A stretch of DNA of 64,000 bases from Mobula hypostoma (taxonomy: Eukaryota), in contig NC_086108.1 of assembly GCF_963921235.1 (NCBI RefSeq), forward strand, positions 70,186,001 to 70,250,000. The letters are read 5' to 3'. Each line of letters begins with the position of its first letter. Positions within the stretch are counted from its first letter, which is position 1. The notes beneath the pieces were generated by a model. That model was given only the letters and a program-made list of their open reading frames with translations, had not been told where the DNA came from and searched no databases. The position numbers and the translations under genes are program-made. Positions 1-64,000 of the stretch are shown in pieces.

Positions 1-1955
1 ACTTCGATTATAAATTTACTTTGATAACTTTGAAATAGAGGTATTGATAAACTGTGATTGTAGTAGTTCTGCCATGGTAGAACTATGACATTTGTAGATA
101 TCATGGCTTTACCATACACATTTTCAATAAACCAATAATTTTTAGATGCCTGCCCAGCATCTACTTACAAATATACGCAGACTTATTCACAAATTTGCAG
201 TAAACTTCTATGTTCTTGGTTGCAGATTCTGTTCTTGCAGTGATCTGAGTTACAGGAAATCAGGTCGTATGTTACTATCCAGTGACCCTTGCTAGCAAGT
301 ACACAAGAAACTACTAATTACAGTAGGATTGGGTTTGGCTTTAATGTCCTGTGCTGTATTTGCATTTTGTTAGCGCTGACAGTTACGATGTAATCATGAG
401 ATGGTGCATTGACTGTATCTGCACCCTACCTAAGACCATTTTATGTAGTAACAGAGTAATGCCCATCATGTGTAAACAAAAGCATAACAGTTCTGTTGTA
501 TATCCACATAGATTATAGAAGTTTCTTTCAGAAAGTTGAAGATGAGGGAGGGGTGGGGAGAATTCATAATTTGTAGTGTCCATTTTGAGAGTCTGATGAA
601 GAGGTTTCATCAAGAAATGATGACCAAATTATTGGTTTTACCATGAAATCTTATTTTTAAATGAATTTATAGAAATGTTTTGAAATTCTTAATCTTTTTA
701 TATTTCTAAGAAAACTTTTGCAACAATAAATTCCATATTTGATCTATTAAACATTAAATAATTGTTTTGTTTTGGAGTATATCTCTTTAATAGATTCTTC
801 CTTGTATTCGTTGAATTGGTTCCACCCAGCATTGCACAAAAAGTGAAGATGTAAGTGGAATTGGATTAGGTGTCAAATCTGCCATTTTCTAGTGCTCTGA
901 TACAGGACAGCACATTTTCCAATTGATAATTGATAGTACTTAGCTTAATTTTTGACATCTATGAAGAAGGAGCTGTTGTGTTTTATGAATTTGACTATTC
1001 GTTGGTTCATATTTATTGCTTTTCTAATGTTAAAGTCGTTCACATCCAATTGTGGAAATCGTGTTGAAAAAGTAGATCCCACCAGCAAAATTACCTTAAC
1101 TTTGCCCATACAGAACTTTAAAATAATTTAACAACATACATAGATTAAAAAATATAAATACTTTAAAAAATATATATTTTTCCATTTTCTCTCCCTTTCA
1201 TGATGCAATTCAGTGTTCAAAGGTAATTCATTGCCGTTGTTTCTTCTAAATCTAAGTCTTCCATTAACTTCCAGGACAGCCTTGTGTTCTGTGCACTTTA
1301 AACTTTTGATTGTTCAAAACTTCAGCTTCCTTCCATGTTTCACTCTTCTTGATAATTTATTTTGGCACATGGTGAGCAACAGTGGTTTTAAAATTCTGAT
1401 GCTTGTCTTCTGACTTCTATTTCATATTGTCTTTTTCTATTTCTGTAATGTCCTGAGCTCAACAACCTTTCTGACCTCTTGAACATACAATAGTTTAGTC
1501 ACTCTACCATTTACAGCTGTGTCCTGAACAGTTGCTGCATAATGTCTTGAATTTCCTTGCAAAATATAAATTCCTTTCTTCTTAAATGCTCCTCAAAGAC
1601 TACCTCTGACTGAGTTTCTGTGTCATCTGCCCTATTGTCTCCTGATGTGAGTGCAACACGAAATTTTGTTACCATTCTTCTGACTATCGTAATATGTGGA
1701 AGAGGCATTGTAACCAAAATGTACGCATGAAAGTGGATGAATTATTTCTTTCTGCTTAAGGAGGTAGTTCAGTTTTCCTAAACTCTTGTCCTACTATTCC
1801 ATCCAAGGTTGTGAACTTTGTTTCGATTTGACTTTTGATTCCAGCCTTTGAAATTTCTTGCATCTCTAAATATTTCGTTATATTAAATCCCTCCCTTTCA
1901 TTGAATTAGTTCAAAAATTCAATCTGATTAAGGATCTATTAATGATTGTTTCATA

Positions 1956-3579
1956 CAGGATTCCCCCGCCATCCAAAGGTAGAGCGTTCCTATGAAATGG
2001 TTCGTAAGCCGGAATGTCATAAAGTGAAGAAGCAATTACCATTTATTTATATGGGAAAATTTTGTGAGCATTCGCAGACCAAAAAGTAACCTACCAAATC
2101 ATGCCAAATAACACATAAAACCTAAAATAACAGTAACATATAGTTAAAGCAGGAATGATATGATAGATACACAGTCTATATAAAGTAGAAATACTTTTCC
2201 ACAATCATTGCCTGCACCGCTGTCCGTAACGAAAATCTCACGCAAGTGCCGTCAGCAGAAACACGGCACAAGCGCTCTCGGCAGAAACACTTTCTTCAGT
2301 AACCTTTAAGCTATGAAGCTGCCAAATCATACCAAACAACACGTAAAAATACACAGCCGATATAAAGTAGAAATAATATATGTACAGTGTAGTATCACTT
2401 ACCGGTATTGGGACAGCGGCCAGCACACTGATGATGGTGTGTTAGGCTGAGTCGTCGGAGTTTGGGTGGTGCAGTGACCCCCAACCTCCAGGCTGCCGCC
2501 CGATACATTGCCGTGAAGCATGCAGTAGTATAGCGGTAGCCGGGAGGTACACAGCACATCTTTAAGAAAAAAGCTGAAATAAACAAGCTAATTAATTAGG
2601 TGCCACCCGGCACGTAATTGTCGGCCCAGATCGGAGCTGATTGCGGATTGCGTTGCCTCTGATCTGGGCCGACAATTACGTGCTAGGCGACACCTAATTA
2701 ATTAGCATGTTTATTTCTGCTTTTTTTCTTAAAGACGTGCTGTGTGCCTTCCGGCTACCGCTGCATCCTCCGCGAATCGGTATCTGTCCGCGGCTTGGGG
2801 GTTGAGGTGGTGGGACACTGGGGTGTCATCTCATCGTCGTTTGTTTCCATTAGGGCAGGCAGGTCGTCTTCTATCTCTGCCTGCCTCGATGTTGAAGGTT
2901 GAGGTTCGTCGTCTGCTGTGGCTGATGTGGAAGGCTTGCTTGACTGCTGAGCTTTGGGCTTTTTTCTATCATACAGTTCTTTGTAAGCACTCAAACCATC
3001 CTGCAAATATGCCCTAAACCGATGTACACTTTCAAAATTAAAGTTGTACTTTATCATTGCAGCGAAAATCTCACGCAGTTGCTTCACGTTCATTTCGCTA
3101 CTGCATTCAGTTTCGATTGTTATCCTTTCCTCTTCCAATTGCATCAGCTCTTCATCTATCAGTTCTTGTCATGGGATGCCAAAACCTCTTTTCAATATCA
3201 TCTTCGTCAACTTCCACAAGCCAAACTCACTTTGTCCTGACTTCGTTCACCACGATCGAAACGCTTAATTATGTCTAGTTTTACACTAAGTGTAACACCC
3301 TTATGAGCTCTTTTAGGCTTTTCCGATACCTTAGAGCTCATCTTGCTAACGGCTGCTCACAGGCACATGTTTAAGCAATGCCGGCGAGAATGCAGTTCCG
3401 AATCCGGAGGAGAGTGGCTGCTTGGGGCGCTGCTTTTTCCGCGCGCTGATTTTTCTATGGTGCGCTGCTTTTTATCGTAACAGTGGAAACACCTTCTGTT
3501 AGCGAAAACAGGGAACTAATGTAGGTCGTTTGTAACGGAGGTTTTGTAAAGTGAACGTTCGAAAAGCGGGGGACACCTG
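1956..3579 (-). mobile_element. Tigger/pogo-family DNA transposon, internally deleted and non-autonomous
   Basis: TA at 1954-55 and 3580-81. Imperfect TIRs CAGGATTCCCCCGC / GCGGGGGACACCTG. Minus-strand remnant (..DEELMQLEEER..LQDGLSAYKELYDRKK..) resembles the Tigger transposase C-terminus. Confidence 0.8.
2532..2762. repeat. Internal inverted repeat (about 105 bp arms, about 20 nt loop) inside the Tigger-like element
   Basis: agcggtagccgg...ctaattaattaggtg...gtaattgtcggcccagatc pairs with gatctgggccgacaattac...cacctaattaattag...ccggctaccgct. Confidence 0.9.
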
Positions 3580-4233
3580 TATTAAGTTTTGAGCATCACT
3601 TTTTTTGAATGTAAGGTGATTGGAATGTGATTCTTGCAGTAATAAATTGTGCAAACAAATTACCAGCTTTTGTACAAAGTTTTGTAACATTTCTTATCAA
3701 TATTCATGTATTTTATATTTAATTATATGTATACTTAATATTTCTGACATTTTTGTATGTATCCTAAAAAAAAACAGGTTGACCAATAGAATGTAGTCTA
3801 AACAGTTTACTAGAACTTGGAGGTATTATGCAATCAATATATTGAAATTACTGTTGCTCAAAATAGTTTATCTGTGATTATCTACCTTTTGACTTAAGCA
3901 ATGTCTTGCAAGGAAAATTTTGTGAATTGCATTGAATATGGTTGCGATGGCATTAGAAAAATAATGCATGCTTCTTGTTCGGCTCAGATAAATCTGACAC
4001 CAGCTTTAAAAAGAATTTTTAAATCCTGACTTTGGAATTATATGTACACCATTTCTTCATCATGTACATTAAATAATGTAATTTTCAGTTTGCAAGTATG
4101 CTTTGCTTTAGTTTATTAAGTAATCATGAATGAACTATTTGGAATTAGATAAGATATTAAAAGGGTCTACAGATTTTAAAACATTCAACTGCCATCCAAC
4201 TTGATTAACTTTATATTCATTGCATTTTGTCAG

Positions 4234-4347
4234 GGCACAGCTCGCAGGAAGAAGAAGGTAGTGCATAGAACAGCTACAGCTGATGACAAGAAATTGCAAA
4301 GCTCACTGAAGAAACTAGCAGTTAATAATATTGCTGGCATTGAGGAG
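4234..4347 (+). CDS. BTF3L4: BTF3L4 internal coding exon (114 bp; [38 protein letters not shown])
   Basis: Acceptor ttttgtcag|, donor |gtaagt, phase 0/0. The translation matches the beta-NAC family, and the residues [15 protein letters not shown] are BTF3L4-type rather than BTF3-type (LQFSLKKLGVNNISG). Confidence 0.96.
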
Positions 4348-7300
4348 GTAAGTTTTATGTATTCCTTTGGTTATTGGGTCACTTTGTCGATCTGCCTTTC
4401 TAGCAGTGGACTTTGGGTTCAGACCCAAGGAATAATAGTCAAACAAAAATACATACTGTTTATTAGCACGTTTGCGTCGCTAATAGAGCTTGGGAAAATC
4501 TGCAAATCAAATGAGCCCTGAGTACTGTCTGGGGCTGTTTGTTAAACACTCGTTATCACATACATCTTTGGTAGCTTTCCCATGCAACAAGTTCTTTAGT
4601 TATCTTTGCAACATTATTAGCCAAGCTGCAAATAGGTCAGTTAGGTTTTAGCCCTTTTAATTCTGCTTACAATTCCTCATTTTTAGTGTTTGTATCTAAA
4701 AATATCAGACCAACATTAATTTTATGTGCCAATTTTCCTTTTTTGTTTTACACTTATGCTTGCTCTCTTGCAGCTCTTAAATCATAGATCAATGTGGCTA
4801 GTAATTTAGTATTTTCAATGTTTCCCTTGATGAAAGACCCAACCCCCACCCCTCCATTGTAAGCTACTCTTGACATTATAGTTGAAATGAGAATTCATAA
4901 GCTCCTGCAAAAGCTCGGATTTTAAAAACATGAAACCCTTCAGGTCAGGCAGCATCTGTGGAAAGGTGAAGCTTGGGTTAATTCTCAGGTTGGTAAATTT
5001 AGTGAGAACCTGAGTTTTACAGGTCAAGCAGTTTCCAGATCAAACTTTAATATCTCAGTCAGCTGGCTTCCAGTGAGCTGGTGCAGGTTGAGCACCCATT
5101 ATGGGTCCAGGATGAGCAGGATACTCCACAGTTTTCATCCGTCTTTCATCTTTTGTAGCCTTTGAAAGATTGGCCTGCATCCACCCATTTTTTGTTGTTG
5201 GGCTTTGTTTTTTCTGGTATTTTGCTTTCAGCTTTTCCATTATGAGTAGCTCTACCTTATGTGCAAGATCGCTGATGATATTACTTCTGGACTATTTTAT
5301 TTCTCTATTAAAGCTTAAGATACATTGCAAGATTTAACCCCACCTGATGACATTGATTGATCTAATGAAAATAAGTACTTGTACAGTACTGTGTAGAAGT
5401 CTGAGGCACCCTAGAATTTTTATATAAATCTTGAGATGTTTATTTTTTGTACATTGCATAGAAAGAATCCTTATTATTGATCCAAAAAGGTTACATCAAC
5501 AAATCAAGAATATCACTGATAAATAGCTCCTCTGTTCTTCAGGTGGATGTTTGAAAGCAAAGGATGGTACCATTATCATGAAAAAAGATGAGATTATGAA
5601 CAGATGGACTGAGTATATTCAGGAATTGTTTGAAGACGATCGAGGCGAAAAACCAGAAATTAAGAAAAATATTGAAGGTCCAAGTATTTTAAAATCTGAA
5701 GTTCGTAATGCAATAAATAAGATGAAGAAAGGGAAGGCAGCAGGTCCTGATGAATTAGTAATAGAACAAATTATTGCCCTTGAAGATTATGGAATTGAAA
5801 AACTTACTGATTTAATCAATGACATTTACGAGACTGGAATAATACCAGAAGAGATGAAAAAATCAGTACTTATCACTCTTCCTAAGAAACCTGGAGCAAT
5901 AGAATGTGAATTACAGAGGACCATAAGTTCAATGAGTCATATCACCAAGATACTTCTAAGAATGTTGATGACAAGAGCTAAAAGTAAGATACAAGCTGAA
6001 GTAGTGTGGTTTTGTGAAAGACAAAGGTACGAGAAATACAATATTGATGTTAAGGATACTATCAGAACGAGCTATTCAAGTGCAAAAAGATTTGTTTGTT
6101 TTATCGACTACACAAAAGCATTTGATAAAGTGAAGCACAATAAGTTATTTGAAGTTTTACAGAAAACTCTAGATCTGGATTCGAAAGACCTCCACCTAAT
6201 CAGAAATCTGTATTGGGAACAAACTGCCACTGTAAGAATAGATGGAGAAGTGAGTCAGTTTACGAAAATCAAGACAGGCGTTAGACAAGGGTGTGTTTTC
6301 TCTTCTGATTTATTTAATGTGTACAGTGAAACAATATTACAAAAAATAAGGGACATCTTGGCAGTGAAAAGATTTGAATAGATCAGCAGAAAGCCATTGA
6401 TGAGACAATCAAGATTCGAATAGCTCAGACTCAGCAGAAAGCAGCTGATTGGGCAATCGAGGTCAGGTGACCAAGCATTTTGAAAAGCTGAAACAGATAA
6501 ATAGAGGGATAGCTCAAGCGAAGTGGCCTGTGGAAAGTGGCCAGTGAATGAGTGGGCCAGTGAAGGAGTGGAGCTTTGACTCGAGAAATTCTGGCAGTTT
6601 TGGCAGTTGGTCTGTGCAATCAAGTCAATCAAGATTTGAATAGATCAGCAGAAAGCCGTTGATTAGACAATCAAGATTTGAATAGCTCGGACTCAGCAGA
6701 AAGCAGCTAGGAACAAAGGTGATGAGCTGAGAGCTTGGATACATACATGGAATTATGATGTAGTAGCCATTACAGAAACTTGGCTGGCACCAGGGCAGGA
6801 ATGGATTCTCAATATTCCTGGATTTCAGTTATTTAAAAGGGATAGAGAGGGTGGTAAAGGGGAGGAGAGGTGGCATTACTGGTCAGGGATACTATTACAG
6901 CTACAGAAAGGGAGGGTAATGTAGCAGGATCTTCTTTTGAGTCAGTATGGATGGAAGTCAGGAACAGGAAGGGAGCAGTTACTCTATTGGGGGTATTCTA
7001 TAGGCCCCCTGGTAGCAGCAGAGATACCGAGGAGCAGATTGGGAGGCAGATTTTGGAAAGGTGCAAAAATAACAGGGTTGTTATCATGGGTGACTTTAAC
7101 TTCCCTCATATTGATTGGCACCTGATTAGTTCCAAGGGTTTAGATGGGGTAGAGTTTGTTAAGTGCGTCCAGAACGGATTCCTGTCACAGTATGTGGACA
7201 GGCTGACTAGGGGGAATGCCATACTAGATCTAGTACTAGGTATTGAACCGGTCAGGTCACAGATCTCTCAGTGGGTGAGCATCTGGGGGACAGTGACCAC

Positions 7301-7428
7301 TACTCCCTGGCCTTTAGCATTATCATGGAAGAGGATAGAATCAGAGAGGACAGGAAAATTTTTAATTGGGGAAGGGCAAATTATGAGGCTATAAGGCTAG
7401 AACTTGCTGGTGTGAATTGGGATGATGT

Positions 7429-8448
7429 GGCCTGTGACTAGTGGTGTGCCACAGGGATCAGTGCTGGGTCCATTGTTATTTGTCATCTATATCAATGATC
7501 TGGATAATAATGTGGTAAATTGGATCAACAAATTTGCTGATGATACAAAGATTGGAGGTGTAGTAGACAGTGAGGAAGATTTTCAGAGCCTGCAGAGGGA
7601 CTTGGACCAGCTGGAAAAATGGGGTGAAAAATGGCAGATGGAGTTTAATACAGACAAGTGTGAGGTATTGCACGTTGGAAGGACAAACCAAGGTAGAACA
7701 TATAGGGTTAATGGTAAGGCTCTGAGGAGTGCAGTGGAACAGAGGGATCTGGGAATACAGATACAAAATTCCCTAAAAGTGGCGTCACAGGTAGATAGGG
7801 TTGTAAAGAGATCTTCTGGTACATTGGCCTTTATTAATCAAAGTGTTGAGTATAAGAGCTGGAATGTTATGATGAGGTTGTATAAGGCATTGGTGAGGCC
7901 GAATCTGGAGTATTGTGTTCCGTTTTGGTCACCAAATTATAGGAAGGATATAAATAAGGTTGAAAGAGTGCAGAGAAGGTTGACAAGGATGTTGCCGGGA
8001 CTTGAGAAACTCAGTTACAGAGAAAGATTGAATAGGTTAGGACTTTATTCCCTGGAGCGTAGAAGAATGAGGGGAGATTTGATAGAGGTATATAAAATTA
8101 TGATGGGTATAGATAGAGTGAATGCAAGCAGGCTTTTTCCACTGAGGCAAGGGGAGAAAAAAACCAGAGGACATGGGTTAAGGGTGAGGGGGGAGAAATT
8201 TAAAGGGAACATTGGGGAGGGCTTCTTCACACAGAGAGTGGTGGGAGTATGGAATGAGCTGCCAGACGAGGTGGTAAATGCGGGTTCTTTTTTAACATTT
8301 AAGAATAAATTGGATAGATACATGGATGGGAGGTGTATGGAGGGATATGGTCCTTGTGCAGGTCAGTGGGACTAGGCAGAAAATGGTTCGGCACAGCCAA
8401 GAAGGGCCAAAAGGCCTGTTTCTGTGCTGTAGTTTTTCTATGGTTTCT
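7429..8448 (+). mobile_element. 5'-truncated CR1 nested inside the CR1 at 6371-10796
   Basis: Uninterrupted ORF2 C-terminal part ([24 protein letters not shown]). Tail tttctatggtttct. TSD atgt (7425-28 / 8449-52). The host reading WDDVF.GKCT rejoins on removal. Confidence 0.9.
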
Positions 8449-9729
8449 ATGTTTTCGTAGGGAAATGTACTATGGACGTGTGGTCGACGATTAGAGATCT
8501 CTTGCAGGATGTTAGGGATAAATTTGTCCCGGTGAGGAAGATAAAGAATGGTAGGGTGAAGGAACCGTGGGTGACAAGTGAGGTGGAAAATCTAGTCAGG
8601 TGGAAGAAAGCAGCATACATTAGGTTTAGGAAGAAGGATCAGATGGGTCTATTGAGGAATGTAGGGAAGCAAGAAAGGAGCTTAAGAAGGCTGAGAAGAG
8701 CAAGAAGGGGGCATGAGAAGGCCTTGGCCAGTAGGGTAAAGGAAAACCCCAAGGCATTCTTCAATTATGTGAAAGAAAAAAAGGATGACAGGAGTGAAGG
8801 TAGAACCGATTAGAGATAAAGGTGGGGAGATGTGCCTGGAGGCTGTGGAAGTGAGGGAGGTCCTCAATGAATACTTCTCTTCAGTATTCACCAATGAGAA
8901 GGAACTTGGTGGTGAGGACAATATGAGTGAGGTTGGTGTTCTGGAGCATGTTGATATTAAGGGAGAGGAGGATGTTGGAGTTGTTAAAATACATTAGGAT
9001 GGATAAGTCCCCGGAGCCTGACGGAATATTCCCCAGGCTGCTCTACGAGGTGAGGAAAGAGATTGCTGAGCCTCTGGCTAGACTCCTTATGTCCTCATTG
9101 TCCATGGGAATGGTACCGGAGGATTGGAGGGAGGTGAATGTTGTCCCCTTGTTCAAAAAAGGTAGTAAGGATAGTCCGGGTAATTATAGACCAGTGAGCC
9201 TTGTGTCTGTGCTGGGAAAGCTGTTGGAAAAGATTCTTAGAGATAGGATCTCTGGGCATTTAGAGAATCATGGTCTGATCAGAGACAGTCAGCATGGCTT
9301 TGTGAAGGGCAGATTGTGTCTAACAAGCCTGATAGAGTTCTTTGAGGAGGTGACCAGGCATATAGATGAGGGTAGTGCAGTAGATGTGATCTATATGGAT
9401 TTTAGTAAGGCATTTGACAAGGTTCCACATTCAGAAAGTCAAAAGGCATGGGATCCAGGGAAGTTTGGCCAGGTGGATTCAGAATTGGCTTGCCTGCAGA
9501 AGGCAGAGGGTGGTGGTGGAGGGAGTACATTCAGATTGGAGGATTGTGACTAGTGGTGTCCCACAAGGATCGGTTCTGAGACCTCTACTTTTCGTGATTT
9601 TTATTAACAACCTGGATGTGGGGGTAGAAGGGTGGGTTGGCAAGTTTGCAGACGACACAAAGGTTGGTGGTGGTGTAGATAGTGTAGAGGATTGTCAAAG
9701 ATTGCAGAGAGACATTGATAGGATGCAGA

Positions 9730-9980
9730 CAACAGGAATTCTGCAGATGCTGGAAATTCAAGCAACACACATCAAAGTTGCTGGTGAACGCAGCAGGCCA
9801 AGCAGCATCTATAGGAAGAGGCGCAGTTGACGTTTCAGGCCGAGACCCTTCGTCAGGACTAACTGAAGGAAGAGTGTGCTCAGTTAGTCCTGACGAAGGG
9901 TCTCGGCCTGAAACGTCAACTGCGCCTCTTCCTATAGATGCTGCTTGGCCTGCTGCGTTCACCAGCAACTTTGATGTGTG
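9730..9980. mobile_element. Fold-back non-autonomous Penelope-like element with hammerhead motifs (copy 1)
   Basis: 15 bp TSD TTGATAGGATGCAGA (9715-29 / 9981-95). 104 bp inverted arms 9763-9866 / 9880-9983. Contains the CTGACGA..GAAACGTC motif. Confidence 0.85.
9886..9921 (+). ncRNA. Minimal hammerhead ribozyme motif (mirror copy on the - strand in the left arm); closing pair of stem I mismatched
   Basis: AGTC-CTGACGA-AGG(GTCTCGG)CCT-GAAA-CG-TC-AACT. Predicted cleavage after 9917. Confidence 0.65.
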
Positions 9981-11733
9981 TTGATAGGATGCAGAAATGG
10001 GCTGAGAAGTGGCAGATGGAGTTCAACCCGGAGAAGTGTGAGGTGGTACACTTTGGAAGGACAAACTCCAAGGCAGAGTACAAAGTAAATGGTAGGATAC
10101 TTGGTAGTGTGGAGGAGCAGAGGGATCTGGGGGTACATGTCCACAGATCCCTGAAAGTTGCCTCACAGGTAGATAGGGTAGTTAAGAAAGCTTATGGGGT
10201 GTTAGCTTTCATAAGTCGAGGGATAGAGTTTAAGAGTCGCGATGTAATGATGCAGCTCTATAAAACTCTGGTTAGGTCACACTTGGAGTACTGTGTCCAT
10301 TTCTGGTCGCCTCACTATAGGAAGGATGTGGAAGCATTGGAAAGGGTACAGAGGAGATTTACCAGGATGCTGCCTGGTTTAGAGAGTATGCAATATGATC
10401 AGAGTTTAAGGGAGCTAGGGCTTTACTCTTTGGAGAGAAGGAGGATGAGAGGAGACATGATAGAGGTGTACAAGATAATAAGAGGAATAGATAGAGTGGA
10501 TAGCCAGTGCCTCTTCCCCAGGGCACCACTGCTGAATACATCAAGACATGGCTTTAAGGTAAGGGGTGGGAAGTTCAAGAGGGATATTAGAGGAAGGTTT
10601 TTTACTCAGAGAGTGGTTGGTGCGTGGAATGCACTGCCTGAGTCAGTGGTGGAGGCAGATACACTAATGAAGTTTAAGAGACTACTAGACAGGTATATGG
10701 AGGAATTTAAGGCGGGGGCTTATGTGGGAGGCAGGGTTTGAGGGTCGGCACAACATTGTGGGCCGAAGGGCCTGTTCTGTGCTGTTCTGTGTTCTATGAA
10801 AACATCAATAATTTCAGATATGCAGATGACACTGTTAATTGCAAGTACGGAGGAAGAACTACAAAACTTAATTGATATAATTGTTGAAAGTGCAAAAATG
10901 GGTCTATCAATCAATTGCAATAAGACAATGTATGGTGATATCCAAAACGAAGGAGAATCCTATCCGCAGGCTGAGAATAAATGGGGAAGACAAAACAAGT
11001 AAAGAACTTTTGCTACTTAGGAAGCTGGGTGACATCAGATGGCAGGTGCGACTTAGACATCAAAAGAAGAATAGCGATGGCAAAAGACACCTTTACGAGA
11101 ATGAAGAGTATACTGACCAGTACTAAACAAGGCATGACAACCCGCCTCAGAGCACAGAAATGTTATGTTTATCCAGTTATGTTATATGGCTCAGAATGTT
11201 GGACAATATCTAGTAACATGAGGAAACAAATTGTAGCAGCAGAGATGTGGTTTTTGAGGAGGATACAAAGAATATCATGGATGAAGGGAATATTTAACGA
11301 GGATGTCATGAACAGAACAAACACAAAAAGAGAAATAATGTATGAGATCATGAAAAGGCAATGTAACTTCATTGGACGTGATTAGGAAAGAGGAGTTAGA
11401 ATGCACAGTAATTATGGGAAAGATTGAAGGAAAGAAAGCAAGAGGAAGACAAAGACAAATGATGATGGAGACAGCAGCTAGAGAACTAGAAATAAATACC
11501 AATGAATTGATCCACTTGATCCGAAACAGGAATGGCAGTCAAAGCTCAAACTGGGCATGGCACCTGATGATGATGATTCTGCATTAGTACATCAGTAGAA
11601 AAGAACAAATTTTAGATTTCCAAACATTCAGTTTCCAAAAAAAATTACAGGGATTTTTTTCTATTTTGTTAAAGAAAGTAACATATTAAGTAATTAACCA
11701 ATTTTCAAATACAACTTGGTTACTTAGTAGGCA

Positions 11734-13303
11734 CAGTGCTTATGAAAAGTGTTCACCCTCTTGCAAGTTTTCATGTTTTACAGCATTGAATCACAGTGGA
11801 TTTAATTTGCCTTTTTTGACACTGACCAACAGAAAAAAGACTTTCGTGTGAAAGTGAGAACATACCTACGAAGTAATCTAAGTTAATTAGAAATATAAAA
11901 CAAAATAATTAATTCCATAAGTATTCCCCCCCCCACTTCACACGACACCAAATCATCACTATTGCAGCCAACTGCTTTTAGAAGTCACATAATTAGTTAA
12001 ATGGAGATCACCTGTGTGCAGTGGAGGTGTTTCAATTGATTGCAGTTTTTAAAAAAAAAACCTGTACCTGGAAGGTCTAACTGCTGGTGAGCTAGTATCC
12101 TGGCAAAAACTACACCAGGAAGACGAAAGAAAGCTCCAAACACCTCAAAGGTTATTGAAAAGCACAAGCCAGGAAATGTACACAAGAAGATTTCCAAGTC
12201 ACTGAATATCCCTTGGAGTCCAGTTGTTAATCATCAAGAAATGGAAAGAATGTGGCACAGCTGTAAATCTGTAGGACGTCCTCAAAAACTGAGTGACCGT
12301 GCAAGGTGGGGACTAGTGAGGGAGGCCACCAAGAGACCTGTGACAACTCTGGAGGAGTTATAAGCCTCAGTGGCTGAGGTGGGAGAGACTGCGCATTCAA
12401 CAACTGTTGTCCGGATGCTTCACCAGTCACAGCTTTATGGGAGAGTAGCAAAAAGAAAGCCACTGTTGTGGGGGGGTGGGGGGTGAAATCTCTCATGAAA
12501 TCTCGGTGAGAGTTTGCCAGAAGGCATGTGGGAACCTCTGAAGTCAGCTGGAAGAAGGTTCTGTAATCTGATGAAACCCAAATTGAGCTTTTTGACCATC
12601 AGACTAAACCTGATGTAAACCAAACACCGCATTTCATCAAAAACACACCATCTCTACCATGAAGCTTGGTGGTGGCTGCATCATGCTGGAAAGCTTATGA
12701 AGGTAGAGGGTAAAATGAATGCAGCAAAATACAGGGAAATCCTGGGAGGAAAACCTGATACAGTCTGCAAAAGAACTGCCACTCGGTATAAGATTCGTTT
12801 TCCAGCAAGACGATGACTCCCAAGCATAAAGCCATAGCTACAAGTGAATGGCTTAAAAACAGCAAAGTTAATGCCCTGGCAAAGCTAAGTCCGTGTCCAG
12901 ACCTCAGTCCATTTGGACTTGAAAAGGGCTGTTCACTCACAATCCCCATGCAATCTGAGAAAGCTGGAGCAGTTTTGTAAAGAAGAATGGGGCAAAATTG
13001 CAGTGTCCAGATGTGCAAAGCTGAGAGACCTATCCACAGACTCAAGGTTGTAATTCCTGCCAAGGGTGCATCTACTAAATACTGAATTGAAGGGGGTAAA
13101 TATTTGTGTAATCAATTATTTCGTGCTTTATATTTATAATTAATTTAGATCACTTTGTAGAGATCTGTTTTCACTTTGACACAAAAGTCTTTTTTGTTGA
13201 TTGGTGTCCAAAAAAAGCCAAATTAGATCCTCAGTGATTCACTGTTGTAAACCAATAAAACATGGAAACCTCCAAGGGGGATAAGTACTTTTTATAGGCA
13301 CTG
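11734..13303 (+). mobile_element. Second Tc1 transposon with long (about 200 bp) TIRs and a degenerate transposase, nested in the first
   Basis: Ends CAGTGCTTATGAAAAGTG / TACTTTTTATAGGCACTG-TA, with inverted similarity extending about 200 bp. Remnants KVIEKHK..KKISKSLNIPW, (W)SDETQIELF, GGGCIML and FQQD. Confidence 0.88.
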
Positions 13304-13950
13304 TATATAACCCTGAGCAAGATTAAATAAAGATGCTAATGATCAATGACATAATGAGTTGAATGAACTAAACTATTAACTGAAACAAAGTCTGGGCAAA
13401 GAACAACCAAACTAAAAGGCGGGGGTGTGACAGATGTGATAGTTCAACCTCCAAGTCATCAATTCTTATACTGATCATCCTGCATTGGCACGGTCTTTCT
13501 TGAGCAGAAATTTTACAGTAGGCAGGAGTTTCAAGTTGTGTTGTCCAAGCTCTTCTGATGAAGCACAAAGAAACTGGCAAGGTCGAGGATCAGAAATGCG
13601 GTGGTGGGCCACGGAAACTGAGTGCAGCAGGCAAGATACATCAAACTGACATCCCTTCTAAATCGTAAGGAGTGCAGCACTGCTATCCCAAAAACCACTG
13701 GAACCCAAGTAAACCCGTCTGCAGTATGGAGAGGTCTTATCTGAAGTGGTCTTCATGGAAGAGTTGCTAGCAAAAAGCCAGTCCTCTGAAGTGGAAACAA
13801 AGTCAAGAGAGTGACCTACACACAAAATCACAAGGACTGGGGTGTTGAACGATGGCAGCAAGTACTCTGGACTGACAAGTTAAAATTTGAAATATATGGC
13901 TCAAAGAAGGAGGCAGTTTGTCCGCAGAAGAGCTGGAGAGCACTGCATGA

Positions 13951-16900
13951 GGTGCGGGCAGCGTCGGTGCGGGAGCAAGGAGTGCTCGAGGTCGACGGAC
14001 GACTGGAGATTGGAGGATCAGAGGATCAGCCGTTGTAGGTAGGCTGAGGAAGATCGGCACTATCTAGGCATTACCTGAGGAGGAAGGTAAAACTGCGCAG
14101 GCGCGGGTGACGTCAGCGGCGAGCGCGGAGTTTAAAAAGAGGCCCACTTTCAGGTGCAGGCAGCGGAGTGTGCGGGAGCAGAGTGCTGGGCTTTGGCTCA
14201 GTGGGCTTCGGCGTAAGGAGGTCTTTGGTGAGTGGTAATCAGTTAACCTGAGTACGTGCTTGCAGAGGAAAAAAGGTAAGGTCAGTTGGTACTTTTTCAT
14301 TTATTCTGATTAATCTGGGATCAGGTAATGGGGGAGATAGAGCAGTGGTGTGCTCCGTATGCAGTATGTGGGAGGTCATGGTCAACGCAGTTGTCCCTGA
14401 TAACCACACCTGCAGAAGGTGCATCCAGCTGCAGCTCCTATCGGAGCGGGTTAGGGAATTGGAGCTGGATGAACTGCGGATCATTCGGGAGGCAGAGACA
14501 GAGATAGATGGTGGGGATGACCTACCAGGAACAAGTTGCAGTGGTCCTGTCTCTGGCACTGAGGTTGGACCCTCGACACAGAAGGGGAGGAGGGAAGAGA
14601 GGACAGCGGTAGTGATAGGGGATTCTGTAGTCGGGGGCAGATAGGAGATTTTGTGGGGGAGATCGGGAGTCTCGGATGGTATGTTGCCTCCCTGGTGCTG
14701 GGGTCTGGGACATCTCAGATCGGGTGCAGGTTATTCTCGAGAGGGAGGGCAAGAATCCAGATGTTGTGGTCCATGTAGGGACCAACGACGTGGGTAGGAA
14801 GAGTGAGGGGGTCCTGCGTAGTGAGTTCAGGGAGTTAGGTGCGAAGCTGAAGGGCAGGACCTCCAGGGTAACAATCTCAGGATTGCTACCTGTGCTACGT
14901 GCGAGTGAGACGAGGAACAGAAGGATTATACAGATCAATACGTGGCTGAGAGGATGGTGCAGGAGGGAGGGCTTCAGGTTTTTAGATAATTGGACTTTGT
15001 TCCAGGGAAGGTGGGATCTGTTCCGACGGGATGGTTTACACCTGAACTGGAGGGGTACTAACAGTCTTGCAGGAAAGTTTGCTAGTGCTGCTTGGGGGGG
15101 CGTTTAAACTAAATTTGCAGGGGGTAGGGATCCAGAATGTGAGAGAGGATAGCGAGATGAAGTATAAAAGACAGGTGGAGATTACACGGTTCTGGAATGT
15201 TAAGTGTGAAGTAGAGAAAGGTGAGGCGAACGAGTGATAAGGAGGATACATGTGCAGAGGGATGGTCTGACGGAGCATGGAGTTAAATGTGCAGAAAGAG
15301 TAAGTAAATTTAAGAAGGACAACAAAATTCAAGGGGCGTATAGCCCGGTGAGAGTTCGGGGAGCTGGGTTATGCACAATAGGCAGCGATTTAAACAGAGA
15401 GAGGAGAAATGGGTTAAAAATTCTATATCTGAATGCACGAAGTGTCAGAAATAAGGCGGATGAGCTTGAAGCTCAGGTGCGAATGGGTAACTATGATGTT
15501 GTTGGGATAACGGAGACATGGCTGCAGGGGGATCAGACCTGGGAATTGAATGTACAAGGGTATACGTGCTATCGAAGGGACAGAAAGGTGGGCAGAGGGG
15601 GTGGGGTGGCCCTGTTGGTGAGGAATGAGATTCAGTCCCTTGCAAGGGGAGACATAGAATCAAGAGAAGTAGAGTCAGTGTGGATAGAACTGAGGAACAG
15701 TGAGGGCAAAAAGACCCTAATAGGTGTTATCTACAGGCCCCCAAACAGTAGCATGGATATTGGGTGCAAGTTGAATAGGGAGTTAACAATGGCATGTGGC
15801 AAAGGAAATGTCGCAGTAGTTATGGGGGATTTCAACATGCAGGTGAACTGGGAAAATCAGGTTGGTACTGGACCCCAGGATAAGGAGTTTGTAGAGTGCC
15901 TACGGGATGCATTTTTGGAGCAGTTTGTACGAGAGCCGACCAGGGATAAGGCTATTCTGGATTTAGTGTTGTGCAATGAACAGGATTTGATAAGTGATCT
16001 TGAAGTAAAGGAGCCATTAGGAGGTAGTGACCATAATATGATAAGTTTTTATCTGCAAGTTGAGAGGGAGAAGGGCAGATCAGAAGTGCCAGTATTGCAG
16101 TTGAACAAAGGAGACTATGGAGCCATGAGGGAGGAGCTGGCCAAAGTTGACTGGTCAGATATCCTAGCAGAAAAGACAGTGGAACAGCAATGGCAGGTAT
16201 TCTTAGGAATAATGCACAAGGTGCAAAATCAATTCATCCCCCGGAGAAGGAAGGATTCAAAGGGGGGAAAGTGGCCACAGTGGTTGACAAAGGAAGTCAG
16301 AGATAGCATAGCATTAAAAAAGTAGTATAACAGAGCTAAGGTGAATGGGAAGATGGATGATTGGGAAATTTTTAAGGAGCAACAGAACTTAACTAAAAAG
16401 GCAATATGGGGAGAAAAAATGAGGTATGAACGCAAGCTAGCTAGGAATATAAAGGAGGATAGCAAAAGTTTTTTTCGGTATGTGAAGAGAAGGAAGATAG
16501 TTAAGAACAACATACATCAAAGTTGCTGGTGAACGCAGCAGGCCAGGCAGCATCTATAGGAAGAAGCGCAGTCGACGTTTCAGGCCGAGACCCTTCGTCA
16601 GGACCACGCCTGCAATCGCCGTTTCTTTGACTTTGTCATGTTTTTTTTTCTTTTCGTTCACCAGCAACTTTGATGTATGTTGCTTGAATTTCCAGCATCT
16701 GCAGAATTCCTGTTGTTTGTAGTTAAGAACAATGTTGGGCCCTTGAAGAATGAATTGGGAGAAATTGTTATGGGAAACAGAGAAATGGCAGACGAATTTA
16801 ATAAGTACTTTGGATCTGTCTTCACTAGGGAAGACACAAGCAATCTCCCAGATGTATGGATGGGCCAAGGACATAGGGTAACAGAGGAACTGAAACAGAT

Positions 16901-18535
16901 TGACATTAGGAAGGAAACGGTGATGAGTAGACTGATGGGACTGAAGGCTAACAAATCCCCAGGTCCAGATGGTCTGCATCCTAGGGTACTAAAGGAGGTG
17001 GCTCTGGAAAATGCGGATGCATTGGTGAACATTTTCCAATATTCCTTAGATTCAGGATCAGTTCCTGAGGATTGGCGAATGGCTAATGTTATCCCACTTT
17101 TTAAGAAAGGAGGGAGGGAGAAAACAGAGAACTATCGCCCTGTTAGCCTAACATCAGTAGTGGGGAAGATGCTAGAGTCCATTATTAAAGATGAAATAGT
17201 GGCATATCTTGATAGCAGTGATAAGATTGGGCCGAGCCAGCATGGCTTTACCAAGGGCAAATCATGCTTGACTAATCTGTTGGAGTTTTTCGAGGATATA
17301 ACCAGGAAGATAGACGCGTGAGATCCAGTGGATGTGGTGTACCTTGACTTTCAGAAGGCATTTGATAAGGTACCACATAGGAGATTGGTGGGTAAAATCA
17401 GAGCTCATGGCATTGGGGGGAGGATATTGACATGGATAGAAAACTGGTTGGCAGGTAGAAAGCAAAGGGTAGCAGTGAATGGGTGTTTCTCGGAATGGCA
17501 GGTGGTGACTAGTGGGGTGCCACAGGGCTCGGTATTGGGACCACAGCTGTTTACGATTTACGTCAATGATTTAGAGGAAGGCATTGTGAATAACATCAGC
17601 AAGTTTGCTGATGATACTAAGCTGGGTGGCAGTGTGACATGTGATGAGGATGTTAGGAGAATTCAAGGTGATTTGGATAGGCTGGGTGAGTGGGCAGAAA
17701 CTTGGCAGATGGCGTTTAATGTGAATAAGTGTGAGGTTATTCACTTTGGGAGCAAGAACAGGAAGGCAGATTATTATCTGAACGGTGTGGAGTTAGGTAA
17801 GGGAGAAATACAAAGAGATCTAGGAGTACTTGTTCATCAGTCTCTGAAGGTGAATGAACAAGTGCAGCAGGCAGTGAAGAAGGCTAATGGAATGTTGGCC
17901 TTTATTACAAAGGGAATTGAGTACAAGAGCAAGGAAATCCTTTTGCATTTGTACAGGGCCCTGGTGAGACCACACCTGGAGTATTGTGTGTAGTTTTGGT
18001 CTCCAGGGTTAAGGAAGGACATCCTGGCTGTGGAGGAGGTGCAGCGTAGGTTCACTAGGTTAATTCCTGGGATGTCTGGACTGTCTTACGCAGAGAGGTT
18101 AGAGAGACTGGGCTTGTACACGCTGGAATTAAGGAGATTGAGTGGGGGGGATCTGATTGAGACATATAAGATTATTAAGGGATTGGACAAGATAGAGGCA
18201 GGAAATATGTTCCAGATGCTGGGAGAGTCCAGTACCAGAGGGCATGGTTTAAGAATAAGGGGTAGGTCATTTAAGACAGAGTTGAGGAGGAACTTCTTCT
18301 CCCAGAGAGTTGTGGAGGTGTGGAACGCGCTGCCTCAGAAGGCAGTGGAGGCCAATTCTCTGGATGCTTTCAAGAAGGAGCTAGATAGGTATCCATGGAT
18401 AGGGGAATCAAGGGTTATGGGGATAAGGCAGGAACCGGGTATTGATAGTAGATGATCAGCCATGATCTCAGAATGGCGGTGCAGGCTCGAAGGGCCGAAT
18501 GGTCTACTTCTGCACCTATTGTTTATTGTCTATTG
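13951..18535 (+). mobile_element. Near full-length CR1 LINE: GC-rich 5' UTR, ORF1 (zinc finger plus SGNH esterase), ORF2 (APE endonuclease plus RT) with a few stops and frameshifts
   Basis: ORF1 motifs CSVCSMW..HTCRRC, VIGDS, VHVGTND and DGLHL. ORF2 motifs [34 protein letters not shown] and KFADDTK. (CTATTGT)n tail. Splits the Tc1 transposase. Confidence 0.93.
16511..16719. mobile_element. Fold-back Penelope-like hammerhead element (copy 2, opposite orientation to copy 1) with a 50 nt foreign spacer
   Basis: 13 bp TSD TAGTTAAGAACAA (16498-510 / 16720-32). Same sequence family as copy 1. Hammerhead motif on the - strand at 16570-16604. Confidence 0.85.
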
Positions 18536-20342
18536 AATGAGAGTCTGCAGCCAATAGTGAAGCGAGGTGGAGGTTCCCTGCAGATTTGGAGCTGCATTTC
18601 TGCAAATGGAGTTGGTAATCTGGTTAGAATTAATGGAATTCTCAGTGCTGAGAAGTACAAACAGATTTTCATCCATCATGCAATGCCATCAGGAAGGTGT
18701 TCCCAACTTCATTCTGCAGCAGGACAGTGACCCCAAACATGTGGCCAAGGTCGTAAAGCACCATGTTCAGGAGAAAGAAGAAGAAGGAGTTCTGCAACAG
18801 ATAGTATGGCCTCCACAGAGCCCTGATATCAACTTAATCAAAGCTGTCTGGGATTACCTGGAGAGACAGAAGCAAGCAAGACAGCAGAAGTCTAAACCTA
18901 CCAGCCAATTTTCTTACAAAATTGTAGGACAGCGTGTCTAAGAGAGTTGATGCAGTTTTAGTCACACTAAATATTGATTTCGTGTTTTTGTTTTATGGCT
19001 CTTTATAGTTTTTTTTGATATTTAGAAGTGTTTATTTTTATTTTTGAAACCATTCTTGCTTTACAGAATTTTTTTTTACGTGGCCAAGACTTTTGCACAG
19101 TACTGTTTATTCAATACTTAATTGTTTTATTTAATGCAAACTATTTCTTTGCTTATTGTCACCCTGTTCTGAATTTAAGTGTTCCTCTGAATTGTAGATA
19201 CTGATGTTCACTCATCATTCCTTAGTGAGCTGTTGTAATTTTGTTTTAAGTTGGTATGTCCTTTGAAAATTTGAAATGTAACTTAAACTTACATAATGAC
19301 AAATACGGACAACGTGAGGAACTGATTTAAAGAATGAAATAATTAAAGGATACAAATATTGTGCAGTTGGAAATTATAAAGAAATAGTTAGAGCTGGTCT
19401 CTATTTCTGTATTAAAGGAATAGAAAGTTGGGTTTACTAAGATATTTTTGGCTTATGGCAGACCATTGGCAGTAATGATACCAATAATGTATAAGACTTT
19501 CCAATACTTGATATACAAAAAAAAATCATTAGTGTTGATAAAGTAAGTTAGATTTGATTCAAGGGTTGGGACAAGTTAGCAAAAATATTGTAGTTGGAGA
19601 AGCACATTGCTGAGAAAGTTTTAACAATGGAGATAAATTGAAGCATTCCAGTCCAACTGTTAACCCAATCCTCATGGGCTGAAATGAAATTGTCGTTTAC
19701 TAATGGCTCAGAAGAAAACCACCAACAAGGTCTTCATTATGGGTCAATGCTTTCTTGACTTCACTACCTGTGCATTGTATTGATTTTTTAGTCATAGTGA
19801 GTTACAGGAGAGACAAATTTCATTGCTGACCCCTTAGCTTGATGTGCATTCAAACAAATGGGGTTAACAGCCTGGATGGAAAATGTTTTATTTCATAGTA
19901 TAATTTTATTTCTGTTGTCATTTTTCATTTTAATTAATCTATTTAATGTTTTTCATATCTGCTTATCAGAGACAGCTGTAAGTAACTGAAAAGGCTTTTG
20001 GAAAAATACCAAGTAATCTAGCCACTGAAACATGGTCAAGGACCAATTTTTGGGATGTCTGCAGCAATGAGGTTTGAAGTTGATCTGGACCAAGAGAGTG
20101 AAAAGCATTTTAGAAATAGCAATGAACAATGATTTAAAAAAAAATAAACAGAAGTTACTGGGGAGTCCAATCATGTGCTAAAAGTCTCCTCATGTATGTC
20201 AGGTGGTCTCTTTGGAACATCACATGTGATAAAGATTTGTCCAATTTCCTTTTTCGACTTTTTCTGGAGTTTTTCAAGACAGCCTCTGGTAGAAATGTTC
20301 TATGATGCCATTGTGATCTCTTTGAAATGTGTTTTCCTTAAT

Positions 20343-20968
20343 CATAGAAATATAGAAAACCTACAGCACAATACAGGCCCTTCAGCCCACGAAGCTGTGC
20401 TGAACACGTCCTTACCTGAGAAATTACTTAGGGTTACCCATAGCCCTCTAGTTTTCTGAGCTCCATACACCTGTCCAGGAGTCTCTTAAAAGACCCTATC
20501 ATATACGCCTCCACCACTGTCACCAGCAGCCCATTTCACACACTCACCACTCTCTGCATTTAAAAAAAACAACTTACCCCTGATATCTCCTCTGTACCTA
20601 CTTCCAAGCACCTTAAAACTGTGCCCTCTTGTGCTAGCCATTTCAGCCCTGGGAAAAAGCCTCTGACTATCCACATAGTCAATGCCTCTCATCATCTCAT
20701 ACATCTCTGTCAGGTCACCTCTCATCCTCCGTCGCTCCAAGGAAAAAAGGCCGAGTTCACTCAACCTATTCTCAAAAGGCATGCTCCCCAATCCAGGCAA
20801 CGTCATTGTAAATCTCCTCTGCACCCTTTCTATGGTTTCCACATTCTTCCTTTAGCGAGGCGATCAGAACTGAGCACAGTACTCCAAGTGGGGTCTGACC
20901 AGGGTCCTGTATAGCTGCAACATTACCTCTCTGCTCTTAGACTCAATTCCACGATTGATGAAGGCCAT
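20343..20968 (-). mobile_element. 5'-truncated CR1 3' fragment
   Basis: Minus-strand ERVQRRFT..LFSLERRRMRGDL; tail catagaaatatagaaa. Confidence 0.88.
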
Positions 20969-21069
20969 GAGTCACTACTTCTTTGATGTGCAATATTAGG
21001 ATATCCTCTTGTTCTTCAATAAAGTCCAAGTTTTACAATAAGAATACAGAATTTCTTACGAATGAGCTA

Positions 21070-21665
21070 AAGTATGGGCACACAGTAGATAAAGTGGTCA
21101 AGAAGACCTAAAGAATGATAGCATTCCTTACTCTTTATGTGCCAACCAATGAAGTAATATTGCTACTGTATATACTTTTGGTTAAGCTACCTCTGGAATA
21201 TTGCATGCATTTCTGCCTGTCCCAGGATGTGAAGATTTGGGAAGGGTACTGAAGAGGTTTACTAGTCTGCAGCTTCAATAAGAGGGAATGAACTATAAAG
21301 AGAGGTTGAAGAACTTGGGATATTTTCATTGGAGTATTTGAGGCTGAGAGGGGATCTGACAAGTTTATAAAATTATGTGAGGGGTAGAAATATCAATTAC
21401 TAGAGGACGTGCACTTAAGATGTGAGGGGTGCGGGGCAATTTTTTTTTCACAGAGCATGTAAGGTGCCTAGAATAGGCTGCCAGAGTAGTGAAGCGGATA
21501 CTAATAGTGACATTCAAGAAGACATATTTTGGATCAAGACACAAATGTGCAGGGAATGGAGGGATGTGGGTCATTTGAAGGCAGACAATTTAATTTAATT
21601 TGGCAACGTGTTTGGCACAGGCATCATGGGCTGAAGAGCCTGTTCCTGTGCTGTACTGTTCTATT
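21070..21665 (+). mobile_element. Degenerate CR1 3' fragment
   Basis: Remnants of LEYCMHF and LRGDL; 3' end cctgttcctgtgctgtactgttctat. Confidence 0.7.
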
Positions 21666-22179
21666 TATGTAAACATTTATTCTATTAATTTGTGTAGCAA
21701 TTCTGTTAACTTGTGTTGCTGTAATTTGGCTTGGACTGTTATGATGACAGAACTTGTGCTATGAAACAGACAAAAACTTAAAAGTATCAAAATTGCTATC
21801 CTTTATTCACTACAATTTAAAGGATTGTGTGGAGCTGTCCACCATAATGGAAATGGGAAATTAACTTTTGGGTATACTTAAGGGCAATTGTCACTATAAA
21901 AAATCCTGAAAGATGCTGCAGTTTGTTAAGTGGTTATAAGCAAATTCTTAATGGGCATTTAGTTATAATTACTGTGCAAGAAATACTCTGGCTCTTATTA
22001 TTCAACAACTATTTTAAATTGATTATAATTGAGATAGATTTCAAGTGTATTTCAAAATCTTTATCTCAGGAGATCATAATCAAAATAAGAGTTCGAAAGG
22101 CATCAAAATGGTTGAGGTTCTATCAGTATTTTAGATCATTATTCCTATCTTTATTTCACGATCTGTTTTTTTAAAAATA

Positions 22180-22530
22180 GGGTTGGGATGGGTCTGTGGA
22201 AAGGAGACTGAGGGAAAAATATAATGTAATAGGTACAGAGAGGAAGATTCCAGTTAAAGAATTATAGAATGAATAATTGTCACAAATTTAATGAAGAATT
22301 TGGAAGAAACTTCTTTATGGAGAAAGTGGTGAGAATATGGAACTTGCATCCACAGAGTGATTAAAGTGAATATATGGATGCATTTAAGGAAATAATTGAC
22401 AAGCATGAAGGAGAGAGAATAAAGGTTTACATTCAGTAATTTGGTTGAAAGACAAAGTGCATCATAAAATACTGAGATGGATTGGTTGGGCCAAATCACC
22501 TGGTTGTGTGCAATATTTTCTGTATGGTTG
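22180..22530 (+). mobile_element. Highly degenerate CR1 3' end
   Basis: gaaacttctttatggagaaagtggtgagaatatggaac..ggatgcatttaagg..gggccaaat pattern shared with the other CR1 3' ends here. Confidence 0.5.
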
Positions 22531-22593
22531 CAGCAGTGCTAGAAAATAGAAATTTTTGCCACTTTCTTCAAGTTGAAGAACGGTAATAAAGTA

Positions 22594-23377
22594 CAGTGGA
22601 TTCTGGTAATTTTGGACAATTTTCGGCAAATAAAAACTAAATCAAGAAAATAACTTGGATTCTCGTTGTTTATTTGGTACATCATGCCATTTAATTGGGA
22701 CAGGAGACTTTGCCAGACAGTTTTTAATTAGTGTCAGTCAAATGTACTTGTGTAGCCGTTAGACACTACACTGTATTTAGAGCAAACAGCTTTTAAATAA
22801 TATCACTTGTGGGTTTGTGTTCAAAAAGCAGTGATTTTTGTCACTGAAACTTAGCAAGAAATATGTAGTAAGACTATTCAGAACTGTTTTGCTCACTATG
22901 GTTTCAAACATTCAGGCTTGAAGATGCCTGAAATAGCCAGAAGTGAAATGAAATGATTTCACTATTTCAGCAAGTTAGGAACTATGAAGAATTTGAAGTT
23001 ATCGACAATCATTTTGAATAGTACAATGAAAATTAAAGTTTGGGGGATGTAATCGTAGGTATTTTATGAAAGCTGGCATTATCTACACTAGGTGTCTGCA
23101 CTGATTCTGTGCATTTACAGTCAGTCAAAAGAATATGACAGCGTACACAGAGTTTCTCCTTTGGTAACTATTAAGGAACTAATGCAGTTTTATTGAACTG
23201 TGGTCGTATTGGTAGTATTCTAATTTGTGTTATATTTCATTTAAATACGTTACTCAGTTAAACATTAGTTTGCCTTTTAATACCTTTTTAATGATTTACA
23301 TGAAACTTTGGTTAATTGGGGCAGTCAACTATTTGGGCCAAAATCTACTAATGTGTCCCAATTAGCCTAAATCCATG
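22594..23377. mobile_element. Non-autonomous Tc1/mariner-pogo type DNA element (MITE-like)
   Basis: TA on both sides. Imperfect TIRs CAGTGGATTCTGGTAATTTTTGGACA / TGTCCCAATTAGCCTAAATCCATG. Subterminal aattggg motifs. Confidence 0.65.
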
Positions 23378-23789
23378 TATATTCAAGAAGATTGATCCTT
23401 TTCTGGGGAGTGGGGCCAAAGGGATCAAGAAGTATGAAGAACATTTAGTTTGGGGTACTGAATTTGAATGATCTGCCATGATCATGCATTGAATGGTGAG
23501 CAGGCTCAGAAGATGGAGTGGTTTAATCCTGTTCCTATGAATTGTTGCTAACCAAATATTGCATATTAATCAAAACTGCATAATAACAGTAATTGGTTGC
23601 AAGGGTATTTGCTTTTAGAAGACAGGCTATAAATTTAAAGTACTGTGTATAATAACAAAAAGTTGCCATCTTCAGTAACTGTTTCCAGCAATGGGCCTAT
23701 ATTGTTGAAATTTGCTATTTAATGCAAACAAAAAATGTATTTTCAGATAACTGTACATTTTATGAATACGTTTGTTTTTGTGCTTACAG

Positions 23790-23991
23790 GTGAACATGAT
23801 AAAAGATGACGGTCAGGTTATACATTTCAATAATCCCAAAGTGCAGGCCTCATTATCTGCCAATACATTTGCAATTACTGGTCACGCTGAGACAAAACAG
23901 ATAACAGAAATGCTTCCAGGCATTCTCAGCCAGCTTGGAGCTGACAGTCTGACAAGTCTTCGAAAATTAGCTGAGCAGTTGCCGCGGCAAG
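23790..23991 (+). CDS. BTF3L4: BTF3L4 coding exon (202 bp; [67 protein letters not shown]), NAC domain core
   Basis: Acceptor gcttacag|, donor G|gtacgt. In frame with the previous exon; ends in phase 1. Confidence 0.97.
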
Positions 23992-24236
23992 GTACGTCTA
24001 AGAATTTTTCTAAATGGATTGATAAGCACATTTAAATGTATTGTGGGCTTCTATTAAGATCTTGATCTTACTGTTCTATTGGTTGAAAACATTTGGTGGG
24101 AGGACGACTTCTGGGTCATCAAGGGAATGGCGGCGTAAGGAAAAGGTCTCTCGACAAAAAAGAAGGTAAACTGCCCCAAAATCGAATTTAGACAAATACT
24201 TAATATTGCATAACTATATTAATAAAAGGGGCAAGG

Positions 24237-25222
24237 ATGATGTCTAAGAACAAGAATAAAAAGTCCGCTTCGAAGGCTGATAAACATAAAGAGATGCAGC
24301 AAGGCGACGGGCCTAGCTCCCCCACGGCAAGCCAGGACGGAGGTAATGAGGGGGAATCGGTGACTCTGTCTTTGATTCTCGGAGAGATTCGCGAGTTCCG
24401 ACAAGATAATAGCAAACAGCTGGAAGATATTAAAGGAGAAATAGTAAAAACTAACTCGCGGATAGATGAAGCCGAAGCGAGGATTGTTGGAATTGAAGAG
24501 AAGCTACAAAACGCAGAGGAAGTGATAGCAGAAATGCTGAAGCTACAAGACCAGCTCCAGTGGAAACTAATAGATCAAGAAGGCCGCTCGAGAAGGGAAA
24601 ATGTGAGGATCTACGGAGTTCCCGAAGGAACCGAAGGTAAACCCGGATTGATGATTCCCTTCGTGGAGAAGCTGCTTAGAGAGAACCTTGATATACCGGC
24701 CGCAAAAGACTACAGATAGAAAGGCCTCACCGCGCGTTGGTACCATAGCCTCCGGCAGGCGCCCAGCCCAGATCGATTCTGATCAGATTTCTCAGTTACA
24801 GAACGAAGGAAGAGGTGCTTAAAAGAGCATGGCAAAAGAAAGGTTTCATGTGGAACAACTGCAAAATCAGTTTAGACCACGACTACGCACCGGGGATTCT
24901 TGCCAGACGGAAGGAATATGCGGAAACACGGAGAGTCCTGAAGGAAAACAACATCAGATTCCAGACCCTGTATCCAGCTCGGCTGAGAGTCTTTTACGAC
25001 GAAGGGACAAAAACTTACGCTACGGTGGAGGAGGCAACGTTGGACCTGGCGGACCGGGGACTACCTATTAAAGTTATCACCCAACCGGAGTCGCTACTGG
25101 AGAGGATTCGGCAGAAGTCGTGGCAGTTAGTGGGGCGAGGACGCTCCACTCGAACCAGAGTGTCAAACTACAAGGAAAAGCTGCAAATATTCAGACGCGA
25201 ATGTACAGACAATACAGATTAA
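24237..25222 (+). pseudogene. L1 ORF1p (coiled coil plus RRM/CTD) with one frameshift near 24710 and an in-frame TAG near 24746
   Basis: Motifs EGRSRRENVRIYGVPE, IER.HR, PRSILIRF and LYPARLRV. Confidence 0.88.
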
Positions 25223-25584
25223 TTAAGAGAAATGACTGAAAAGAGTAAATCGGACTTAAAAGTAAAATGAAAACTGGTAACTGAAAATAAACTAGGCGGA
25301 ATAACTTGAATGATAGCAATATGGTCGAGACATAAATAGGAGAAAATTCTCTATGATTATTCAAACTGCTGAGGGCCCTCTAACACAGGGTGAAGATAGA
25401 GGTTATCCCTCTGAACTGAGGCGGGTCGGTGCTCAGGCCTCACTGTGGGAAGTCGGGAAAAATTTTCAAATGTTATACGTTCAGAAATGTCTAGGGTGTG
25501 GTTATATGTCTTGGTTTACTGTTGAGAAGGGATTGCTTACTGTTTGGTTAGAAAAGGAGAGTGCTTTTTGTCTACTAGAGAAAA

Positions 25585-28500
25585 ATGCAAACTGAATTGG
25601 TAAAAATAATTTCCTATAATGTTAATGGGGTTTTGAATCCAATTAAAAGAAATAAGATTATGTCTAAATTGAAAAAAGAGAGGGCACAAATAGCTTTCCT
25701 CCAGGAAACACATATGAGCCAATCTGAACATGGAAAATTAAAAAGAATGGGCTTTAAGCATGTATTTTATTCATCATATAAATTGAGTCACAAAAGAGGG
25801 GTAGCTACTTTAATATCAAGTACTCTTAATTATGAACATATTTCAGAGACTAGAGACAAAGAAGGACGGTTTGTAAAAATCACAGGAAGAATAGAAGGTA
25901 CAGAAATAACATTGCTGAATGTTTATGCTCCTCCAGGTAGTGAATGGTCATTTTATAGACACATTTTTGACCTAATGGTCAGTTCTCGAGGGGTAGTAAT
26001 TTGTGGAGGGGATTTTAATATTAGATTAAATCCTATATTAGATTCTTCAAGAATAGTTACTCAGAATAAACCTCTGACTCGGAAAGTGAATTCATTGATG
26101 GAGGAGTTGGGAATTATAGATGTCTGGAGGGAATTACACCCTACTAGTAAAGATTATACATATTACTCTTTCCCTCATTCAGCCTATTCAAGGATAGACT
26201 ATTTCTTTATCTTTAATACAGATAGACTCAGGATAAAAAACTGTAATATTGCAACAATTGATCTGTCGGATCATAGCCCAGTCTCTATGTCTCTAATCCT
26301 GGAAAGGAAAATGAGGAAAACACTATGGAGGCTAAACTCACATATACTCAATAACCCGAAAGTAATGGAGAGATTAAGGGGAGAAATCAAAGAATATCTA
26401 GACCTTAATGACACGGGAGAAACATCACCAGTGATTTTATGGGATACATTGAAAGCTGTACTGAGAGGGAAAATTATTTCCATTACTACTCACATGAAAA
26501 AAATCAATGCACAAAAATTAGCAGACCTTCAAGGAAAATTAAAACAACTTCAAGTTGTAGATAGCAACAAAAGTAATTCAAATCGAAAACAGGAAATTAG
26601 GAAATTGCAAAGTGAAATTGATGATATTTATACGTTGGAAACTCAAAGAAATTTTCTTTACCTGAGACAAAAGAATTATGAAGTAGGAGGTAAATCAGCT
26701 AGATTATTAGCATATAAATTACAAAAACAACAAGCAGACAATACAATTCATAAAATAAAGAATCCAAAGACAAAGCTTGTGGAGAGTACAATAGGGAAAA
26801 TTCAAGAGAGTTTTGAAACATATTATCGAGAGCTGTACTCCCAACCCCGGGCCCCCAATGAGCCCTATATAGACAGTGTATTGAATTTTTTAGATCTACC
26901 TAAACTTACAGATTTACAAAATGAAAGTTTATTAGAACCAGTAACTGTCAAAGAACTGAACGTGGCCATCTCTAGGTTAAAGGCTGGAAAGTCCCCGGGT
27001 TCTGATGGGTTTACCTCAGAGTGGTACAAGTCCCTGAAGACACAGTTAGCCCCATTACTACTTAACACCTTTAATTGAATCTTGCAGAGAGGAGAAACTC
27101 CACCTTCCTGGAGAGAAGCGATTATTTCAGTTATTCCTAAAGAGGGTAAAGATAAACTAGAATGTGGCAATTATCGGCCAATTAGTGTTCTTAATTTAGA
27201 TTACAAACTATTTACATCTATATTAGCGCGCAGATTGGAAAAGCTTTTACCTGGCCTAATCCATTTAGACCAGACTGGATTTATTCAACAAAGACAAACA
27301 CAGGACAACATAAGGAGAACTCTGCACATATTAGAACAGGTTAATAAGAACGAGACAGAGACAATGGTAGTAGGATTGGACGCTGAGAGAGCTTTTGATT
27401 CAGTTAGTTGGGCATTCCTATACAGAGTGTTAGGAAGATTCGGCTTTCAAGAAAGGTTTATTAAAGTAATTCAGACTCTATATGACAGCCCTACAGCCCG
27501 AATTAAGATAAATGGGGACCTCTCTGACTCCTTCATTTTAGAGAGAGGCACTAGACAGGGATGCCCAATTTCTCCTCTCCTTTTTGTGCTATATATTGAA
27601 CCACTTGCCCAACTAATAAGACAGAGCGAAATCGTAAAAGGTATCAAGGTGGCAGGGATCGAACAGAAAGTGGCGTTATTCGCAGATGATGTTTTGGTCT
27701 ATCTGAGTGAACCAGAAAAATCATTTATAGGATTGTTTACACTGTTGGATGACTTTGGGAAAATATCAGGTTATAAAATAAATGTAAAGAAAACGCAGGT
27801 TATGTCCCTAAATTATACACCATCCAAAAAATTGCAGGATACATACGATCTTAAGTGGGAAGCTAAATCATTAAAATATTTAGGAATAACCCTGCCGAAG
27901 GATCTTTCAACACTGTCACAGGTAAATTATGGGCCATTAATCTCAGAGATAAAAGCAGATATGCATAGATGGAATCTTATCCCCTTTTTAAGTTTAAATT
28001 CAAGGATAAATACTATAAAAAAAAATGAATATTCTTCCTCGGTTATTATATCTTTTCCGTACTTTACCAGTGGAGGTGGATGATAATCAATTCAGGGAAT
28101 GGGACAAATGGATTTCCCGCTTCATTTGGCAAGGAAGGAAACCTAAAATTCGATATAACACCTTACAGTTAGGGAAGGAAGGAGGAGGTATGGTTCTTCC
28201 TTGCCTGAGAAATTATTTTTATGCCTCACAGATAACCCCTCTGTTATATTGGTGTAATAGGGAATATAAGGCTAGGTGGAAGGAAATAGAATTTGGATTA
28301 GTTGACAGTTTTCCTCTTCAGGCCTCAATAGCTGACAAAGGATTGATGGCCCAGTTGGAAAAATTTAATAATGCTTGGATAAATCTTACATTAAAAGTAT
28401 GGCAGAAGGTGGTTAATTCATGTGGAATTAATAACATGTTAAAACTCTTTAGATGGTGTGCATATGATACCGAATTCCTTCCCAACAGAGGAGATAAAAC

Positions 28501-29375
28501 ATTTGAGCTATGGATAAAGAAATGTCTTACAACCTACCTCTCATTTATAGATAAAAGAGTATTACAAAGTTTCCAAATCCTGCAGGACAAACATGGCCTA
28601 GAACATAATGACTTTTTTAGGTACCTTCAAATACGAAACCATGTTAACCAGAGTTGTAGATATACAGACCTATCAACAGTAGAATTAGAATTTTTCAAGA
28701 TTCTGAATTCGGCTTGCAGTTCAATACCTAGTAAATCAGTTTCTCGCCTATATAATGCACTCTCCCATGCTAAAAATGTAAATACACTGTATATTAAAGA
28801 GAAGTGGGAGAAAGAAGCGGGGTTGGTACTTTCAGAGGAGGCTTGGGGGAAAATCTGCAGCTTTCAATGGTCCTCGACTAATTCTTTGACTTGGAGAGAA
28901 CATTGTTGGAAAAACATTATAAGATACTTCAAGACCCCATATCAGGAAAAATATAAAGATACAAATGTGATGTGTTGGAGAAGGTGCGGCTCCAAGGAGG
29001 CAAATCATTTTCATATTTTATGGGATTGCCCTAAATTAAGTCTATTTTGGGAAGGTATTCATAGAACATTAGTCAAGGTACTTAGGTCCCAGATACCTCT
29101 GAACTTTGAGACGCTCTATTTGGGGCATGTATTGTTCCTTGAACAGAAGGAAGATATAAAGTTGCTGCAGGCCCTCTTAGCGGCAAGTAAGAAATCAATC
29201 ACTAGAAAATGGCTAAATCCAATACCACCTACATTAGAAGATTGGTACAAAATTATCTTGGAAATATTTAAAATGGAAAAGTTGACTTACTCCCAGAACT
29301 CAAAAAGAAACATTTTATCAAATCTGGAATAAATGGATTGAATATACAACCCCAATGCGAGCAGACTTTAGATGA
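25585..29375 (+). pseudogene. L1 ORF2p (APE endonuclease, RT, CCHC knuckle) with a stop at 27076-78 and frameshifts near 28020 and 29295
   Basis: Motifs SYNVNG, FLQETH, GGDFN, SRIDY, SDH, KSPGSDG, LDAERAFD, GTRQGCPISP, LFADD, YLG and CWRRC..H..WDC. Confidence 0.92.
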
Positions 29376-31312
29376 CTCTCCTAATGATTTATATTGCTCT
29401 TCTCATCAACACAGTAATATTGCTAACGTAAGCACCCCTAGTCTAAATGTTTGTTTTTTTTTGGAAAATAGAGAATTAACACAAGTAAAGGGAAAGATTT
29501 GGGAAAGGGATAAAAAAATGAAAAAATTAAGTAAATAAGTACATAGGGATTGGATAATTATGTCTGCGGGCAGGAACAAGCACGAACAAATTGGGATATA
29601 AACACCTACAATGGTTGGTATATAGGCTTGTATGCAACATTTTGGACCAGTGGAAATGGTCCAGAAGGGTTGTATGGAAACTATTATTACCATTTTTCTT
29701 AACAACTAATTTCATTACTTAGCCTAATAGGTTAGATTTACCACAGTACATAATTATCTATTTAAATGTTTATTTTCCTTTTATATCATCTCAATGTGTA
29801 CTTAAGAATGTATAAATAATTGTAGTTTTATACATATAAAAAAATGGAAAAGGTTATATGTGTGAAAAAAGTACATGATAATTGTGAATTCCTTATCCAA
29901 ATAAAAATAAAATTTAAAAAAAAAGAAAACATTTGGTGGATTTTCCAATTAATGAAAGCAGTAAAAATCAGCCTTCTCCCAAAGAAATATTAGATTTGTC
30001 CTGAACATTTGATCCAATTGGTTTTAACTACTGGCTGTAAATAGAGAATATTTAATGAAACCTGGTGAATTGCAAGAAGTATATATTGTAGGTTATGTTT
30101 GAAGAAAACCTTGGAACTGAAGAATTTTGTATTTCTATAATAGCTTTCATAGTCTTGTAGCACTTTAAAGCATTTCACTGTCAATCAACTTCTGCATTTT
30201 AAAACTTGTTTTATTGTTTATCTCACTTCTGATGAACAGTAATTGACCTGAGAGTTTCTCTTGCGACAGATGCTGCCTGGTTTGCTGCGTATTTGCAGTA
30301 ATCCGATTTTTTTTAAAGATTTCTGGCATCTGAACTTTTACCTTTGCATTTAATAATCAGATACGTTTTTAAAAAGGAGGATAAATATTGATCAGTATAT
30401 GGGCAAGCTTCCTAAATTCTGGATTAGTGCCTCGAGATCCAGTTCAGAAAGCAGGCACAGGCTCAATTTTATATTTTGTCTAAAAGACAACTGACATCCC
30501 CTCACTTTTTCATGATTGCTCTTTCATTTGTTGAAATTTGTAGTCCCTCACTTCATTTGTGCAGTAAAGCAAGGAGTCGACAAATTTAAACTGATAAAAG
30601 GGTAAATTTTGGATGGGTTTTGTGAAACTGCAAAATACCATCATAGTGTATTGTAATATTGGTCAGTGTTGAGATGAGGGTCTCATTAAAGTAAAGGAAA
30701 TGAAGATATTTTAAAAAATATTTTTGCTTTATGATCTGGAGCTATCCCAAAATTTTATGTGGCTTGTGAATCGCTTTTTCTCATCACAATTGATCAAATT
30801 CAAGTTCAATTGTCATTGTCAGTATCATATATGACTCTACTGAAATACACAAACTGTAGTGTGACATCAGCCAAATATTTTATTCCTTGAAGAATGGGGA
30901 ATAAATATTTTCCAGGACACCAGTGAATAACTTGCCCCCTCCTGTAAGTCATTTTGAAAAACAAATAAGGTCCTGTTATAATAACTTATTTAAAAAGAAA
31001 TAGGACGTAGTCTACCAATTGTGGATAGAAAGGTTATAGGTCAAAATTGAAAAAAAACTTAAGGTGCTTTTCTGTGCTTTGAAATTCAGTTGTCAACCTT
31101 CAGTGTTTCAGGAAGAAGGCCTCTCCAATCTCTCCTACAGTGCTGGTAACATTATTTAAGAAACATTGTTAATGTGTTGGAAGCAGTTCAAAGGTTTACA
31201 AGACTAATATTTGGAAAAGGCACTTTCTCTTGTGAGAAAATGTTGGACAAGTGAGGATTGTATTTCCTGTAATTTAACAAAGGAGACTTGATTGAAATAG
31301 TTAATGTTGTAA

Positions 31313-34300
31313 GACCATAAGACATGGGAGCAGAATTTTGCCATTTGGCCCATTGAGTCTGCTATGTCATTCAATCATGGCTGATCCTTTTTCCCCTCCT
31401 CAACACTATTCTCTGGCCTTCTCCCTGTAACCTTTGATGCCACGTCCAATCAAGAACCTATCAATCTCTGCCTTAAATACACCCAACGACCTGGCCTCCA
31501 CAGCTGCCTGTGGTCATAAATTCCACAAATTCAACACCAACCCTCTGGCTAAAGAAATTTCTCCACATTTCTGTCTTAAATGGATGCCCCTCAATCCTGA
31601 GGCTGTGACATCTTGTCTGAGACTCCCCCACCATGGGAAACGTCCTTTTCACATGTACTCTGTCTAGGCCTTTCAACATTCAAAAGGTTTCAGTGAGACT
31701 CCCCCCCACCCCCCATCCCCCCATCCTTCCAGCCAGTACAGACCCAGAGCCATCAAATGTTCCTCCTATAATAACCCTTTCATTCCCGAAATCATCCTTG
31801 TGAACAGCCTCTGAACCCTCTGCAATGCCAGCACATCTTTTCTTAGGTGAGCCCAAAACTGTTCACAGTAATCAATCTGAGGCCTCATTCGTGCCTTATA
31901 AAGCCTCAGCATCACATCCCTGCTCCTGTATTATGAATCTTTTGAAATTAATGTGAACATTGCATTTGCCTTCCTCCTAAGTCCCTTTGAAACAAAGTCC
32001 CTTTGTTTTTTTGTACTACCTTACTTCCCCTTTTCTATTTTCTATTTATGATTTATAATTTAAAGTTTTAATATTTACTATCGATTTGTAATCCAGGGAG
32101 CGCTAAGTGCAGAATCAGATATCGCTGTGATGATTGTACGCTGTAGTGTCAATTGTTTGGCGATAATAAAGTATATCTCAGATTTTTGGATTTTCTCCCT
32201 GTTTAGAAAATAATTTGAACATTTATTTCTACTATCAAAGTACATGACCATACATTTTCCAACATTGTATTTCATTTGCCTCTTTCTTACCCATTCTCCA
32301 AATCTGACCCTGGCCTTCTGCATCCTACTTATTTCCTCAACAATACTTGTCCCTCCACCAATCTTCATATCATCTGCAAACTTGGCAACAAAGCCATCTA
32401 TTCTATCATCTAAATCACTGATAGACAGCATAAACAGAAGTGGTCCCAATACCAACCCCTGTGAAACACCACTAGTCACTGGCAGCTGTCCAGACAAGGG
32501 TCATTTTATTCCCATTTGCTGCCTCCTACCAATCAACCAATGCTCTAACTATGCTAGTAGCTATCCTGTAGTACCACGGGCTCTTAACTCGGTAAGCAGC
32601 CTCATGTGTGGCACCTTGTCAAAAGCCTTCTGAAAATCCAAATATACAACATTCACTGCATCCTCTTTATCTATCCTACTTGTAATCTCCTCAAAGAATT
32701 TTCCTCAGGCAAGATTTTCCCTCAAGGAAGACGTGCTGCGTTGTCCTGTCTTGTCCTGTGTCTCTAAGTACTCCATAACCTCATTCTTAACAATTGACTC
32801 CAACATATCAACTGCTGAGGTCAGGTTAACTGGTCTATAATTTCCTTTCTGCTGCTTCCCTCCTTTGTAAAGAGTGGGGTGACGGTTGGAATTTTTCAGT
32901 CCTCTGACACCAATGATTTTTGAAAGATCATTATTAATGCCTGCACCATCTCTGGCACTAGCTACCTCTTTCAGAACCCTAGGGTGCAATTCATCTGGTC
33001 TGGGTGACTTAGGTATCCTTGGTTCTTTCAGCTTTTTGAGCACCTTCTCCCTTGTAATAGTAACTGCACTCGCTTACTTCACACCCTTCAACATTTGGCA
33101 TGCTGCTAATGTCTTCCACAATGAAGACTGATGCAAAATACTCATTTAGTTCATCTACCATCTCCTTGTCTGCTGATATTATTTCTCTGGGCTCCTTTTC
33201 TGCAGTCCTATATCCACTCTCATCTCTCTTTTATTTTTTACGTACTTGAAAAAGCTTTTACTATCCACTTTGATACTATTTGCCAGCTTGCTTTCATATT
33301 TCATCTTTTTCCTTCTAATGATTATTTTGCTCTCTTTAGGTTTTCAAAAGCTTCCCAATCCTTTCTCTTCCGATGAATTTTTGCTTTGTTGTATTTTTTT
33401 ACATTAGTTTTGACTTCCCTTGTCAGCCAGGGTTGTACTATTTTTCCGTTTGAGTATTTCTTCGTTTTTGGAATACATTTGTCCTGCACCTCCTTATTTT
33501 TCCCCAGAAACTCACGCCATTGCTGCTGTGCTGTCATCCCTGCCAGCAGCTCCTTCCAATTTACTTTGGCCAACTTCTCTCTCATACCACTGTAATTTCC
33601 TTTGAACTGAAATAATGCTATGTCAGACCTAACTTTCTCCCTATCAGATTTCAAGTTGAACTCAATCATATTGTGATCACTGGCTCCTAAGGGCTCTTTT
33701 ACCTTAAGCTCCCTAATCACCTCTGGTTCATTACATAACACCCAATCCAGTATAGCTGATCCCCTAGTAGGCTCAATGACAAACTGCTCAAAAAAAACAT
33801 CTTGTAGGCATTCAACAAACTCACTCTCTTGAGATCCTTTTCCAACCTGATTTTCCCAATTGAGCTGCATGTTGAAATCTCCCATGACTGTCATAACATT
33901 ACCCTTTTTACATGGCTTTTCTATTTCCTGTTGTAATCTGTGGTTCACCTCCCAGCCGCTGTTGGGAGGCCTGTATATAACTGCCATTAACGTCCTTTTA
34001 CCCTTGCAGTTTCTTAACTCAACCCACAAGAATTCAACATCTTCCAATTGTATGTCGCATCTTTCTACTGATTTGATGCCATGCTGCCCCCCCCCCGGCC
34101 AACCTTCCTGTCCTTCCGATACAATGTGTAACCTTGGACATTTTGCTCCCAACTACAACCAACCACAATTTAGTGATGGCCACAACTTCATACTGACAAT
34201 CTGCAATAGTGCAACAAAATGGTCCACTTTATTTCTTGTACTCCATGCATTGAGATATAACACTTTTGAGTACTGTATTTGCTCCGCTTTTTGAATCTGC

Positions 34301-34475
34301 ATCCCTAATGCACTGTTTCTCAAATACTGACTGCAATTATGTCCTATCATCTGCCTGCTGTTCCTGACAGTCTGACTGAACACTATCTTTGCTTTCTTAC
34401 CATTTATCTTATTCTGAGTCCCTTTACTCTGGTTCTCTCTCCTCTCTCTCTCCCCCCCCCACCGGCCAAATTTGT
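31313..34475 (-). mobile_element. Degenerate CR1 LINE (EN plus RT) with a small insertion at about 31975-32175
   Basis: Minus-strand YLNAWS, IYRPPNS, MGDFN, SDHN, GVSQGLVLGP and KFADD; tail ccataagaca. Confidence 0.87.
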
Positions 34476-34579
34476 TTAATATCCTCCAGCATCTTGATGG
34501 ATGAAAGTGGTTGAATGCTTAATTTTGTATGAAAATAAGATTGAAAGAAGCTGCAGAAATTTATAAAATTAGTCAGCTC

Positions 34580-34985
34580 CATCTTGATAACTAACGTCAG
34601 CAGTATCCAAGGCATCTTCATGAAGCATTGCCTCAAAAAGGTGGTGTCCACCATGAAGAACCCCCCCCCCCCCAATCACCCAGGACATGCCCTCTTCTCA
34701 TTATTACCATCAGAAAGGAAGTTCAGAAGCCTGAAGGCACACACTCAGCAATGCAGGAACAGTTTCTTCTCCTCTGCCATCTGATTCCTAAATACACATT
34801 GAATCTATGAGCACTACCTCATTTTTATTATTTGCTTTTCAGTATTTATAATTGAATTATTTATATATGCTTACTGTAGGTGGTTCACTTATTTATTTTC
34901 TCAATATTATCATGTATTGCATTGTACTGCTGCTAAATTAGCAAATTTTATGACATATTCCAGTGATATTAAACCTGATTCTGAA
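34580..34985 (+). mobile_element. Rex-Babar/L2-type LINE 3' fragment
   Basis: CLKK....K..HPGHALFSLLPS.R.FRSL...FF C-terminal motif; attaaacctgattctga tail. Confidence 0.7.
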
Positions 34986-35367
34986 AATGTAGACATAGAA
35001 GTTACTATTTAAAAATAGGAAATTGCCATTGTACACTTTTTTTCCTCAGAGAAGAATGAGCTTTTGACATTCTCTTCCTGCAGGCAATGGAAACAGCTTT
35101 TAACTGTTTTAACAGTTAGATTATTGCATATATTATAACGGAAGTTATAATGATATTAGCTGTTTAGTAAGAGATAGTGTAATAGATATGGTGGTCTGAG
35201 TGCCTTTGAGCCTTCCTAATTATAGTCATCATACATAATTTTAGAAATGATCATGAAAATGCATTGTTACAATTCACGATTACAATCTGTCTGAGCCATA
35301 TGTGCATTTTGTTAATGTGTTAAGCTTGATTAATGTTTTTGAGTTGAGCATTTTTTTTTTAATTTAG

Positions 35368-35427
35368 TTCTGGATAACAAAACGCCCAAAGCTGAAGATA
35401 TTGACGAAGATGATGACGATGTCCCAG
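35368..35427 (+). CDS. BTF3L4: BTF3L4 coding exon (60 bp; (V)LDNKTPKAEDIDEDDDDVP)
   Basis: Poly-T tract plus aatttag| acceptor, donor AG|gtagat. Phase 1/1 fits both neighbours; acidic stretch typical of the family. Not in the supplied ORF track. Confidence 0.93.
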
Positions 35428-35999
35428 GTAGATGTGAATTTGATTTTACTTTGAATGGATGAGAGTACTGTCTCTATCTGAACTTAAACTTTCATTTGAA
35501 TTAAATTTTCTGTGTACATTAAGAATTTAGAAATGTCTGGATATGCAAGAGTGTATCTCTGGCAAATGGTTTATTCAGCAAAAGTGTTTGCATTACTTTA
35601 AGTGTAAAAATTTCATATGTTATAAAACTTTCATTTATCACCATGAGTTTCTGAAATATCTTTTTTAAACAGTTGGGTCTTAGGCAAATTAATAAAAGCA
35701 TGACGGATCTTGACAGGGTGGATGTAGTGCAGATGTTACTACTTATTAGAGAACAGAGAACTGTAAGATTACTGCCCAAAGTAAGTCTTGCCATTTAAAA
35801 GAGAAATGAGGTGAATATTTTTGAAGGTTGTGAGTCTTATGAATTTCTCTTCAAGTGAAGAATGCACTTCATTGAGGCAAATTCTGGATTAGCAAATAGG
35901 TAAAATTCTTTCATGACAAGGCAATATAGTGTAATTATAATCAGAGCATTGTGATTTTCTTGAATGGTAGAACAGGTTCATGGAGTTGTGGTCTTTTCC

Positions 36000-36185
36000 T
36001 GTGTGTGTGTGTGTGTATGTATATATATATATATATATGTATACATGTATGTGTATATGTATATATATATGTATATATGTATGTGTATATGTATATATGT
36101 GTGTCTATATGTATATATAGTGTGTGTATATATAGTGTGTCTGTGTATATATATAGTGTGTGTGTATGTGTATATATGTATATAT
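36000..36185. repeat. Compound (TG)n/(TA)n microsatellite
   Basis: About 185 bp of almost uninterrupted alternating purine-pyrimidine sequence, directly after a degenerate CR1-like 3' end (about 35660-36000). Confidence 0.97.
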
Positions 36186-36719
36186 TTAAAAAAATGCTTG
36201 TTTTTGAAAAGTTGCACTGGCCCCATTGGATGTCAAATTGGTGGCCAGGAATCCTTCCTGATAATGCTAGTGATAAATCTGAGTTTGATTTGAGTTTGTT
36301 CCATTCACAGTGAGGATTACTACTGTCACCATTCCTGGGTAGCTGATGAGAATTGAAGATGGAAATCTTGTTTGCTTTCCATCTCTTAAAGCTTTTTAAT
36401 ACAAAGCACAAAACTTTCTTTTATCTGGCCATCCCTAATGCAGACTCAATGTGCCAATTGACAGAATTCTACTCCAATATTTTATGGTCTTTATGCTCCT
36501 CATTGGATTGGTGTCTAAAACTCTTCATTATGAGCTATTTTTGTACAGCTCATGCTATGTCATCTTCCTTTTCTTGTATGGCTACATTAAAGTTCTAACA
36601 AACCTTGTTTGTAAGGTCTCAAGATTCCAATAATTCTTCCATGCTGCTCAGGTCCATTTAATCACAGCCCAGTACTCTTTCTGTATTTACTGCATGCACC
36701 AGATCCCAGACAGGTGTTA

Positions 36720-39700
36720 CCTCAGTGACACCAAAACAAGAGTTGACCATTGACTTCTGGAAGGCGGGCTTAACACACACCACCATCTGCATCAATTAAG
36801 CTGATGTGGCGATGGTTAAGAACTTTAAGCTTCTAGATGCAAGTATCGCTAAGAATTTCTCCTGGTTCAGCCACGTGGATGCTGTGGCCAATAAAGCATG
36901 TCAGCTCCTTTACTTCCTCAGAAGGCTAAGGAAATTTGTCAGTGTCTAATGATTCTCACCAATTTCTACAGATGCACTATAGAAATCATCCTACCTGAAT
37001 GCATCACAGCTTGATATGGCAACCTCACTACCCAAACCGCAAAAAATTATGAAGTAGTGAAAGCTATCCAGACTATTGTATTACAAAAAAATCAGCTTTC
37101 CCTCCATTACATAGAAACATAGAAAAGCTACAGCACAGTACAGGCCCTTCGGCCCATAAAGTTGTGCAGATCTTGTCCCTACCTTAGAAATTACTTGGCT
37201 TTCTTATAGCCCTCTATTTTTCTAAGCTCCATGTACCTATCCAAAAGTCTCTTAAAAGACCCTATTGTATCCGCCTCCACCACCGTTGCCGGCAGCCCAT
37301 TCCATGCACTCACCACTCTTGAGTAAAAAACTTACCCCTAACATCTCCTCTGTACCTACTCCCCAGCACCTTAAACCTGTGTCCTCTTGTGGCAACCATT
37401 TCAGCCCTGGGAAAAAGCCTCTGACTATCCACATGATCAACGCCTCTCATCATCTTATACGCCTCGGTCAGGTCACCTCTCATCCTCCGTCGCTCCAAGG
37501 AGAAAAGGCTGAGTTCACTCAACCTGTTCTCATAAGGCATGCTCCCCAATCCAGGCAACATCCTTGTAAATCTCCTCTGCACCATTTCTATGGCTTCCAC
37601 ATCCTCCCTGTAGTGAGGTGACCAGAACTGAGCACAGTACTCCAAGTGGGGTCTGACCAGGGTCCTATATAGCTGCAACATTACCTCTCGGCTCCTAAAT
37701 TCAATTCCACGATTGATGAAGGCCAATACACCATACGCCTTCTTAACCACAGAGTCAACCTGTGCAGCTGCTTTGAGTGTCCTATGGACTCGGACCCCAA
37801 GATCCCTCTGATCCTCCACACTGCCAAGAGTCTTACCATTAATACTATATTCTGTCATCATATTTGACCTACCAAAATGAACCACTTCACACTTACCTGG
37901 GTTGAACTCCATCCGCCACTTCTCAGCCCAGTTTTGCATCCTATCAATGTCCCGCTGTAAATCTTGCAGCCCTCCACACTATCCACAACACCTCCAACCT
38001 TTGTGTCATCAGCAAACCTACTAACCCATCCCTCCACTTCCTCATCCAGGTCATTTATAAAAATCATGAAGAGAAGGGGTCCCAGAACAGATCCCTGAGG
38101 CACACCACTGGTGACCGACCTCCATGCAGAATATGACTCGTCTGCAACCACCCTTTGCCTTCTGTGGGCAAGCCAGTTCTGGATCCACAAAGCAATGACC
38201 CCTTGGATCCCATGCCTCCCTACTTTCTCAATAAGCCTGGCATGGGGTACCTTATCAAATGCCTTGCTGAAATCCATATACACTACATCTACTGCTCTTC
38301 CTTCATCAGTGTGTTTCGTCACATCCTCAAAAAATTCAATCATGCTCGTAAGGCACGACCTGCCCTTGACAACGCCATGCTGACTATTCCTAATCATATT
38401 ATACCTCTCCAAATGTTCATAAATCCTGCCTGTCAGGATCTTCTCCATCAGCTTACCAACCACTGAAGTAAGACTCACTGGTCTATAATTTCCTGCACTG
38501 TCTCTACCCCCTTTCTTGAATAAAGGAACAACATCCACAACCCTCCAATCCTTCAGAACCTCCCCCGTCCCCATTGATGATGCAAAGATCATCGCCAGAG
38601 GCTCAGCAATCTCCTTCCTCGCCTCCCACTGTAGCCTAGGGTACATCTCATCCGGTCCCGGTGACTTATCCAACTTGATTCTTTCCAAAAGCTCTAGCAC
38701 ATCCTCTTTCTTAATATCTACATGCTCAAGCTTTTCAGTCTGCTGCAAGTCATCACTACAATCACTAAGATCCTTTTCCACAGTGAATACTGAAGTAAAG
38801 TATTAATTTAGTACCTCTGCTATTTCCTCCAGTTCCATACACACGTTCCCACTGTCATGCTTGATAGGTCCTATTCTTTCACGTCTTATCCTCTTGCTGT
38901 TCACATACTTGCAGAATGCTGTGGGGTTTTCTTTAATCCTGCCCGCCAAGACCTTCTCATGGCCCCTTCTAGCTCTCCTAATTTCCTTCTTAAGCTCCTT
39001 CCTATTAGCCTTATAATCTTCTAGATCTCTAACATTACCTAGCTCTCTGAACCTTTTGTCAGCTTTTATTCTTGACTAGATTTATTACAGCCTTCGTACA
39101 CTACGGTTCCTGTACCCTAGCATAACTTCCCTGTCTCATTGGAACGTACCTATGCAGAACTCCACACAAATATCCCCTGAACATCTGCCACATTTCTTCC
39201 GTACTTTTCCCTGAGAACATCCATTTCCAATTTAAGCTTCCAATTTCCTGCCTGATAGCCTCATAATTCCCCTTACTCCAATTAAATGCTTTACTAACTT
39301 GTCTGTTCCTATCTCTCTCCAATGCTATTGTAAAGGAGATAGAATTATGATCACTGTCTCCAAAATGCTCTCCCACTGAGAGATCTGACACCTGACTGGG
39401 TTCATTTTCAATACCAAATCAAGTACAGCCTCTCCTCTTGTAGGCTTATCTACGTATTGTGTCAAGGTACCTTCCCGAACACACCTAACAAACTCCATCC
39501 CATCTAAACCCCTTGCTCAAGGGAGATGCCAATCGATATTTGGGAAATTAAAATCTCCCATCATGACAACTCTGTTATTATTACACCTTTCCAGGATCTG
39601 TTTCCCTACCTGCTCCTCGATATCCCTGTTACTATTGGGTGGCCTATAAAAAAACACCCAGTAAAGTTATTGACCCCTTCCTGTTCCTAACCTCCACCCA

Positions 39701-40500
39701 CAGAGACTCCGTAGACAATCCCTCCATGGCGTCCATCTTTTCTGCAGCCGTGACACTATCTCTGATCAACAATGCCATGCCCCCACCTCTTTTGCCTCCC
39801 TCCCTGTCCTTTCTGAAACATCTAAAACCCGGCACATGAAGTAACCATTCTTGTCCCTGAACCATCCAAGTCTCTGTAATGGCCACCACGTCATATCTCC
39901 AAATACTGATCCACGCTCTAAGCTCATCCACTTTATTCACAACACTCCTAGCGTTAAAATAGACACATCTCAAACCTTCAGTCTGAATATGTCCCTTCTC
40001 TATCACCTGCCTATCCTCCCTCTCGCACTGTCTCCAAGCTTTCTCTATTTGTGAGCCAACCTCCTCTTCCCCAGTCTCTTCAGTTCGGTTCCCACGCCCC
40101 AACAATTGTAGTTGAAGCTCTCCCCAGTAGCCTTAGTAAACCTCCCCGCCTCTTCCCTGTACCTTCTGCTGTCTTGGGAAATCAGCCAACTCATCATGCA
40201 CTAACTCATTATCTCTTTTGCCCCTTGCATTTGGCAAGAAGATGATAACGCTTCAGAAATATGTATTAGTGACCTTGAGAGAACTTTTTGTATGATCAAG
40301 GTGAATGTTTTTAACCTTGGCATGGCTCTTGCACTTAATTTGTGTACCTATACGACACTTTCACTGTAACACATTATTCATTCCATTGTTTTCTTCTTTT
40401 ATACTACCTCCATTTACTTATGGAATGATCTGTATGGAATGCATGCAAACAAAATCTTTCATTCTTACAATCCATACGGCAATAATAAAGCAATTACTGA
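36720..40500 (+). mobile_element. Old Rex-Babar/L2-type LINE fragment (about 36720-37109 and 40150-40500) split by a CR1
   Basis: Remnants of FKLL, LYFLRRLRKF and NFYRCTIEIIL..CIT before the CR1. The 3' part with a caataataaa tail resumes after 40150. Confidence 0.6.
37110..40150 (-). mobile_element. CR1 LINE covering nearly all of ORF2, with frameshifts
   Basis: Minus-strand [45 protein letters not shown] and RPHLEYC; tail catagaaacatagaaa. Confidence 0.92.
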
Positions 40501-42877
40501 TTGTTGCAGGGTTGCATCAGCCGAAGAAGCATTGATCTAATGTATGGCAATTTAGCATTATACCTTTTCCATATTTTCTGAATGGTGTATTTGTTACTTG
40601 ACTTCAAGATGACTTTTCTCATTGCAGATGGTGATTTTTAAATGTAGTGTCTGGTCCATGGGTTGTAAAAACCATGAGGTGTTAGGATGCCAAAGCTGGA
40701 ATATTGTCAGTCATACATTACTGTTAACGAGGTGATAGAGGCTCATAATTGATAATGAGTTAAAACTCAGGTTGTTGATATTATCCTCAGAGAATACATT
40801 CAATAAATGGGGAGAGAACATCATGTAATTTTTAGGGGAAGTGTTATCATCCAAGCTTTCTTTCATTAGTTCATCACAAGACTGAAAGATTGACATTGTT
40901 TTTTTTTTCCTTTTGAGTCCTTGGGTTCTATAAGTGGTAGATTAAGAAAAGCCCAAAACTTGTAGTCACCCTGAATTTCCTTCAAGTGCAGAGTTAATTT
41001 TGTCATCTAGCCTGGTGCAGATTCCTCAGTTCTCAAAATGAACATGTGAGGGAAAACTTCTTTGGAAAGTGCTTTCTAGCCCATGTTAATACTGTTTAGG
41101 AGAGTCACCAACTTAATAATTTGTTTCAGGTCCTGGAAATTTTTTTGACATTAATGATCTTGCTCCTGTATCTTCATAAAATTCAGGGGCACATTCTTCT
41201 TGGACCGTCTGACCAGATGCTTACACCTCATCTTTGCTCTGATAACATTTTTTGCACTTCCAGGATAATATTTTGAACACTTAACATCGATTTTGCCTGC
41301 ATGTTTGAGGATTGGTTTACCATCTATGGCCACTAACCTCATCATCGTCATTTCTATAAATGACATCCCTCTTAGTATTATTGCTTTCTACTTGGCATGA
41401 TATCTTGGAAAGTGTGCCATCCGTAGAACTCCAAAGGCGTTTTTAAGCTATCGAAGGATGTGAATAACTTGTCATGAATCCCAATAGCAGGCAGAGTACC
41501 TCTATCTCAATGTAAATATGATACAAAATTCCTTGGAGAGAAGATTGTTGTATTTTGCTGCAGCAAAACAAAATGTTTTGAGAACACTTAGCCCAAAGAA
41601 TGGATAGTATAGTTGCAAGCAGTTATGAGTTGAATGTTCATAATCAACAATGTCTTTATCATTAAGTTTATAAAATTGAGCAACACAGAAAATTCTGCCT
41701 TTGATAAGTTTGTATCTGCATTTGCTGGAGGCCATCTGAATTTAGGCATTCATAATTCAAGTTCAGCTTACTTGGAATGAGGATTTAGCTTCTGTTTCCA
41801 GAAAGAAGTAATATACTTCATTCCAGTGTTGTGATGTGATGGACTTTTCAAAACTATGACTTGGAAAAACAGGCATTGACATCTTAAAAAGAGCAGGACT
41901 GTTAATAAATGTTGGTGTAAGCTTCTTTTGAATGTATAAACTAGTCTCTGACATTGAAACTAATACATGGCATGCACAGCAAGTGCCTACACATCTAAAC
42001 TCCTCAAATTTTCCATTTTAGAATATGGGCATTTTGATTAGTCTTAAATTCTGAAGATTAGTTGGGCTTATAGACTCTAATAGGGATCTTATGGTTTGGC
42101 AAGGTATAGTTAAATCTGAGAATGGAATCTTGTCTGTACTTAGCCTTTGATTAATGTGCATGTGTATTTGAGAAAATATAATGGTAAATCTGTTGTAACT
42201 TGGTGTAGCTGCCAAAGGCGAGTTGTCCTGGCTTGTTCAGTTGGTGGAGAGGTACCCCCACTAAATACAAGTACTTTTTTAAAAAAATCTGTTGTCCTAT
42301 AATCACTCTTGGATGGAGGACTGGATTCTTGGTGGTTGTGCAGAGTTAATTGGCTATCGTGCGTACTGCTGCTTGATGTTTGGGTCAATCCAGGTCTTAT
42401 TTCCAAGTGTCCTTCAGCAATCTTCAAACTGATGGGTGGAATAGCCTATTTTAAGGAGCTGGTGTTTCTTCAGCTATGTAGAACTCTCCACCATTTGCAC
42501 TGCATCTAACTAATTTTCCATTTCCACTTTTCAGAAGAGTGTTGCTACTCTGCTTTCTATCGTAGCTCTCCACACCATAGGTGCTTTATCACTTGAGGCT
42601 TCCCTAGAATTTCATCAACTAATGCTACATATTTCAATAAGAAATACTACAGTTGCCAAGTGTTGTCATGGCAGTTGTGATATTGAATGTAAGTGGTATC
42701 CAAATCCTGAGTAGGTAAAAGAAGGAGCTCTTAGACATTGGGACATGAACTGAATGTTATACCATTCTACTTTTATAAATGGGTAGTGTTGGAGCTGCTT
42801 GAAATTAGTATTAATATACTTTATTTTCAAATTAGATTTAAAAAGCCTTAATAATTGTCTTGTGTGTGTTTTTATAG

Positions 42878-42924
42878 ATCTCGTTGAAAATTTTGATGAA
42901 GCGTCAAAGAATGAAGCCAACTAA
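42878..42924 (+). CDS. BTF3L4: BTF3L4 last coding exon ((D)LVENFDEASKNEAN*)
   Basis: Acceptor tttttatag|, conserved C-terminus LVENFDEASKNEAN, TAA at 42922-42924. Confidence 0.96.
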
Positions 42925-44806
42925 AAGCTGCTGGCAGATTATAGACTGGGATAAAGACTGTACCAACGAGGAAACTTATTCCAAAGTTTTACTATATTAA
43001 AAGTGAAAAATCACAAGTTTGCAAATACAGTGAACTAAGGCATTTTGTATTTTAATGATGCTGAATACTCAGCATCTTTCAATTGGTTGAAATCACTTGT
43101 TTGCATTTTGCACTTAAAAACAAAATCCTTTGGTCTGAAATTTGTAAGACTGAGATTCCATCAAAGCAATCTAAATAGATCGCAAATGAATTGGAGTGAG
43201 CAAGCTCATGAAGGTCTTATTTAAGGTTTTCCCTCATGACATGCAAATAAAATAGATTGATTAACTTCTTGTATATTGTGTGAATAATTTCATTTTGTTT
43301 GAACATGATATGCTGTTATAATTACATTGGATTTATTTTCATCATTAACTTGGTGTTTTTAATTTTTGTTATTCTCTAAAGCACATTTTCCTGCTGATCC
43401 CCAGGAATGGTAAAACAGTTCTGTCATTCTGTTAATTTTCAGATTGATGAACGTTTACAAGGTCAGCTTATACAGTTAGCAATTTATCTGAGTCTCTGCC
43501 GAGGTATATGACTCCACTGAAGTTTCTACATTTTGTTTAGGCAATAACTCACTAATTCCATTGGTTGAATCCTAAAATATCTTCCATTTTTGATGAGTTC
43601 AAAGTGGTTCATTCTTTAAGGACATTGTTTCTAAGAAAGATCTTAGTTAACAGTACACGTAACGTCCTGGAAATTGAGTCAGGAGTGGTGCCTTTAATGT
43701 TCTAGATGAGTGAAACAGGCCAATTAACTGTATTGCTCAACTTGAGATCTATCTAGTTAGAATGATGGTGATCATTATCAGTTTCAAGTAGTGCATTTAA
43801 ATTTCTGGTAAAGGGTGTGCATATTCTGTATTGGTTCTGTAAAATGTAGTACTCCAGTATTGGTTCTATAGTCAAGAGCAACGAGACAAGGCAGCTACAA
43901 TTATTGGTCAAATGAAATAACAAAGCCCAAGTGCCTTTCAAATGGAGACTTTTCTATTTTAATTGATCCACTATTATGTTCAGTTATTTGATACTAATTA
44001 TCTAATTCCAGTTCATTTTTAATATTATCCTGTATGTTCTTTACACTTTACACAGTTTACATAAATATATATATAAAATATGAATCACATCGGTATTGTA
44101 TAGCCTATGGATCTCTAATCAATAATTGTGTATTTCTGCACAATCTGAGTTCTATTTTGCAGGTCAGTTGTACATGAGTAAAATGCATATTAAGTATCTG
44201 AAGGACTCCTCTAATATTGTCTGTTGAACAGATTGATTACTTTTTCTAACTAATTGGTAACTAATACTACTGTGAATTACATATGTATTATAATCGAAGC
44301 ATAGTAAATTGCACAAGCCACCAGATTTGTCTTTTTTAATATCGTATTTACAAGTTAAATTAGGTTTCTAGATACATTGCAGAAACTATTATTTATGTTG
44401 TAAATATTGGTTTAGATTGAAAATAGGCCTTTAGTTCTGAAGTATGTGTGACTGAAACAATTTCTAAAATGTGCAGGTTAATTTGATAACATGAGCTTTT
44501 GTAAAATCCGGCTTCTTGATATCACGAATGAGCTTTGGCTTTTCTTGAGCAATGTTCCTTTCTATTCAAGTTCATCTAAGTAAAGGTAAGTTTTTAAATA
44601 CAAAGTCCATATTTGTTTTTATATCAATTACAATAGATGGAACAGAAATGATCTCATCCTAATAATTCAGTGTTTCAGTAGATATAGTTATTTCTACCTT
44701 GGTACATGTGACAATAATAAACCGATTTACCTGCATAAAGCCTGCATAAACAATTAGAAAATAGTATTGTAATTTCACTGTGAACATTTAGTATTATCTA
44801 AATAAA
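42925..44806 (+). other. BTF3L4: Probable BTF3L4 3' UTR with candidate polyadenylation signals
   Basis: AT-rich sequence after the stop codon with no recognisable TE. AATAAA at 43246-43251, 44716-44721 and 44801-44806. The true 3' end cannot be determined from sequence. Confidence 0.55.
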
Positions 44807-45399
44807 ATGGTTAATTTGCTTCGCATTTCTTACATAGTGCCTTTTACATCTTCTTCCAGTCTTAGAAGGATTACTTTTAATTAATTTTAAAGTGCATTTG
44901 TTTCGGCAGCACATTTGAAAGCCTAAAAAGTTTCACAAATGGAAGAAGACTGATAGTTAATTTGCTTTAATGATTTTGTCTAAGGATTAAATGTGGGCCA
45001 GGATAAGGAACTTGCTATGAATTCCATCAGGGTGGGATTTCCCTCCTAGATGAAGATGAAGGATCATGGTTTAACATGCCCTATAAAAAGCTTTTTTAAA
45101 AAATGGTTCTTTATGTCACAGAAAAGGGAGTCCTTTAGCCCATCTGGGCCATGCTGACCACCTTGTCCCAACTATGCCAATGTGCTTATCATAATAGGAC
45201 TAACTTTCTATGTCTTGCCGAGGGATTACTTAGGATTTTGTCAAACAGAGCAGAGCATTACATTTGTTTTGCCTACCTATTAAAGATTTGTTATAACCGT
45301 GTCTAATAAACTTATCATAAGTATATTGAAAGCAATAATGTAATTAAGGAAAAAGTATTTCCCTTTGGAAATTAATAAGGTTATCTGTTGAAAGTCAGC

Positions 45400-48300
45400 G
45401 GATGCAAGCAGGGTCCTACTGTATGTCAATACATCTCATCAGTAATCACCAGGGAGAAGGATATGGAACCTGGAGAGTTAAAGCAGGTATGTTCTGGAGC
45501 ATGCCTGTATAGGAAGGAGGAAATATTAGGAAATGTGACCTTTAGAGTCAATAAAGCCCTTGGACTTGATTGAGAAGTAATGGACAAGATTAAGGCCCTG
45601 AGAGATATTTGTATCTTTAACAGCCATGGAAGATATGCAGGAGGCTGAAGGAAAGCCACTCTTCCTATTTTCAAAAAGCATAGTAGAGATAAGCTTGAAA
45701 ACCACTGGCCAATGAGTGCTGTATCAATGATAGCAAAGATGGAAGATTCTGCACACCACAGTTCTGGAGGAGACGCTAGATTTTGTAGCAGGAGATTTCA
45801 AAAGTGAGCTGGAGCGTTCTGCGAACCACACTTCCTGAGGAGACACTGAATTACGAAACAGGAGAGAGATTTCAGAAGAAGTGAATGGGAATATTAGGAC
45901 ATTCTGCCTGTGACAGTTTCCAAGGAGATGTTGGAGTGTGCATAATTAGGCACTTGACAAGGTCCAATAGAATGAACCTAGGCTTAGGCAGAGTTACTGT
46001 TGTAAGAGTGGGGAGTTCAGGCATTGGCTCATAGAGACCAATGAGAGGCTGAGGCTGTGGGTTTTTATCGTTTAGTTTTTCTTTGTTATCGCACATTTAG
46101 AGCAGTGGGGATGTTAAGCAGGATGATGAAATGCCCCTCTTTTGGTATGTTGGAAGGCAGAGAGACTTCCAGTGTCCCTGAGGATTACACCTACAAGAAG
46201 TTTGTCCAGCTGCAGCTTTCAGACAGTGTTAAGGAATTGGAGCTGAAGCTGGATGATCATGGAGCTTGAGGAGTTGATCAACAGGACATACAGGGAGGTA
46301 GTTACAACCAAGATGCAAGACACGGGTAAATCTGTGACCGTCAGGTGGGGGAAAGGGGATAGGCAGCAAGTGCAGAATACCCCGTAGCCATTCCTTTCAA
46401 TAACAGGTATACTGCTGTGGATACTTTTTTGGGGGGGAGAGGTGATCAGGCTCAGAAGGAAGGGGGAGAAGAGGTGAGCTGTGATGATAGTGATTCTATT
46501 GGTTAAGGGAACAAACAGGAGATTCTGTGCAGCATGGGGATGTGGGTGTAGAGTTAAACTAGAGTTGTAGGGGGATGGAAGGCAGAGGAAATAGCAGAGT
46601 GGTTGTGGGGAAAAAGAGTAAGCCTACATAGAGTCAGGAATCGAAAGATTGAGCATGGTGAAACTAGTATTTTGAGTTGAGTCTATTTCGGTGCAAGGAG
46701 TATTGTAGGAAAGGCAGGCAAGCTTGGGGCATGAGTCAGTGAATGGAATTATGACAATGCAACTGTTAGTGAGACGGTTGCAGGAGGGGCAAGACTGGCA
46801 GCTCAATGTTATGGTGCTGTCATTACTTCAGACGTGAAAGAGCAGGAAGAATTAAAGGGGTGGCATTTCTTGTTGGAAGATGTCACTGCAGTGCTCAGAT
46901 GGGAGAGCTCGTCTACTGAGGCTGTATGCGTGAAATTGAGGAATAAGAAAGGGATGACCACATTAATGGGATTATGTTATTGAACTCCCAACAGTCCACA
47001 GGATTTAGAGGAGCAAATTTGTAGAGAGATTGGAGACTATTGCAAGAAACAATGTTGGTATAGTAGGTGATTTTAACTTTCCACATATTGACTGGAACTC
47101 CATACTGTAGAGTTTGTCAAATGTGTTCAAGAAAGTTTTCCTTATCAGTACGTAGAGGTCCCAGCTAGAGAGGGGGCGGCGATACTAGGTTTTATGGAAT
47201 GAGACAGGGTAAATGATAGAAGTTTGTATAGGAGAGCACTTTCCATCTAGTGATCATAATGTCATTAGGTTCACGATAATTATGGAAAGGTTAGGTCTGG
47301 TCCTCTGGTTGAGATTCTAAACTGGAGAAAGGCCAATCTGATAGTATCAGAAAAGATCTGTCAAGTGTGGATAGGGACAAGTTGTTTTCTGGCCAAGGTG
47401 TACTTGGTAAATGGGAAGCCTTGAAGTGAAATTTTGAGAGTACGGAGCTTTTATGTTCCTTTGGAATAAAGGCAAAGATTAATAGGTTCAGGAAACCTTG
47501 GTTTCTGAAAAATACCAGATGCAATTTAATGCAGGTAAGTGTGAGATGTTGCACTTTGGAAGGTAAACCAGAGTTGGTGAGCAGTAGAGCAGAGGGATGG
47601 GGATTGTATATAGTTCCTTGAAGATGGAGTCACAGGAAGGTAGGGTTGTAAAGAAATCTGGCACATTTTGTGCTTTAGAGGAATTTAAGGAGGATTTAAG
47701 AATTAGAGGACAAAAGTTTAGGGGTAACATGAGGGGGAACTTCTTTACTCAGAGAGTGGTAGCTGTGTGGAATGAGCTACCAGCAGAAGTGTTTGAGGCA
47801 GGTTCTATGTTGTCGTTTAAAGTTAATTGGATAGATATATGGACAGGAAAGGAATGGAGGGTCAGTGCAGGTCAGTGGGAATAGGATAGGGTAAGAGTAC
47901 GGTACGGACGAGAAGGGCCGAGATGGCCTGTTTCCGTGCTGTAATTGTTATATGGTTATATATTGGTCTTTGTAAATCAAAGAATTGAGTACAGGAGTTG
48001 GAATGCTATGTTAAAATATTATAAGATATTGATGTGTCCTAATTTGCAGTATTGTGTGCAGTTTTGGCCACCTACCTACAGGAAACGGTTGAAAGAGTAC
48101 AGAGAATTTTACAAGCATGTTGTCAGGTCTGGAGGAGCTGAGTTCTAAAGGAAGATTGAATAGGTAGAACTTTATTTCCTAGAACATTGAAGAATGAGGG
48201 GAGATTTGATACAAGTATACGAAATTATGAGGGGTAAAGATAGTGTTAAAGCAAGCAGGCTTTTCCACTGAGGCTGGGTGACCCTAGAACTAGAGGTTGT

Positions 48301-48690
48301 GGGTGGAAGGTGAAATGCTTGAGGGGAACATGCTGGGGAACAACTTCACTCAGGGTGGTGAGAATGTGGAACACATTGCCAGTGCAAGTGGTGGATGTGG
48401 GTTCTATTTCAACTTTTAAGGGAAACTTGGATAGCTACATGATAGGAAGTGTATGGAGGGCTATGATCTGGGTGCAAGTGGATGGGACTAGGCAAATTAA
48501 TGGTTTAGTGTGGGTTGGATGGGCTGATAGGCCTGTTCTTGTGTTAGAGTTCAATGACTCTGTTTCTTTTGCATAATGGACTGATGGAGTCCGCATGGCT
48601 TTGTGCAGGAGCAATCATGTCTCAAATCTGTGAGTGCTTTTAAAAGGTAGCAAAGAAAATTGATGAAGGCAGAACAGCGTATGAATCTGC
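45400..48690 (+). mobile_element. Nested degenerate CR1 cluster: outer fragment (about 45400-45745 and 48570-48690), inner internally deleted CR1 (about 45745-48560), innermost CR1 3' end (about 47669-47961)
   Basis: Inner element has an ORF1 zinc-finger remnant (MKCPSFGMLE..YTYKKFVQLQL), EN remnants (GDFNFP, SDHN) and a 3' end. Innermost piece has NFFTQRVVAVWNELP and a tatatggttata tail. Confidence 0.72.
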
Positions 48691-49329
48691 AGAACAGTGT
48701 ACAGGAGGTAAAGTAGGGTTAACTAAAATTAATTTTCGGTCAACATAAACAGAATCATAAACTGGTCTTTGGTATGACAAATTTCTGTTTCCTTACATTG
48801 CCTGAAGTGTGGCTTTCATATTCAAATACTGATTTGTAAAGTTCTGCAGGAACTGCATGGTAAGTCATATTTCTAATCTAACAACAAAATTTAAAAGCTG
48901 CAGAACTAAGAACAGAAAGTGCTGTAAATTCTCAGCATTTCAGGCAACATCTTTTGAAGTATTTCTGGGAATATTCTAACCATTTATGCTAAAACCAAGT
49001 TTATATTCCTGAGTGACAGTGAAAGACTAATGCAATACAAGAAATGCACTGTTCAGTTAAATCTGTACAAAGACTATATTGATAAAGTACCTATGTAGTC
49101 CAGAAGTAGTCACTGAAACGAATCTTTAAGTAGCAGGGAAGTAATCTCTAGATACTGATGTAGCTTGAAACTCTCAAATATTATGGACCTTTCGCAGATA
49201 TTGAAATGTAATTTGCAAATCAAGAATTATAAATTTTACATTGGTTCTTGCAAAGGAACAAATCAGAGGTGTGTGTGTATTGTATTTGTGCTTGTTGACC
49301 AAAAATCCAAACGATGAGACTTGTGTGCT

Positions 49330-51400
49330 AATAGTTAAGTTATAAAATCACAAGAACTAAAGCAAGAGGAGGCCAAATGTCCAATTATGCCTGTCCTGTC
49401 TATCAGTGATATTGTAGATGATCTAACCTTCCCCTCAGCATCTGTTACCTGATCTCCTTTCCTCCCCAATCCTCGTGACTCTCTAGTAATTTAAGTATCT
49501 ATCAGTCTCCACCTTGAAATTTTCATTGACACTGTTTGCATAGCTCCCTTGGATAGACAAATCCAAAGAGGCACAATTTCAGAGAATAAATTTGTCCTCA
49601 TCTCGTCCTGAAATGTGCACCCCTTGTGAAACTCTTCCAATGGTTGATTATCCCATGTAATGAAGTATCCTCAGCATTTACCCTGAAAACCCTTTCAGAA
49701 TCTTTTGTATTTCAATAATCAGCTCTCATCTTCTACAATGAACAGAGGCGTAAAATTGTAATTTTTATTTCTGTCAATCCCTTAATCCCAGGATTTAACT
49801 GAATGGAACTCACTATTCTGTTTATGATACAAGCCTCCTTAAAGGTAGTGACTGAACTTGCATTATGTACTTGAAGTGTAGTTTCATTGAACTGTTATAC
49901 TCTGCATGCCCTGCAATTGTGGCCAAGTGGATTCATTGTACTTCCTAATTACTCGCTGAACTTGCATATTAACTTTTAAATTTTGTGCACTACATCACTG
50001 AAATCCCTTTGAAGTGCATAATTTTGTAGACTGGTTTCATTTAAGTATTAATTTGCTTTATCATTCTTCCTTCCAGATTGGAAAATTTGATATTTTCCTA
50101 TATCTTACAAATTGTTCCACAATCACTTAATCCTTTCTCTTTCTGCAGGCTCTTTGTGTCCTCCTAACACCTGTCAATCCACTTAAATTTCATAATATCA
50201 GCAAACTCGGCTGCACCACGCAGTCCATTCATTCAGGTCATCAGCATTGATTATAAATAGATGAGGCACAAGCACTGATCCCTGTGACATGATATGAAGG
50301 TAATCAAATATCCCAACTCAATTTTCAGTTGGTTAACCGCTCCCCTAATTATACAAATGCATTACCCCAACTTTATGCACTATTGTGCAGTAGTTTAAAG
50401 TATACCATTTGGAAATCTAAAGGCACTATATTTAGTGATTTCCCTTTATCCACTCTGTTGCACTGAGCAAACTTGTCAAACACGGTTTCCCTTTCATAAA
50501 ACCATGAAGACTCTGCTTGATTGTATTTGATTCAAAAAAAATTTTTATCATTACCTCAGTAATCAGTTACAGTGGTTTCCCGATGGCAAATATTCACTCA
50601 CTTTCTCCTTCTGTGTTCTTTCTTTTTAAATAATGCTAATATGTTTGTGGTTTTTTCCAATCCCTTGAGACCCCTCCGGAATCTAGCAGATCTTGATAGA
50701 TTGTAACCAATGCATCCAGAATCTCCGCAGACTTTAAGATCCTAAGAAGTAGGTCAATTACTCCAGTGGAATAAGACTAACTAACTCGGTACTTTTTTCA
50801 TTCATGAAAAAGATTGTTTTAAGTTCCTCCCTATCCAAAGTGCTTTGATTACATATTTTTGGGATGGTATTAATATCTTCTATGGTGAAGATGAATCATA
50901 AATGACTTTATCATCTCTGCCTTTTCCTTATTTCACATTAATGCCCAAGTCACATTCTCTATGGGACCACCGTTTATTTTAGCTGGTCCTTTATAATATA
51001 CCTGTAGGAACTCTTAAAAATTCTACATCATTTACTAATTTACTATTATTATTTACTATTTACTCCCTCTTTTTTTAAACCAATCTATTGCAGGTTTCTA
51101 ACATTTTTTAAATTATTTATTCCAATGCTCACGTTCATAATATTTTATTGCCTTCCACTTTGCTATTCCTAAATTTCTTACTTAATGATAGTTAATTTCA
51201 TAGATCCTTCCTTCCAGGCCTATGCATACTTTTGCAGAGTTTGATGTAATATCTCTTTAAATGTCTGCTATTACTGATATTCTCATTTACCCTTTCATCC
51301 ACTTTAGCCGACTCTGTCCATTTGCTACTGTAAGTGCCATTATTTAAGTTTAAACCAAGTTTAACTTGCAAGTTTCTCTTCCTCAAATTGAATTCCATAT
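49330..51400 (-). mobile_element. Ancient, highly degenerate CR1 (antisense)
   Basis: Scattered antisense RT signatures (aatatcagcaaac = FADI, actgatccctg = QGSV, ttcataaaaccatg = HGFM). No open frame. Confidence 0.55.
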
Positions 51401-52196
51401 TCTACAATACTCGTATTTCATAAGAAGTCATTTTGTGAATCAAAGTGAGGTTAAAAGTTTCAAGGTTTTATGATCTGCCATAGTTGCTGTGGGTCAAATA
51501 ATTGTTGTATACATTCAATTAACCCTTTTATTCAAATGTTTAGCAGTGCAAAAAAAATCTGGATTTACAGCCATATCAGTAACTTTCATGAAAAGTGATT
51601 CAAATGTTCTTCCAATGTTTATTGATTACACTACCGATTTTTATTTAGCAATGTGTACAATCCTTTCAGGAATTAAGTTATCAAGAATAATTACATTTTA
51701 GAGTCTTAGCCATTTGGGCAAATCCTATGTAATAGAATTAATTTTTGTAGTTCACAGTATAATACTGTAAATTTTTGATTATAAGGGATAGGAATCTATG
51801 AAATTACATAATTTTCTGTACATTGAAATTTTTATTATATGAAAATTAATTAAATATAAAGGTAGTTATCAGATTACAGATTGCGAGTTTGATAATTTAA
51901 CCACCTAAAAAAAAAGTTCCAGTGCTTTTCCTCCATTTCAAATTAACTTGTTCTGTAAAAACAACTGCAGCAGCACTTCAGACTGGTGTAATCGTTCCAG
52001 CCCTTCATGTTAATCAAATTATTTTCCAATGAGTACCTGACACACTGCATTCCTCCAGGATTTTGTGTGTTGCTCCAGGTTTCCAGCATCTGCAGTCTTC
52101 CAATGAATTTTTGATCTTGGTTATATATGAAGCCAAGGTTAGGGTTCTCACATTGGAATGTAAAACCTAGAATCAAGCTACTTATTTCCTGACTCA

Positions 52197-52640
52197 AACA
52201 GGAGGAGATCTGCAGATGCTGGAAATTCAAGCAACACGCACAAAAAATGCTGGTGAACGCAGCAGGCCAGGCAGCATCTATAGGAAGAGGTACAGTCAAT
52301 GTTTCAGGCCGAGACCCTTCATCAGGACTTATCTGAAAGAAGAGATAGTAAGAGATTTCAAAGTGGGAGATCTGAAATGATAGAAGACAGGAGGGTTCCC
52401 CCCCCCCACCTTTCTTTCTCCCTAGGCCTCCTGTCCCATGATCCTCTCCCTTCTCCAGCCGTGTATCCCTTTTGCCAATCAACTTTCCAGCTCTTAGCTC
52501 CATCCCTCCCCCTCCCACTTTCAAATCTCTTACTATCTTTTCTTTCAGTTAGTCCTGACGAAGGGTCTTGGCCTGAAACATCGACTGTACCTCTTCCTAT
52601 AGATGCTGCCTGGCCTGCATTCACCAGCATTTTTTGGGTG
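52197..52640. mobile_element. Fold-back Penelope-like hammerhead element (copy 3, longest and more diverged)
   Basis: 14 bp TSD TATTTCCTGACTCA (52183-96 / 52641-54). Inverted arms of about 130 bp around a pyrimidine-rich spacer. Hammerhead motif on + at 52551-52586. Confidence 0.85.
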
Positions 52641-53001
52641 TATTTCCTGACTCAGCTGGACATGCTGACTCATTTGAGAGTCAACGAGTTTGTGAATAGG
52701 AGTAATCAGGTTACTGCCCCATAACAATCTAGTGACTCATTGATTTCCTGTCATTCATTTTGAAAACCAACAATTTTGAACATTGTAACTTTTGGGGGAA
52801 GTCATTTCACTCTTTTCAATACCCCCCCCAAAAAAATAAATATTTTAATTCCCTCTGTTTTATTTGCCATGTCTGATCAAGTTATGTGATGATCTTCCTG
52901 GGATTTTTTTAATGTTCCTGAAACTAGTGATTAAAAATATATTTCAGCAAGAAAGCACCTCTTTCAAATTTTCATGATCTCTTTCACTTTACTACATCAC
53001 T

Positions 53002-53330
53002 TGTGTATCCCATCCACTACATAATGTACTGGATGGACACAGGAGTACATTCAGCCAGAGACTCATTCCACCAAGATGCAACACTGAGCGTCATAGGAAG
53101 TCATTCCTGCCTGTGGCTATCAAACTTTACAACTCCTCCCTTGGAGGGTCAGACACCCTCAGCCAATAGGCTGGTCCTGGACTTATTTCCATCTGGCATA
53201 ATTTACATATTATTTAATTATTTATGGTTTTATATTGCTATATTTATACTCTATTCTTGGTTGGTGCAACTGTAACGAAACCCAATTTCCCTCGGGATCA
53301 ATAAAGTATGTCTGTCTATCTTATCTATCT
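53002..53330 (+). mobile_element. Rex-Babar/L2-type LINE 3' end
   Basis: RKSFLPVAIKLYN-like C-terminus, caataaagta followed by a (TCTA/G)n tail, possible TSD atcact. Confidence 0.65.
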
Positions 53331-53629
53331 ATCACTGTGCTGGAAACTTGCTCTATGATAATCCTGGCCATGAATTGCAATAGTATGTTAATTTTGGCAT
53401 TCTCAATCGCTTAATATTTTAAATAGGTATCCTTTTCATAACTTCCCATTCATTGGTGTAACCCATCATCTACCTTCCTTGCAAATATGTTTGCTAAATA
53501 GTCATTTTATATTTCATCATATCTTCTGTCTTTATGGATAATTTTTTTCTCCTTGCTAACTGCTAACCTTTTATACATTTATAGAATGCTTTAAGATTCA
53601 ATGCAATGACATTGCAAATATTTTCACAT

Positions 53630-53798
53630 CAAAGTTGCTGGTGAATGCAGCAGGCCAGGCAGCATCTCTAGGAAGAGGTACAGTCGACGTTTCGGGCCGA
53701 GACCCTTCGTCAGGACTAACTGAAGGAAGAGCTAGTAAGAGATTTGAAAGTAGGAGGGGGAGGGGGAGATCTGCAGAATTCCTTGTGTTTACGTTTTT
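53630..53798. mobile_element. Penelope-like hammerhead element (copy 4, second arm reduced to the terminal extension)
   Basis: 14 bp TSD AAATATTTTCACAT (53616-29 / 53799-812). One arm plus the inverted terminus atctgcagaattccttgtgttt. Confidence 0.85.
53682..53717 (-). ncRNA. Minimal hammerhead ribozyme motif, best-preserved copy
   Basis: The minus strand reads AGTC-CTGACGA-A-GGG(TCTCGG)CCC-GAAA-CG-TC-GACT: stem I AGTC/GACT, core boxes intact, palindromic ACGT in place of helix III. Confidence 0.72.
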
Positions 53799-54297
53799 AA
53801 ATATTTTCACATTCTTGCTTTGGCTTTTTATTTACTTTTCCATTTTTTCCCATGGGTTTCACAACCTTGATAGTTATTAACTGAATAGTGTTCCTGATAT
53901 TTGTTGCAATCTTTTTTGTTTTCTTATAACATGCTTAAAGGACACATAATACTGAATTCTTTACCAACAGTTTCTCACTGTGGTTTTGTTTGTCAATTGT
54001 CTTTCCTTTAGTATTGAATTTATCTTCACTGAAATCTAGGATATTAGAGAAGTTATTAAATGTATTTTTTTTAACCAAATAGATCATGCTATCATCTCTG
54101 TTTGTTATGGGGTCCTTTTGTATTGTATTATTTAATAAGTTTGAGTAATTATTTACTTCATATTCAGAATGGTCAGTTGCTGAATCACTCTGGATGTAGT
54201 GGTCCAGAAAATTATCTTGTATAGTCTCCAAAAATTTACTACATTTCTGACCTGATGCATCCTTCTATTCCTAATTGATGTGAAAACTAATGTTTCC

Positions 54298-54886
54298 TGC
54301 GAGCAGACTTTAGATGACTCTCCTAATGATTTATACTGCTCTTCTCATCAACGCAGTAATATTGCTAACGTAAGCACCCCTAGTCTAAATGTTTACTGTT
54401 TTTGTTTTTTTTTTGGAAAATAGAGAATTAATACAAGTAAAGGAAAAGATTTGGGTAAGGGATTAAAAAATGATAAAATTAAGTAAATAAGTACATAGGA
54501 ATTGGATAATTATGTTTGGGGGCAGGAGCAAGCATGAACAAGTTAGGATATAAACACCTACAATGGTTGTTACATAGGCTTACATACAACATTTTGGACC
54601 AGTAGAAATGGTCCAGAAGAGATATATGGAAACTATTACTTATCCACTATTATTACTATTTTTCTTAACAATTAATACCATTACTCAGCCTAATAGATTA
54701 GAATTTCCACTGTACATAATTATCTATTTAAGTGTCTAATTTCTTTCTATATCATCTCAATGTGTACTTAATGTATAAATAATTATAGTTTTATACATAT
54801 AAAAAAAGGAAAAGGTTATACATGTGAAAAAAGTACATGATACTTGTGAATTCCTTATCCAAATAAAAATAAAATTAAAAAAAAAA
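54298..54886 (+). mobile_element. 5'-truncated copy (3' UTR) of the same L1 family as 24100-29924
   Basis: Closely similar to about 29356-29924; poly-A tail; 16 bp TSD GAAAA(C/T)TAATGTTTCC (54282-97 / 54887-902). Confidence 0.95.
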
Positions 54887-57179
54887 GAAAATTAATGTTT
54901 CCAGTCAGAAGATCTTTGCTTTTACTGCTAAATTGTTACAGTCCATATTTGTACATTGCTGTTAGAGAGTTACAAGAATTGGGCTGAATGATGTTCAAGG
55001 AATTATAATGTATTTTCAGGTCTGGATTGTTATGATTTAAAGGAAAACTTGCAGGGCTTAGTATTCTGAGTCCTTTGTCCTGCCAGATAGAAGATTTTTT
55101 TGGGTTTGGATGGTACTACTGAAAATGCTCTGGAGAGTTACTACCATGCATCTTGTAGGTTATAAATACTGCAGTGGTCAGGTAAAGAAATGATTAAGAA
55201 AGATAGCTGAAATGTGAATCAAACTGAATATTCTGCTTACTGTTGCATTGAGCCATCAAAAAGATACCACTAAGTGTGATGGTTATGGAAAACCATAAGT
55301 TCAGTCACTCATCTCAGAAAATGAAGCCACTTGTGACCACAATATTTATGTGTTTATTTTAATTTCTGGTCAGTAGTCACCCTCACTCAGGATTTAGCTT
55401 TTGTGGTATCTGGTGGTGATAATACCTTTTGAATGAAAAGGGATAGTTAAAACACCTATTGTGTATGATCATTGTTTTTTTTAAGGCAGGGATATTACTT
55501 ACCCTCATTATTCAGGTTTCATTGCATGAGGGCATAAACAGGATTTGCAAATGGAATTTAATAGTTATCTTGTCAGCAAAAATCCCATTTGCGGTCTGAT
55601 ATTGGCAGGGAAGTTTATTGACAAATCAACCAAAGAGGTTTGACTTTAGGTTGCTCTCCTGATGAGTGTCAGCAACAACATCCTGTGTCTTTCATTTTAC
55701 TCCAGATTTTTCTTTAGATATTTAGGGAATCAATGGGATATGTAATAGTGTAGAGAATCATATTGTTGTTGACATTTAGCATGACCACTTAAAAACAAGT
55801 GAAGACTGTTTCTCCCACTTTACAGAGGGAAAAGTCTAGTCAAATGTCCATGACAGTTACCTTTTTCCTCTGAAATTGAGCTTTTCTGTCCATACGGAAA
55901 TGAAGATTAAACTGAGTCATGGAGATTGGCGGACCTCATGGAATCAAACTGAGCATTTGTAAACTGGCAAGAAATTGTGGTTGGATCATGTGTTATGCTT
56001 TAAGGATGTTTTTTTTAAAAAGCAGTTGCTCTGCATAGACTCAAGCTAATGCATTTGTGGGCACAAATAGAAATGCTAGTCATTGATATGACAGGTAAAT
56101 AAGTTCAATTGTTTATGGTGTGCAGGGGAAGAATTAAAATAGTAAAAATACAGGTTTGAATGTGAAATTCTGAATTTGAAAGTATTGATGAAATGGCGGA
56201 ATAGACTCAATGGCCCAATTCTGTTCCTGTATCGACAAAAATACAAAATAATATTTGCAAGGATGATACCTGGACTGTAGAATTACATGTCAGGAAAATT
56301 ATACATAGAATAGGCCTTTTTTATTTCTGAAGAGAAAGTTGAAATCTGATAATAGGAGTACTTGAAAACAATTGAAATACTTTGATAGGTGTAATACTTC
56401 ATCCATTTTGTCCATGGACAGTAACAAAATCAGATGCCCTTATGCAAGGTCTCAACCCAAAAGGTTGACGATTCCTTTCCCCTACAGATGTTAATCTGAA
56501 TCAGGTTTATTATCACTGACAGATTGTATGTTGTGAAATCTGTTGTGGCAGCAATACAGTGCAAGGCATAAAAGTTATCTGGATGCTCTGGGTTTTTTCC
56601 ATATTCCAAATAAAAGTTTAGAGTTAGTAACTTGTGGATATGCTATTTTGAGGCGTGGTGACACTTGCAGGCAGCCGCAGCACAATCCTTCTTGATTTGA
56701 ATTTGATGCAAATTGTGCATTTCACTGTATATTTCAATGTACATATGACAAATAAAGGGAGTGCTTGTCCAAGATGGAACTGGCTGAGTCTACAATCCTC
56801 CGTCGCCTCTTGCAACCCTGTGCATTGGAGGCTCCATTTCAGCTTGGAATGCTGTCCACTGTAGATCTGCAGGAATTTGCAGGTGGCAAATAAATCTCTT
56901 CAGACTCCACACTGAGGAGTGTGAACTCAACCCACTGTATTCCTCCAACAATTTGATTTTTTTGCACTGGTAACCTATTAGAATTTGGTGAGGTTGCAGA
57001 AGTGGTTGTAGTATGGATGCATTTAAGAGAAAGCTATGTAAGCACATAGGGAGAAGGGAATAAAGTGTAATAATGAGAGAAAAAAAATCACTGCAGAAGA
57101 GAGAGGAAAAGAAATCTCAGTAAAAACAAAACCTTGGTGTGAAAAAAAACTCAATCGGAGTCAAGTCCACAGTGGTGCA

Positions 57180-57980
57180 AGAGTTAAGGCATAATGTTCC
57201 ATTGCGGAAATAGAATTGTGCAAGTTGGTTCAAGTCCCTGATGTTTATAGGAAAGTAGTTGTTCCTAAACTTGGCGATGTGGGACTTCAGCATTTTATAC
57301 ATCCTGCCTGACAAATGCATTGAGAAAAGGGTATGACCTGGATGGTGGATTTCCTTGACTATAGGTACCACTTTCTTGAGGCAGAGCTTGCTGCTGATGT
57401 TGCAAATGGTGGTGAGGGCAGTGCTCACTATTCTCTGCAGCCCCTTGCCTTCCTGTGCATTGGATATGCTGTGTCAGGTCATGATGCAACCAGTAGGTAT
57501 ACTTAAAATAGTGCATCTGTAGATATTTGTTAAATGATTTGTTTTGGAAATTTTGTTAGAAGCGTCTAACAAAGTAGAGGTGCTGACATGCTTTCTTTGT
57601 GTTTGCATCTATTTGTTAGGTTACTGGATATGTTAATACCCAAGAATTTGAATGGCCTTAATTACTGATCCACCAATGAGAACCTGCAGATGATACCCTG
57701 ACTTTCCCTTTCAGAAGTCAACAATGGACGACTTGGCTTTGTTGATATCAAATATGATGTGATTGTTGTAGCATCATTCAATGAAATGTACCATTTTACT
57801 CCTGTATACTGAGTCATCACCATCCATGAGTTGGCTAACAGCAGTGGTGTAATTGGGCGAATCTATAGATGGCATTGGAGCCTTGAACACATTTGTGGAT
57901 GAAAAGAGAATAGAGTGGGGTGCTATACAATATTTTGCAGCCTATGGGTGTACTGCATGATATTGTACAACAAAGAAAAT
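57180..57980 (-). mobile_element. Degenerate Rex-Babar/L2-type LINE fragment
   Basis: Minus-strand CLKKVVPIVKEIHHPGHTLFSMHLSGRMYKML..FRNNYFP, and an RFA..TTAV remnant near 57850. Confidence 0.65.
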
Positions 57981-58344
57981 TTTCAACCTCATTCAAACAA
58001 ATAATTGGGAAATTTATCAATTTTGTAAATAAGGTTTATTGTCATTTGTTTCTTGTATTTCTGTTACCATGATTCTTTTATTTTCTGTCTATTTTTAAAA
58101 AATAAATACAGAATATTAAAGGTTATTGGTGTCTGTCCTGTTTGGGACACCTGATCACAGAAACTTTGTGAGGGAAGACACTTTGGGGAAAATGTTATGT
58201 TTCAGTTGAAGTTAATACTTAACCTGCCCTCTTTAAGAGCAAAATGAGATTAGAGCAGATTAGTTATTCCTAGCATCATCAATAGTATAAAAACAGGTAA
58301 CAATATTCGGAAGTGAACAATATAATTAAATGTTAGCATGACTC

Positions 58345-58940
58345 TTGAGTTGAGGTCTCTGTTGGTCAGGGTTAACCATGGATGTTGCATCCTGGCTGTC
58401 TAGATATGCAAGCCTGGGCAGTACAATATGGAGAGCAAGCTGTTGCCCATGCAGCAACCTCCCCCTCCCCCCCCCCACGCATTGGATGAGCCCAAAGGAA
58501 CAGCAGAAACCAATATAGTTTGGCACCAGTCGCACCACAGGAATTGACAGTCAGTGTTGAGCTGAACATGGGAATTCTTTATGGACTCCAGCTTTGGATT
58601 TTTCCCTCAGAATTTACTCCCAGAGCCTTCCCAGTGAGTGGGTATAGCTACAAGGCTGCAGATGTTTGAGATTGGCGTTTTCCTTGTAGATGAGCTGCCA
58701 ATCACAGCTGACAAGCCCCATCTGCCTGAAGCAACTGGTTTTAAGGCCCCAGTAACCCAACTTTGCCCCTTCTCCTGTCAGTAGAGACAGATCAGCTGGG
58801 CTTAGGAGCTAAACCACACATGAAGGCCAGAAGCTGGACTTGGTTGTCAGAGGCTATTTGAGGCACACGCCATTGGGAGCATTTAATAAGTAGTGGGAGC
58901 TTGTTCTCATCACCATCCCCAGCTATAACTACCTTAAGGA
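58345..58940. repeat. Probable interspersed repeat of undetermined class
   Basis: GC-richer block with fairly sharp boundaries in an AT-rich background. No diagnostic ORF. Confidence 0.35.
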
Positions 58941-59769
58941 ACCAAACATGAGAGTATGATGAGGAAATTGTGTTTCACTTATGAATTGGAATTCTCTGAG
59001 GATAATCCTCTATTCAATCATTCAGAAAACCTGAAGTTTTGGTATCAGGCTCACTGGGACCCTATCCCCATTCTCTGCCCTGTTTTGAGTGTTTGTTTAA
59101 AATTCACTAAAACTTCCTTTTTCATGTTTCTTATAAGTTCATTAGTGAACTATTTTTAATGCTCCATTTAATCTCATTTAGATTTTGTATCTCATCCTTT
59201 CTTTAAACTCTGGGTCAATGACAAGAAAATTACAGTACAAGAAACATTTAAATTAAAGTGAATTCAAGGTGGTTTGATGCATGAATATAAGTGAAGACTG
59301 ATAGTTTGGGAAATCTAATCGGTCTTGAGAATGCTATATTGAAACGTTAAAGCCTGCTTGGAAATTTGAGGGTGCAAGCTGCCAGATATTCTGGACAATT
59401 GCATTTATTTCTACATACAACACACTTTTAAGTTCATTTTTAATATGTTATACAGAATGATAAATTTTAGAGTGACAAGGACTGTGGGGGAAGCTGGACC
59501 ACAGCAGTTGGAAAAAGTGAACCCGGTCCCCAGTAAGTGAAATGGAACACAGGAACCAGTTTCAGATGAATGAAAAGGCAATGTGCAGAATAAATCCGAG
59601 TGAGTTAAATGGCAACCAGGTGTCTGAGGCCCTGCTGAACAACAGAGAACTCAGGAACCAGGACCCTATGAGTGGAAACAAAATATAGCAAACTATATGA
59701 TGAGCCAAATACTGAGCCACTGGGAATTATTGAACAGTCAGTCAGATGTTCTTCTGAGATGCTCTTTAT

Positions 59770-61170
59770 CTTTATCTTTAACCTTTTGCTTCAACAATCT
59801 GAGGTACCCACCTGCTTCAAGCAGGTATCAATTATACTGGTGAGGAAGAGGAATATGGCAACCTGCCTCAATGACCATCATCCAGTAGCATTTGCATCTA
59901 CAGTATTGAAGTGTTTTGAGAGGTTGTTGATGAAGCATATCAACTTGTGAATAGGAGGTGCCTTGGATCCACTCCAGTTTGCCCACTGACACAACAGGTC
60001 CACAGCAGATGCCATTTCATTGGCTCTCTACTCAACCCTGGAACATCTGGACAGCAGGGATACTTACATCAGGATGTTTTTTTTTTAATTACAACTCATC
60101 AACTCTCAAAACTAATCAATAAGCTTCAAGACCTCAATACCTTCTTGTGCAATTGAATCTGCGGTTTCCTCACTTCCTGACCCTCGTCAGTTCAGATTGG
60201 CAATGACATCTCCTCCACAATCTCCATCAGGCCAGGTTCACCACAAAGCTGTGTGCTTCGCACCCTGCTCTAGTTGCCTAGTACTTATGACTGTGAGGCT
60301 AAGCCTAACTTGAATGCCATATTTAAGTTTGCTGACAACACCACTGTTGTTAGCCAAATCAAAGATGGTAACAAGTCAGCATATAGGAGGGAGATTGAAA
60401 ATCTGGCCGAGTAGTGCCATAGCAACAACTTCTCACTCAATGTCATCAAGACCAAGGAGCTGATTATTGACCAGGAGGAGGAAACTGAAGGTCCATGAGT
60501 CAGTCCTCATCGGGGGATCAGAGGTTGAGAGGATCAGCAACTTTAAATTCCTCAGTGTTATTATTCCAAAGGATCTGTCCTGAGCTCAGAACATAAGTGT
60601 AATTGCGAAGAAAGCCTGGCAGTGCCCTTATCAGCTTTTCAAGGATTTGGCAGTACATATAAGCCTTTGACAAACTTCTATGTATGTGTGGTGGGGAGTA
60701 TATTGACTGGTTGTGTCATGGTCTGGTATGGAAACACCAATGCCCTTGAATGGAAGATTCTTCAAAAAGTCGTGGATATAGCCTAGTCCATCACTGGTAA
60801 AGCCCTCCCCACCACTGAGTACATCTACATGGAGTGGTGGTGTTGTAGCATCCATTATCAAAGTCCGCCCCCCCCACCAACTACCCAGGCCATGCTCTCC
60901 TCTCGCTGCTGCTATCAGGAAGAAGGTACAGGAGCCTCAGCACCCTCACCACCAGGATCAGGAACTGTTATTATTCCTCAACTATCAGGCTCTTGAACCA
61001 CAGGAGGAAAATTTCATTCAACTATCACAGAACGGCTCTCACAACTTAAGGACTCACTTTCAAGGACTCTTCATCTCGTTCTTGATATTTATTGCTTATT
61101 TATTCAACATCAAGGGTTGCATATGGAGACATATATGTACATTGATAATGCATTTATTTTGAACTTTGAC
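59770..61170 (+). mobile_element. Degenerate Rex-Babar-type LINE (RT through 3' end)
   Basis: VPTCFKQVSII..CLNDHHPVAFASTVLKCFERL, GSPQSCVL, FKFADNTTVV, FKFL and HALL..LLSGRRYRSL; tttgaactttga tail. Confidence 0.8.
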
Positions 61171-61177
61171 ACGAGGG

Positions 61178-61275
61178 AATACAAATGACAGAAATCTGCA
61201 GGAACTGAGCAGGTTGGGTAGCACCTATGGAGAAAAATAAACAGTCGGCATTTCGGGCCGAGTCCCTTTATCACT
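61178..61275 (-). mobile_element. Degenerate single-arm remnant of the Penelope-like hammerhead family
   Basis: gaaatctgcaggaactgagcagg..gcacctatggag..cagtcggcatttcgggccgagtcccttt; ribozyme core mutated. Confidence 0.6.
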
Positions 61276-61494
61276 TTATTTTTCAGAAAGTCTTTTCATA
61301 AGATTCTGCTCGGAATTCGTCAACAAGTTTAGAGCACTTGGAATTAGGATGCATAGTTTGAGAACTTGTTAACAGATAGAAAGTAAAGACTGGGAACAAC
61401 TGCACCTAGTTTCGATGCTCGTAACATATTACAGCTTCGAAATTTTGCAACTCTTTTATTCCTTCATTTGAAGCGCTTTGTCCAAGAATGTGGA

Positions 61495-62210
61495 TTTGAT
61501 TGGCTGTTCCTATTGCAGGTAAATTATAATCCAATTGGAGTTAGGTATTTTCACCCCGACGTGTCATTGCTCGGCAGTGATTATTTCCAAGATTGCTACT
61601 GGTGGATTGTTGGGAGTGCGAAGGCGTTGCTGGAGAGGAGGCGGGGGATTGGCTAGGTTGGATTGCGCAGCGCGATTGGCAGTTGGAGGGATTGTGCTCG
61701 TATTTTCCAAACGTCAAGCGCGTGATGGATGACTGTTGAGTTGCTATCGACGGCGGAGCAGGAATTGCTGCGGATCCCAGGCATTAAGACGCAGAGCGAA
61801 TAAAAGCGACGAAAGCGTGTGGTCGGCGACATCTTCGAATTGCGTTGGAAGCGATGAGCTTGTCCCGGGCAAGAAGAAAGCGCTGACAGCGACGTGACGG
61901 TTTATATGGTAAGGGTTGGTTGGTGTGCCTCCGGCCTGAGGGCTTTGTGGAGAATGCGGCTGCCTTGGACCGACGTCTGCTTGTGAAGCACATACTCTGA
62001 TGGTTCGAGTAGGCCCAGGCCGTCGCAATGGAGAAATTACCCCCCCCCCCCCCGTATTACCGTTCCGTCTTGTTTTAGAGGGTGCGTAATCGTTGAATGA
62101 ACCGACCAGGCACACAGATTAAAATAAACCAATGAATTATTTTGAAGGATGTAAGACGTGCCGTGGATCTTGTAGCAAAGCGGCTGTAAATGGCCCACGA
62201 CTTTTAATTG
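61495..62210 (+). promoter_or_regulatory. CpG-island promoter with probable non-coding first exon of the next gene (splice donor at 61909)
   Basis: CpG-rich and non-repetitive. ATTGG/CCAAT boxes at 61499, 61531, 61648 and 61675; GC box GAGGCGGGG near 61638; donor ATG|GTAAGG at 61908/61909. No coding exon visible downstream within the window. Confidence 0.7.
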
Positions 62211-64000
62211 ACGAAAATACTTGTAAATGCTATTTTCATTTGTAAAGTGTGCTCTGTTTCTTCTGAGAAAATGCAGGTTTCATTGGCATTTTCCAAGTAC
62301 GGATTTGCTGAGCATTTTTTTCGCCTTAAATGTGCCGCAGAATCTTGTTATAAGTTTTCTCATTATTCACCGTATGCTTCCTGCTGCAACTAGCAAACAA
62401 AGTTGGAGATTGCTCGAGAATTTTTGGGTATAAAACAAATAAAGAAATCAGTGATTGGATTCAATGGGTATCTTATAGATTGAGTAAAATTCTGCAAGCA
62501 ACTTCTACTATAGTTCTGGGATTTGGTTGATTGAAGCATGAGGTTCTCTGCTTTAAAGATTGAGCACAGTAGATCCGAAAACACAAAACACACAAATCAA
62601 GATTTGTATTTTTTTTGGGTCAGGTTTTCTATCCCGACATTGAAATGTTAAGCGTATTATTTGCTAAGATTGTTATTGTCTTTTTCCGAGTTATTGCTGA
62701 AAAGAGACAGACTTTGTAGTATTAGGTTTTATGACCAAAACAGATTATTATTGTGGTAGTTTGGAGCATTGTGCATGTAAAACTATGTAGAAAATATGAA
62801 TTTTAGAGGGTCGTGAAGTTAATTTCGCATGAGCTGGATAGCCTAAGTTTAAATAAGATGAGTTTATAAGATTAAAGATTTTGATTTTAAGTAGATATTT
62901 CAAAACTAGTAAGTGACCGAGTTTGATGTGTTTTTAAACGAACAAGGAATTTTGAATTATAACTGTTAGTATGTAAAATGCATTTGAACTAATTAGATAC
63001 TTTACAATATTGCAGCTGAGTCCCGCATAGAATTTACATTAGTAATATGATTTGAGGGGTAAATTCCGATCACGTTACCAGACTTTCCCCAGTTTGTGAA
63101 TGCCTGACTTGCGTAGTTGATACATATGAGTATTTGAGAAACTGGTAATATGAATTTACTGGGAACTTGCTTTGAGACCAGATTTTTGATTTGCAAGTTG
63201 TGCAGATTATGAACAATTTATAGGAATGGAACCTTGCAGGGGAGGTCCTGAATATGAAGAAGTTTCCTGCTTGTACTCAAACAATGTTGTGATATGTTGT
63301 CTACTTTGCGATTGCAGATGCACTTTGGATTGTTACTTCAACAGACGTTAGTTTGACCGCCCAGATTATATACTTCAGTGTCTGCAATGGGATAGGAGGA
63401 AATGTTCAGGAAATGGCAAATGTTTACTAAATGAATTTTCGACCATCTTGCATAAATCAATGCAATAAATGCCACTTGATTCCTTGCAGTTAGTTTTGGG
63501 AAAAAAAATTGCTGCAGACATTGGGTAATCAAGTGGAATTTTTAAAACGTGTGCATTAATGTCACACTAATGAGTCTTTGCATATTTTAGCGGTAAAACT
63601 TTGTAATTAGCTTAGTACAATTAAGTGTAGGAATTTAATTTAAATGCAGGACCAAATGAGATGAATTCAATAGAAAGGAATATTCATTTCTGCCAAGAGT
63701 GCTTTGGGATATCCAGCTGTACAATTATCTTGAAAGTCCTCCCAGAATCTTATTACTCCCTTCTATGTTATCCAGATACAAGGAGATTACCTTTCAACTG
63801 TAAATTAATGGCACAAACTTCTACTTCTGCACTGTCAGTTGTGACCCCTTATTGATTTTCAGTCTGAAACAGGCTTGGATGTGTTGATTTTAAAATCTTG
63901 TACCAGTGATAGGAAAGTTATTGGAAGAGATTATGAAGGACAAGACTTTTTTCATTATTCTTATCTAGCTCTACTGCTTAGTCTTTCTGTTTATGAAAAT

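What the first reader, a model, noticed from the sequence alone, without database searches (positions are those of the whole stretch)
9715..53812. Family of short fold-back mobile elements carrying minimal hammerhead ribozymes (non-autonomous Penelope-like / retrozyme-like system)
Seen: four TSD-flanked insertions (9730-9980, 16511-16719, 52197-52640, 53630-53798; TSDs of 15, 13, 14 and 14 bp) share one non-coding sequence arranged as inverted arms. Each contains (A)GTC-CTGA(C/T)GA-stem-GAAAC(G/A)TC-(G/A)ACT. Degenerate relatives lie near 4940, 30230, 48900, 52050, 56445 and 61180. Established: CUGANGA..GAAA..UH is the hammerhead core; minimal hammerheads with a palindromic tetranucleotide replacing helix III occur in the terminal repeats of Penelope-like elements and are thought to cleave as dimers; PLE insertions often show inverted terminal repeats. 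Inference: this is a recently active, protein-free family mobilised in trans by a PLE RT/GIY-YIG enzyme. Two copies sit inside well-preserved CR1s, so they are the youngest layer of that stack.
Basis: partly seen in the sequence, partly recalled or inferred. Interest (0 to 1): 0.8.

Follow-up and report, generated by a model that had tools for sequence, protein, structure and literature searches.

The report
Ray Penelope stumps with minimal hammerheads
These four short insertions are back-to-back pairs of truncated ends of one very abundant repeat, likely a Penelope-like jumping gene of a ray; they carry a tiny hammerhead-ribozyme motif already described for such elements, so they are likely ordinary leftovers and not a new self-mobile family.

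Summary
The sequence observation holds. There are four insertions with exact TSDs of 15, 13, 14 and 14 bp and six minimal-hammerhead motifs (0 in 100 shuffles). They are not copies of one fold-back element. Each joins two pieces of one linear unit head-to-head. The eight arms have eight different 5' ends (-152 to +113 from the motif) and none starts at the cut site. In 4 of 4 insertions only one arm carries a ~35-50-nt tail. One insertion has non-overlapping arms, and two have a motif on one arm only. This is the published layout of truncated endonuclease-positive Penelope-like (PLE) insertions. The repeat is very abundant and occurs in ray protein models (Mobula, Hemitrygon). Catalytic CpG sites decay like flanking CpGs, so the copies look dead. 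Two insertions are shared at the same sites with a second organism. I could not link the repeat to a PLE ORF: no genome is held and the window has none. The scan already noted this on other DNA, including this genome. Verdict: new member of a known kind; low interest.

The parts
9715..9729 (.). Insertion A, left TSD (15 bp)
9730..9874 (-). A left arm: unit from -14 (relative to the motif's first base) through the tail
9825..9860 (-). Minimal hammerhead motif; stem I mismatch next to the cut site
9875..9879 (.). 5-nt filler at the head-to-head junction of A
   Evidence: loose end behind 9874 differs
9880..9983 (+). A right arm: from -6, no tail, 104/104 identical to the left arm; last 3 nt shared with the TSD
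9886..9921 (+). Minimal hammerhead motif, sense to the host gene, masked in the inter-arm duplex
9981..9995 (.). A right TSD
16498..16510 (.). Insertion B, left TSD (13 bp)
16508..16604 (-). B left arm: starts at +2 of the motif behind a G, no tail; 3 nt shared with the TSD
16570..16605 (-). Minimal hammerhead motif, core and palindrome intact
16605..16654 (.). 50-nt filler of unknown origin between the arms of B
   Evidence: no real match elsewhere in the window
16655..16719 (+). B right arm: from +71 (downstream of the motif) through the tail; no hammerhead
16720..16732 (.). B right TSD
52183..52196 (.). Insertion C, left TSD (14 bp)
52197..52396 (-). C left arm: from about -67 through the tail
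52294..52329 (-). Minimal hammerhead motif, decayed (palindrome lost, U17)
52399..52640 (+). C right arm: from about -152, no tail; longest piece of the parent's pyrimidine-rich upstream sequence in the window
52551..52586 (+). Minimal hammerhead motif, palindrome lost
52641..52654 (.). C right TSD
53616..53629 (.). Insertion D, left TSD (14 bp)
53625..53771 (-). D left arm: from -54, no tail; 5 nt shared with the TSD
53682..53717 (-). Minimal hammerhead motif, the most canonical of the six (G10.1-C11.1, palindrome, C17)
53769..53801 (+). D right arm: distal part of the tail only (from +113); 3-nt microhomology with the left arm, 3 nt shared with the TSD
   Evidence: (loose end before 9734 gives the tail's continuation)
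53799..53812 (.). D right TSD
61190..61277 (-). Decayed copy of a second, older subfamily; core broken
   Evidence: linker matches the loose-end consensus
30197..30335 (+). Decayed relative with tail; core broken
52036..52101 (+). Decayed relative, 3' part and tail only
4934..4990 (-). Decayed relative, fragment
56429..56490 (+). Possible decayed relative (marginal score)

Best explanation
Each of the four insertions is a head-to-head pair of differently truncated pieces of one linear repeat unit inside one 13-15-bp target duplication, and that unit is likely the 3' terminal repeat (pLTR) of an endonuclease-positive Penelope-like retrotransposon in a ray genome. Shown: the two-arm layout, eight different 5' ends, a tail on one arm only, the motif, and the great abundance of the repeat. 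Inferred mechanism (about 0.55 on its own): the PLE enzyme nicks both target strands 13-15 nt apart. Each 3' end primes reverse transcription on element RNA that the ribozyme has not cut, one at the outer start site (giving the tail) and one about 35-50 nt further in. Both cDNAs abort early and are joined by end-joining with a microhomology or filler. The fold-back is therefore built anew at each insertion and is not the mobile unit. The hammerhead is a passenger: it is conserved in the source lineages, where it probably works only as a dimer or with protein help, but it decays neutrally in these copies and is masked in A and C.
For: Exact TSDs of variable length. Arm 5' ends at about -152, -67, -54, -14, -6, +2, +71 and +113; the predicted cut lies after +32 and 0 of 8 arms start there. 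Tail on exactly one arm in 4 of 4 insertions; inner 3' ends at +93 to +98, outer ends at +131 to +145. All four inner junctions differ: 5-nt filler, 50-nt filler, 2-nt filler, 3-nt microhomology. Arms of one insertion share minority alleles: A is 104/104 identical, including an allele carried by at most 17% of laid depth, and B is 28/28, including a 13% allele. This layout (5' truncation, adjacent inverted truncated copy, one-sided 30-40-bp tail, head-to-head polarity, TSD) is described for EN+ PLEs (PMC8557442 and PMC3846280, passages). The anole PLE protein nicks and extends both strands and has two RT start sites that bound the tail. It uses uncut RNA, and its ribozyme cuts only with protein (PMC11167929). 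The motif has the min-HHR marks of PMC4209133: an extra base after A9 and a palindromic 15.1-16.1 stretch. Contigs of a second subfamily align over 9824-9860 and break at both edges of the motif in 4 of 4 runs. Summed contig depth on the motif is about 6.5 million against about 11 on unique flanks in run X1 (not a copy number).
Against: No RT/GIY-YIG ORF was linked to the unit here. No genome is held. Pfam found no GIY-YIG in 150 of the window's 151 frames of >=75 aa. Three protein searches with translated arms returned only exonised pieces in ray gene models or noise. The link rests on anatomy, literature and unchecked scan notes from this genome. n is 4; one tailed arm in 4 of 4 has p = 1/16 under independent choice. 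Identical arms could also come from gene conversion. The variant shared by C's arms is at a CpG and could be coincidence. No compensatory stem change was seen, only a one-sided G-C to G-U change. The 5' half of the core could not be scored reliably.
Confidence: 0.8

Rival explanations
1. A true non-autonomous family: a short RNA starting at or just before the hammerhead (from a pLTR promoter) is copied in trans by the PLE enzyme, SINE- or retrozyme-like.
For: B's left arm starts at +2 of the motif behind a G. Many contigs stop aligning at the motif's first base (453, 314, 234 and 56 loose ends behind 9860, with consensus agreement of only 0.42-0.47). In-trans mobilisation by pLTRs is documented (PMC3846280), as are PLE-derived retrozymes. 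Scan notes report fixed starts in other windows (unchecked).
Against: 5 of 6 motif-bearing arms run upstream of the motif to different lengths, up to ~150 nt. The loose ends at 9860 also contain a second subfamily's flank and cannot be separated from true starts. There is no tandem array. A fixed start could equally be the cap site of the autonomous element's own RNA.
Confidence: 0.12
2. Same parent element, but the inversion arises by self-priming or template switching (for example on an antisense template), not by priming at both nicks.
For: Proposed for rotifer PLEs from palindromes at inverted junctions (PMC3846280). It explains the allele sharing between arms directly. C's junction is a short G/C hairpin. 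This confidence concerns the mechanism step only, within the best explanation.
Against: D's second arm is tail-only and not complementary to the first, and B's arms are separated by 50 unrelated bases. A simple snap-back gives neither. In vitro both strands are extended.
Confidence: 0.3
3. The fold-back RNA itself is the transposing unit.
For: A and C form long hairpins (-226 and -243 kcal/mol on the + strand). A scan note reports one such case in another genome (e1-9141068, unchecked).
Against: Four different junctions. D does not fold back. In A and C the motifs are fully masked (stem probabilities 0.0), so a ribozyme would have no role.
Confidence: 0.04
4. MITE of a DNA transposon.
For: Short, non-coding, partly palindromic, flanked by TSDs.
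Against: TSD length varies from 13 to 15 bp. The ends are asymmetric, with a one-sided tail and ragged termini. There is no shared interior. The motif matches PLE ribozymes.
Confidence: 0.01

Closest known systems
5'-truncated, inverted-pLTR insertions of EN+ Penelope-like elements (Penelope/Poseidon, Neptune; e.g. Pen2a_Av). PMC8557442 and PMC3846280, passages
   Same: Variable 5' truncation, adjacent inverted copy in head-to-head polarity, tail on one end only, one TSD around the whole unit, insertion into other retroelements.
   Different: Both arms are so short that no ORF is left. TSDs are 13-15 bp against 8-10 bp in the rotifer examples read. The clade was not determined and the ORF link was not shown here.
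[quoted passage not shown]
   Same: CUGANGA and GAAA cores, extra base after A9, G10.1-C/U11.1, no helix III, palindromic 15.1-16.1, 4-bp helix I, mostly solitary motifs from truncated elements, some pairs on opposite strands 100-700 bp apart.
   Different: Helix II is 4 bp, shorter than the 7-8 bp of the Schistosoma motifs. Shark, skate and three genus names gave no hit in supplement file 2 (file 1 could not be searched). Abundance looks far above the 4,000-9,000 motifs reported for coelacanth and Xenopus.
Poseidon PLE of Anolis (PAc). Frangieh et al. 2024, PMC11167929, parts 1-2 of 4
   Same: Two 3' end sites bounding a tail; both target strands used; template uncut; hammerhead in the pLTR.
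   Different: In PAc the ORF starts in stem II; no such start was found here. PAc was tested biochemically; this element was not.
Non-LTR retrozymes. Li, Clavereau, Pollet 2026, bioRxiv 10.64898/2026.07.22.740005, parts 1-3 of 5; supplements not seen
   Same: Non-coding, type I hammerhead, related to PLE pLTRs, reported in one chondrichthyan genome.
   Different: Retrozymes are defined as tandem arrays with a ribozyme in each unit. These are dispersed head-to-head stumps with no tandem unit.

Membership tests
min-HHR of metazoan PLEs | CUGANGA ... GAAA ... UH core in type I topology | tested here: met
   6 motifs; 0 in 100 shuffles; one has U17
min-HHR of metazoan PLEs | Extra base between A9 and 10.1; G10.1-C11.1 pair | tested here: met
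   Extra A in 6 of 6. G-C in 1 of 6 and G-U in 5 of 6. C is the majority in runs X10 and X16 (76%) and a minority in X1 (22%)
min-HHR of metazoan PLEs | Palindromic 15.1-16.1 in place of helix III | tested here: met
   4 of 6; lost in both arms of C
min-HHR of metazoan PLEs | Conservation above flanks among family lineages | tested here: inconclusive
   A second subfamily aligns exactly over the motif, and there is no variant >=5% at A13, A14, A15.1 or U16.1 in 4 runs. But core CpGs decay like other CpGs, no compensatory change was seen, and the 5' core is under-reported
min-HHR of metazoan PLEs | Self-cleavage as a dimer or with protein | not testable with these tools
   Secondary-structure models favour an inactive rod in 5 of 6 monomers; the modelled active dimer is 17-22 kcal/mol above the dimer minimum
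EN+ Penelope-like element insertion | Unit is the terminal repeat of an RT + GIY-YIG ORF | tested here: inconclusive
   No genome; none in 150 of 151 window frames; protein searches blank; only unchecked scan notes
EN+ Penelope-like element insertion | Variable 5' truncation | tested here: met
   8 arms, 8 different 5' ends
EN+ Penelope-like element insertion | Adjacent inverted truncated copy, head-to-head | tested here: met
   4 of 4
EN+ Penelope-like element insertion | 30-40-bp tail at one end only | tested here: met
   4 of 4; about 35-50 nt between inner and outer ends
EN+ Penelope-like element insertion | TSD around the whole unit | tested here: met
   15, 13, 14, 14 bp; empty site for A
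Non-LTR retrozyme | Tandem array with a hammerhead in at least two consecutive units | tested here: not met
   None of TRF's 8 rows involves the unit; criterion
Non-LTR retrozyme | Abundant circular RNA | not testable with these tools
   Only contigs were available
MITE | Fixed TSD length and symmetric terminal inverted repeats | tested here: not met
tRNA-derived SINE | Fixed 5' head of Pol III origin | tested here: not met
   5' ends vary; ARAGORN finds 0 genes (a weak test for decayed heads)

The most novel reading that the evidence does not exclude
The pairing of one tailed and one tail-less arm with shared minority alleles is the genomic footprint of a dimeric Penelope enzyme priming both target strands on the same uncut RNA species at its two start sites. 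In addition, a share of the ~10^5 ray copies come from short capped transcripts that begin at the hammerhead's first base and move in trans, even when the ribozyme is already broken (as in A). Ray genomes would then be a very large natural library for reading out the unsolved PLE integration step and for testing whether the ribozyme is needed at all.
Probability: 0.25. Interest if true: 0.45.

Novelty: new member of a known kind. Interest (0 to 1): 0.17.

Why it matters
As a finding it is ordinary: minimal hammerheads in PLE terminal repeats, inverted truncated copies and one-sided tails are all published, and the scan has already noted the same thing in many shark and ray genomes. The residual value is mechanistic. 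The copies show in vivo what the anole PLE does in vitro: two 3' start sites, both strands used, uncut RNA as template. At this copy number a census could decide between double priming and self-priming, and show whether ribozyme-broken sources still transpose. Six paper searches listed no paper whose title or abstract start describes this ray family. Repbase and Dfam could not be checked, so it may be catalogued there.

Tried and rejected
Whole-genome copy count and partner search: not possible, no genome is held. Rfam: no hammerhead hit; its three weak hits on copy D lie far below the gathering scores. Motif scans of viral, metagenome and prokaryote-genome contigs, run in the hope of host-derived contigs with long flanks: 0 matches each. 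Pfam on 150 of 151 frames of >=75 aa (62040-62279 was left out at the 150 limit): no GIY-YIG. A regex for recalled PLE peptide motifs in six frames printed no hit. Protein searches with translated arms: 2 hits among 8 candidates, both Mobula gene models with an exonised piece; 4 hits, the same two plus two judged noise; 1 hit among 183, a Hemitrygon gene model. None gives an ORF link. The high-depth stretch 52950-53340 between C and D was tested as a possible PLE ORF end and rejected; it translates like a LINE C-terminus. RNA: no RNA holder is listed. Runs guessed as RNA hold the repeat, but contigs show no strand, level or cut ends, so they were not used as evidence. Scan look-ups by sequence and by nearby place returned nothing. 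The variant shared by C's arms was considered as evidence of a ribozyme-dead source and dropped, because each arm has several private CpG changes. The hand-made energy line had a length error (100000 values); it was redone. Lunse et al. (PMC5785218) is not held; I know it only through a passage of PMC6765202.
Full report
Setting. The window is vertebrate DNA packed with LINE and DNA-transposon remnants. It holds a BTF3-family gene on the + strand, with NAC-domain exons near 4290-4350 and 23790-23990 and a last exon at about 42879-42925 (the name BTF3L4 is recalled). Insertions A and B lie in its long intron; C and D lie beyond its 3' end. Translated arms hit gene models of Mobula hypostoma, M. 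birostris and Hemitrygon akajei that have exonised the repeat, so the host is probably a myliobatiform ray (inference). No genome is held.

Observation. Six motifs have the form stem I (4 bp), CUGAYGA, an extra A, a 4-bp stem II with a 4-nt loop, GAAA, a four-base palindrome, H17, stem I. A pattern search gives 6 matches against 0 in 100 shuffles. This is the minimal hammerhead of Cervera and De la Pena (PMC4209133; I read parts 1-2 of 4). D is the most canonical motif. A has a mismatch at the stem I pair next to the cut site in both arms, and C has lost the palindrome in both arms. Rfam does not detect the motif. Four of the six named relatives beat 600 background segments; 56445 is marginal and 48900 is not distinguishable from background. 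A's flanks map contiguously onto another copy of the host LINE at 37782-38100, with the TSD sequence once, which is an empty site. B's flanks give a weaker match to one other copy. A and B are later than their host LINEs, which in turn interrupt an RTE-like and a Tc1-like remnant (family labels recalled).

Anatomy. Turned to the hammerhead strand, all eight arms are pieces of one linear unit. Each insertion has two arms with their 5' ends facing each other and their 3' ends at the TSDs. Counting the motif's first base as +1, the 5' ends lie at about -152, -67, -54, -14, -6, +2, +71 and +113. The predicted cut is after +32. No arm starts there, and all six motif-bearing arms run across it, so the template was uncut or religated (inference). 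The 3' ends fall in two groups, +93 to +98 and +131 to +145, and each insertion has one of each (4 of 4). The contigs' loose-end consensus confirms that D's right end is family sequence. Arm ends overlap the TSD by 0-5 nt. The four inner junctions are all different: 5-nt filler (A), 50-nt filler (B), 2-nt filler (C), 3-nt microhomology (D). A's arms are 104/104 identical and B's 28/28; C's differ at 7 positions plus gaps over ~125 nt; D's do not overlap. A mobile fold-back family would repeat its junction and length. These do not.

Family evidence from reads. In run X1 the summed contig depth is about 6.5 million on D's motif and about 11 on unique flanks. That is not a copy number, but with 6 motifs in 64 kb it points to the order of 10^5 copies (inference; an unchecked scan note gives 156,000). 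Contigs join C's right end and D's left end to their unique flanks in both organism A (X1) and organism B (X5), with 6 differences in 449 and 3 in about 310 letters in X5. C and D therefore predate that split. X1 may be the window's own source. On A's left arm, laid on four organisms, 34 variant rows reached 5% in at least one run. There is none at A13, A14, A15.1 or U16.1. The core CpG positions C15.2 and G16.2 change in 7-10% of depth in X1, X10 and X16, like the loop and flank CpGs (5-11%), so inserted copies decay neutrally. No row is listed for 9844-9875, but the C7-to-U change seen in C is also missing there, so that half is under-reported and proves nothing. In 4 of 4 runs many contigs align over 9824-9860 and break at both edges of the motif, with a different linker on the 3' side that matches the decayed copy at 61190-61277. 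That suggests the motif was kept while two subfamilies diverged around it. The only frequent stem change is one-sided (G-C to G-U), so covariation is not shown.

Function of the ribozyme here. Folding puts 5 of 6 monomers into a rod in which the core pairs with the palindrome. The modelled active dimer lies 17-22 kcal/mol above the dimer minimum (secondary structure only). With flanks, the four motifs in A and C are fully paired in the inter-arm duplex. The motif in B is antisense to the host gene. None is expected to cut the host pre-mRNA (inference). This agrees with the low activity of min-HHRs even as dimers, the protein dependence of the anole ribozyme and 1 active element of 9 tested in Xenopus.

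Mechanism. PMC8557442 and PMC3846280 (passages) describe EN+ PLE insertions as heavily 5'-truncated, with an adjacent inverted truncated copy, usually head-to-head, and a 30-40-bp tail often at one end only. PMC11167929 (parts 1-2 of 4) shows a PLE protein, predicted to be a dimer, that nicks and extends both strands, starts at two internal sites bounding the tail and uses uncut RNA. The simplest reading is priming at both nicks, one at each start site, with early abortion and end-joining. The rival is self-priming on an antisense template (PMC3846280); D's tail-only arm and B's filler fit it poorly. Allele sharing between arms fits either model, or later gene conversion.

What is not shown. 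I found no ORF linked to the unit: none in 150 of 151 window frames, none through three protein searches, and no host-derived contigs in three collections. Unchecked scan notes on this genome describe longer GIY-YIG-bearing copies with the same layout and 14-bp TSDs. I treat them as leads, not support, and could not confirm that they concern the same subfamily (searches returned nothing). My reading before opening them was already PLE stumps at 80%.

Verdict. It works like, and by anatomy probably is, the stump end of an EN+ PLE; formal membership lacks the ORF test. It fails the retrozyme and MITE tests. A short in-trans RNA is not excluded for part of the family (B starts at +2 behind a G), but 5 of 6 motif-bearing arms extend further upstream. 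The scan found the same kind in at least 17 genomes. New member of a known kind; interest 0.17.

Noticed in passing
window 16605-16654: 50-nt CpG-containing filler inside insertion B, with no real match in the window; on the minus strand it has an A-run, an ATG and a short basic frame. It may be a captured piece of another RNA or DNA.
   Followed up: partly
window 52950-53340: A second very high-copy repeat between C and D. It translates like the C-terminus of a Rex/Babar-type LINE (label recalled) and is preceded by a short inverted piece at 52999-53046.
   Followed up: partly
window 9756-9983: A perfect 104-bp hairpin in the intron of the BTF3-family gene; a likely double-stranded-RNA substrate if transcribed. 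The arms show no editing scar.
   Followed up: partly
window 9860 to 9829 (table 5c): A low-depth joint at the motif's first base appears in three organisms (X1, X10, X16). If direct, it would be a 35-nt tandem hammerhead dimer at a rare locus; the table does not give the joint's kind.
   Followed up: no
window 5527-18941: Nested stack: an RTE-like remnant split by two CR1-like copies, a Tc1-like remnant split by a near full-length CR1-like copy with a GDSL-esterase ORF1, and PLE stumps A and B inside those.
   Followed up: partly
window 24204-29930 and 54298-54891: Near full-length L1/Tx1-like LINE (ORF1, endonuclease, RT; few breaks); its 3' end recurs at 54298-54891 with 89-95% identity.
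   Followed up: no
window 2520-2780: Another palindromic element (70-nt arms, 90% complementary) next to a transposase-like frame at 2755-3168; unrelated to the hammerhead family, probably DNA-transposon-derived.
   Followed up: no
proteins P0002, P0003, P0007: Ray gene models (STARD3NL isoform X3, an uncharacterised protein, quaking-B isoform X2) contain translated pieces of this repeat, hammerhead included. These are either real exonisation or annotation artefacts.
   Followed up: partly
window 61560-62100: GC-rich stretch near the window's end, probably the promoter region of the next gene.
   Followed up: no
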